From positions 1 to 43,853 of the IMG/VR virus record IMGVR_UViG_3300025018_000238: a stretch of DNA of 43,853 bases, one strand, 5' to 3'. Each line of letters starts with the position of its first letter. Position 1 is the stretch's first letter. The position numbers and the translations under genes are program-made. Shown here piece by piece: positions 1-43,853 of the stretch. Under the pieces are notes generated by a model, which saw only the letters and a list, made by a program, of their open reading frames with translations, was not told the DNA's origin and did not search any database. Origin of the DNA: a virus (taxonomy: Duplodnaviria > Caudoviricetes).

Positions 1-4
1 AGGT

Positions 5-130
5 AAAAAAAAAAAAAGTACTACGTTACGTTACACAGCCACTCTTACGCCTTACGCCTTGCGTCTGCCTCACCCAGCACTCTGCTGTCCCTTACGCCTC
101 GCCTCACGCCTTAGTGCCACTGCTTCTCAT
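5..130. repeat. Terminal direct repeat, left copy (A13 + 113 bp)
   Basis: 18..130 (gtactacgtt...tgcttctcat) is identical to 43741..43853, and both copies follow an A run. It is either an assembly overlap of a circular/permuted genome or a true DTR. Confidence 0.95.
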
Positions 131-171
131 TCGCTCTGCACTCTGTGCGTCGCTTCTCATTCGCTCTGCAC
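122..171 (+). repeat. 20-bp direct repeat with 30-bp period
   Basis: gcttctcattcgctctgcac at 122..141 and 152..171, in a pyrimidine-rich non-coding stretch. Confidence 0.85.
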
Positions 172-307
172 TTCTCTGTGCTTCCTTCTGCGTTCAGTCC
201 CACTCTCCAGTCTCACCGGAGACTTCCGTCCTCTTCAGGGATATATCCACGTCGCTGCGTCGGTCGCTCATAGGGTGGACAGTCCGACCGTCGATTGAAA
301 GTCAGCC

Positions 308-360
308 GACGGACGGACGGACTGACTGACTGACAGAGTCAGTGCCACTGACAGAGTCAG
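308..360. repeat. Tetranucleotide runs plus two copies of palindromic CTGAC-AGA-GTCAG
   Basis: (GACG)n and (GACT)n runs, then ACTGACAGAGTCAGT at 329..343 and ACTGACAGAGTCAG at 347..360. Confidence 0.8.
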
Positions 361-373
361 CGAACCAACTGAC

Positions 374-414
374 AAAAAAAAAACCCACACCTAGTCTAGT
401 CGCCTAGATGTGGG
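374..414 (-). terminator. Intrinsic terminator downstream of ORF 471..803
   Basis: The minus strand reads CCCACATCTAG-GCGACTAGA-CTAGGTGTGGG followed by T10 (11-bp stem with one G-U pair). Confidence 0.8.
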
Positions 415-435
415 CTTGTCGTTGTCGTTTCGCTT

Positions 436-480
436 GCGTCCGCGCAATCTCAAATCGCGTCCGCGCAATCTCAAATCGCG
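436..480. repeat. 21-bp tandem duplication overlapping the stop codon of 471..803
   Basis: gcgtccgcgcaatctcaaatc x2 (436..456, 457..477) plus gcg. Confidence 0.9.
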
Positions 481-803
481 CTATACTTATCCACCATTAC
501 TTCGGCGCCGGTTTTACCTTCAAAGAACGTTTGCCGAAACGCACTAGGATTTTTCGGGTAAAATTCCCACACCCGCATGAACACTAGCTTGCGGTCACGC
601 GGTTCTTCTACCGTGGTTTCATCATCAGCAGACAGCGTTTCCACCAGCTCTTCGACAACGTCCACGAGCAGTAACCCGTAGCAATCGGTCGCGTTCATAT
701 GCTTATTGCCTTGAGACGTAACATCCCGTTCAGCAATAGCGTCTTTAATAGCCGCAATGACCGCTTCTTTGGACACAACACTTTTCATTTTTTCGATTTG
801 CAT
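471..803 (-). CDS. Hypothetical protein, 110 aa (probable early gene)
   Basis: ATG start, protein-like composition, followed by a clear terminator; no recognised family. Confidence 0.7.
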   Translation of the reverse strand: MQIEKMKSVVSKEAVIAAIKDAIAERDVTSQGNKHMNATDCYGLLLVDVVEELVETLSADDETTVEEPRDRKLVFMRVWEFYPKNPSAFRQTFFEGKTGAEVMVDKYSAI

Positions 804-959
804 AACTCTAACTCTCTACCGCTTGTCAGCGGCTTCTGCCCGACCGGACGGTCGGTTGCGCGATTGGTTGAAAGCAAAGCAGATGCGCAACGCCTGCCCG
901 CTTTGAAAAATGTACTAAAAAACTGAGAAAGAACACCACTAAGGCATTTGCCGTTGCCG

Positions 960-1030
960 AAGGGGTACCTTTGCCCAGGGTGGGGGTTGCGTATTGTTTA
1001 TATCCACCTCCGAACATTTTTCAACTTTGA
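960..1030. other. Candidate packaging/terminus-associated site (G-rich run then T-run, upstream of terminase)
   Basis: ggggtacctttgcccagggtgggggtt...cgaacattttttcaa lies in the divergent intergenic region upstream of the terminase genes. The call rests on position and composition only. Confidence 0.25.
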
Positions 1031-1153
1031 CTTCCACAGCAAACGAAAGCGAAGAAACGGACAGTGCGTTTGCGGACGAAAACACAAGACGCAAGACGCA
1101 AACGTTAGCGGTTTGCCGCCAAGCGTCTTGCCGCGCAGGTTTCTCGCCCTCAG

Positions 1154-1178
1154 GTATCGTCCTATCTTAGGACAACAC
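1154..1178. promoter_or_regulatory. 25-bp palindromic site, copy 1
   Basis: GTATC-GTCC-TATCTTA-GGAC-AACAC, in the divergent region between the leftward and rightward gene blocks. Confidence 0.85.
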
Positions 1179-1264
1179 TCAGAGCAGCTGACTTTAACCT
1201 GCACGTTAAACCGCGCACAGAAAAATCGCACACCCACTCCGACTTAAATATCATATATTCCAAC

Positions 1265-1293
1265 TTGCAAAAACCCGGAATCTATGCGATATT
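1265..1293 (+). promoter_or_regulatory. Possible sigma70-type promoter
   Basis: TTGCAA-N17-GATATT with a TGn extended -10 (tg at 1285-1286), upstream of the rightward genes. Confidence 0.3.
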
Positions 1294-1344
1294 GTCGCGT
1301 GGCCGGAACTCCGACCAGATCGCTCGCTCAACTTCTCTTACGTT

Positions 1345-1536
1345 ATGACCTCTGATTTCCAACAAGCAGTTTCCGTTTTGCCTACTACACAGCAGACTTC
1401 TTCTCGTCCGACTCCAGTCGATCGTGTGGTTGTTGTTTGTTCTATGCCGAATGTACAACGCACGCTGAAACGTTGTGCTAAACCTTTTCCGCTTGGTATG
1501 CCAGCACATTCGCAACGCCGCGGACTTTCGCTTTAG
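1345..1536 (+). CDS. Possible small hypothetical protein, 63 aa
   Basis: TTATG start context shared with other genes here; lies between the candidate promoter and terS; no homology recognised. Confidence 0.3.
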   Translation: MTSDFQQAVSVLPTTQQTSSRPTPVDRVVVVCSMPNVQRTLKRCAKPFPLGMPAHSQRRGLSL

Positions 1537-1559
1537 TCTCGTCTCTCTCTTCTTTGTTT

Positions 1560-2324
1560 ATGTCCGACAAACCGCTCACCGACAAATACGCTGAACTCCT
1601 CTACTGCCACGAGGAGTCACACCCGCTTGTCGACGTGCTTAACCACCGAGAAGCTGAAGCCGACGTTGCGTACGACAAAGCCGAACTCTGTGACGCTCCG
1701 TTGCAAAAAGGCGGGCGTATGGACATGGTTTCCACACTCGGCAATCGTTTCTCTTCTCCTGACCGCAAAGGAGCAGAAGCTAACGCACGTTACACCTTCG
1801 GAAACGACCGCGGTTTCGGTGACGACGGAGTTCCTTTCACCCACATCAAAGAGAAACCTTGGCACCGCGCGCTTGCGTATCTCGCAGCACAAGGACTTAA
1901 CGCACGTGAGCAATGTGAAAAGTTTGGCGGACAATTCGATGACCACACAAACCAATACATCGCAGGCAGCGGACAATACGCTTATTCCACAATTCTTCAG
2001 ATCAACCGTCAGCCGTGGTTCAAGCAGCGTGTAATTGACTCGTTGCGTGAAGCTGGTGCAGACATGCTTGGCGCGTGGCTTGAGTCTGAAGTAATGCCTT
2101 CACTCGAAACACTTAAAAACCTCCGCGACAATGCGTCTACGCCTGCGACTGTCCGCCTTGCGTCTTCACGTGAGCTTCTTGATCGTTTCTTGGGTAAGCC
2201 GACTCAACCGTACACACGGGAAACGGATGCCAAAGACCCTGAGAAGGAAGCTGCTGAACTTGAACAAGAAATCGCTCGGCTTTCAGCGGAAACTAAACCG
2301 CCGGCGACGTCCGCAGCGCAATAA
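1560..2324 (+). CDS. Putative terminase small subunit / HTH protein
   Basis: Upstream of TerL. KPWHRALAYLAAQGLNARE...YSTILQINRQPWF resembles an HTH; the C-terminal VRLASSRELLDRFLGKP and coiled coil are typical of small terminases. ATG at 1560 preferred over TTG at 1554. Confidence 0.6.
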   Translation: MSDKPLTDKYAELLYCHEESHPLVDVLNHREAEADVAYDKAELCDAPLQKGGRMDMVSTLGNRFSSPDRKGAEANARYTFGNDRGFGDDGVPFTHIKEKPWHRALAYLAAQGLNAREQCEKFGGQFDDHTNQYIAGSGQYAYSTILQINRQPWFKQRVIDSLREAGADMLGAWLESEVMPSLETLKNLRDNASTPATVRLASSRELLDRFLGKPTQPYTRETDAKDPEKEAAELEQEIARLSAETKPPATSAAQ

Positions 2325-2363
2325 CAATTAACCCTTCACTTATTCACTTCCGTTTATTCCGTT

Positions 2364-2633
2364 ATGTCACTCTATTCTCCATCTGAACCTATGCGCCAAG
2401 CTGCGTGTACTCCTTCTGGCGCTGACATCAGTTTCGTCGCAGGCCCAGACAACAAACCGCAAATCAACTGCCGTGAGATTTTCGTCGGCGGAACTGGCGA
2501 CGTCCGAGTCGCTACAGTCGACGGTACGATCGTTACCTACACCATTGCGGTAGTCCCTTTCATTCTCGCTGGCCGGTTTACAAAGATCTTCAACACTGGC
2601 ACCACAGCAACGAATCTCATCCGGCGTTGGTAA
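2364..2633 (+). CDS. Head spike base protein, RcGTA Rcc01079-like
   Basis: 89 aa with IFVGGTGDVRV...G..VTY...IL...TKIFNTGTTATNL, the pattern of this family. Confidence 0.7.
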   Translation: MSLYSPSEPMRQAACTPSGADISFVAGPDNKPQINCREIFVGGTGDVRVATVDGTIVTYTIAVVPFILAGRFTKIFNTGTTATNLIRRW

Positions 2634-2648
2634 CTGGTAGAGTAGAGC

Positions 2649-4208
2649 ATGACAGAAACGGAGCACAGTCCTCAGCATTTAGCCGATCTTCGTAAGAAGG
2701 CCGAGTTGTTACGTCGTCGACGTGACCTCGAGAAAAACTTCGGCTTGCTGTTCTATCGCCCGCACAAGAAGCAAGACATGTTTCATCGTGCAGGCGAGTT
2801 CAAGTTCCGCTACTTAGAGTGTGCAAACCGATTCGGCAAATCGGACTCTGGTGGCGCTGAGGACTGTGCTTTTGCTCTTGGCGAACGTCCGTGGTTGCCT
2901 AAGTCCGATCCAGGACGTTACGCAGGCATCCCACAACGCCCAAACAAAATTCTTGTCATCTGCGCCGACTGGGACAAGGTTGACGAAATCTTCACCGGCG
3001 AAGGTAAAAAAGGCGGAGTTGGAAAGCTCTGGAAGTTTCTACCGAAAGCAAAAGCCAAAGCCGTCAGCCGTTCGTCGACTGGCACCATAGACAAGATCAT
3101 GGTCGAATCTGTTTGGGGTGGAAACTCAATCATTTGTTTTGACACTCGGAAATCGTTCGCACAAAATCCCATGGGTTCAGAGTCGGACGACTGGGACTAC
3201 ATCCACGTTGACGAGCCAATCACTGAAGCACACTGGAAAGCGGTTAGTCGTGGTCTCATAGACCGTGACGGGAAAGCGTCTTTCACTTGCACAAACCTGG
3301 ACCAACCCTGGATCAGCCGTTTCATGCAAGTGAAACCGAAACGCAAAGAAGATCTCGCTGTCCGCGTAACCGACGGCCGCAAATCACGTTGGGCTCTGCG
3401 CGGTTCAGTCTACGACAATCCTTATCTCCCACCAGCAGCTATCGCTGAGTTTGAAGCAACCCTCACCGAGGACGAAAAACAATGCCGGCTGTATGGTATT
3501 CCGCTTCACCTTTCTGGTATTGTGTACAAAGAGTTCAACGATCAACTCCATGTTGGCCTTCCGCAGAAACCTCCTGCCGGTTGGCGGAACTGGCGTACAC
3601 CGCCGAGCGATCACACAGTCTACACTGCACTCGACACCCACCCAAACACACCTCACGCAACGCTCGCGGCAGCAGTTGGTCCTGACCACAAGGTTGTGTT
3701 CTTTGACGAACGGTTCGAACACGAAAGCGCAACCGAGATCGCCGAGTACTTCAATCGCCGTTACGCTGGACTGAACGTTGTTAGCTACCAGCTCGAACCT
3801 GGTGCGTACGTTCCCGACCCTTCGACCAAAATCGTGTTCGCTGACACACTTGCTAAGTTTGGTTTGCCTTTCCAAAAGGCTGTCAAAGACCTTAAAGGTG
3901 GTATTCTTAACGCAAAAGAATACCTTAAATACAACCGTGTACTCATTGCTCCTCACCTTGAGCGTACTTTGTGGGAGTTTGAAAACTACGTTTGGGCTAT
4001 CAAAGACGGTATCGCATCGAACAAACCCGTCGACCGTGACGACCACATGATGGAAAATTTCTACCGGATACTTCTCAAACATCCGGTGTTCCAACCTTTG
4101 GCTGACCAGTCTATGGTTGTCGAACCGTCCGAGCACACTTCACTCACTGCGTTTCCAGAAGAAGAAGACGACTGGGCGTATGTCACCGATTCACTTTACG
4201 CTTTCTAA
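2649..4208 (+). CDS. terL: Terminase large subunit
   Basis: PHKKQ adenine-binding motif, Walker A-like ANRFGKS, Walker B YIHVDEP, DNPYL, RNase H-like C-terminal domain (ALDTHP...DDHMMEN). Confidence 0.93.
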   Translation: MTETEHSPQHLADLRKKAELLRRRRDLEKNFGLLFYRPHKKQDMFHRAGEFKFRYLECANRFGKSDSGGAEDCAFALGERPWLPKSDPGRYAGIPQRPNKILVICADWDKVDEIFTGEGKKGGVGKLWKFLPKAKAKAVSRSSTGTIDKIMVESVWGGNSIICFDTRKSFAQNPMGSESDDWDYIHVDEPITEAHWKAVSRGLIDRDGKASFTCTNLDQPWISRFMQVKPKRKEDLAVRVTDGRKSRWALRGSVYDNPYLPPAAIAEFEATLTEDEKQCRLYGIPLHLSGIVYKEFNDQLHVGLPQKPPAGWRNWRTPPSDHTVYTALDTHPNTPHATLAAAVGPDHKVVFFDERFEHESATEIAEYFNRRYAGLNVVSYQLEPGAYVPDPSTKIVFADTLAKFGLPFQKAVKDLKGGILNAKEYLKYNRVLIAPHLERTLWEFENYVWAIKDGIASNKPVDRDDHMMENFYRILLKHPVFQPLADQSMVVEPSEHTSLTAFPEEEDDWAYVTDSLYAF

Positions 4209-4217
4209 ACTACTGTT

Positions 4218-5303
4218 ATGAGCTTTTCAATTCACTACATCGGCGTCACCGGTAATCGTTACTTCAATACGAACCAACCGACCCTTGCGTTGTTTCTTGC
4301 TAACGAAGCAGCGGAAGCTGCTCTTGACGTTAATGATGTTGTCGCATTGTCTGACCTCCAAGCCTACCGGCTGATGCAGTTTCCAGCAACGCAAGCAACG
4401 TCTTACGCACAACTCTCGTCTGGTGATGCTGCAAAAATCTTTTCAGAACTCGGCACTTTCCGTGGTCCGTACGTTGTCGGGACTGCGTACTTAAAGAACG
4501 ATCTCGTAAGTATCGACGCTGAAGTGAACGCACCGTCGCAGTTGTTTCAGTGGCAGCGGACGGCGATTGCGTTTAGCGTTGAGCACGACACCGAAGCTGG
4601 TTATCTTGTCAAACTCATCGACAACACACCGCTTGTCAATTTTCTTAACGCACAACTCGCCGCAGCGCAAGCAGCACAGGTTGCTGCAGAAAACGCACAA
4701 GCTGGTGCAGAACAAGCAGAGGCAAACGCTGGCGATTCAGAAGCAAACGCAAACACGGCAAAAGTCGCCGCCGAAGCTGCACAGACAGCAGCCGAGTCTG
4801 CTCAAACCGCGTCTGAACAGTTCTCTGACACCTCCGAAGCCTGGGCAAACACCGCGCCCGGTACGTTAATCCCAGCTGAAAACGGCGGTGACGGAGTTGA
4901 CGATTACTCTTCACGACACTTTGCGGCTGCTGCGGAGGTTTCACGTTATGCTGCTGAGAACGCTGAAACACAAGCACTTGACGCACAGGGCAGTGCTGAA
5001 GCAGCGTACTTACAGTCACAAGCACAGGCAGAGGCGTCTGAAGCTTGGGCACAAACAGCTGAAGACACCCTTGTTCCCGCAAGTGCGGGGGGTGACGAGG
5101 TTGACGACTACTCTGCCTTACATTGGGCTAAGAAAGCCGAAGCGTCTGCCGACGTTGCAACGCTTTTTGCTCCGTCGTTTGGTTCTCCGCCTGCGACAAT
5201 CACTTCAACTGGCACACAAAGCGAACGTCGTGTCGACGGTAATTACATGTATATTTGCGTTGCGGCAAATTCGTGGCGTAGAATTCCACTCTTAGCGTGG
5301 TAA
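4218..5303 (+). CDS. Fibre protein (Ala-rich coiled coil)
   Basis: Ala-rich coiled coil, two SEAWA...DDYS..H(F/W)A repeats, FRGPYVVGTAYLKNDLV motif and C-terminal DGNYMYICVAANSWRRIPL.W motif, all typical of phage fibres. Confidence 0.75.
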   Translation: MSFSIHYIGVTGNRYFNTNQPTLALFLANEAAEAALDVNDVVALSDLQAYRLMQFPATQATSYAQLSSGDAAKIFSELGTFRGPYVVGTAYLKNDLVSIDAEVNAPSQLFQWQRTAIAFSVEHDTEAGYLVKLIDNTPLVNFLNAQLAAAQAAQVAAENAQAGAEQAEANAGDSEANANTAKVAAEAAQTAAESAQTASEQFSDTSEAWANTAPGTLIPAENGGDGVDDYSSRHFAAAAEVSRYAAENAETQALDAQGSAEAAYLQSQAQAEASEAWAQTAEDTLVPASAGGDEVDDYSALHWAKKAEASADVATLFAPSFGSPPATITSTGTQSERRVDGNYMYICVAANSWRRIPLLAW

Positions 5304-5359
5304 TCTGCTTGTTCAATTTATTTAACTTAACTTAACTCAACTCAATAAAGGATAATCAA

Positions 5360-6985
5360 ATGGCAGACAAAGATTTACGTATTGTACAAGAACGTGGAGA
5401 CGGAAACTACGGTGAGAGTGTTGTTTCTGTACCAGCGGCACCAAACCAATTTCTTGGTTTTGACGACGAGGGTACCCCAATCACACGTGACGCCGAGGCC
5501 GTGCGCGCCGCCACCGGCACCGAGACCACCGCCCAGCTTGACGCCCGCGACACCGCCAACCGCGACCGCGCCAACCACACCGGCACGCAGGCTATCTCGA
5601 CGGTTTCCGGGTTGCAACCTGCGCTCGATGCGCTCAACGTCAGCGCGCATGAAGGCGGGGCGTATTTTGAGACGACTGGTGCGGCTGCACTCGCTGCGGG
5701 CATGATGGATTTTGGGACTGGCGATTTTGCCATCGTCATCGACCGGCTGGAGCTGGATGACTATACCCCAGCCACAGCTGGAGAGTTACTGTCAACACAT
5801 AGCGCGGGTAACAATCGGCTGGTTATCAGCCTGCTGCCCCTCGGCGTCTTGCGACTCGTATTTACAGACAATTCCGCCACAACGGCCAACTACGACATCG
5901 CCCCCACCACCGCGCTGGTGGACGGCACGCCCTACAGTATCGCGCTGGTGGCCGACCGCGACGGCAACGCAACCCTCTACGTGGACGGCGTGGCTAAAGG
6001 ATCAGTGGACATCTCTTCCGCATCCGACATCGACATCGGCAGCGGCAACACCAACGCAGGCGAGCTGCTGACGGATTCTAACCTGAGCGGCATTGTCTCG
6101 GGTCTGGCACCCTTCAACCGCGCACTCTCCGCCGCCGAAGCCGCCGCGCTCCACACTCAGGGACTGCTCCCGTGGCTGGCTGTGCATCCGGAGTATCAGT
6201 GGGCTCGGGACATAGCAGTAACCGGAAATACGTTAGTAAAATGGTTTGGAACGGGCACAATATCATCGGCGACAAATACATCTGCTGTCATCGATCCAGG
6301 CGCAAGTAGCCTTGCAATTTATCACAACATGTTAACCTGGTTACGGGCCAACCACGGTCAAACAGTCGCCGTAACGATGACAATATCCGGTATCGAAAGC
6401 GGCAGTATTCTGCTGAAAAAATTTAGTTCCGTCGGAGGGTCAGCATCCGTTACAACCGCATTATCAAATGGCACAAACACTTATTTTTTAACCGTAACAG
6501 ATGTAAGCGGATGGCTTCAGTTCTCGGTCAATTCTGTTGCGGGCGGGAGCTTATTGATCGACAAAGTAGTATTACTCGGCGCACTCGCCGCCCTCCCCAT
6601 GACAGACGGCGCAAACAGCGTCCTGCGCGACATCAGCACCAACCGCTCCGACATTCTGCTCAGCGAGACCGGCACCCAGCACCTGATCCCGCAGGTGGTC
6701 GGCTCCGTGCGCGGTGACAATCTCGACGCAACTGGCGGTGCGTATCTGCAACGGGCTGGAGACATCATCGATGCTGCCACCACGATAACAGGCGTGACCG
6801 TAGATGGTCGTTACGAGCCAGCTTCCGGCGCACAGGACACCACGTATCGCCGCATCCGCTATGTTACATCCGGCAGCGATGTTTTGATCCAGCGCAGCAA
6901 CGGCACAACGCATCAAACCATCGCGACTGTGACTCCGACCGCAACTGATGATTTCGCCCTCGTCGTCCACACCCAACGCATCTAA
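5360..6985 (+). CDS. Receptor-binding/fibre protein with phage tail repeat and LamG-like domain
   Basis: RANHTGTQAISTVSGLQPALD (phage tail repeat); LamG/concanavalin-like segment (DFAI...ATLYVDGV...FNRALSAAE); AAGGA upstream of the start. Confidence 0.8.
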   Translation: MADKDLRIVQERGDGNYGESVVSVPAAPNQFLGFDDEGTPITRDAEAVRAATGTETTAQLDARDTANRDRANHTGTQAISTVSGLQPALDALNVSAHEGGAYFETTGAAALAAGMMDFGTGDFAIVIDRLELDDYTPATAGELLSTHSAGNNRLVISLLPLGVLRLVFTDNSATTANYDIAPTTALVDGTPYSIALVADRDGNATLYVDGVAKGSVDISSASDIDIGSGNTNAGELLTDSNLSGIVSGLAPFNRALSAAEAAALHTQGLLPWLAVHPEYQWARDIAVTGNTLVKWFGTGTISSATNTSAVIDPGASSLAIYHNMLTWLRANHGQTVAVTMTISGIESGSILLKKFSSVGGSASVTTALSNGTNTYFLTVTDVSGWLQFSVNSVAGGSLLIDKVVLLGALAALPMTDGANSVLRDISTNRSDILLSETGTQHLIPQVVGSVRGDNLDATGGAYLQRAGDIIDAATTITGVTVDGRYEPASGAQDTTYRRIRYVTSGSDVLIQRSNGTTHQTIATVTPTATDDFALVVHTQRI

Positions 6986-6986
6986 T

Positions 6987-8066
6987 ATGAACGATTACCA
7001 ATTCACCCACGCCGATTTATCCGGCCTCCACTATCGCAAGGGAGTCAACGCCAAATCCGCCCCGCTGCCGTTTACCCCGCAGGACGGAGCCGAGTTTGAG
7101 GCATGGGACCCCGAGACCCGCACCCTGTCCTACTCGCTGCCACCACTGGAGGACGGCGACGAGCGCGACATCATTGATGTTGTTATTACTCAGGAGCAAA
7201 TCGCCGCAGGCCCGCAGGATGCCCCGGCACCTGTGCCACAGATTGTCTCTAAGGCGCAGCTTGACGCACGGGAAGTCACGCTTATTCGCCAGATCAAAGC
7301 AAAGCCGGAAGGTTACGCCACCATGACCACCATCAAGACAACTGGCGTGTCGATGGTAGTGAAACAGAGCGGCGCAACGGGTGTCTGTTACTCGATCAAC
7401 GGTGGAACACCTACCTATGTTGCGGGTGCTGTTAGTGTGAACGTCGCGCTTTCCGGTATTGTTGATCCAGACGGTTCGCCAACGGAAATCGCAGTATGGC
7501 CTGCGATCAGTGCGACGAGTGGTAGAGTTGGTGACTTGACTTACCTCAGCTGCGACAACAACAACCTCACCACTCTTGACGTGAGCGGTTTGACGGCGTT
7601 AACCTTCCTCGGCTGCTACAACAACAGCCTCACCACTCTTGACGTGAGCGGATTAACGGCGTTGACCAGCTTCGACTGCTCCGGCAACAACCTTACCACT
7701 CTCGATGTAAGCGGATTAACGGCGTTGACCAGCTTCAACTGCTCCGGCAATCCCAACTTGGCTGAAGTGACGGCTGTTGGATTTGCGGGAGCCAACCCTT
7801 ACGGAACCACGCATTACAATGCTAATTTCACGGGATGTGGCCTGACCACGGATGCCGTCTGGTCGATGCTGGATCAGTGCGCGAACGCCACCGATAATCC
7901 GTGCTTCATACAACTCGTTGGTAACCCCTGCGACAAAAATGATGGAGTAACCACACCCGAGGCAATGACGGACGGTGACACCTACACGGAATCCGACGTT
8001 CAGACGCTCCTCAACGCCAAAGGCTATTCTCTTGTTCTTTCTGACGCAACCCTAGCTCCAGCTTAA
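6987..8066 (+). CDS. Leucine-rich-repeat protein (21-aa bacterial LRRs)
   Basis: About 3.5 repeats of LTxLxCxNNxLTTLDVSGLTA; ATG at 6987 directly after the upstream stop, in frame with ORF 6948..8066. Confidence 0.8.
   Translation: MNDYQFTHADLSGLHYRKGVNAKSAPLPFTPQDGAEFEAWDPETRTLSYSLPPLEDGDERDIIDVVITQEQIAAGPQDAPAPVPQIVSKAQLDAREVTLIRQIKAKPEGYATMTTIKTTGVSMVVKQSGATGVCYSINGGTPTYVAGAVSVNVALSGIVDPDGSPTEIAVWPAISATSGRVGDLTYLSCDNNNLTTLDVSGLTALTFLGCYNNSLTTLDVSGLTALTSFDCSGNNLTTLDVSGLTALTSFNCSGNPNLAEVTAVGFAGANPYGTTHYNANFTGCGLTTDAVWSMLDQCANATDNPCFIQLVGNPCDKNDGVTTPEAMTDGDTYTESDVQTLLNAKGYSLVLSDATLAPA
7536..7750 (+). repeat. 63-bp imperfect tandem repeats encoding the LRRs
   Basis: Units start at 7536, 7599, 7662 and 7725; the last two share agcggattaacggcgttgaccagcttc(g/a)actgctccggcaa. 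Confidence 0.85.
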
Positions 8067-8072
8067 TATAAT

Positions 8073-8990
8073 ATGAATCTTAAATACTATAATTACAATG
8101 ACACTGACATCGCCCTAATTGGCAAGTCCGGTAGCTCTGCAATCGGTAAGGCGATCACGCTCGCCATCAAACCTTACTACGAAGTTCGTGGTAGCGAAGA
8201 GAATGTAGCGAAGATTAACAATGCCCCCGGCGTCTGGCAGGGAATCGCCCCTAAGACCGAAACGCCAGCCAATCCGATTATCCCCGTCCGTGACCCAGTA
8301 GAGAGATTCCGCTCCGCCTGCGCCCAAGACGGACGCACCGCCGAAGAGCAACTCGCGAAAGTGGAAGCGGGGGATTTCACGCTTCACACCCGCCCTACAT
8401 CCGATTGGCTCACTGAATCCTGCCGATTGGTGAAGTTCCCCGAGCACGTCGATTATATTGCAGCCGAACTGGGACTGGATGAAATCCCCGCCGTCAACGA
8501 CAGTGAATCCAACAACGGTCCGAAGCCCGACTTAACTGCCGATGAACTAGCCAGAGTCCAAGCGGTTTACGCCGATGACATCGCCCTCTATGAGTCCATC
8601 ACCGAAGCGGGTCAGGCTTACACCGCGTCGCCTAAAGCCGCAACGGACGAAGCAAAGGCCACAAAGATCAGAGAGTTTGAATCCGCTCGTTGGCGTGAAG
8701 AAATCTCCGGCACAACCGTAGCCGCTCTCGGAGATGCGTTTGTTCACACCGACAAGGAGACACAGTCTGAACTTGGTAAGGCACTTGCTTTCATGGTTGT
8801 CGATCCGCTGTTTGAAATCGACTGGAGGTTTCCTGACGGAACGATCGTGCGTTTAGAAGCAAACAACATTAAAGCTGTAGCGCAAACCGTTTTTACGCAC
8901 GTTCAAGCGACTCGTACGAAGTTCAAGGAAAAAGTTGCACTGGTTGCTGCTGCGTCCACTTCTGCCGAACTCGCGGCATTAACGTGGTAG
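8073..8990 (+). CDS. Sulfotransferase-family domain fused to a DUF4376-like tail-associated domain
   Basis: N-terminal IGKSGSSAI (5'-PSB-like), VRDPVERFRSA (3'-PB-like), HTRP, VYADDIALY; C-terminal HTDKETQS...IDWRFPDGTIVRL...HVQA...ELAALTW. Confidence 0.7.
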   Translation: MNLKYYNYNDTDIALIGKSGSSAIGKAITLAIKPYYEVRGSEENVAKINNAPGVWQGIAPKTETPANPIIPVRDPVERFRSACAQDGRTAEEQLAKVEAGDFTLHTRPTSDWLTESCRLVKFPEHVDYIAAELGLDEIPAVNDSESNNGPKPDLTADELARVQAVYADDIALYESITEAGQAYTASPKAATDEAKATKIREFESARWREEISGTTVAALGDAFVHTDKETQSELGKALAFMVVDPLFEIDWRFPDGTIVRLEANNIKAVAQTVFTHVQATRTKFKEKVALVAAASTSAELAALTW

Positions 8991-9046
8991 GTGAAGCGGA
9001 AGTCGCTACTATAAAGAAACAACAACCACTTCGCTTGTCTTTTTCC

Positions 9047-9331
9047 ATGTCCGACACAACCGAAAAAACTAAAACCGTTTCTCTCGGAATCATCGCACTC
9101 GCAGCGCTCAGCATACTTATAATCATCGGTGCGCGTGAGATGCTTGACATTCGTCACAACTCAAACCGGGTACCGCTGATCGAGCAACAGGTCACTATCC
9201 TCGACTTACAAGTCACCACACTTCTTCGCGACTACGCCGACACTAACAAAGCAGTCGCAAAAGAAATGTCTGGCGTACAGTCGCAGCTCGCACGTCTCGC
9301 CGCGTTAATCGAAAAGCAAAACAACAACTAA
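9047..9331 (+). CDS. Single-TM coiled-coil membrane protein (holin/spanin-like candidate)
   Basis: N-terminal hydrophobic helix LGIIALAALSILIIIGA followed by a coiled coil; ATG at 9047. Confidence 0.55.
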   Translation: MSDTTEKTKTVSLGIIALAALSILIIIGAREMLDIRHNSNRVPLIEQQVTILDLQVTTLLRDYADTNKAVAKEMSGVQSQLARLAALIEKQNNN

Positions 9332-9378
9332 CTAACGGACAACTCTTATTGTCTCCTTTCTTTTCTGTTTCCTCTCCT

Positions 9379-9978
9379 ATGAAAAACTACACAAAAATCC
9401 TACTCGCTGCTTTTGCAGTACTCACAGCATCTACGCTGTTTACCGGTTGCGAAACTGTTCGCTCCGCTGTCTATGATGAACAAATCGTCTCCTCTACCGG
9501 AACGCTTCCGGTTGACGCAGTTGAACTCACCCCCGGACAGTTCGTTGCTGTTACCGATCTCGAACCCGGATCGTTTTCTCCGCAGCAGGTAATCCCGGCT
9601 GGAACAGAAGTCACTACACAAACAGTCGAACTCGTTCCTTCCGCGGCAGTCCAAACCACACTCGATGTTGCGTCCTCTGTTGGTGGTTCTTGGGGCGGAC
9701 TCGTGGGACTACTCGCTTCCGGCGTCCTCGGTATATACGCAAAGACACAACGCAAACACCGCACAACAGCCGAAAACGTTAACGCCGCAGTCGTTCAAGG
9801 TATTGACGTCTTCCGTGACATCCTCGACCAAACTCCTCAAGGTGCTGTAATTGACGAAAAACTTAAAGCTGTGCTGCACGAACGTCAACTTGCGCTCAAC
9901 GTTGTCAGCGCAGTTGACAGTCTACTCAAGCGTTACAAAACCCCCACCAAACAACCCATTCAACTCGCCGCTAAATAG
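9379..9978 (+). CDS. Lipoprotein with internal TM helix (lysis-associated candidate)
   Basis: MKNYTKILLAAFAVLTASTLFTG-C lipobox; second hydrophobic segment WGGLVGLLASGVLGIYA followed by basic residues. Confidence 0.65.
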   Translation: MKNYTKILLAAFAVLTASTLFTGCETVRSAVYDEQIVSSTGTLPVDAVELTPGQFVAVTDLEPGSFSPQQVIPAGTEVTTQTVELVPSAAVQTTLDVASSVGGSWGGLVGLLASGVLGIYAKTQRKHRTTAENVNAAVVQGIDVFRDILDQTPQGAVIDEKLKAVLHERQLALNVVSAVDSLLKRYKTPTKQPIQLAAK

Positions 9979-10002
9979 TATCGTCCTAGCTTAGGACGAT
10001 AC
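9978..10002. promoter_or_regulatory. 25-bp palindromic site, copy 2
   Basis: GTATC-GTCC-TAGCTTA-GGAC-GATAC; perfect 12-bp inverted repeat at 9977..10003, just upstream of the portal gene. Confidence 0.9.
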
Positions 10003-10039
10003 TCATTCGCTGCTTCTTTAACCGCTCAGCTTTCTTCGT

Positions 10040-11965
10040 ATGGACGAAAAGATCCAAAAACTTCTCAGTAAAAAAGAAATCGACCCGTGGCACGCAAGTC
10101 TGCTTAGTCACGTGAAGATGCTTGTGGAGAAGTCTGCTCGTGACATGTCTCAGTACTACGAACGGTGGGATCGTAACAGATTAACCTACCGCTCGCGTCG
10201 TGAGCTTGACGAGAAGGATCGTCGCGCAGCGGAGAAAGCTGAGCCAGTTAAAATGACTTTGCCGCTCACGTACGCGCAAGTCGAAACCTTTGTCGCTTAC
10301 GGTGTTGACATGTTGCTGCAACGTGATCAGCTTTTTGAGCTCCGCGGGACAAACCAACGTGGACACGAAACCGCCCGAGTAGCCGAGGCTATTCTCGAAC
10401 GTGACATACGCAAAAGCAAGCCACGTACGCTGCTGTCGCAAGTGCTCCGGGACGTTTCACTTTGTGACCTTGGCGTCACAAAGACTGCTTGGGTTGAACA
10501 TAAAGAAATGCAGTCGGTTAAAATCGACATGCCTGCTGAATCTGCGTTTGGTGTAGAGATTCAACAGCAACACTCAATCTATGAACGTCGTCCCGTGACC
10601 ACGTTCCAAGGGAACGAACTCACAGTCGTGAGTCCCTATCACTTTTTTCCTGACACACGCTTACCGCTCAGTCGGTTTCAAGAGGGTGAGTTCTGCGCAG
10701 ACGAACACTTCGAGACTTATATGTCCCTCAAACGTCTCGAAGCACAAGGTTTGGTCGCCGGTATTGACCATGTGTCTTCGTTCAAACAAGACGACTGGGA
10801 ACGTCGCAGCTCAAACCGTTTCGACATTACGTCTGATTCCTTCGACGAACCTGCAACACGCAAAACAAACGGCGAAAAGCCAACCTTTGTTCGCACTTGC
10901 GTGCAGGTCGATATCATCCCTGCGAAGTTTATCGTTGATGACGCTACCGGCGAGACGCTTGGCGAGTCCAAACAGCCTGAGCGTTGGCTTATTGAATACG
11001 CAAACGATAGCCGAATAATCCGTGCAGAGCCTTACTACTACCCTCACGGACGGTTCTCTTACGCAATTGCACAGTTTACCGTCGACCAACACGAGCTTCT
11101 AAGTGAATCTCTTGCAGACCTCGTGCACTACCTACAAGACGTTGCGACTTACCTGATTAACTCACACGTCACGTCTCAGCGTAAAGTCATCGACAACAAA
11201 CTTGTCGGCATCCCCTCTGCGCTGCACATGGAGGACTTCAGCAAGAATCGTCCGTTTGTCCGCGTTAAGAAAGGCTATGAAGGTATGCCGTTGGACAAAC
11301 TTGTTCATCAACTGCAGGTCCAAGACGTCACACAAAACAACATCCAAGAAGTCAACGGGATCATTGGTTTGATTCAACAAGTCACCGGGATGAGCCCAAA
11401 CCTCGGAGGGAGCTTCGCTTCGGGACGTCGTTCCGCGCGAGAAGTTAACGCAGTTAACTCATCCGGGCTTACACGGATTCGGCTTGTGCTTGGCACGTTT
11501 TACGAACAGTTCTGTATTGAACTCGGCGAGCAGATGATTATGAACTCCCGTGAGGGGTTGACCGAGGAAACCTATGTTAAACTCGTAGGTGACGGTGCGT
11601 ATGAACTCCAGTCGATGAACGGTTATCTTAACGTCACACGTGACGCAATTGACGGCATTTACGAGTTCGAACAGCTTGACGGGACTTCGCCGTCCGAACG
11701 CTCTGATCGTGCTGTGGCTCTCGGTGAGCTGTTCATGCAGATGCTTGGGTCTGATCCAGTTATCCTCCAGCAGCTAGACTATAGTCTTGACGCTCTGCTG
11801 CGTGAGATTCTTCTGCTTCGCGGCGTGCGTCACCCTGAGCGGTTTAAGAACTCTGAACTGCTTAAGCGCGGTGACCCTAGCGCACAACAACAACCAATGC
11901 TCGCTCCGCCGACTGAGGATGGTGGCGACCCTATGGCACAACTCGGAGCAATGCTCGGCGCTTAG
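10040..11965 (+). CDS. Portal protein (podovirus type)
   Basis: 641 aa upstream of scaffold and capsid; LGVTKTAW, VSPYHFFPD, QVTGMS...G....GRRSAREV and Q/P-rich tail are typical of P22/T7-like portals. Confidence 0.88.
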   Translation: MDEKIQKLLSKKEIDPWHASLLSHVKMLVEKSARDMSQYYERWDRNRLTYRSRRELDEKDRRAAEKAEPVKMTLPLTYAQVETFVAYGVDMLLQRDQLFELRGTNQRGHETARVAEAILERDIRKSKPRTLLSQVLRDVSLCDLGVTKTAWVEHKEMQSVKIDMPAESAFGVEIQQQHSIYERRPVTTFQGNELTVVSPYHFFPDTRLPLSRFQEGEFCADEHFETYMSLKRLEAQGLVAGIDHVSSFKQDDWERRSSNRFDITSDSFDEPATRKTNGEKPTFVRTCVQVDIIPAKFIVDDATGETLGESKQPERWLIEYANDSRIIRAEPYYYPHGRFSYAIAQFTVDQHELLSESLADLVHYLQDVATYLINSHVTSQRKVIDNKLVGIPSALHMEDFSKNRPFVRVKKGYEGMPLDKLVHQLQVQDVTQNNIQEVNGIIGLIQQVTGMSPNLGGSFASGRRSAREVNAVNSSGLTRIRLVLGTFYEQFCIELGEQMIMNSREGLTEETYVKLVGDGAYELQSMNGYLNVTRDAIDGIYEFEQLDGTSPSERSDRAVALGELFMQMLGSDPVILQQLDYSLDALLREILLLRGVRHPERFKNSELLKRGDPSAQQQPMLAPPTEDGGDPMAQLGAMLGA

Positions 11966-11975
11966 TTTCTTCCTT

Positions 11976-12329
11976 ATGAACAGATACCTACAAAACCAAC
12001 TCAAACCTGTCGCAATTGAAAAGTTCGAACCTGCGGACTTAGTTCGTTGCGTTCGTGCGCTGCGTGAAAACCCAGTGTTCAGCTATGTTCTTTATGAATG
12101 TGTCAACCGCAGCCGTATTGGTTCGAGTATTGACGGACACCACACGGGGCTTGACGGTGTTATCGAACGTTCTAACGGCGTTATTCGCAACGAAGCGTTG
12201 CTTACGTTCGACGAGATCATTCACCAGATTGAAGAAGACGCTCGGGAACGTATGACCGAAACGTCTTCTTCGTCCGCAGCCAACGCAGACGTTTCTTCTG
12301 TCGACGCCCAAACCTCTTTTCTTGACTAA
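11976..12329 (+). CDS. Hypothetical protein between portal and scaffold, 117 aa
   Basis: TTATG start 11 bp after the portal stop, in frame with ORF 11787..12329; this position is often occupied in podoviruses. Confidence 0.7.
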   Translation: MNRYLQNQLKPVAIEKFEPADLVRCVRALRENPVFSYVLYECVNRSRIGSSIDGHHTGLDGVIERSNGVIRNEALLTFDEIIHQIEEDARERMTETSSSSAANADVSSVDAQTSFLD

Positions 12330-12378
12330 CCTTTCTGTGTTAGTTTAAACACCAAAACAAACCAACAAACCAAATATC

Positions 12379-13311
12379 ATGGAAACACCCGAAACACAAG
12401 CAAACTCCTCTTCTGCAGGTGCTGATGAACGGAAGCCAACCGAACACGTTGACTCTGACATTTTCTCCGGCGAAGAGTTTAACGAAGAGACGCCGGCGCA
12501 AACTACATCACCAGCTTCTACTGAAACGCCGACTAACGAAGACGACACTCCTGTTGTTAAACCTGAAACTAACGAAGACGGTACACCGGTCGTTACTCCC
12601 GTAGCTACCACACCGCCAGCACAGACGTCTTCTTCTACTGAAGACTTGGTCAAACAACTCACTGCGGCAATCACAGCGTCGCAGCAACACACACAACAGC
12701 CGGAACAAAAACCACTTTCCGAAGAAGAGAAACGCAAACTGCTTAACGTTTGGGAGCCTTCCGAACAAGACGCCAGCGACCTTCTCGAAGGCGGTGAAGC
12801 TGCTCTTGCTGCGTTCAAACGTATGCGCGACGGTCTTGTCCGTCAAGCGCACACCATGGCTTATGTTCAACAAAAGAACATGATCGACCAGCTGCGTGCG
12901 GAGCTTCAACCGCACATCCAACGTGCCGAGCAAGCACAGCTCGCACAAGAAGAACAACAGTTCTTCGATCAAAACAAAGACCTCTCACCACACAAAGAAC
13001 TGGTGAAAGCAGTCTTCTCTTCTTACAAGGCGAACAATCGCACTTTCAAAACTTTTGACGAAGCGGCACAAACACTCGCTTCTGACGTCCGTTCTCTTCT
13101 GAAAAACGCAGGAGTAGAACTCAAAACCGAACAAAACCCGCAGGGAGCAACCGCGACTCAACAGTCGCAACAAACCCAGGCGCCGACACAATCGTCAGCG
13201 CCTACACAGCAAACCATGACCCCACAACCTCGTGGAGGGCAGAGCGCAGCAAGCGGACGTCAGCAGCAACAAGCAGTAGGAGAAGAACCTCCTGGTGCTG
13301 AAGTGTTTTAA
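12379..13311 (+). CDS. Capsid scaffolding protein
   Basis: Acidic T/E/P-rich disordered N-terminus, helical middle and Q-rich tail, immediately upstream of the major capsid gene. Confidence 0.8.
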   Translation: METPETQANSSSAGADERKPTEHVDSDIFSGEEFNEETPAQTTSPASTETPTNEDDTPVVKPETNEDGTPVVTPVATTPPAQTSSSTEDLVKQLTAAITASQQHTQQPEQKPLSEEEKRKLLNVWEPSEQDASDLLEGGEAALAAFKRMRDGLVRQAHTMAYVQQKNMIDQLRAELQPHIQRAEQAQLAQEEQQFFDQNKDLSPHKELVKAVFSSYKANNRTFKTFDEAAQTLASDVRSLLKNAGVELKTEQNPQGATATQQSQQTQAPTQSSAPTQQTMTPQPRGGQSAASGRQQQQAVGEEPPGAEVF

Positions 13312-13357
13312 CGCAGAGTCAGAACCCTGCACCTAAACAATAAACAAAGACTAAATT

Positions 13358-14722
13358 ATGGCTACTACAATCTATGGATTGACTGGCACCGAAGGTGTCA
13401 AAGATAACCGGTTTAAGTCCGTTCGGCGTAAAGTATTCTACTTTTACCCGAATGGCGCTTCGCCGTTGCTCGCGTTGTTGTCCATGCTCCCTGACGAGCA
13501 GTGCAATGACCCTGAGTTCAGTGTTTTCGAGGATCGTCTCCCCGAGAAGTCGTCCAAAACTGCCGCAAGCAGTAACGTGATTTTTCACGCGACTGGTACA
13601 ACCGGCTCCACAACCCCCGGCTCGATTCTTTCGGCTAACCCAACACCTGCTGTTGGTCACAAGCACTGTATCCGTGTTGCTGACCGCGCAAAGTTCCGCA
13701 AGGACCACATCGTGGAAATCTACGGTATCCCGCTTGCTGCTGGTGGTACGGTTCGCGGTTTGTTCCGTGTGATCGACACGCCGTTTGTTTCTTCGTCGGT
13801 TGACTACATCCGCGTTGAGTGGATGGCGGCTACAGGCGAAATCGACTATGACGGGTTCACCGCGGACCTTACTGTCATGCCGATTGGTAACGCTGCCGAA
13901 CAGGGCCAAGTTGGTTCTGAAGGTCAGCCGCACCGTCTGCCTGTGCAGATCTGGAATTACCTCCAGATCTTCCGCACATCGTTCACAATGACCGGCACCG
14001 CACTCAAGACTCCTGTCGATTTCGACAAGACTGGTGTGTACAAAGACAAGGCTAAGAAACAAGCCTTCAACCACTTCACTGACATTGAGTTCGCCTTCCT
14101 GTTTGGCGAACGCACTAAGTCGGTGGACACAACCACGAACCTCCCACGTTACACCACTGGTGGTATCCTTTGGTACCTGAGCCAGTGGGAAGGCGGTTCA
14201 ACCTACGGCAACACTGCTCCATCGGCTGATACTGATGACGGCAAACGCATTATCGAGAACGCTGACGGCGTAATCACTGCCGATTGGTTGGACAACCTGC
14301 TGGAACGTGTGTTCCGCTTCACGTCGAACAACTCGAACGAGAAGCTCGGTCTGATTGGCAACGGTGCGTTGCAAACGTTGAACAACCTCTACAAGGGGCA
14401 AAACGTTCTGCAGGCAAACCAACTGCTCACCGGTAAGGTTGGCATGAACGTAACCTCGCAAGAGACACCGTTCGGCACAATCCACTGGAAGACTGCTCCG
14501 TTGTTTACGCAAGAGCCTACTCTGCGTTACAACTGCATGATCCTCGACGTGGCCGACATGAAGTATCGCTACATGGAAGGCCGTGACACCAAGCTGCTTA
14601 AGCACCGTGAACCAAACGACGCCGACTACCGCAAGGACGAATGGTTGGGCGAAGTTGGTCTGGAGCTCGTGCAGCCCGAGGCTAACATGTACGTCAAAAA
14701 CATGCTGCAACACTCGATCTAA
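13358..14722 (+). CDS. Major capsid protein (SU10/DUF5309-like, with insertion domain)
   Basis: PLLALL...EFSVFED, NYLQIFRT..MTGT, DIEFAFLFGER, TTGGIL, TPFG, GEVGLE; strongly biased codons suggest high expression. Confidence 0.88.
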   Translation: MATTIYGLTGTEGVKDNRFKSVRRKVFYFYPNGASPLLALLSMLPDEQCNDPEFSVFEDRLPEKSSKTAASSNVIFHATGTTGSTTPGSILSANPTPAVGHKHCIRVADRAKFRKDHIVEIYGIPLAAGGTVRGLFRVIDTPFVSSSVDYIRVEWMAATGEIDYDGFTADLTVMPIGNAAEQGQVGSEGQPHRLPVQIWNYLQIFRTSFTMTGTALKTPVDFDKTGVYKDKAKKQAFNHFTDIEFAFLFGERTKSVDTTTNLPRYTTGGILWYLSQWEGGSTYGNTAPSADTDDGKRIIENADGVITADWLDNLLERVFRFTSNNSNEKLGLIGNGALQTLNNLYKGQNVLQANQLLTGKVGMNVTSQETPFGTIHWKTAPLFTQEPTLRYNCMILDVADMKYRYMEGRDTKLLKHREPNDADYRKDEWLGEVGLELVQPEANMYVKNMLQHSI

Positions 14723-14755
14723 TCGGTGTTCAGCTAACTGGAGATAACACACATC

Positions 14756-15088
14756 ATGGCAGACCTCGAAAAATCAGCAGTTGAAGTTATCGACCAGTGG
14801 GTCGTTGGTGACCGTACCTTGAAGGAAGTCCGTAAGGCTAAGCGTTGCAAGCTTACCCTTACGGCACAAGGTACGGCCGCCAACGCAATTCCCGCTTCGG
14901 TCTTTGGCTTCACACACATCCGCGAAGCGCACAACGCTACGACTGACGGTAACACGTTAGTTCCCGCTGCGCCTTCTTTTGACGGTAGCAAGTTGCTGCT
15001 GTTTAATCTCAACCAAGCCACGGACGCACAACGTTCAAACCCGGCAGATATCACTGACGTGATTATCGTAACGGTTATCGGCTGGTAA
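14756..15088 (+). CDS. Putative capsid decoration/minor virion protein
   Basis: 110 aa, beta-rich, ending VTVIGW, directly after the capsid gene. Confidence 0.6.
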   Translation: MADLEKSAVEVIDQWVVGDRTLKEVRKAKRCKLTLTAQGTAANAIPASVFGFTHIREAHNATTDGNTLVPAAPSFDGSKLLLFNLNQATDAQRSNPADITDVIIVTVIGW

Positions 15089-15122
15089 ACCACAACCACC
15101 AACACAGAAAGCCATACAAATT

Positions 15123-15317
15123 ATGGAAGGTATCCCTAAAGATATGCACAACATGGAAATTACCACCAACTCTGGTGTTAATGTCCGTGACACCAAGCAG
15201 CTTAACGGCGAAGCCACTGGGCCTGACTTGCACGACAGCAACACGCTGAAAGAGCACAGTTCCGGCAAAGCGGTTATGGGCCAAGGCTCTGGTGCGAAGC
15301 CGTTTGCGCGTAAGTAA
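15123..15317 (+). CDS. Small hypothetical protein, 64 aa
   Basis: A-rich leader and TTATG start, capsid-like codon usage, followed by a terminator. Confidence 0.6.
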   Translation: MEGIPKDMHNMEITTNSGVNVRDTKQLNGEATGPDLHDSNTLKEHSSGKAVMGQGSGAKPFARK

Positions 15318-15339
15318 CGAGCAGACAAATTGATCATCT

Positions 15340-15370
15340 GGTGCCGTCCTATCTTAGGACGGCACCTTTT
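15340..15370 (+). terminator. Probable intrinsic terminator after the capsid operon; also palindromic site copy 3 (15341..15365)
   Basis: GGTGCCGTCCTA-TCT-TAGGACGGCACC followed by TTTT. Confidence 0.75.
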
Positions 15371-15378
15371 CAATCCTT

Positions 15379-16062
15379 ATGAACTTAAAAGACTTAAAAT
15401 ATTATATCGCCGACGCACTGCAACGAGACATTAGTTCTTTTGTTAGCGGCGAACATGACTCATTGGCTCTTGCGGTGAGCAATGGTATGCGCAGTCTGCA
15501 ACGACAACATGACTTTGAAATGTGTCGGACGTATGGTTTTGTCAACTTCGTCGGTGCTGAACCGTGGAAGATCAGTACGCTTATTGACGCTTACGACGAA
15601 GATGATATGCAGGTAAAACGTTTCGAACGTGCATACTATGTTAACCAAGAAACAGGCGAGACCACACCGATCCGTATGGTCGGGCGTGAGTATCTTTGGA
15701 ACAAAGATACAGAACGAGCCGAGACAAACTCGTTGCAATACACCTCACCGTTGGTCGTTGTGCGGTTTGGTAAGGTTTTTTACTTACACCAAATTCCTGA
15801 TGACTACCCTGAAACCATTCGTATTCGGTTCGACGTAGTTCGTTGGTTACCAGAACTCGCCGGTAGCGAAGTTTCTAACTTTATCACAGAAGTCGCGCCG
15901 GACGTGTTGATCTATCACGCACTCGCAGAACTCAACCTGTTTCTCAAAGAAGACGAACGCGCTCCTCTTTCGCAGTCATTCTACAACGCACGCTGGGAGA
16001 CACTCAAAAAGTGGGACGCCGACCAGTTTGAAAACACTCAACAAGACATTTTCCTCGACTAA
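15379..16062 (+). CDS. Head-tail adaptor (tail tubular protein A / P22 gp4-like)
   Basis: Position, size (227 aa) and C-terminal PEL...SNFITEVAPDVLIYHALAELNLFLKEDER motif typical of adaptors. Confidence 0.75.
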   Translation: MNLKDLKYYIADALQRDISSFVSGEHDSLALAVSNGMRSLQRQHDFEMCRTYGFVNFVGAEPWKISTLIDAYDEDDMQVKRFERAYYVNQETGETTPIRMVGREYLWNKDTERAETNSLQYTSPLVVVRFGKVFYLHQIPDDYPETIRIRFDVVRWLPELAGSEVSNFITEVAPDVLIYHALAELNLFLKEDERAPLSQSFYNARWETLKKWDADQFENTQQDIFLD

Positions 16063-17069
16063 TGAGTTACGACGCAACAAACAATCTGAACGATCTGGAC
16101 GAAACAAAGCCGGCAGGTTCCGAAGACGCAGCACAGGCGGATGAAATTTTCCGCGAGACACGTCGTGTGTTTAAGACTTTGCTGTTGTTGTTCTTGAATC
16201 CTGATGGAACGTTTAAGGACGACGTGATTAACACAACCCAAGTGCTGAACGATGCCGTTACTGCGTTAAAACTAAACGACAACGTCGCCGGCGCAGGGCT
16301 GCGACGGAACGCTACAACTAAAGCTCTCGAGTTACTATTTGATAGCGATTTGTTTGTCATTGACGGAAACAACGCTTTGTCACTAAAATCTGGAATTGAC
16401 TTGAGTGATTTTGTTACTGGGCTGCAAGACGCAGCTATTGCGTCTGTTGGTGTAAGCAAACTTACACACGCAGCAAGCGCTGGGCGAGTACTGCTGACCA
16501 ATGGAGTTGGTGGGGTTGAACCTGTACAATTGTCTGGTGCGGTCTCAGTTTCACCGTCTGGTGTTGTGACGCTTAACACCGGCATTGCAAATGTGATTGT
16601 GTTTGAAACTACTGGTTCTGGCACTGGCGCAGGCGGGCTCACCGCAGCAACGTGGGTTGATCGTGCAAGTCTAGTTAAGCAACTTGATACAAACAATCTT
16701 GCTGTTGTGTCTGGCGACACGATTACGCTCCAACCTGGGTTTACGTATTTGTTCGATATCCAAGTCCCAGCGTTTGGCGTTGACGGACACATTGCACGTC
16801 TTTGGGACGACACTGGCGGAACAATCGTGGCGTCCGGTACAAGTTCGTTCACAGGTAAAGCTGCTGATTCTAACGAACAAGTCGACTATTCTGAAATTTT
16901 TGCCGCAGTCGCTGTTGAAACAAACTCTCGGAGTTTTAAGGTTCAGTCTAACTGCCAGACAACTAACGCAGACAGTAAAGCAAAAGGCCACCCTGCGTCT
17001 GTGGCGTCGGTTGCTGAGGTCTACACTCGTGTGTTGATCTACGTTCTTCAGTCAACTAATGCAGCTTAA
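16062..17069 (+). CDS. Tail fibre/spike protein
   Basis: N-terminal LDETKPAGSEDAAQADEIFRETRRVFK anchor-like segment, DAVTALKL, G/S/V-rich shaft and C1q-like beta-rich tip; TAATG-coupled to the adaptor. Confidence 0.7.
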   Translation: MSYDATNNLNDLDETKPAGSEDAAQADEIFRETRRVFKTLLLLFLNPDGTFKDDVINTTQVLNDAVTALKLNDNVAGAGLRRNATTKALELLFDSDLFVIDGNNALSLKSGIDLSDFVTGLQDAAIASVGVSKLTHAASAGRVLLTNGVGGVEPVQLSGAVSVSPSGVVTLNTGIANVIVFETTGSGTGAGGLTAATWVDRASLVKQLDTNNLAVVSGDTITLQPGFTYLFDIQVPAFGVDGHIARLWDDTGGTIVASGTSSFTGKAADSNEQVDYSEIFAAVAVETNSRSFKVQSNCQTTNADSKAKGHPASVASVAEVYTRVLIYVLQSTNAA

Positions 17070-17895
17070 CCAACATGTGATTAACCCGGCGCAGAGTATG
17101 CGTCCGTTTGGTTTCGACGATTCCACACAAGAGTCGCCTGTTCGTGTCGTGTCTGGGTTTCGCGCAACGAAAGGTGAGTTACGTCAGATGCGACGGTTAC
17201 GAAACGTTGGCGAAGTGTCTGCACGTAGTGGGAACTTGTTCGCGCCACTTACTGCGCGGTTGGTTGGTTCTGGGCGAAACGCAGTAACACTAAATCGCGC
17301 GGAAGCGTTAGGCGCGGCGTCTAACAACACAGCAGTCGCGCCGCCGCCTTTTGAGTTCGTAACTGAATGGGACTTGGCGGATGAAGGGTTTATCGCTGGA
17401 GGACAAAACGGTGCACAAAGAACCTACAACGATCCAACAGAAGTCGCTGCGTCTCCATGGTCTTTTGTTAACATACAAACAAATCAGTTAAGTTTACGTT
17501 TAGACTTTGAAGACGATTACAACTGTGCTGGTTACAACATTAACACTCAAACCGCTTGGGCAAGCGTGTTAATCCGTACGCTTCTTCCGCAAGTACGTAT
17601 GTTTATCAGTTGGGAAGGGCTTGGCGAAACGGAAGATCCCGGCGGGTCAACAGACGAAATTTTTGAACAAATGCGGTTGTCTGTTAACGGAACGGAAGTA
17701 GCACGTGCGCACGCACCCGGCGGCGGACTCGGTTGCGCTGGTGGTGTCGCACCGGTTGTGTCGGATCCACCAAGTCCGTTTTCAGTCATACTCTCTGAAG
17801 GCGAACACAACATTGACATCACTGCGTCGACGAACGACCCGAGATATCACGTCGGAGCTTACTATCAATTTACTTTATCTTTTATTCCTGTATGA
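17059..17895 (+). CDS. Tail cassette protein A1 (nozzle-like N-terminal segment + beta-rich domain)
   Basis: N-terminus (SPVRVVSGFRATKGELRQMRR) is similar to that of 18290..18928; tail gene context. Confidence 0.6.
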   Translation: MQLNQHVINPAQSMRPFGFDDSTQESPVRVVSGFRATKGELRQMRRLRNVGEVSARSGNLFAPLTARLVGSGRNAVTLNRAEALGAASNNTAVAPPPFEFVTEWDLADEGFIAGGQNGAQRTYNDPTEVAASPWSFVNIQTNQLSLRLDFEDDYNCAGYNINTQTAWASVLIRTLLPQVRMFISWEGLGETEDPGGSTDEIFEQMRLSVNGTEVARAHAPGGGLGCAGGVAPVVSDPPSPFSVILSEGEHNIDITASTNDPRYHVGAYYQFTLSFIPV

Positions 17896-18290
17896 GCTAC
17901 AAATCACCAGCTGAAATCTTTATCTTACGTTCGCTATACGGGCGTACAGTTAGCGTGCCTGCGCCTACGTCTTGGTATGTTGGGCTGCTTACAGCGGCTG
18001 AAACTGAACCAACGTTTGATCCGAACTACGCACGTCAAGAAGTTTCGAACGTTACTGCGTCGTTTACAAGTACGTTAACTGTCGGTGACACCACAACGGT
18101 GTTGTTAAAACCGGCACTTGTGTTTGGGCCGTCAACTGTTTCTTGGCCAAACATCGCAAAGCTTGGTTTCTTTGACGCACTGACTGCTGGTAATCTTTGG
18201 GTGGTCGCTACGTTTAATTTTACTTTTTCAGTGCAACCGTATGATAGTTTTACTGTTAACCCAGAAACGGTTTCGCTCGGACAACAGTAA
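17892..18290 (+). CDS. Minor tail protein B1 (mycobacteriophage Gp80-like)
   Basis: YVGLLTA...EP....YARQ.V...F.....VF.....W..I...GFFDALTAGNL pattern; paralogue of 18925..19320. Confidence 0.7.
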   Translation: MSYKSPAEIFILRSLYGRTVSVPAPTSWYVGLLTAAETEPTFDPNYARQEVSNVTASFTSTLTVGDTTTVLLKPALVFGPSTVSWPNIAKLGFFDALTAGNLWVVATFNFTFSVQPYDSFTVNPETVSLGQQ

Positions 18291-18928
18291 TGGAAACGAT
18301 AACGCAGCGTAACGTAGGTGGGGGTATGGCTCCGAGTTTTCGGGCTGACTTACTTTCGCGCGAAGTGCATCGTCAAGTTATCGGCTTCCGAAACTCTCGT
18401 GGGAGTTTAATTCAACGGCAGCGTAAACGTCTTGTGCGGCAGATCGGAGAGTTTAAAGGTCTGCTGTTTAACGAAGAAACACAATCAGCGCAAACCTCAT
18501 TGTTAAGTCTGACAGCACAAACAACTTTTGGTTTTGCCGGACGGCTTACGCTCGACAGTCTTACAGGCGCTGACACAGAAGCAAACCTTTGGGATTTTAG
18601 TTATTCACAAACAACACAAGCTCCGACATACGATTCGGTTGAAACTTATGCTTTTGGTTTTACAGTACGTGAACTAAATCGTCAGTTTAGACTAAACTAT
18701 AGTTCTGGTATTTACGCACGCGGAACGTTGGTTGTTACATGTGCTACTGGTGAGCTATTTAATTCTGGCGGGCTTTACTACAAACTATCAAACAGTTACT
18801 TTTTCACAGTCCCACAAGGTGTTGATCGAATTACAGTAACTGTTACCGCAGAACCGGAAACAATAAGTTTCTTAAACAGCACAACAAACTATCTTCCGTC
18901 TTGGACCTATAACTTAAACACAGTATGA
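18290..18928 (+). CDS. Tail cassette protein A2 (nozzle-like N-terminal segment + beta-rich domain)
   Basis: GGGMAPSFRADLL...VIGFRNSRGSLIQR N-terminus; TAATG-coupled. Confidence 0.6.
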   Translation: METITQRNVGGGMAPSFRADLLSREVHRQVIGFRNSRGSLIQRQRKRLVRQIGEFKGLLFNEETQSAQTSLLSLTAQTTFGFAGRLTLDSLTGADTEANLWDFSYSQTTQAPTYDSVETYAFGFTVRELNRQFRLNYSSGIYARGTLVVTCATGELFNSGGLYYKLSNSYFFTVPQGVDRITVTVTAEPETISFLNSTTNYLPSWTYNLNTV

Positions 18929-19320
18929 GCTTAGCCGTTACTTTAAAACAATACACGTTAGACGCCATTTTTGGACGTCAGACCTACACTTCCGTGCCAA
19001 ACAGTTTATGGTTTGGTTTGCTCACGCCTGACGATGCCGAACTTGTCGATGGCGGCTACGTCCGTGTTGAGGTAATCAACAATGTATCAAACTTTCCTGC
19101 CGCAACATTTTCAGGCACAAACGGGATTAAAACCTGCGCGGCAAGTATCACTTTCCCAGTCGCTACTGTTGATTGGGCTTTAGTTTCGCAGCTTGCGGTG
19201 TACGCTGGTTCTTCGGGCGGAACGCCACTTTTAGTTCTTTCGCTCCTCGCTGAGACTACAATCAAAGCTGGCGGGCAGCTTGTTATCGCAGCAGACTCGA
19301 TTCAAATCACTCAACCGTAA
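18925..19320 (+). CDS. Minor tail protein B2 (Gp80-like paralogue)
   Basis: LDAIFGRQTY...LWFGLLT...EL..GGYVRV...N...FPAA...ITFPVATVDW..V....VY...SGG. Confidence 0.7.
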   Translation: MSLAVTLKQYTLDAIFGRQTYTSVPNSLWFGLLTPDDAELVDGGYVRVEVINNVSNFPAATFSGTNGIKTCAASITFPVATVDWALVSQLAVYAGSSGGTPLLVLSLLAETTIKAGGQLVIAADSIQITQP

Positions 19321-20723
19321 TGAGTAACGAAGTTACATTTGTACGTAATCTTGACGGTGTGGTGTTTGCTTACACTGGTCGACAGCTTTTTCGTATCACT
19401 AACGCGCGCATTGAGTTAGTCGCTACGTTAGGCGTAGAAGATTATGTTCGCCCACAGTCGACGTTGTGGAAAAACTATTTGTTTTTAACCAGTCCAGACT
19501 TTCGTCCGATTGTAATTGATCGTGGTGGATTAGTAAAACAGTTCAACAACGCACCGCTTTGTCGGCTTTCAACAATTTATCGTGATCACTTGATCTGTGG
19601 TGACATTATCGAACATCATGGTGTCTCGTCAGCGAGTCGTGTGCTTATGTCTGACCTCCGCAAGTTCAACATTTGGACACCACGTTCAGATAACGAAGCT
19701 GCCGAGTATGATCTTGACAGTTACACTTCAGCACGTACAGGCGTTACGGGTGTCACAGGATTAAAACAATTCGGGCCGGACTTGCTGATTTACACTCCGC
19801 GTTCGATTGAGATCATGCGTTACACCGGACTTGAACGTGGCGTTTACAACAAGGATTTACTGTATTCCGAACTTGGTTCTGTGTTTAAGTTTGGTGTTGT
19901 CGGAAACAACCGGATTCATTTTTTCATAAGTGAAGACAATATCTTTCAGCTAGACGCAAACGGTTTACAAACGATTGGCGATCCGATTCTTGAGTATATC
20001 GAAGAAACCGCAACGACGAACGCAACACTACTTCAACGTACGTGGGGTTATTACGACGCAACCGAGGGTGAAGTTGTGTGGTGTTATTACGGACGGGACA
20101 GCGACAAATGCGACCGTGCTATAATGTATAACATCTACGAACAGCGTTGGTACGCAGACCGCATTGAAGATATTCATTCGTTTGATGCGGCAAAGATCAA
20201 CGACAAGTTCACAGCGTTTGATGATCTGCAAGTTACGTTTGACGAACTCAGCGGTTCGTTTGACGGTCTGTCTGCTCCCGACACAGTGTTCAGTCAACGT
20301 TTGTTTGGTAGCAGTGAACGGAACCTTTACACCGACGCGCGACCAAGCGACACCTTAGTCGAGAAGGCCGAACCGTTTATTGAGACCCGTGACGAACATT
20401 TTAACGACCTTGACAAGGTTAAAGAAATTAACTCAGTTCGGTTGCAGACTGCGTATGGTGACGATTGTCTTGGCGTTGACGTCTATGTTTCAGTCCGCAC
20501 GTTTATTGAAGAATCCGTTGAGTTCGAGCACGTCGGTTTGTGGACAAACGACATTCGTCATAAACGTTTAACTTTTCCAATTCGTTCAGGAGTGATTTTC
20601 CGCTTCAAGTTTGTACCCAAGCCTGTCGACCCACAGGTTGGAGTGCGCAATGTAAAAATATCAGGTTGGTCTTATGGAATCAATAGTAAAAACTCAAACC
20701 GGGGGAACTCTGGAGTTCGTTAG
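19320..20723 (+). CDS. Tail nozzle / tail tubular protein B-like (P22 gp10-like beta-propeller)
   Basis: 467 aa with propeller-like blades (RVLMSD...W, LLIYTPRSI, HFFISEDNIFQLD, EVVWCY...DRAIMYN) and a C-terminal FRFKF domain. Confidence 0.75.
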   Translation: MSNEVTFVRNLDGVVFAYTGRQLFRITNARIELVATLGVEDYVRPQSTLWKNYLFLTSPDFRPIVIDRGGLVKQFNNAPLCRLSTIYRDHLICGDIIEHHGVSSASRVLMSDLRKFNIWTPRSDNEAAEYDLDSYTSARTGVTGVTGLKQFGPDLLIYTPRSIEIMRYTGLERGVYNKDLLYSELGSVFKFGVVGNNRIHFFISEDNIFQLDANGLQTIGDPILEYIEETATTNATLLQRTWGYYDATEGEVVWCYYGRDSDKCDRAIMYNIYEQRWYADRIEDIHSFDAAKINDKFTAFDDLQVTFDELSGSFDGLSAPDTVFSQRLFGSSERNLYTDARPSDTLVEKAEPFIETRDEHFNDLDKVKEINSVRLQTAYGDDCLGVDVYVSVRTFIEESVEFEHVGLWTNDIRHKRLTFPIRSGVIFRFKFVPKPVDPQVGVRNVKISGWSYGINSKNSNRGNSGVR

Positions 20724-21174
20724 CGATCCAATGTTTGTCCCACTAAACTATCAGGACTTCTTTGTTCCAAGTCTTAACGCAATGCGTCAACTAATGCCGT
20801 CTATTGAGTTATATACTAAAGAGCAGTTCTTTAGTATTCTCAACTGGGTTATCGGTATGGACTGGACAACCGGACGTGGGTTTGTAAACGTTATGCGTAG
20901 CGCGGATGGTACGCTTCTCGGTTACGGGTGCGGATACGAAGCAAATCAACCGTTTGACACAAAACGCAACCTGCACACCGTTGCGATTTATTCTAAAACA
21001 AAGAACACACGTCAAACAATCGAACTCGTCGAACACGGAAAACAATACGCAAAAGAGTTTGGTTACGACACGATCTCTGGCGTTGGTGGTCGGTTGAACG
21101 GTTCGCGGCGTCGTTTCTGGCAAGAGAAACTCGGCTTTCAAATTTCATACATCGGATTTATCTATCATGTTTAA
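20674..21174 (+). CDS. GNAT-like protein (T7 gp13-type position)
   Basis: DGTLLGYG...LHTVAIYS...LVEHGKQYAKEFGYDTI...RRFWQEKLGF resembles an acetyltransferase fold; alternative start at 20731. Confidence 0.6.
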   Translation: MESIVKTQTGGTLEFVSDPMFVPLNYQDFFVPSLNAMRQLMPSIELYTKEQFFSILNWVIGMDWTTGRGFVNVMRSADGTLLGYGCGYEANQPFDTKRNLHTVAIYSKTKNTRQTIELVEHGKQYAKEFGYDTISGVGGRLNGSRRRFWQEKLGFQISYIGFIYHV

Positions 21175-22237
21175 ACTACATAAATATCACTGGTCGGACG
21201 CAAGACAAGGGTTTCCCGGTCTTAGCGTTATTGATTTACTTACGTTCGGATTAATCGGACGTTGTTTTTTGTTCGGTGGCGGTAAAGGCGGCAGTACTGG
21301 TTCGCAAGACACCCGCATGGAACGTAAGGGTACGTCAACCTCAACGTCTGAACGTGTATTGCCTGCGTCTTTGCAGTCGCTTGTGCAAGGCGTTGGACAG
21401 AGTTCAATCAGTGGGCCTTCTGCTGACGGACAAACTTCCCTCGGTCAAATCATCCGACGTGAGAGCGGAACAAATCCTGGGTATTCAACCGGGAAGTCGC
21501 TTGCTGGTATCGACCCTATGTCGGACAGCTACAAACAGCTGACCGACTCTGAGTTCAATAATCGTTTAGCCGACGCGTTAGCTCTTGCACGTTCTGGCGA
21601 AGAGAACGTTCTCGCTCCGATTAGCCGTGGACAAACTATGCGAGAAGCAGAAGTCATCCGACGCGGAACTGCCGATCGTGGACGTGAGCTACGTGAGGCA
21701 CGAGTTGTGGACTCTGGTATCCAGCAAGGAGCACAACAAAACATTGCACAAAATGTTATCGAAGCTTCACGTGCGCAAGCAGGCAGTTCAACTCAAATGA
21801 CCGACACGATGCTCAAACTTAGCGATCTGCTTGGCAAAAAGATTGGTTCTACTACAGACGATATCTCTGGTCGTGGTGCTCAGAGTTCTTCCTCGTCTTC
21901 GTGGGCGTCCGAAGCTTCGCTTGGTGGACTGTGCTGTTGGATATTGTTGGAAAGTTACTACGGCGTTATGCCTTGGTGGGTGCGTGAGTGCCGCGATGAG
22001 TTTGCTCCGGAGAACACTGCGCGGCGTGATGGCTATCGTCGTATGGCACAAACGCTTGTACCTGCAATGCGAAAGTCACGCACGGTTCGCGGGTTGGTGC
22101 GTTGGCTTATGGTCAAGCCGCTTGAGTTCTGGGGAGCTTACTATAAACAAGTTCCCGGTTATCGTTGGGGGTGGGCGTTTAAGCCCTTTGTTAAATTCTG
22201 GTTCACAACGTGGACACTTATTGGTAAGAAAGGATAG
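21167..22237 (+). CDS. Ejection/internal virion protein 1 with CFI-box-like C-terminus
   Basis: Leader ending CFLFGGGKGGS (P22 gp7-like), S/Q/G-rich body, C-terminal GGLCCWILLESYYG...VRECRD domain. Confidence 0.65.
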   Translation: MFKLHKYHWSDARQGFPGLSVIDLLTFGLIGRCFLFGGGKGGSTGSQDTRMERKGTSTSTSERVLPASLQSLVQGVGQSSISGPSADGQTSLGQIIRRESGTNPGYSTGKSLAGIDPMSDSYKQLTDSEFNNRLADALALARSGEENVLAPISRGQTMREAEVIRRGTADRGRELREARVVDSGIQQGAQQNIAQNVIEASRAQAGSSTQMTDTMLKLSDLLGKKIGSTTDDISGRGAQSSSSSSWASEASLGGLCCWILLESYYGVMPWWVRECRDEFAPENTARRDGYRRMAQTLVPAMRKSRTVRGLVRWLMVKPLEFWGAYYKQVPGYRWGWAFKPFVKFWFTTWTLIGKKG

Positions 22238-22243
22238 TTTATT

Positions 22244-23128
22244 ATGTCACAATACAACATGCGCACTGGGCACACGCCTATTAACGTTGACGATCTGCTA
22301 CAGATAGTTGGGTTTCGCACACCCGCAATCAAACGGAGTGATCGTCAATTCGGCCAAGCTGATCGTGGTCTGGATCAAGCTGGTCGCCGAATGGACATCA
22401 CAGAGTCGCTTGGTCAACAGAACCTTGACTTGCGGAGTCTAGTGAACCGCGACGCAAACGACCGCTTCGACCGTGGGCTTACGTCTCAGCGTGAACTACA
22501 AGACGACCAACAACAGTTCGCGGGTAGTCAAGCCGCGCTTGATCGGTTTACGCAAATGGGACGAGACTTCACGTCTGGCCAACGTCAACGCGACATTGCT
22601 GAACTTGGTCTTGAGTCCAGCGAAAACCTTCGCCAAGCAAACGCTGGTCTGCTTGGAGCACAAACTGCGTCGCAGAATTTGCAAAATCAACTTATGATGC
22701 AGCAGCTTGGTCTTATGCAGGACGAGAACGGGGTTGACCAGAACGTTGAACTTGAATCGAACCTGTTAAACACACTCACACAAGCAATTAACCAAGACGT
22801 CGATTTCTGGGAGCGCATTAGCACCGGACCGTTTTCTGTGTCAGCTGAAAATCCTGACGCTGGAACACTGCCCGACTTGCTTAGTATTCTCGGTACAAAC
22901 CTTTTTGGTTCTCCGCGCGAAAAGGCGGCTAACCAACGCGAACGTGAGTTGCAGCGACTTAACTTAGCCGCGGAACGTGGTAGTAACATTACACCAACAC
23001 CAGACGTTCTGCGTGCGCTTCCCGAAGACGTGTTGCAGCAACTCCTTGGTGGCGATGTGCAAAACATGGACAGCGAAACCTTACGTCAGCTTGTTCTTGA
23101 GTTAATGCGAGAACAACTTGGGCGGTAG
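22244..23128 (+). CDS. Ejection/internal virion protein 2
   Basis: Q/R/D-rich helical protein between the other two ejection genes. Confidence 0.6.
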   Translation: MSQYNMRTGHTPINVDDLLQIVGFRTPAIKRSDRQFGQADRGLDQAGRRMDITESLGQQNLDLRSLVNRDANDRFDRGLTSQRELQDDQQQFAGSQAALDRFTQMGRDFTSGQRQRDIAELGLESSENLRQANAGLLGAQTASQNLQNQLMMQQLGLMQDENGVDQNVELESNLLNTLTQAINQDVDFWERISTGPFSVSAENPDAGTLPDLLSILGTNLFGSPREKAANQRERELQRLNLAAERGSNITPTPDVLRALPEDVLQQLLGGDVQNMDSETLRQLVLELMREQLGR

Positions 23129-23164
23129 TTTGTCTGTCTGTTTGTTTCCTTTCTTTCTTCTGTT

Positions 23165-26100
23165 ATGAACATAAGTGACCTACTTCAAAACTCGCAATCG
23201 TTGTCGGCAAGTCCGTCATTGAGTACGCAACCGAATACTTTAATCGGCCTGCAACCACAACAGCAGTCTATTCGGTCGTTGCTAAGTCAGCAGTCGCAGC
23301 AACCTAAACTGCAACAGCCGATGCGGTTCGGAGAGATTGTTGACTTAAAGAAACTCTACGACACACAACCACAAGTCGCTGCGATGGACTTGGGTGAGTT
23401 TGCTCGGTATATGAATCAGTACGACCAAAAGGGTCGTGACTTTTCGTTAGGAACGAATCCGAACTTCATTAAACACACGAGTAGTTTTGTTGACGATCTG
23501 TTTGAAGCGACAAAAATCCCTGCGGCTACCGGAGCGTTGACACAAGCTGCGGCTGAAATGGTTGGTCTTGATCCGAAGTTTGGTAATGACGTTGGTCGTG
23601 ATTTACCGCGTGGTGCTGTGGAAGTGTTGTCACAAGCCGGTTGGTTTTTCGGTCCTCCGGGGTGGGCAGTAGCTGCGGCTGGGTTAGCCAGTGCAGGCAG
23701 CAAAGGCTATACTGAAACAGACTCTGTTTGGGCTGGTGCGGTTGACGTTGCTGCAACTGCGGCGACTCCGTTTGTCGGTATGGCAGGTCGTACGCTTGGC
23801 ACAAACATTGCAGCGAAGCGTATCGGTGGGACGTTAATCAAAGAAGGCGACAAAGCGTTACGTATCGCAGGCCCAAGCACTATCGGAACACGGTTTGGTC
23901 AAGCCGCTGTAACACGTGGCACCGAAGAAGTTGCACAGCTTGGTCTCGACGCTGTGAGTCAAGCGTTGAAAGGACAGAACCCGTTTACGCCCGAAGCGTT
24001 GTTTGCTAACTTGATTTCGAGTACCGTTGATGTCGTTGCGTCCGGTCCTGCGGTGAAGCGTTTAATCGACGGTAAACCTACCGCAGCACGTCCGTTCAGC
24101 ACACACGCAGAGCAAATTCAAACGCAAAACGTTTTGCAGATTCTTGATAAACAACGTCGAAAATTTGACGAAGCAGTTATTGAGGTCGATAACACGCAAG
24201 CTGAACAAGCTGGCCAACGTGCTGCGCGGTTGCGTCGAACACGACAAACCGAACGCCAAGAACGCACACGCACAACGCCTACAGTTGTCGACCGCAAACA
24301 AATCCAACGTGTGATCGACAATCTCGCAACAGCCGAACCTGCACGTTCTGCTCCTGATGTTGTTGCTGAAACTAAAATCGTTAATCAGTTTGTTGACGAG
24401 TTAAACGCTCGTTCCGACGTTCCCGATTTTGACGCGGAAACACGGAAAGCGTTAAACCTCAACCCCAACGGTAAGTTTACCAGCGAAGGCGTGCTTGAGT
24501 TTGTTCAGAAGATGCAACGCGTCCACGACGAACCGGTTGAGAAAAGTCTTGCGCGTTTGAGCGACCACTTAAAAGACATTGAGTCTGCAGCAAGCCGTCG
24601 TGCTGCGGCTGAACGTAAAGCTGTAGACACTCAGAAGAAAGGCAAACGTAATGTTGATCAGCTTGTCGAAGACCCGGAGCGCATAGCCGAATTTAATCGT
24701 ATCGTCCAGAGTTTGGACGATACTCAACGGGACGCTATCGCGGATGCGTATGCCCGGCTGGGCGGGATTTTAGACACACGAGCACAAACCTTTGCGCTTA
24801 GTGCAATGCAAACTGCTGTGTTGAATTGGGAGAAAGGCGGGCGTAAAGGTGACCTCGGGCAGAAGTTAAAAACTGCGACGAACGACCAAGCTGCGTTAAG
24901 AAGTGCACAGAAGGACCGCCAACGTAAGAAGTTAGTCGATCAAGACGTGACTAAAGAAGAAGGTGTGCGTACAGCGGAAGTTGAAACAACCGGACGTGAG
25001 CTTGACGAAGATCGTCGCGAAGCGTTTGTGCAACGCGGACGTGAAGACGGTGAGATGGATGTGACAGACTGGTCGGACAAGGACGCACAACGTCACGCAG
25101 ATCGGCTTGACGCTAAGTATGGTGTCGGAGCAGGAAAAGCTTATTTGTTTGGGTTGGGAGAAGTTCGCGGGAGTGTACGGACTGACGCAGGGTCCGCCGA
25201 ATCGACCGGCCAGAAGGCCCCCTCCGGCCCACGTCCCGGGCAACCGTTACTCGCACCAACACCTCCGTCCGGACAAAAGCTCTCACCACGTGAGCGGATG
25301 CTTTGGGACTGGAACAAATACGCAGCGCGTGCGTTCGAAGGGTCTGGTTTAGACACCGACATTCAACTGCTTTACATGGATCTCGGACAACGGATTCTTT
25401 TGTCTTTCGACGAGATTGACATTCCACGTATCGCAGCGCTACGTCAACGTGAAGAAGTTGTGGCCGCAATGGGTTCGGTGCTTGGGTTGAACGTTCCGCG
25501 CGGGGCGAACGACGCACTAATGCCGAAGGGACGTACGCTTACACGTATCCTTGGTCTGACCGCAGAAAAAGTTTCCGACAATAAAATAATGGACGGGTTT
25601 ATCCGTGTTGCAACACTCGCACACGAGCAGTTCCACGGAATGTATAACTACTTGTCACGGTATCGTGGAAACAAAAAAGACATTCTTGAAAAGCGTACAC
25701 TACTCAATCGCATGGAAGAACGTGCGGAGAGTTTAACAGTTGATGAACGTAATGACACCTTGCGTTTCATGTATGAGTACATGATTCCGAAAAAGTTACG
25801 AAACGACACTGATATTAATCCGGTATTGCGTGAAGCTGCGGAAGACGTTGAAGAGTTTCTTGCTGTGTTTACGGAAACGTTTTCAATAGCGTTGACCATG
25901 GACAAAAACGCACGGAGTAAAATTCAAGAACTTAAAGGTCACCTCGCACCAGAAGAGGTTGAGTTTTTGCAGAATCAGTTTCGTGATCTTGAACAGATTA
26001 GTCGGGCTTTGTCTGCGTTTGGTAAGCAGAGTGGTGTAGGCGAAAGACGTATGGGACAACCAGAGGTTAACCTTGGTGAGTTTGTTGAGGACTTTAAAGC

Positions 26101-29100
26101 GCTTGCGCGGACTCCTGAAGTGTTACGTAAAGCACAAGAACGACTGATTAAGATGAACCGTTTCCTCGACCCGCAGGCAAACGTAGGACGGTTCCACGAT
26201 CAAGACGAATTGATTCGGAACGTGGAAGACTTCTTTGGTGATGAAGACATTAAGGCTAAGGTTAGTAAGTCTGAGCAGAGTCTGATTAAAACCGCACTGC
26301 AAAAAGTCTTTGCGTCTGATTTCAGAAAGTTCTCTGAAACCGATCAGGGAATTAAACCTTCGTTCATGACACAAGCGTTTGGTAACCCGATTCAGTTTGC
26401 TTTGTCTGTCGGTGATCGGATACCTATTGTTCGTGATTTGGTTGCGAACGTGTACGATAAACGGAGCCGGGCAGACGCTATTTTGACTGACCAGAATCGA
26501 GTGTTTATGTCGCGGAACTTGTTCGGACAGTTGACTTCGATTGCCAACATTCCAGACAAACGATTGACTCCGAAACAACGGTTACTGAAAACTGCGATGG
26601 GTTTGGTTGCCCAGAACCCACAAGCAGAACGTGCGTTTAGTGACATCGCGCTGCGTCATAACAGTGAAAGACAGAACTACACATCACCTGAAGACGTGAT
26701 GGACATTCCGTCGTTTGCTCGACTTGAATCTGCTGAGCGTGCACAAGTCTGGCGTCTGATCGAAGCAACTAAGTCAATGAACACTCGGGCGGCACAAAAC
26801 ATTGTGCAGTATTCAGCACGGCAAACTGGTACGATGATTGCTAAGTTTCTGATGTTGCAAGACCCGGAACTACGGTCGGCCGACGCACAACGACAAGGTA
26901 TGGAGTTGCAACGTAAAGCGACTGAGTTAGTTGCGCGGTTGAATCCGCAAGTTCAAGCGTTGTTGCACGGACAGGTTATGCGTTACACGCAAGACGGAGT
27001 GACTAAATACGTTCCGCTTCCTCAGAGTAAAGCTGAACAAATTGCTTTACGCAATCAGCTTGTCGGTGACCCAACGATTGACGGTCGATCGGTTAAGGCG
27101 TTCCAAGGTAGTGGGTTGTATCGGAATAAGGACTTAAACAACCTGCACTTACGTGCGGTGGATCAGTTTGCTAACTTGTTAAAGAGCGAAGGGTTTGACG
27201 CGAGTATCGCACAGACTGTCGCAGCAACTAACGCAGCGCACCAAGTGTTGACGAAGGTTATGGATCGTCCGTACTTCTTTACTGAACGTCGGGTCGGAGA
27301 CTATATTGTGAAGTATCGTCGCGGGGAAGACGAGAACGCAACTATCGCACGGCGTACGGAACGCGAAGCCAACGAAGCTATTGCTAAGTTAAAGAAAGAC
27401 CCTGACGTTGATCCGACTTCGTTTGTTACTTCTCGGAAGTCACAGCGGGAGAAGAATTCAGTTGCGCATTACTTGAACCCGACTGCGCTCCGAGTGTTCG
27501 TTGAGCTTGAGAAAACTGCGTACGAGGCAGCGAAAGCAAAACACGGAAAAGAAAATGCCGATGCGTTATTTCCGGATTACACTCCCGGCGAAGCGAGTTT
27601 GCAGAAAGCTTTGAAGGAACGTACTCGTGCGTTCCTGCGTTTGCAAGAACAGAAACCTGGTCGTGAGTTTACTAACTTGTGGGAAAGCGCGATCGACTAC
27701 AGTACTGCGGTTGCTTATTCGTTGGCTAACTCAGAGACACGTAACAACGCGGAGTTAATGCTGCGTGAACCTGAATTCCGTGACCACCCGCACGTTAAGA
27801 AGTTAATGGACGAATGGGTTAAGAATGAAACTGACTCTGCGCATAAAGAGTACCCAGGTTTGAAGTCTGGTATCTTTACGTATTTCCTCGGATTCAATTT
27901 AAGTTCAGCGCTGATTGAGTCATCGCAAACGTTCTTGACCACAATGCCGCAGATCACACGACTTACGGGTTCGTTCCGTGAGTCTGGTGCGATTATCGGA
28001 CGTGCGTCACGAACAGTCGCCCAAGCTTATAACGCTCGTGGGTTTATGACTCCGGGTAAGCTGAAGTTTGACGACCCTGAACTGCAAATCGCGTTCAGCC
28101 GTGCGATCGACGAAGCGGTGGTAAGTTATGGTGCGCTTGATGACGTGCTGTTGAGTCCGATGGAACTTGACACGATTAACTCGCGGCGTTTGACTAAAGG
28201 GTTACTGCCGGTCACAGCAAAGGAAGCGGTTAAAAACACAGCACATTTGTACGCCAAAACCGCACGGAGTATTTATAGTGTAACAACTGGAACTAACGCG
28301 CGGATTGCTTTCGTTGCCGGGTTTGAGATCGGAAAGAAACAAGGACTCCAAGGTGATGCGTTGTATGCGTTTGCTACAGAGTTCACTCGAAGCACACAGT
28401 TCTCCGGCGGCAAACCCAACCGTCCGTTCGGCTTACGTTATCTCGGTAACGCACAAGGCGCTGCTAGTGTGCTTTTGAGTCTGAGCAACTTCATGATGTC
28501 AAGTCTGCACATGATGGCGCGGTTGTTTAACGACTCACTTCGGGAAGCGAAAACACAAGGAGTGTTCAGCAATCTGAGTGAGGCCGGCGGTGCGCGTAAG
28601 GCGTTCATGCAGATGATGGGTACACAAGCGTTCTTCGCTGGCGCTATGGGTATGCCGCTTGCCGGTTTCATGGTTAAGACTCTTGAAGAAATCTTTGGTA
28701 AAGAAATCTACGCAGCGACACGAGAAGGTATCACGCAGCTTATGGGTGATGACGAAGAACTCGGCGGATTGGTTAGCGATATTGCAATGAACGGTGTGCC
28801 GAGCGCGTTCCTTGGGGTTGACGTTGGGTCACGGTTTAGTCTCGGGAGTATGTTCGGACTTACCGCGTATCAAGGGTTTTCGATGGGCGGGTTCCTCGGA
28901 GCTGGCGGCAGTATCGTGAACAATGTTTACGAAGGTCTGTCGATGGCAACGCAGGGCGATGTCGGCGGAGCGTTTCAGAAAGCGTTACCTCAAGCGTTTA
29001 AGAACCCGTTGGAACTCATGCGGAATAACGGTCAGTTCATGGACCAAAAAGGTGAGCTTTTGTACGAACCAAACTTTGGTGAGAAGCTTGCGTATTCAAT

Positions 29101-29614
29101 CGGCCTGCGACCAAAGCAGTTAGCCGATATGCGTTTGCAACAACGTTTGATGCGAACCGCAAATGACGTAGCCACGAAAGACCGGCGCGAACAGCTTGGT
29201 GAAATGGCGGATAAACTTTTAGCCGATGATGTGGACACAGCACGTCAGATGGTTGAAGCGTACGCAAGTCAGACACCGTACACCGCAGACGAAGTTATGC
29301 GGAGTGTTGTTGACATGGCATTGGAACGTATGTTCCCGCGGGACTTTCTTGACGAAGGAACCAAAGCAAGTGCAGGACGTCGAGAACAGATTGCAGGAAG
29401 TTTCAACACACGGTTGCCACGTTTCAGTGAGCTTAAAGAAGAGGTCACAAAAAAGGCGCTGCGGAGTAAATTGTCCGGAGCGCCTGAAGAGTTAAGTCCG
29501 GTTGAAATGATCCGGGCTAACTTGATTGATGATTATATTAGTCAGAACCCGAACGTTCCTCGGACAGTTGCTCGGCAGGCTGTGAGTGAGCGGATGAAGC
29601 TGATGGGACTGTAG
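23165..29614 (+). CDS. Large ejection/internal virion protein, 2149 aa, with a zincin HExxH motif
   Basis: Last gene of the structural block; hydrophobic G/A-rich N- and C-terminal segments; TLAHEQFHG with downstream EEFLA. Confidence 0.75.
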   Translation: MNISDLLQNSQSLSASPSLSTQPNTLIGLQPQQQSIRSLLSQQSQQPKLQQPMRFGEIVDLKKLYDTQPQVAAMDLGEFARYMNQYDQKGRDFSLGTNPNFIKHTSSFVDDLFEATKIPAATGALTQAAAEMVGLDPKFGNDVGRDLPRGAVEVLSQAGWFFGPPGWAVAAAGLASAGSKGYTETDSVWAGAVDVAATAATPFVGMAGRTLGTNIAAKRIGGTLIKEGDKALRIAGPSTIGTRFGQAAVTRGTEEVAQLGLDAVSQALKGQNPFTPEALFANLISSTVDVVASGPAVKRLIDGKPTAARPFSTHAEQIQTQNVLQILDKQRRKFDEAVIEVDNTQAEQAGQRAARLRRTRQTERQERTRTTPTVVDRKQIQRVIDNLATAEPARSAPDVVAETKIVNQFVDELNARSDVPDFDAETRKALNLNPNGKFTSEGVLEFVQKMQRVHDEPVEKSLARLSDHLKDIESAASRRAAAERKAVDTQKKGKRNVDQLVEDPERIAEFNRIVQSLDDTQRDAIADAYARLGGILDTRAQTFALSAMQTAVLNWEKGGRKGDLGQKLKTATNDQAALRSAQKDRQRKKLVDQDVTKEEGVRTAEVETTGRELDEDRREAFVQRGREDGEMDVTDWSDKDAQRHADRLDAKYGVGAGKAYLFGLGEVRGSVRTDAGSAESTGQKAPSGPRPGQPLLAPTPPSGQKLSPRERMLWDWNKYAARAFEGSGLDTDIQLLYMDLGQRILLSFDEIDIPRIAALRQREEVVAAMGSVLGLNVPRGANDALMPKGRTLTRILGLTAEKVSDNKIMDGFIRVATLAHEQFHGMYNYLSRYRGNKKDILEKRTLLNRMEERAESLTVDERNDTLRFMYEYMIPKKLRNDTDINPVLREAAEDVEEFLAVFTETFSIALTMDKNARSKIQELKGHLAPEEVEFLQNQFRDLEQISRALSAFGKQSGVGERRMGQPEVNLGEFVEDFKALARTPEVLRKAQERLIKMNRFLDPQANVGRFHDQDELIRNVEDFFGDEDIKAKVSKSEQSLIKTALQKVFASDFRKFSETDQGIKPSFMTQAFGNPIQFALSVGDRIPIVRDLVANVYDKRSRADAILTDQNRVFMSRNLFGQLTSIANIPDKRLTPKQRLLKTAMGLVAQNPQAERAFSDIALRHNSERQNYTSPEDVMDIPSFARLESAERAQVWRLIEATKSMNTRAAQNIVQYSARQTGTMIAKFLMLQDPELRSADAQRQGMELQRKATELVARLNPQVQALLHGQVMRYTQDGVTKYVPLPQSKAEQIALRNQLVGDPTIDGRSVKAFQGSGLYRNKDLNNLHLRAVDQFANLLKSEGFDASIAQTVAATNAAHQVLTKVMDRPYFFTERRVGDYIVKYRRGEDENATIARRTEREANEAIAKLKKDPDVDPTSFVTSRKSQREKNSVAHYLNPTALRVFVELEKTAYEAAKAKHGKENADALFPDYTPGEASLQKALKERTRAFLRLQEQKPGREFTNLWESAIDYSTAVAYSLANSETRNNAELMLREPEFRDHPHVKKLMDEWVKNETDSAHKEYPGLKSGIFTYFLGFNLSSALIESSQTFLTTMPQITRLTGSFRESGAIIGRASRTVAQAYNARGFMTPGKLKFDDPELQIAFSRAIDEAVVSYGALDDVLLSPMELDTINSRRLTKGLLPVTAKEAVKNTAHLYAKTARSIYSVTTGTNARIAFVAGFEIGKKQGLQGDALYAFATEFTRSTQFSGGKPNRPFGLRYLGNAQGAASVLLSLSNFMMSSLHMMARLFNDSLREAKTQGVFSNLSEAGGARKAFMQMMGTQAFFAGAMGMPLAGFMVKTLEEIFGKEIYAATREGITQLMGDDEELGGLVSDIAMNGVPSAFLGVDVGSRFSLGSMFGLTAYQGFSMGGFLGAGGSIVNNVYEGLSMATQGDVGGAFQKALPQAFKNPLELMRNNGQFMDQKGELLYEPNFGEKLAYSIGLRPKQLADMRLQQRLMRTANDVATKDRREQLGEMADKLLADDVDTARQMVEAYASQTPYTADEVMRSVVDMALERMFPRDFLDEGTKASAGRREQIAGSFNTRLPRFSELKEEVTKKALRSKLSGAPEELSPVEMIRANLIDDYISQNPNVPRTVARQAVSERMKLMGL
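24699..24723. promoter_or_regulatory. 25-bp palindromic site, copy 4 (intragenic)
   Basis: GTATC-GTCC-AGAGTTT-GGAC-GATAC inside the 2149-aa gene (encodes RIVQSLDDT). Confidence 0.8.
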
Positions 29615-29873
29615 GCGAAGGAGTACGAGATTTTGTATCGGTCGGTTCGTCGATCAGGTCTTGTGCTTCTTCGTCAGGAATTTCACCGACGTCTGTGCGG
29701 AACGTGTGACGTGCTTGCTCCCAAGCACCACGGAGGTTACCTTGTCGCGGGTTGGGTTCGTACTGCGCGGCCCAACTTGCGAGTGCTTGGTGTTCAAACG
29801 GGCTGACGTGTTGCTTGTTCCAAATACGTTGGCCGAGCGGGTTAACTGAATCTGCTACTATTGTGACGTTCAT
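29538..29873 (-). pseudogene. thyX: Internally deleted flavin-dependent thymidylate synthase
   Basis: IVADSVNPLGQRI (phage ThyX N-terminus) is joined directly to HVSPFEHQA...GNLRGAWEQAR (ThyX C-terminus); the catalytic (R/T)HRx7SxR core is absent. Confidence 0.65.
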
Positions 29874-29935
29874 AATGATGATAGTGATGGTGGTGTGGTT
29901 TCTTTGCGTTGGTTGTTACGCTTTTGCGTTGGTTG

Positions 29936-30724
29936 TTATTTTTCGTTATGCCACCGCACAAAACGTGGGTGACGTAAAAGCCCTGACTTAAACTGTCCGC
30001 TGCCTTCGACCTCGCACGTGCGACCGAGATAGCTGTCTTGGTTTTGCCAGATTTCGTGACGTTCTTCGTCAGTGAGCCCGCCGCCGATTGTCGTTTCTTT
30101 GGTATCGTCCAAAGATAGGACAGCACGCAGCGCGCCGAGCGAGCCTGCGTATTTGCCTTGCCCTTCGACGAAACCAACCACGCGGAAGTCAGTAGTGACG
30201 ATGTGTTTTTGTCGAATAAGCGGTTCGTCCCACGTTGAGTTGAGACTGCGAAAGACAACACCTTCGTAGGTGTCATTGTTGACAACTTGGTCACGCCAGA
30301 AGTTTGCGAACGCAGAAACTGGAAGGGTCGGAACTAAAACAAAACTGTCAACCGCGAAACGTTCGACGATTTGGTTTGCAAGCTGCCACCGTTCAAGGTA
30401 TGGTTTGTCGTTGTAGCCCCAGACGTCAAAGACGAAAAGCTTTTCGTATAGTTGTTCGTCCTGTGCACGCTCAGTGCCGAACATGAACTCACCAACAAGC
30501 GTAACGGTTGTGATTAGTTTCATTGAGTTCGGCAGAATTGCGGAGTGTTTAAGTTGATTTGAACGTGAGTAGTATTGAGCTACGACAGTCGTTTCGTCGA
30601 CTGGAGTGATTTCGCAAGCGCACCAGATTCCGTCGTATTTCGGTTGGAAGTGAGTTGCTTTGTGTTCGAAGACGGCAAGTTGGAGGTCACCGTCGATGTA
30701 GTTTTGGCGTTGGTATTCTGACAT
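29936..30724 (-). CDS. lig: ATP-dependent DNA ligase
   Basis: QPKYDG (motif I), VGEF, FVFDV, YEGVVFR, OB domain EGQGKYAGSLGAL...IGGGLTDEER...LRHPRF; ATG at 30724. Confidence 0.92.
   Translation of the reverse strand: MSEYQRQNYIDGDLQLAVFEHKATHFQPKYDGIWCACEITPVDETTVVAQYYSRSNQLKHSAILPNSMKLITTVTLVGEFMFGTERAQDEQLYEKLFVFDVWGYNDKPYLERWQLANQIVERFAVDSFVLVPTLPVSAFANFWRDQVVNNDTYEGVVFRSLNSTWDEPLIRQKHIVTTDFRVVGFVEGQGKYAGSLGALRAVLSLDDTKETTIGGGLTDEERHEIWQNQDSYLGRTCEVEGSGQFKSGLLRHPRFVRWHNEK
30102..30126. promoter_or_regulatory. 25-bp palindromic site, copy 5 (intragenic)
   Basis: GTATC-GTCC-AAAGATA-GGAC-AGCAC inside the ligase gene (minus strand encodes VLSLDDT). Confidence 0.8.
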
Positions 30725-30755
30725 AAGTGGAAACGCGGACAAGCGTTGGGTTGAG

Positions 30756-32000
30756 TTATTGTGGTGGTTGTGCTGCTTTTGAGTTAAGCACGATAACGTG
30801 CTCTTGCGTCTTTGGGTTTTGCTTACGTGAAATAACTTTAGCGGACTGAAGGTGCAGAAGTATTTCGCGGTAGTCCTGTGGGCGTACAAACGAAAAGGCT
30901 TTGATCCGGAGTTGTGTTTCAGACAGCATTTGATCTGGTGCTTTGGACAAGATTTCAACAAGACGTGCTGCTTGTGCGTTGAGTGGGTTCTCGCCGACAC
31001 CATAGAACAAAGAGATCATACCGGTTTGAACTTTGTGAAGCAAACCTAATGCGAATTCTAAGTGCGGTTTAGTGAGTACCATGTCGTTGCCTTCGGATAA
31101 CGAGATAAGCATACCGAGTTTGAACATCTGGATATGCATGGTTGAGTTAAAGCCTTGGACGATTTCGTCTGTTGGTGCTTTGCGTTCCATGTACCATTGG
31201 TAGTAGAAGTCGTATGCGTCTTGTGAAATGGTGAACGGACCAGTTAATTTAAGTATTCGTTGCGCACCACGCTCAAGCCGAGTCCACGCTTCCTTTTGTG
31301 CTTCGGTGACCTTGGGGAAAGGGACACGTTTTGTTTCTTCTCGTTCAAAGATAAACATACAGCGCCGAGCGAAACCGCCTGTGAGAACTTCCTTCTTAAG
31401 GTATGAATAAATCCACGACGGGGTGGTGCAGCCCAGTAGGTTAAGACAGGGCGCAGTGATGTAGTCGTTACCTTTATTTTTTGTTTTAACTTCATAGACA
31501 GGTTCATCATATATTGTTGTGAGAAAGTCAACCATCTGCTCTGCGTTGAAGCCGAAGAAGTTTGAGAGTTCTGTTACGCAAATGGTTAAGGGTGTCCAAA
31601 CGATTGGCTTTTTTGTTTTTGGGTCAACGATCTGACGGCGGTAACCAGCTTCGTCACCTTTGCCTGCCATGTCTAGACAGATGGATTCACGTGTTTGTGC
31701 TTCGGCGGACAGCGGCACGGTTTTGACTTCGCGTAAAAGACGTTTGCACAAAGCCATTGCTGTGGTTTTCTTAACCCCCGGAGGACCGACGAGACACACG
31801 TAAATGTTTGGTAAGATTTTAATATGGCCGAGGTCGAACCAAACTTTGCCTGACGCAAACGAAGCAAGCGCAACGAACGCAGAGAACGTGTGGAACATCT
31901 CAGGGGATTCGGACTCACCAACCGCTTCGAGGTAGTCTCGAAGGAAGGATGTTGGCGGGGACGACGCGGGTTGAGATTCAGTTGTTGTGGTCGTGGTCAT
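30756..32000 (-). CDS. DUF3987-like P-loop ATPase/helicase
   Basis: ESPEMFH...PNIYVCLVGPPGVKKTTA (Walker A), TELSNF, FLTTIYD, PCLNLLGCTTP, GGFARR and a winged-helix-like C-terminus. Confidence 0.75.
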   Translation of the reverse strand: MTTTTTTESQPASSPPTSFLRDYLEAVGESESPEMFHTFSAFVALASFASGKVWFDLGHIKILPNIYVCLVGPPGVKKTTAMALCKRLLREVKTVPLSAEAQTRESICLDMAGKGDEAGYRRQIVDPKTKKPIVWTPLTICVTELSNFFGFNAEQMVDFLTTIYDEPVYEVKTKNKGNDYITAPCLNLLGCTTPSWIYSYLKKEVLTGGFARRCMFIFEREETKRVPFPKVTEAQKEAWTRLERGAQRILKLTGPFTISQDAYDFYYQWYMERKAPTDEIVQGFNSTMHIQMFKLGMLISLSEGNDMVLTKPHLEFALGLLHKVQTGMISLFYGVGENPLNAQAARLVEILSKAPDQMLSETQLRIKAFSFVRPQDYREILLHLQSAKVISRKQNPKTQEHVIVLNSKAAQPPQ

Positions 32001-32359
32001 TACTTAGCGTCTTTGTCGAACCCAATATGAAACTGTTTTGGACGTGCAGCGTCGATAAGTTGCTCTTGTATGTGACGCATAGTCCATGGCGGAGTTAAAG
32101 TAACACCTTCAAGTGCAGCAAGTTTACACAAAGCTTCAATAAACGTAACAAGTTGCGTCGAGATTTTGTCCTCGTCGCGCAAAATTTTCTGCATGTTTAT
32201 TGCTTGCATTTTGTTGTACGTATGCCAAGGCTGTCCGGTAGCGCCGTCGAGCAGAACGGTTTTACCGTCCGCAGACATAAGCAGAAAACATGTGCGCGAG
32301 AAGTCGATCTTGGTTAGAAGGTTTGACAAACTGCCGGGATTATTTTGTCGTGAGTTCAT
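32000..32359 (-). CDS. Hypothetical protein, 119 aa
   Basis: Translationally coupled to the downstream ATPase; no family recognised. Confidence 0.65.
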   Translation of the reverse strand: MNSRQNNPGSLSNLLTKIDFSRTCFLLMSADGKTVLLDGATGQPWHTYNKMQAINMQKILRDEDKISTQLVTFIEALCKLAALEGVTLTPPWTMRHIQEQLIDAARPKQFHIGFDKDAK

Positions 32360-32397
32360 AAGAAAGCGCAGTAAGCGCAGTAGTGGTGTTGACTAGT

Positions 32398-34992
32398 TTA
32401 GATTTCGTTAGGAAGTTCTTTCCAGTTCTCACCCCAACCACCATCGGCTGGAATATTAACTGGAATGTCGTGAATTGTAATGTCGATGCTGAACCAGTGC
32501 TTGAGTTTAGTCTTAGCCCAGTCACGGAGTTCTTGTGGCCATTGACCGCACAACGCATCGTGGACTGTGAGTATCGGTTCGACAATTAGCGATCCGTTTG
32601 GCCGACGATTCTCTGGGTCGTTGTACAAGTTGAGCAACGCAATGTTGGTGACGTAGGTTGTGTTCGCTTGTGGTTCATGCGCCAGAGCGTTACGGATTAC
32701 CTCGCCTTCGATTTGTGATCGGTTACGGATTGATAAGAACTTACGACGATGACCGTTAGCTGAGTCTAAACGACCAGTTTGTTTAAGCTGTTCAGCAAGA
32801 TATTTACGACGCGCGTTTACGTTGTAGAGTTTAGAGTACAACGTTTGCAGACGTTCACCAGTTGCGTTGTCAAGATCGATCGGTTCGCCTTTACCTGTGC
32901 TAACGATGTTCTTGATTGAGTCTTTGAGAATGGTTTTACGTAGCAGCGGAACCTCCATGCCGTAGTTGGTTCCGTGCTGCACACGCTTTGAGCACAAGTA
33001 CATAATAGCGTCACGTCCTTCGGAGTCGATTTCGTGTTGACGCGATTTCCAGTCTTCGGTTGTCCACGTAGAGACTTCACCGAGACCGTATTTTAATGCG
33101 AGCACAATGTTCTTAGAAGGTTTGATCTTATTAAGTAGATGGTGAAACATCTGCGGATAACCGACAGCTTTTAAGTCTGCAGCAACAGTCCACGCGTCCG
33201 CACCAGAAAGGTCGTACTGAAAGAAGTCATAACCGTCGTCGGCAGTGAACATCTTACGCACAGCTTTGGTTTGGTTCTGTAAGTTCGTGCCGAGGTAAAG
33301 CTTTGTTTGTTTAGTCGTGAGTTTAATTGAACCGTCGTCGAGGAGTGCGATGTTCGCTTTAGTTTTACGTGTCATGACGTTAGTTTCAGACGAAGCTGAA
33401 CGTCCGGTGTCGGGACCAACGTTTGTGAAGTTACAACGTATGCGCCCGTCATTAAACGGAATCACCTTTTGCAAGTCGGAGAACCGTGTACGCAGTTGGA
33501 TTAAACGCAGAATCTCAAGGAGTTCTTTGTTTCCAGTTTCAATGTACAGTTGGTCAAGCGCGGCTTCGTCTGCGGTGAGTTTACTACCTTGAGGTGTGCG
33601 TTTCTTTTTCGGTTTAAACTTCGGACTGATCGTTGCAAGATACGCGGCATGATGATAAGCCGGAGTAATTTTCTTCGGAGGCGGACCGATGTGTCCGTAG
33701 AGCCACGCAAGTTTGTGCGCTGTAGACTTAGGGTTGAACAACGCTCCGACGATCTTGTTAACCTTTGCTTGCTGATCAACGATTTGAGAGTAAACTTCTG
33801 CGGTTTGTTTTTTCCATTCAGTCGGGTTGATACGACACCCACGGACGGACATATACGTGTAAGGGTAAACAATCTTCATGTTGAACCGATAGTGGTCGTA
33901 CGAAGGTTGGTGCGCTTTGAGTATCGGCAGCATTTGGTAGTACGATTCGAGCGTAACCGCTGAGTCTTTACCGCAGTAGATTCTGTGCGTGTCATCGTCG
34001 TCGACAGTACGGTCGGACTTATAGTACGGTTCGTCTGTGTAGATACTTGCGACAGTCCCAAGGTCTTTACTTGTTTCGCAAAGTAGTTCCCAGTGCATGA
34101 ACATAGTGTCATCGCAAAGGTTTCGGACAACGATGCCGTGGTTCCACAGCAAACAGAACAATTCGTAATAACAGTTGTGTGCTAGTTTCGGAACGGCAGG
34201 GTCAGACAAAAGTTCAGATACTGCTCGCCAGACACGTTGCTCGTCGTCGGGATCGGAAAAGTAATTGCCGTTAATAAACCTGGCTCCGTTACGGAAAGGT
34301 ACGGTAAGAACTTCTGTGGGACTATTAGTAAAAGATATGCATTTAACGCCCGCGGCTTCAACACCACCCTCGATGTCGAACGCCACAGGAGCTTGTACTC
34401 GCCGGAGTGAATTAAGGAATTCAACACAATCATTAGCTGTTGGTCGGAAGTGTATCCGACGGTTCGGTAAGGCATAGCTTGGAGTTCGACCAATGCGGAG
34501 AGCTTTCTTAACGTCGAAGAGGAAGAGGTAAGTTTGCGATACGGCACGGATTAAATTGCTAGGGTGAAGAGTAGCGACGCACCAACAGTTAGCAGCAGTA
34601 GAGAAGAAAGGACTACCACGATAACTGTGGATTGAGACATCCACGCCCCCGTTAAGGGCTCGTACCGCAGCAGCGCCACAACATAAGATGACGTCAGGAG
34701 CATATAGTGTAAGGTCTTTAACAAGACGATTGATGCCGGACTGAATTTCAGGTCCAGACCATTGATAACTGGAGAGGTTGTTGTTAGGCGGGCGGAGTTG
34801 ACAAGCGTGACCGAGAAAGCAATGGTCAAAACTAACGCCGCACTGGGACAGAATTGAACGTAAGACAAGACCAGACGTGCCGGCAAACGGTTGTCCGGTT
34901 TGTTCTTCGGACACACCAGGGGCTTCGCCCACGATTGCTAGTCGGGGCGAAGCTGTGTGTGCTGGAGGGAAGCGGTTTGGTATAATCGGCAT
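32398..34992 (-). CDS. polA: Family A DNA polymerase with N-terminal uracil-DNA glycosylase-like domain and 3'-5' exonuclease
   Basis: UDG family-4-like IVGEAPG..EE..GQPF.G.SG...RPP...TLHPS; Exo motifs FDIE, AHN, YCGKD; TGRS.SS...NLQN; motif A DLSGADA, motif B KRVQHGTNYG, motif C VHDAL. Confidence 0.93.
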   Translation of the reverse strand: MPIIPNRFPPAHTASPRLAIVGEAPGVSEEQTGQPFAGTSGLVLRSILSQCGVSFDHCFLGHACQLRPPNNNLSSYQWSGPEIQSGINRLVKDLTLYAPDVILCCGAAAVRALNGGVDVSIHSYRGSPFFSTAANCWCVATLHPSNLIRAVSQTYLFLFDVKKALRIGRTPSYALPNRRIHFRPTANDCVEFLNSLRRVQAPVAFDIEGGVEAAGVKCISFTNSPTEVLTVPFRNGARFINGNYFSDPDDEQRVWRAVSELLSDPAVPKLAHNCYYELFCLLWNHGIVVRNLCDDTMFMHWELLCETSKDLGTVASIYTDEPYYKSDRTVDDDDTHRIYCGKDSAVTLESYYQMLPILKAHQPSYDHYRFNMKIVYPYTYMSVRGCRINPTEWKKQTAEVYSQIVDQQAKVNKIVGALFNPKSTAHKLAWLYGHIGPPPKKITPAYHHAAYLATISPKFKPKKKRTPQGSKLTADEAALDQLYIETGNKELLEILRLIQLRTRFSDLQKVIPFNDGRIRCNFTNVGPDTGRSASSETNVMTRKTKANIALLDDGSIKLTTKQTKLYLGTNLQNQTKAVRKMFTADDGYDFFQYDLSGADAWTVAADLKAVGYPQMFHHLLNKIKPSKNIVLALKYGLGEVSTWTTEDWKSRQHEIDSEGRDAIMYLCSKRVQHGTNYGMEVPLLRKTILKDSIKNIVSTGKGEPIDLDNATGERLQTLYSKLYNVNARRKYLAEQLKQTGRLDSANGHRRKFLSIRNRSQIEGEVIRNALAHEPQANTTYVTNIALLNLYNDPENRRPNGSLIVEPILTVHDALCGQWPQELRDWAKTKLKHWFSIDITIHDIPVNIPADGGWGENWKELPNEI

Positions 34993-34996
34993 GAGA

Positions 34997-35389
34997 CTAA
35001 AGGTCGGAAGTGCCGAACCCTGGGTGTTGTTTGGTTGCGTCAGCGCCGAGTTTAGCGTAACCCTGCATGTCGACGTAGTGGTCGATCTCTAACGGACTGC
35101 CGTTGACTGCTCGGCCGATCTTGTGTAAGATCATGTCGATAGCTTCGCGCTGACCGTAGGAGAGCTTTGAGTAAGTGTCACCTTGACGCGCAAGGTCTTT
35201 CATTGACTGAATGATACGTGCGTTTGAGGAGAAAGCACCGTGAGTTTGTTGACGCTGGCTGAGAACTGTGTCGATTGCGGATTTCCCTTGTATGGTCTGT
35301 TCAGCCGACGTGCTCGTTTCTTGGTGAAGATTGCCTGCAATAGTTTCTTGTTGTTTTGGCGGTACTGTTGTTAGTGGTGTGTGTGCCAT
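34997..35389 (-). CDS. DUF6378-like protein
   Basis: LSQRQQTHGAF...QREAIDMILHKIGRAVNG....DHYVDMQGYAKL matches the pattern of this phage family. Confidence 0.75.
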   Translation of the reverse strand: MAHTPLTTVPPKQQETIAGNLHQETSTSAEQTIQGKSAIDTVLSQRQQTHGAFSSNARIIQSMKDLARQGDTYSKLSYGQREAIDMILHKIGRAVNGSPLEIDHYVDMQGYAKLGADATKQHPGFGTSDL

Positions 35390-35415
35390 AATGTTTATTT
35401 CAGTTTAGGTTAAGT

Positions 35416-36960
35416 TTAAACCAAACGCACGTTTTCGCCAGGGAACTGACGAGCGTATAACTCAGTCAACTTCTCGCGGAGTTGGTTATAGTGGTTGGTG
35501 TCCATCTCACTTCCGACAACTTTAAACCCTTCGGTTAGCAAAGCGTATGGCATTGAGCCAGTGCCAACGAACGGGTCGCAGATTGTCTGTCCGGGAATGG
35601 CTACTGCGTTAGCAAGCCACCGCCAAAGCGTGAACGGTTTGACAAACGGGTGGCCGTGGAACTGTTTGCGTTCGGCTTCGTTAGACGCAGTGTGCACACA
35701 GGTGTGTTGCGGCTTCGCAAGCACCGCGTTACCTTTACGACACAGCACAGCGCACTCAACGGTTTTCGTGAAGTTCTTTGTCGCTGCTTGGTTCTTGCAG
35801 GTGTGAGTCTTAACCCAGATCAACGGCCAGCGTTGAGTCTTGAAGCCAGACTTCTCAGCCAACATACGACAGTGGTTGAAGTGTTCAAAATCGCACCAGA
35901 AGATACAGAACCCACCGTCACGAAGTATGCGATAGAAGTTGTCAATCCACACAGGGAGGTCATTAAGGTTGGACTGTACGTCGTGCGTGTGTGCGACGTT
36001 GTCGATGTTCTTCATACCAGTTGTGCCTTGTGACAGATGATCCATCTCGATTGCGTAAGGCGGATCAGTAATGATATGGTCAACGGATTCGTCATCGAAA
36101 GCGTCTTCCATCTTGCAGTTAAGGAACCGAGAACTGAAGTCGATTGTACGTATCGGTCGTTCGGGTTGCGACGCAGTAATCGCTTCGCCAACTGTGCGCG
36201 GTTGACTGTCGTCAGTTGGTGCGCCGAAAAGTTGATTCAGCACGTCATCGTTGAGCGAAGAACTCTTTGCGTCTCCGGACGGTTGTGTCGGCGGGGAAAC
36301 CTTTTCGAACTGGCTAATGTCGACTGACGAGTCAGTGTTAATCTCGGCAAACTTTGTCGCAGCTTCGTTTGCTTTGCGCGCGGTAATCAGACGCCAAGCA
36401 GACGTGAGGTTTTCGCACGCCCAGATTTCTTTATCGCCTGCGTTAAGCAGCTTTGCCACACGCGTGACGTAGTTCACATGCGACTTGCTGAACCGAGGTC
36501 CGAGAAGTTTTGCGGTCTCACGCACGCCCCAAGACTTAGAGTCGAGTGTTGCTTCACGAGTTTTGATCTGGTGCACACGTGCTATACCGAGAGTAGTCTC
36601 CTGCCATGTGAGGTTTTCACGTTGCAGGTTCTCCTCAAGTTCAAGCGTGGACAAAGTCGAGCCGTCAAACGTGAGCATCTGACGGAAATGAACGTTCTCT
36701 TCGAGTGTTCCGGTTTCAATAAACGCTTCAATCGTTGGGTGGATTGACGACGGGATATCGTCGTCAGGCAACGCAGCGTTAATGATCGCCTGCAACGCAG
36801 ACTTACGACGTCCGCCGGCAATAAGCGTTCCGTTTTCGTCAAGCACAATGGGTTGGATCAACCCGTGTGTCATGATGCTTACGGCAAGCTGTTCGATGTT
36901 GTGATACTCCTGCCGTTGCCGGTCGAGTTCTTTAACTTCAGAGAGTTGAATTGTCTGCAT
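35416..36960 (-). CDS. ParB-N/HTH fused to an amino-methyltransferase (beta class, DPPY)
   Basis: RQR...LAVSIMTHGLIQPIVL...LIAGGRR, ELEENLQRENL, HTH VRETAKLLG..SKSHV; IITDPPY, HPFVKP and ICDPFVGTGS in beta order. Confidence 0.88.
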   Translation of the reverse strand: MQTIQLSEVKELDRQRQEYHNIEQLAVSIMTHGLIQPIVLDENGTLIAGGRRKSALQAIINAALPDDDIPSSIHPTIEAFIETGTLEENVHFRQMLTFDGSTLSTLELEENLQRENLTWQETTLGIARVHQIKTREATLDSKSWGVRETAKLLGPRFSKSHVNYVTRVAKLLNAGDKEIWACENLTSAWRLITARKANEAATKFAEINTDSSVDISQFEKVSPPTQPSGDAKSSSLNDDVLNQLFGAPTDDSQPRTVGEAITASQPERPIRTIDFSSRFLNCKMEDAFDDESVDHIITDPPYAIEMDHLSQGTTGMKNIDNVAHTHDVQSNLNDLPVWIDNFYRILRDGGFCIFWCDFEHFNHCRMLAEKSGFKTQRWPLIWVKTHTCKNQAATKNFTKTVECAVLCRKGNAVLAKPQHTCVHTASNEAERKQFHGHPFVKPFTLWRWLANAVAIPGQTICDPFVGTGSMPYALLTEGFKVVGSEMDTNHYNQLREKLTELYARQFPGENVRLV

Positions 36961-37249
36961 TGTCGAATGTATTTTGTTGTGTTAGTTCTAAGAGTACTGC
37001 GGTGATTCTGTGCATCGCAGCGTTGAGAGTTGCGTGAGACGCAGGGTCAACTGCGTTTGAGTCTAAAAGATAAGTGTGGAAAAAGCGTGGCAAGTAAGCG
37101 GGACCGTCGAGACAGATTTCGACGACCATGACGTGACCTTTGTAGGACACGTGAGTGACGCTGTAGGACACGTGAGTGACGCTGTAGTGCCGAGTGTCTG
37201 CGCGACGTTCTGTGCGCGTGGCGTATTCAAATAGCGATGGGAGTTGCAT
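36938..37249 (-). CDS. Hypothetical protein, 103 aa
   Basis: Fills the gap in the operon; contains a duplicated YSVTHVS. Confidence 0.55.
   Translation of the reverse strand: MQLPSLFEYATRTERRADTRHYSVTHVSYSVTHVSYKGHVMVVEICLDGPAYLPRFFHTYLLDSNAVDPASHATLNAAMHRITAVLLELTQQNTFDNADNSTL
37141..37187. repeat. 21-bp in-frame tandem duplication
   Basis: tgtaggacacgtgagtgacgc x2 plus tgtag. Confidence 0.9.
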
Positions 37250-37278
37250 GACGAAAGAAATAAAGGTTTGGCAAATGA

Positions 37279-37303
37279 GTATGGTCCTATCTTAGGACAG
37301 CAC
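37279..37303. promoter_or_regulatory. 25-bp palindromic site, copy 6
   Basis: GTATG-GTCC-TATCTTA-GGAC-AGCAC, intergenic, upstream of the block leading to the ParB-MTase and polymerase. Confidence 0.85.
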
Positions 37304-37391
37304 TAGGGATCGGACCTAATGCTGTCGGGTAAGAAACGAAGTTGACACTTAGTGTCAACCCCGGTGTTGGTTAACGAACAGTTGTGTTCGG

Positions 37392-37874
37392 TTATTCGCT
37401 GTCGGTTTTAGGTCGGACAAAGGAGGCGACGCGTACCGTGGCTTGGTAGACTTCGCCGGTATCCTTGTCTTCACGTTCCGGCTCGACCTTGGTCTTAGCC
37501 GTGATCGTTTGACCAATGTAGGCTTCGAACGTAGGATCGAACTGCATGGCCTTGTTGCCGAGGGCTTCGTGGAACTGAGCGATGTTCCGGATCGGGTCGT
37601 ACTTGTCCTTCTTCACCAACGAGATGATGTGGCGGACGGGATAACCCGGATTGATCGGGTTACCTTTGATGTCTTCGGCGCCGTCAGTCGCGAGCTTCAG
37701 TACGAGCAGGAGGTAGGTACCACCGCTACGTTCGGACAACTCGCGAGACATCTCGGCGATGGTGAAGTCGTACGCACCGTTCTTGAGAAGCGGCATTTGA
37801 GTATCGACTTCGCTGAGATCGACGTTGCTAAGGACGTCGAATACGTCTGTTCCTGATTGGATTTGATCTTCCAT
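37392..37874 (-). CDS. DUF669-like ssDNA-binding (OB-fold) protein
   Basis: PLLKNGAYDFTI....SERSGGTYL.L...YIGQTI.AK......D..TG; linked to an AAA_24 gene; highly biased codons. Confidence 0.75.
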   Translation of the reverse strand: MEDQIQSGTDVFDVLSNVDLSEVDTQMPLLKNGAYDFTIAEMSRELSERSGGTYLLLVLKLATDGAEDIKGNPINPGYPVRHIISLVKKDKYDPIRNIAQFHEALGNKAMQFDPTFEAYIGQTITAKTKVEPEREDKDTGEVYQATVRVASFVRPKTDSE

Positions 37875-37988
37875 ATGTTTTGTTGTGCGTTTATGGGTGA
37901 GTGCACTTCTCTGTTATTGTTACTGTTATTTTGTTTTGTTTTTGTGACAGATGTGTCACAAAGTGGTTGCCGCGGAGCGCTACAGAAG

Positions 37989-39371
37989 TTATTCTGTGTA
38001 ACTGTGGCCGTCAGCTTTCGACGGAAACTGTTGCGGTTTACGGATTACTCCATACGCCGCAGGGTTAAGATAAAACCTTACCGCGTCGCGATTAGCGCGG
38101 AAGGTTCGGGCGTTGAAGTTTTGCAAGTACGTTCCGTCGAAGGTCTTGCACCGACTGAGTGCGACGTAACCCTGACCCCATGTGAACGACCGGTTGAGAA
38201 ACAACACAGTTGAGTCAAGGGTGAGACCTTGTGCTTTGTGGGACGTGATAGCGTACGCAACGCGGAGTGGGATTTGACGTCGACGTGCGATGATCGCGTC
38301 TTCGTTTTTAATCTCCCACTGTTGCGGTTTGATTTCCATGTGGGTACCGTTGTCGAATTCGACGACGGGGATATAGGGGAAATCGTCGGACCCGTGTTTT
38401 TCGAAGCCGATGATCTTACCACACGAACCGTTGATGATTTCGAGATCGAAGTCAAGGTTGCGAAGACACATAACACGTGCGCCGACGACAAGACGTAAAG
38501 GAGAACTCGCAAGGCAGTGACGTTCGAGATCGCCACGGCCCTTGCGTCCGAGTTCAGAGTCTTCGCACCAGTCGCGAGCGGTGAACAAACGTGACTCACC
38601 AACGAGTTGATCAAGGAACTTGTTGTTGATCTTGTCGACTTCGGCGTTGTGCGTGTGGATGATCACTGCGTTACCGGACTTGGGAAGTGGTTTAGCCACG
38701 AGTCGGTTGAGGTAGTCTTTGACTTCGACATCTTGAATCCCGCGTCGTATTTTGGACAGCACGGCACCGAACTCGGGGTCGGCTTGACGAAAGATTTTCG
38801 TGAGTAAGTGCAGACGGAAGTCACCTTTAGCCCACGCTTCGGCTTGAAACGCAAAGGGTGGATTGCGGTTAACTTGGTCTCCGACTGGTGGGAGTTGCAG
38901 GAAGTCACCGAAGACAATGAGTGTCATGCCGCCGAACGGCCGCGGGTCGGAACGCACGAGCGAACAGAGTTCAGAGAAGTAGTCAAAGAGTACACCGCTG
39001 AGCATAGACACTTCGTCGATTGCGAGTATGTCGGTCTCGGTTATGTTGCGGTAAACCTTTTCGTATTTCTCTGAGCGTTCGATGTTGCGGGCGAGCATGA
39101 ACGGTTCGACACGGTTGATGTCGAACGGGAGACCAGCCCACGAGTGCAGAGTGCAACCGCTGACGTTAACGGCAGCGATGCCGGTGGTTCCGACGACTGA
39201 GAACTTACGGCCAGACGTGTGGGCTAAGTCGTCAAGGACTTTAAGCACAGCGGATTTGCCGGTGCCTGCGGGTCCAGTGACGCAGCAGTTGAGGCGGTGT
39301 GTGAACACGTCTTCGATGACTGCGGATTGCTCGGGAGTGAGCTGGGCGGATGTGAGTTGTTCGGTGTGCAT
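37989..39371 (-). CDS. pif1: Pif1-family SF1B helicase
   Basis: TGPAGTGKS, TLHSWAG, IDEVSML, Pif1 signature VRSDPRPFGGM, GDFLQLPPV, IFRQ, AYAITSHKAQGLTL, QGYVALSR. Confidence 0.92.
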   Translation of the reverse strand: MHTEQLTSAQLTPEQSAVIEDVFTHRLNCCVTGPAGTGKSAVLKVLDDLAHTSGRKFSVVGTTGIAAVNVSGCTLHSWAGLPFDINRVEPFMLARNIERSEKYEKVYRNITETDILAIDEVSMLSGVLFDYFSELCSLVRSDPRPFGGMTLIVFGDFLQLPPVGDQVNRNPPFAFQAEAWAKGDFRLHLLTKIFRQADPEFGAVLSKIRRGIQDVEVKDYLNRLVAKPLPKSGNAVIIHTHNAEVDKINNKFLDQLVGESRLFTARDWCEDSELGRKGRGDLERHCLASSPLRLVVGARVMCLRNLDFDLEIINGSCGKIIGFEKHGSDDFPYIPVVEFDNGTHMEIKPQQWEIKNEDAIIARRRQIPLRVAYAITSHKAQGLTLDSTVLFLNRSFTWGQGYVALSRCKTFDGTYLQNFNARTFRANRDAVRFYLNPAAYGVIRKPQQFPSKADGHSYTE

Positions 39372-39379
39372 AATGCGAG

Positions 39380-40177
39380 TTATTTAGTCTCCTTTCCAAA
39401 GTACGGAGCAAGCAGTGTCCACACTTCGTTTGGTTTTTTGTTGGTCACGTCAAGCGTCTCGGTTGTAATGCCGAGTGAGTTGCCAATCTGGTGAAGGTTC
39501 TTCGGAGCGACACGAATAAGGTAAGTAGTCTTGCCTTGTTTGTCACGCCCGAACTCGGTGCGCCAAACGTCGGTGAAGAACCCTGCGAGGTTGTTCTTAA
39601 GTGAACCGGGAACCATAGGACGGTAGCCGATGACTCCGCCGGTGTCGGTGGTGATTGTGTCCTCGTGGCAGGTGACCACGAAAGTCTTTCCACTGGTGCG
39701 ACCAGCCGTGACGAACCGAGTCATGTAGTTCTTGAACGGCTGCCAGTGTGCTTGTGCCATGAGTTCCATGTCACCAACTTTGAGAGTTTTGAAGTTCTCT
39801 TTCGGCGCAGCGGCAAGGATACGTGCCATGAGAAAGTCAACGAGTGGCGAGAGCGAGTCAATGAGAATAGTTTTGACCGCCGGGTTATCGCGTGCAAGTT
39901 TCATAAACTCCATGCAAACGTCCCAGCGTTTGTTCATCGGACGTTCAGTTCCGTCTTCATTGACATTCGGGTCAAAGTAAAAGTAATCGAAGTCGGGTTC
40001 AGTAGCTTTCGCACGAGCAAGCGGTCCAGCGAAGTTCTTATCGCAGTCGAGTACTGCAATAGGAGACTCGAAGCCGAGACACGCTGTGGTTTTGCCGGAC
40101 TTAGGTTGTCCGATCATGAGCAGACCGAACGATTCGAGTCGATCGAGCTGCGGTTTATGTTGCATTTGTATTGGCAT
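39380..40177 (-). CDS. AAA_24 ATPase (Sak4-like recombinase)
   Basis: LMIGQPKSGKTT, VLDCDK, TILIDSL, VVTCHE, P.VPG...LAGFFTDVW. Confidence 0.82.
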   Translation of the reverse strand: MPIQMQHKPQLDRLESFGLLMIGQPKSGKTTACLGFESPIAVLDCDKNFAGPLARAKATEPDFDYFYFDPNVNEDGTERPMNKRWDVCMEFMKLARDNPAVKTILIDSLSPLVDFLMARILAAAPKENFKTLKVGDMELMAQAHWQPFKNYMTRFVTAGRTSGKTFVVTCHEDTITTDTGGVIGYRPMVPGSLKNNLAGFFTDVWRTEFGRDKQGKTTYLIRVAPKNLHQIGNSLGITTETLDVTNKKPNEVWTLLAPYFGKETK

Positions 40178-40220
40178 AAGTAAAAAGCACGAATGTGCGT
40201 AGAGTGTGGAGCGTTAACAG

Positions 40221-40505
40221 TTAAGGCGTGATAGTTTCGTTTTCGATTTGTTGAATAACAAACTCAATGATGTGTGAGTCTGGCGTGTTGTCGAAGTCGT
40301 CACCAAAGAAGTGTTCGATGTTGTCTCCGTCAAGTTCGAACTCAAAGTTTGCATGAAAGAAATACGGTTTGTATTCACGTGGCCGTGAGTACTCTTTCGG
40401 GTCGTCGTGCTGGAGTGGGTTCCAGTGAACGGTAACTTCAAGTTGCTTTTCTTGTGGTGGGTACCACAAAGTGTTGTGCGTTTTGTGCATGAGTGCGGCG
40501 GGCAT
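40221..40505 (-). CDS. Hypothetical protein, 94 aa
   Basis: Acidic ORF in the operon; no family recognised. Confidence 0.6.
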   Translation of the reverse strand: MPAALMHKTHNTLWYPPQEKQLEVTVHWNPLQHDDPKEYSRPREYKPYFFHANFEFELDGDNIEHFFGDDFDNTPDSHIIEFVIQQIENETITP

Positions 40506-40507
40506 GG

Positions 40508-40912
40508 TTAGAAGTAAACAGCTGGATCGTCAGGAATTACTGGGTTAGAAAGAGCCTTCGACTTCGGTTGTTGTTTAACTGCCGTCTTTTTAACCACGGT
40601 TTTCTTCGGAGACTTTTGCGGCGTTTTGTTTGGTTGATCCAAACACAAACTACACCAATCGACATTTTCTTCAACCCAGTCAAGATAATCAGGGTCTTCG
40701 GCGAGCACTTGACGAACGGTTGCTCCACGGTGCTTACCGAAGGTTAAGACGTCGTTGAGACCAAAGATAACAATCTCGTCGGTTTGCGGTCGCTGCGGTT
40801 GCGACTGCGTTTGCTTCTTCGGTGTCGGCGAAGGCGTGGCAGAAGCAGAACGTATTGCGTCTGCGATGTTGTTTAACGCATCGCAGAGTTGTTTAAATTC
40901 TGTAGGATTCAT
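40508..40912 (-). CDS. Protein with DUF3820/ExoX-C-like module
   Basis: LTFGKHRGATVRQVLAEDPDYLDW motif flanked by low-complexity K/P/Q regions. Confidence 0.7.
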   Translation of the reverse strand: MNPTEFKQLCDALNNIADAIRSASATPSPTPKKQTQSQPQRPQTDEIVIFGLNDVLTFGKHRGATVRQVLAEDPDYLDWVEENVDWCSLCLDQPNKTPQKSPKKTVVKKTAVKQQPKSKALSNPVIPDDPAVYF

Positions 40913-40935
40913 GACTGTTCGTCTGGGTTAGATGT

Positions 40936-42030
40936 TTAACCGTCAATGAAACTCCGAATCGAATCCAACGCGTCACGTGGGATGTTCGGACTGGTGACAA
41001 CTGGTTTCTTCTCCAGCGTTTGCTCGTCAGCTGTGGGGTCCCACGTGACGTCACGATATTCACCAGAATACAAAACCATTTCGCGGTTCTCAAGCGGGAG
41101 TTGACAGACGTTGTAGTAAGTGCAGCGACCAAACCGGTGCTTGCACGCAGTGGTACGCATCGGGAAGTTACCGCGCTGCAAATCGTGCAGCATGTCTCCG
41201 ATGAGAAGAATGGTGTTTTGTTTCCACTCTTCGATGTGACTGTCGTCAAAGTAAACAATTTGACGTTCAAAGAATGTGTTGCAAGCAATGGTTTTTGTCG
41301 GAGGTCGGCAACCGATTACGTTAATTCGTGCACCAAGCACGTTCTCACCGGTGAGTTGACGACCAGCCCAAACGTAGCCTTTCATTTGGCCGCCGGTAAA
41401 GTACTCATCAAAGAGTCCGGCACCACCAACTGAAGAAGTTTTGTGGTCGGTGACAAGGATTGTCCCGTCTGCTTCACGTGTGATGAGGTCAATACGTCCG
41501 GTGTAGAACACAGGCAGGCGAGTCACAACTTTGAACTCTTTGGTCACAAGATCAACTGTGGTGATCGGCGTTGTGAGTTCAAACGTGGTCAGCGGCAAAG
41601 CAAACGCAAGTTCGCAAGCGATGGTGTCATCGTGCGTGGTGAGCACGTTAAACGTTTCAGTCGGGTACTCTTTGTTGTATTTTGCGACTGTCGCACAGGC
41701 GTTGTCGAGCGTGCGCCACTCGCCGTCAGGTTCCGCGCCTTTGTTTGCCCACTCGTCTGCGAGAAGCTGTTGCATCTGGTCAGTGACACCCGCTGAACCT
41801 AGCAGCACGTTGCTTCCGGTGTAGCGGAGTTCAAGTGCCTTGTGCATCCGACGGCCGTACTCAAGTGCCCATGCGGTTGAGTTGAACTCACGACGATGGA
41901 TGATACGATATTCACCTTTGCGATTGCACTCGACAAAGTTAGTGAGGGTTGAGTTATCGGCGAAGAATACTCCGTCGATAACGGGGAGCGCGAGAGACGT
42001 GCCAGGTGCGGATGGTAATGTGTAGTCCAT
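40936..42030 (-). CDS. PD-(D/E)XK (RecB/Cas4-like) exonuclease
   Basis: DNSTLTNFVEC, YG..MHKALE, CELAF, YTGRIDLI...VTDHKT, QMKGY, C-terminal C...FGRC.Y..VC cysteine cluster. Confidence 0.88.
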   Translation of the reverse strand: MDYTLPSAPGTSLALPVIDGVFFADNSTLTNFVECNRKGEYRIIHRREFNSTAWALEYGRRMHKALELRYTGSNVLLGSAGVTDQMQQLLADEWANKGAEPDGEWRTLDNACATVAKYNKEYPTETFNVLTTHDDTIACELAFALPLTTFELTTPITTVDLVTKEFKVVTRLPVFYTGRIDLITREADGTILVTDHKTSSVGGAGLFDEYFTGGQMKGYVWAGRQLTGENVLGARINVIGCRPPTKTIACNTFFERQIVYFDDSHIEEWKQNTILLIGDMLHDLQRGNFPMRTTACKHRFGRCTYYNVCQLPLENREMVLYSGEYRDVTWDPTADEQTLEKKPVVTSPNIPRDALDSIRSFIDG

Positions 42031-42067
42031 AATGTGCGTACGTGATAAGCGTTAAGACTAAACGTTT

Positions 42068-42247
42068 TTAACACGACCAAGTTTGAATCCGCGAAACGCG
42101 AACGCACGTCGTGATTTGTTCGGGCTGCTCGCACAACCACGACGTGCGTACACGTTGGCGCAGTTTACGTTGGTTAAGTTTTTTGCCTTGTGTGAAAAAG
42201 TCAGCAGGCGAGATGTGATACGGGTTGTTTGTAGTTCTTGTTGGCAT
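42068..42247 (-). CDS. Small hypothetical protein, about 59 aa
   Basis: TTATG start, with context CGTTATGCCAACA identical to that of 43698; basic protein. Confidence 0.4.
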   Translation of the reverse strand: MPTRTTNNPYHISPADFFTQGKKLNQRKLRQRVRTSWLCEQPEQITTCVRVSRIQTWSC

Positions 42248-42278
42248 AACGTTGGCGTTGTTTTTTTTGGTTGATTGC

Positions 42279-42303
42279 GTATCGTCCAAGGATAGGACGA
42301 TAC
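42279..42303. promoter_or_regulatory. 25-bp palindromic site, copy 7
   Basis: GTATC-GTCC-AAGGATA-GGAC-GATAC, intergenic. Confidence 0.85.
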
Positions 42304-42342
42304 TTGGAAAAGAGAACGTGCGTAGTTAAAACGTGTGCGCAG

Positions 42343-42663
42343 CTAAAACGAGTACTTATTCAACAGCTCAGCAGTCTTCGGTGCACTGCGAGACGAAGAA
42401 CTTTTCGGTTTGCCGGAACGTTTCTTCGCGGACTTGTCTGCCATTTGCGCTTGCAGCGTACCGTTTGAACCGGCTGCGGCACGGAGCTGTTGAACGTGTT
42501 CGCGCAGTTCGTCTGGCGTCATGTCGTCCATCGGCTTGTCAATCAAAGAGATTAACGGAGCAGCTTCGTCGTCTGCTGGTATGTCACGGACATCAGCGTT
42601 AGCCGGATTGGAACGTAAGTGTTTTGGATTTTCGTTAGGGAGGTTATCGACTGATTTACTCAT
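42343..42663 (-). CDS. Hypothetical protein, 106 aa
   Basis: ATG at 42663 overlaps the upstream stop; DDMTPDELREHVQQLR helix and a basic tail. Confidence 0.65.
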   Translation of the reverse strand: MSKSVDNLPNENPKHLRSNPANADVRDIPADDEAAPLISLIDKPMDDMTPDELREHVQQLRAAAGSNGTLQAQMADKSAKKRSGKPKSSSSRSAPKTAELLNKYSF

Positions 42664-43036
42664 AGGTGTGGCGGACTTCGTTGTCTGTTGTAGGTGGAAG
42701 GATGGGTTTGTGTGATGAAAGGACTGACTCAACGAACTCACTAATGTCGGGTTCAATTGAAGTGTTGTGACAGAACTGACGAACAACTTCAAACGTGATA
42801 GCTTGACGTTCGTGGTAGCCGAGGTCGTGGAGATTGAGACGTTGAAGCTCTGCGTCTAGTCGCGCAATGTAAACACCGAGCGCGTATTTCCAGAAGCCAC
42901 GAAACGGTGCGGCTTGACGAAACCGTTCGCGGACTTCAAGTGGAATGTCGATTGAGAGACGCACTGCGTCGTCCGATTGCGGAGTGCAAGCGAGGTAGGG
43001 TGAAACGTAATCTCGGTAGATGTAAGGTCGGGACAT
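42656..43036 (-). CDS. Hypothetical protein, 126 aa (possible ribbon-helix-helix segment)
   Basis: VRLSIDIPLEVRERF resembles an RHH strand-helix; the similarity is weak. Confidence 0.6.
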   Translation of the reverse strand: MSRPYIYRDYVSPYLACTPQSDDAVRLSIDIPLEVRERFRQAAPFRGFWKYALGVYIARLDAELQRLNLHDLGYHERQAITFEVVRQFCHNTSIEPDISEFVESVLSSHKPILPPTTDNEVRHTYE

Positions 43037-43038
43037 AG

Positions 43039-43698
43039 TTAAGCTGGTGTTGAGTCGAATGACAATGAGTCTGGGTCGGTGGACGACGATGACGTTGAGT
43101 CTGGGTCGTTGATTAAAATAACGGTGCTGTCAACACTTTCGACTGCTGTGATTGTTGAAGTGTCGATTACAAAGTGTTTGCCGTAAACCTGTTGCAGGTC
43201 GGACAGTTGTGACTGCACGGTAGCGACGTCGGTTTGTTCAAGCGTAAAGTCAGTTAACAGTCCGCGCTTGAGAAAAACATAAACCGCAAACAAAACTTCT
43301 GCATCAGACTTGCCGAGCGAGTAGCTTTGCGTTGCTGCTGCGAAGTCTGTTGGATTCGGGCGGACTTGTTCGTCGCGAGGTTTCGCAGAAGGTTTGAACT
43401 GTTTAAGTTCTTTGCGCACGAGTGAACGCTGACCGAAGCAAACAAGATCGTTGAACTGCGAGACTTGGTAGTCGTCACCGATAGCGAGTAAGCGTTCGTA
43501 TTCGGTGCTGGAGAGAACGTCATACGCGTTTTGTTGTTGAGCGCGGATAGCGTCGCGGAAACGTGCTGCGAAAGTTTCGGTCGAACCAGCGGGTCGAACC
43601 CATGTGACTGAGTGTCCGTGGTTGGTGATTAAGTCACGCATAGCGTCGAGGTAACGTTCGACTGCGTCGCGGGAGAAACGTGATGGTGTTGTTGGCAT
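43039..43698 (-). CDS. Hypothetical early protein, 219 aa
   Basis: Long ORF whose ATG lies 4 nt from the poly(A/T) tract; no family recognised. Confidence 0.7.
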   Translation of the reverse strand: MPTTPSRFSRDAVERYLDAMRDLITNHGHSVTWVRPAGSTETFAARFRDAIRAQQQNAYDVLSSTEYERLLAIGDDYQVSQFNDLVCFGQRSLVRKELKQFKPSAKPRDEQVRPNPTDFAAATQSYSLGKSDAEVLFAVYVFLKRGLLTDFTLEQTDVATVQSQLSDLQQVYGKHFVIDTSTITAVESVDSTVILINDPDSTSSSSTDPDSLSFDSTPA

Positions 43699-43702
43699 AA
43701 CG

Positions 43703-43853
<151 letters not shown>

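Follow-up and report, generated by a model that had tools for sequence, protein, structure and literature searches.

Why would a phage carry seven copies of one 25-bp palindrome, spread over its entire genome and placed even inside its genes? The window, i.e., the whole 43,853-nt stretch of DNA analyzed, is the circular 43.7-kb genome of a podophage. Among its relatives, the letters of the palindromic site change with the DNA-reading helix of a ParB–methyltransferase (MTase) fusion, and therefore the sites are most likely docking places of this protein. On these sequence comparisons, we consider it very probable that the seven palindromes are bound by the phage's own fusion.

An evenly spaced array of palindromes

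The pattern GT-N3-GTCC-N7-GGAC-N3-AC occurred exactly seven times in the genome and not once in 100 dinucleotide shuffles (Table 1), bearing out the copies, letters, and positions listed in a first-pass annotation as well as the shuffle comparison proposed there. When two mismatches were tolerated, one extra match appeared (12833; 1.7 expected), and a weight matrix scored the seven palindromes at 33.7–39.2 bits and the eighth-best place at 1.1 bits. Start-to-start distances were 8824, 5363, 9358, 5403, 7177, and 5000, as in the annotated range of 5.0–9.4 kb. Bases 5–130 are repeated at 43728–43853, which makes the record circular and leaves a gap of approximately 2.6 kb between palindromes over the join, again as annotated. 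The spacing was evener than when sites were placed at random at least 300 bp apart (p = 0.0098). Contigs from two sequencing runs covering 24000–43692 carried 0 and 7 substitutions, and none of these few differences hit a site. A sigma-70 promoter scan of 36900–43853 gave five matches (3.6 expected), none of them at a palindrome.

Table 1. Palindromic sites, the genes holding them, and the domains of the ParB–MTase fusion (positions in the window)
Feature	Position	Strand	Remarks
Site 1	1154..1178	.	intergenic; terminase-region genes downstream
Site 2	9978..10002	.	flanked by lipoprotein-like ORF and portal gene (ATG at 10040)
Site 3	15341..15365	.	3' of capsid genes; extra paired bases prolong arms, then T run
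Site 4	24699..24723	.	within 2149-aa gene, codons 512–520
Site 5	30102..30126	.	within DNA ligase gene, codons 293–301 of ORF as called
Site 6	37279..37303	.	30 bp ahead of ATG at 37249 (-)
Site 7	42279..42303	.	upstream of PD-(D/E)XK nuclease gene (-)
2149-aa gene	23165..29614	+	host of site 4
ATP-dependent DNA ligase gene	29936..31003	-	host of site 5
ParB(NTD+HTH)–MTase fusion, 514 aa	35416..36960	-	Pfam ParB_N + N6_N4_Mtase; candidate binder of the seven sites
ParB N-terminal NTP-binding fold, residues 10–114	36619..36933	-	Box I–III G49, R52, E107, N111, R114
Helix-turn-helix (HTH)	36442..36525	-	predicted helices 146–153 and 159–173; R147 covaries with site base 6, K159 with base 7
Beta-class N6-adenine/N4-cytosine MTase domain, residues 293–494	35479..36084	-	DPPY 299–302, SAM-binding motif 462–468

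Five of the seven palindromes are intergenic. The other two lie on opposite strands, in the 2149-aa gene, whose product is likely a virion or ejection protein given its size and position, and in the ligase gene, which probably starts at the Met at 30724. Both encode SLDDT in the same frame, as had been noticed at first pass; the consensus would hold TAG in this frame, and both copies have TTG instead. SLDDT is missing from all 15 related ligases, and the sites of relatives within the 2149-aa gene lie at other positions than site 4, which supports the earlier proposal that an array of sites for a dimeric protein is selected at the DNA level. The earlier mention of a single copy with a U-tract also holds: a T run follows the palindrome only at 15341, and this site may double as a terminator.

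Arrays in related phages

The source genome's weight matrix, which singles out the seven copies so clearly at home, found few sites in relatives because their cores differ; de novo discovery with a fixed 25-bp geometry and relaxed seeding was thus needed. A dispersed array of this geometry with a phage-specific core was found in 53 of 61 related virus records, comprising 29 of 31 in a first set, above every shuffled control, and 24 of 30 in a second set, again above controls (control maximum, 34.6 at full length and 30.9 at 21 kb; n = 40 each). The remaining six records of the second set had an intact-looking fusion and no array exceeding control at the 25-bp geometry, and two of them scored about 50–57 at other spacer lengths. 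Genomes contained a median of nine sites with a median largest gap of 8.7 kb (n = 41), spacing was evener than random in 26 of the 41, and 190 of 394 sites fell inside ORFs of at least 120 aa. Core letters and site positions vary between phages, whereas the array and its geometry are kept; conservation of the intragenic copies in relatives, proposed at first pass as a refutation test, thus failed for positions and letters and held for array and geometry. Tandem repeats are present in the related genomes G005 and G013.

When viral contigs were scanned for the exact source motif, 31 single matches were obtained, roughly the number expected by chance; one of them was in a distant capsid relative (L002), a record without an array. 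A single-protein locus search with the capsid as the query gave no match.

The ParB–MTase fusion

The fusion was found in 20 of 20 near-complete relatives of the first set, and the small candidate DNA-binding ORFs at 42656..43036 and 43039..43698 in one of 31 records each. Its Box I–III motifs (consensus GxxRxxA and ENxxR) are present as GGRRxxA at 49–55 and E107/E110/N111/R114; all 56 proteins compared carry G49, R52, E107, and N111, and 55 of them R114. Pfam ParB_N scored 23.5 bits on the source protein against a curated cut-off of 26.3, which three of the four relatives scanned exceeded. Profile positions 6–196, covering the N-terminal domain and HTH, align with Noc (E = 4e-17), so that K159 is aligned to Noc Q158 and hence to Caulobacter ParB R173. 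This likeness to ParB and Noc is drawn from sequence profiles. Foldseek with the full model returned methyltransferases only among the matches listed, the tblastn matches listed for GenBank phages (60 of 303 records) lay in the MTase half only, and a query with the N-terminal 200 residues had no match there; the named fusion-bearing phages described below (MD01 and Mel-JY34) were found via capsid matches and a profile.

In the C-terminal domain, DPPY precedes the SAM-binding FxGxG motif in a Rossmann fold, the order of beta-class MTases, and catalytic and SAM-binding motifs are retained in about 50–54 of the 56 proteins. One relative, G002, has nine sites, a ParB without a recognizable MTase domain, and a separate D12-class MTase. 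The ParB C-terminal dimerization domain is absent from the fusion, and linker residues 216–259 have pLDDT under 50. The fusion was predicted to form a homodimer (0.73; best control, 0.00) through its MTase domain, within residues 357–452, with contact agreement between runs of at least 94% and pLDDT of at least 59. Of 30 solved pairs, 20 attain the mark applied, as does 1 of 23 single chains, and the pass may stem from likeness to solved beta-class MTase dimers.

Covariation between recognition helix and site

We scanned 4,571 columns of 15 core proteins against 12 site positions in 24 genomes (54,852 tests), using residue classes chosen after the alignment was known. The top covariation was between fusion residue 159, the first of the recognition helix, and site base 7 (z = 12.0; next, 7.0). 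Over 57 arrays, base 7 was A in all 9 with Gln, G in all 9 with Arg, and T in all 21 with V, L, I, F, A, N, or T, and the weakest predictor was Lys, the residue of the source genome (T in three, G in two, and C in one of six). The base-7 prediction, noted in advance, was right for 19 of 24 scorable new arrays compared with 14 for always guessing T (permutation p = 5e-5), or for 18 of 23 once L310, which has the same protein as G014 over the compared columns, is left out; the five errors were G038, G061, G068, G070, and G074. Additionally, Arg147 was accompanied by G at base 6 in 20 of 21 arrays and other residues in 6 of 35, and a BLOSUM-based scan of 4,532 tests placed this pair first. The latter scan ranked 159/base 7 fifth among base-7 columns over the 57 arrays and outside the top five, with non-HTH columns ahead, over the 33 new ones. 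Among the few tree-independent pairs, none pointed in the wrong direction for any of the four traits (sign tests, p = 0.25, 0.125, 0.06, and 0.03). Column 159 had the highest entropy (3.55 bits) among the HTH-region columns listed.

The Gln–A and Arg–G code at residue 159 is that of Noc and ParB at the equivalent residue, where, according to the available text of PMC7383237, Q158 of Noc reads A and R173 of ParB reads G. As judged from the predicted helices, the Noc alignment, and this covariation, the fusion's HTH appears to be one whose recognition helix specifies a palindromic site, as in ParB/Noc binders. Of the roles offered at first pass, covariation and the ParB/Noc alignment both favor a parS-like loading site with the ParB–MTase as its binder.

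Proposed mechanism and alternatives

The sequences provide the array, its even spacing, the domain make-up and motifs of the fusion, and the covariation of two HTH residues with two bases over relatives. We favor, with moderate confidence, an explanation in full that comprises parS-like docking, clamp closure, probable sliding, and methylation in cis. A fusion dimer would dock at each palindrome through its HTH and close as a nucleotide-gated clamp. By analogy with ParB, Noc, and KorB, CTP gating would be followed by release from the site and by sliding, a step that we consider likely, so the closed clamp would probably travel over the adjoining few kilobases and methylate phage DNA in cis. 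Such methylating spread of a CTP clamp seems to us somewhat better than an even prospect, as does methylation in cis being the main purpose of fusion and sites. In the predicted structure, the MTase dimer would stand in for the ParB C-terminal dimerization domain and close the ring. The most tentative step is that sites every 3–9 kb may serve methyl-mark coverage of the whole genome. The chances seem evenly balanced that this amounts to self-addressed DNA modification, with a 25-bp address private to each phage that recurs at intervals of a few kilobases, even within genes if required, and an MTase that acts only after NTP-gated clamp loading; the mark would then be restricted to the phage's genome, and the address would co-evolve with the reading helix by a simple code.

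The same protein and sites could instead have a KorB-like main job, in which clamps loaded at scattered operators control transcription or its timing or organize phage DNA, and the MTase is secondary or a dimerization module; we consider this unlikely, though worth weighing. Site density is similar (twelve OB sites per 60-kb plasmid, as given in the available text of PMC13768133), and most source-genome sites are intergenic. Site 6 lies between a terminator-like hairpin (37337–37363) and the gene run with the fusion, and G002 retains its sites without a recognizable fused MTase. Restriction-site avoidance also continues: palindromic 4- and 6-mers are avoided in these phages (for GTAC, phage-family mean log2 observed/expected −1.89), which counts against blanket protection from restriction. 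However, about half of the sites across relatives are within ORFs, at unconserved positions, the distance from fusion start to nearest site ranges from −10.8 to +2.8 kb (36 genomes), MTase motifs are retained in nearly all members, and a conserved KorA-like partner was not seen among the source-genome proteins.

Partition or localization of an episomal phage genome via host ParA or SMC, with the sites as parS centromeres, is improbable. The ParB fold with intact NTP motifs and the ParB/Noc-type HTH would suit it, but ParA (PF13614) was detected in none of 40 relatives (14 of 14 control genomes positive) and not in the source genome, tyrosine integrase (PF00589) was likewise absent from the 40 relatives, and the protein begins directly at the ParB fold, with nothing N-terminal to it that could supply a ParA-binding peptide. 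Moreover, canonical parS sites are clustered, whereas those of the phage are spread out.

There is also a slim chance that the fusion is a static dimer on its sites, methylating or acting only at or beside them without sliding. The flexible linker would let a tethered enzyme reach adjacent DNA. Some ParB-fold fusions use other NTPs or need none: the portions of text available describe fusions that bind ATP, not CTP (PMC12704722), and NTP-binding residues that are dispensable in a phage ParB assisting DNA modification (PMC13229309). Against this, Box II/III residues are nearly invariant, and even multi-kilobase spacing is what a finite sliding range would be expected to select.

Single-strand hairpins (terminators, N4-type promoters, or priming signals), packaging or ejection marks, recombination sites, and operators of another phage or host protein are very improbable, despite the palindromic shape, the few copies 3' of capsid genes with longer stems and T tails, and a 7-bp spacer like that of lambda-type att cores: at variable positions, the arms are less complementary than in the re-paired null (0.457 versus 0.513; z = −4.8 at positions 3–5, flanks at null), contrary to the extrudable hairpins suggested at first pass; T-rich tails follow only 31 of 395 sites; the DxDGD/NADFDGD RNA-polymerase motifs are absent from the 2149-aa protein; no column of primase or polymerase matches the ParB signal, which gives no support to the priming role also suggested, and columns of other core proteins come nowhere near it; arrays remain where the head module is a different one or TerS has no detectable relative, which speaks against the suggested packaging or ejection checkpoints; and no tyrosine integrase was detected in the 40 relatives, as above.

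Comparison with known systems

Noc sites are dispersed, as in these phages, and the ParB/Noc site is a 16-bp even palindrome, whereas the phage site has 25 bp, an odd center, and a 7-bp spacer. Unlike Noc and ParB, the phage protein has a DNA methyltransferase as its C-terminal domain, no ParA, and a specificity that shifts from phage to phage, and unlike the clustered centromere-like locus of ParABS, its sites are evener than random (26 of 41 genomes). The fusion shares the fold and motif order of its C-terminal domain and a predicted dimer with the beta-class MTases CcrM, M1.HpyAVI, and M.RsrI, which find targets by their own recognition domain, whereas loading is proposed here to occur via the ParB HTH. 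With Noc–NBS and chromosomal ParB–parS, it shares an aligned N-terminal domain and HTH, the Arg–G/Gln–A rule, and a palindrome for a dimer (PMC7383237, available text). In the available text of PMC13768133, KorB–OB of plasmid RK2 likewise pairs a ParB-family protein of a mobile element, loaded via its HTH, with about a dozen palindromes over a 45–60 kb replicon; however, OB keeps both its sequence and its position from plasmid to plasmid, whereas phage cores and positions turn over, and KorB is partnered by IncC (ParA) and KorA/TrbA and lacks an enzyme domain, whereas the phage fusion has an enzyme domain and no ParA/IncC.

Fusions of ParB with an N6/N4 methyltransferase (PF02195+PF01555), the same domain pair, are common among phages and show enrichment in both phages and prophages (PMC12704722), and ParB fusions are also noted in PMC12373910 and bioRxiv 10.1101/2024.03.22.586370. 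A DNA target or mechanism is not given in the available text of PMC12704722 or PMC13229309, and we found no such ParB–MTase address sites in the open-access papers searched. The fusion now gains defined candidate sites and a residue–base rule testable by one- or two-residue swaps. ParB-like proteins are likewise tied to DNA modification in ParB-dependent phage thymine dioxygenases (PMC13229309) and MTases of ParB–terminase loci (PMC4738411); as far as the available text goes, these ParBs have no DNA-binding domain or are encoded in packaging loci, unlike the fusion with its HTH, replication-module location, and site array. The long-standing notion that ParB directs modification machinery, an unconfirmed idea from a 2013 source as cited in PMC13229309, becomes directly testable. 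Should methylation spread outward from the sites, targeting would be split into a loading address and a catalytic motif, unlike in restriction-modification systems and orphan methyltransferases. This would be a new distinction between self and non-self DNA and might serve as a tool to methylate whole domains, with a helix–site code that might be reprogrammed to paint chosen kilobase domains. The natural series of helix–site pairs is a resource on the evolution of HTH specificity.

The same arrangement occurs in named phages. Of six GenBank phages whose capsid is related, the three that lack the fusion also lack an array. No MD01 methylation data were found in the available text of the pink-berry methylome papers PMC9296519 and PMC10370329. 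Vibrio phage VS-ABTNL-3 is borderline. Microcystis phage Mel-JY34, with Gln, has a wider site and does not follow the Gln–A rule when read in the standard register. In Desulfofustis phage MD01, the fusion is present with Lys at 159 (aligned by eye), alongside nine sites that share the GTCC core of the source genome.

Results and discussion

The palindrome array is real. All seven 25-bp palindromes (GT-N3-GTCC-N7-GGAC-N3-AC) reported by the first-pass annotation were found in the window as described, and the motif was counted seven times in the window and not once in 100 shuffles. In a window scan with a weight matrix from the seven sites, the lowest site scored 33.7 bits and the next best place 1.1 bits, and the array scored 116.6 in a de novo palindrome search (shuffled-control maximum: 34.6 at full length, 30.9 at 21 kb). 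The record is circular, with a 126-nt overlap of its ends. As also claimed, two sites lie inside genes, on opposite strands. Both are read in one frame, in which a consensus copy would introduce a stop codon, and both copies carry TTG there instead.

We searched de novo for dispersed palindromes of the same 25-bp geometry among relatives. They were present in 29 of the 31 virus records obtained via the capsid (first set; 35 records matched), the two others being fragments of 18 and 25 kb, in 24 of 30 further records obtained via the ParB-methyltransferase fusion protein (second set; 41 matched), and in 9 of 26 shorter loci; six second-set records carry the fusion with no array detected at the 25-bp geometry. 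The array is a family trait whose core letters vary between phages (GTCC in the window; TATC, TGTC, GTTC, GGTC, and GGCT in related records G003, G006, G007, G014, and G019, respectively), and the outer GT...AC is common among arrays, not universal. Across 41 genomes (the window, G001–G020, and 20 second-set records of at least 39 kb with a score above 45), the median was nine sites per genome and 8.7 kb for the largest gap, and spacing was more even than random in 26 (null with a 300-bp minimum gap). ORFs of at least 120 aa, a count that takes in spurious ORFs, contained 190 of 394 sites. The giant (2149-aa-type) gene held 17 sites at many positions, in 15 of 21 genomes examined, and SLDDT, the peptide encoded by both intragenic copies in the window, was missing from all 15 related ligases checked, which indicates that sites arise anew in DNA. 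The first-pass check on conservation of the intragenic copies in relatives failed as posed: site positions and core letters were not kept, and the array and its geometry were. Judging from these comparisons, the conserved property of the arrays is the presence and spacing of sites. The two arms of a site resembled each other less than half-sites paired at random within a genome (z about −4; 395 sites), so sites are consistently asymmetric and possibly have a direction.

Among candidate partner proteins, the fusion was found in all 20 near-complete first-set relatives, and each of two small ORFs near the right end of the window in 1 of 31 first-set records. Fusion and array were both kept in five second-set phages whose head module differs, and in a distant group in which no TerS relative was detected. 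Records G038, G046, G051, G060, and G063 have the replication module and site array in common with the window and gave no blastp match to its terminase large subunit, portal, or capsid; sequence comparison suggests that their head module was swapped. The GenBank comparison covered six phages with a related capsid, and no array was found in the three without the fusion. Desulfofustis phage MD01 (L432; OP947158.1) carries the fusion and nine GTCC-core sites, Microcystis phage Mel-JY34 (L434; PP438425.1) the fusion and five or six sites of a wider type, and Vibrio phage VS-ABTNL-3 (L431; MF497422.1) the fusion and four or five palindromes, evenly spaced and with an even centre, whose score is borderline. 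G002 keeps nine sites and a ParB NTD and HTH, with an unrecognised C-terminal domain and no recognisable methyltransferase; a separate D12-class adenine methyltransferase gene lies near its ParB gene.

Coordinates of features in the window and in related record G002 (locus L194)
Feature	Position	Strand
Palindromic sites, 25 bp each (starts)	1154, 9978, 15341, 24699, 30102, 37279, 42279	
ORF with leucine-rich repeats	6948..8066	
Three 63-nt repeats	7536-7750	
Family A DNA polymerase with N-terminal uracil-DNA-glycosylase-like domain	32398..34992	-
ParB-methyltransferase fusion, 514 aa	35416..36960	-
Small ORF	42656..43036	
Small ORF	43039..43698	
38-A run, then short repeated words	43703-43740 and 1-130	
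G002 ParB NTD and HTH	L194:2857-4092	+
G002 D12-class adenine methyltransferase	L194:6901-7587	+

The N-terminal half of the fusion aligns with Noc across NTD and HTH (E 4e-17), and its AlphaFold model has helices at residues 146–153 and 159–173. We scanned for covariation between proteins and site bases in 24 genomes (15 core proteins; 4,571 alignment columns × 12 site positions = 54,852 tests), and the top pair was fusion residue 159, the first of the recognition helix, with base 7 of the site (z 12.0; next 7.0). Because the residue classes were set after the alignment had been viewed, a prediction was fixed beforehand for new genomes: it was correct for 19 of 24 scorable arrays (constant T guess: 14; p 5e-5), with nine more new arrays falling outside the 24 as their residue had no prediction, and L310 duplicating G014. 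Over 57 arrays, Gln159 went with A (9/9), Arg159 with G (9/9), and V/L/I/F/A/N/T with T (21/21), and base 7 was mixed for Lys, His, Tyr, or Ser; Lys159, the residue of the window itself, predicts poorly (T 3, G 2, C 1). Alignment puts a Gln of Noc in the residue-159 column; ParB R173 makes a bond with G and its Noc counterpart Q158 with A (PMC7383237), so the phage series obeys the code structurally solved there. A BLOSUM-based scan pointed to a second candidate contact, between Arg147 and a G in position 6 of the site (20/21 vs 6/35 for other residues), with which the window agrees (R147, G6). That scan placed 159/base 7 no higher than fifth of the base-7 columns; when restricted to the new set, it was headed by columns outside the HTH, which mirror kinship. 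On a tree built with the HTH and linker left out, independent pairs numbered just 3, 5, 7, and 9 for four traits, with none in the wrong direction, and R147/G6 alone reached p 0.03. Altogether, these sequence patterns strongly support binding of the sites by the fusion.

By the scheme taken from ParB, Noc, and KorB (PMC12704722, PMC13768133), a fusion dimer would dock on a site, its N-gate would close on NTP, and the clamp would then slide away from the site. Hardly any variation is seen in the NTP motifs, and a beta-class methyltransferase stands, after a flexible linker, where the usual ParB C-terminal dimerisation domain would be. A homodimer with contacts via the methyltransferase domain was predicted with a score of 0.73 (best control 0.00; contacts at least 94% concordant, pLDDT no lower than 59). 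In the benchmark, 20 solved pairs (n = 30) and one single chain (n = 23) came up to the mark; the pass of the fusion possibly stems from likeness to solved dimers. By analogy, we infer clamp sliding of the fusion. A clamp of limited range would need a site every few kilobases to cover the full genome, which would explain the even spacing and the sites within long genes. For this reason we prefer methylation of phage DNA in cis, which we hold to be moderately probable. Palindromic words, above all GTAC, remain avoided in the family (41 genomes), making blanket anti-restriction protection unlikely. Much of the family showed strong GTAC depletion (mean log2 observed/expected −1.89), with counts near zero in G002, G020, and G063, and GTAC was not among the three most depleted 4-mers of the window; its depletion may derive from a shared host restriction enzyme or from GTAC being the target of the methyltransferase.

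KorB-like regulation, in which the same sites would serve gene control, is the main rival to cis methylation, and we judge it rather improbable. Site recognition works as in ParB-parS, Noc-NBS, and KorB-OB, and clamp action probably does too; it is neither ParABS partition nor a KorB regulon, as features that define these were looked for in this phage family and not found. ParA-driven partition and recombination at the sites are both unlikely, as neither ParA nor an integrase was present in any of 40 relatives. The extrudable hairpins proposed in the first-pass annotation fared no better: arm complementarity was under the null expectation, and 31 of 395 sites were followed by a T tail, making hairpin functions unlikely. 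PMC12704722 describes ParB-methyltransferase fusions as common in phages and of unknown role, and PMC13229309 cites as unconfirmed a role of ParB in directing modification enzymes, with related remarks in PMC4738411. No paper on such sites was found in the open-access literature searched.

The window is the genome of a podophage whose portal and capsid are of the SU10 type; it also encodes terminase and the 2149-aa protein, and, on the opposite strand, a nuclease, Sak4-like ATPase, Pif1 helicase, SSB-like protein, the fusion, UDG-fused family A polymerase, DUF3987 primase-helicase, and ligase. Homologues of the polymerase occur in all near-complete relatives. The 63-nt repeats encode leucine-rich repeats in an ORF adjoining a LamG-domain protein gene, and the product of the repeat-bearing ORF is likely a tail or receptor-binding protein. 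The 38-A run at the joined ends, where assembled contigs break off, may be the place of a terminus or an origin of the genome. Many relatives, not all, have long homopolymers. The capsid relatives (33–53% identity) are uncultured. Verrucomicrobiae/Verrucomicrobiia metagenome-assembled genomes also contain capsid relatives (P0093, L111), one on a 508-kb contig, a weak hint of the host group and possibly of integration.
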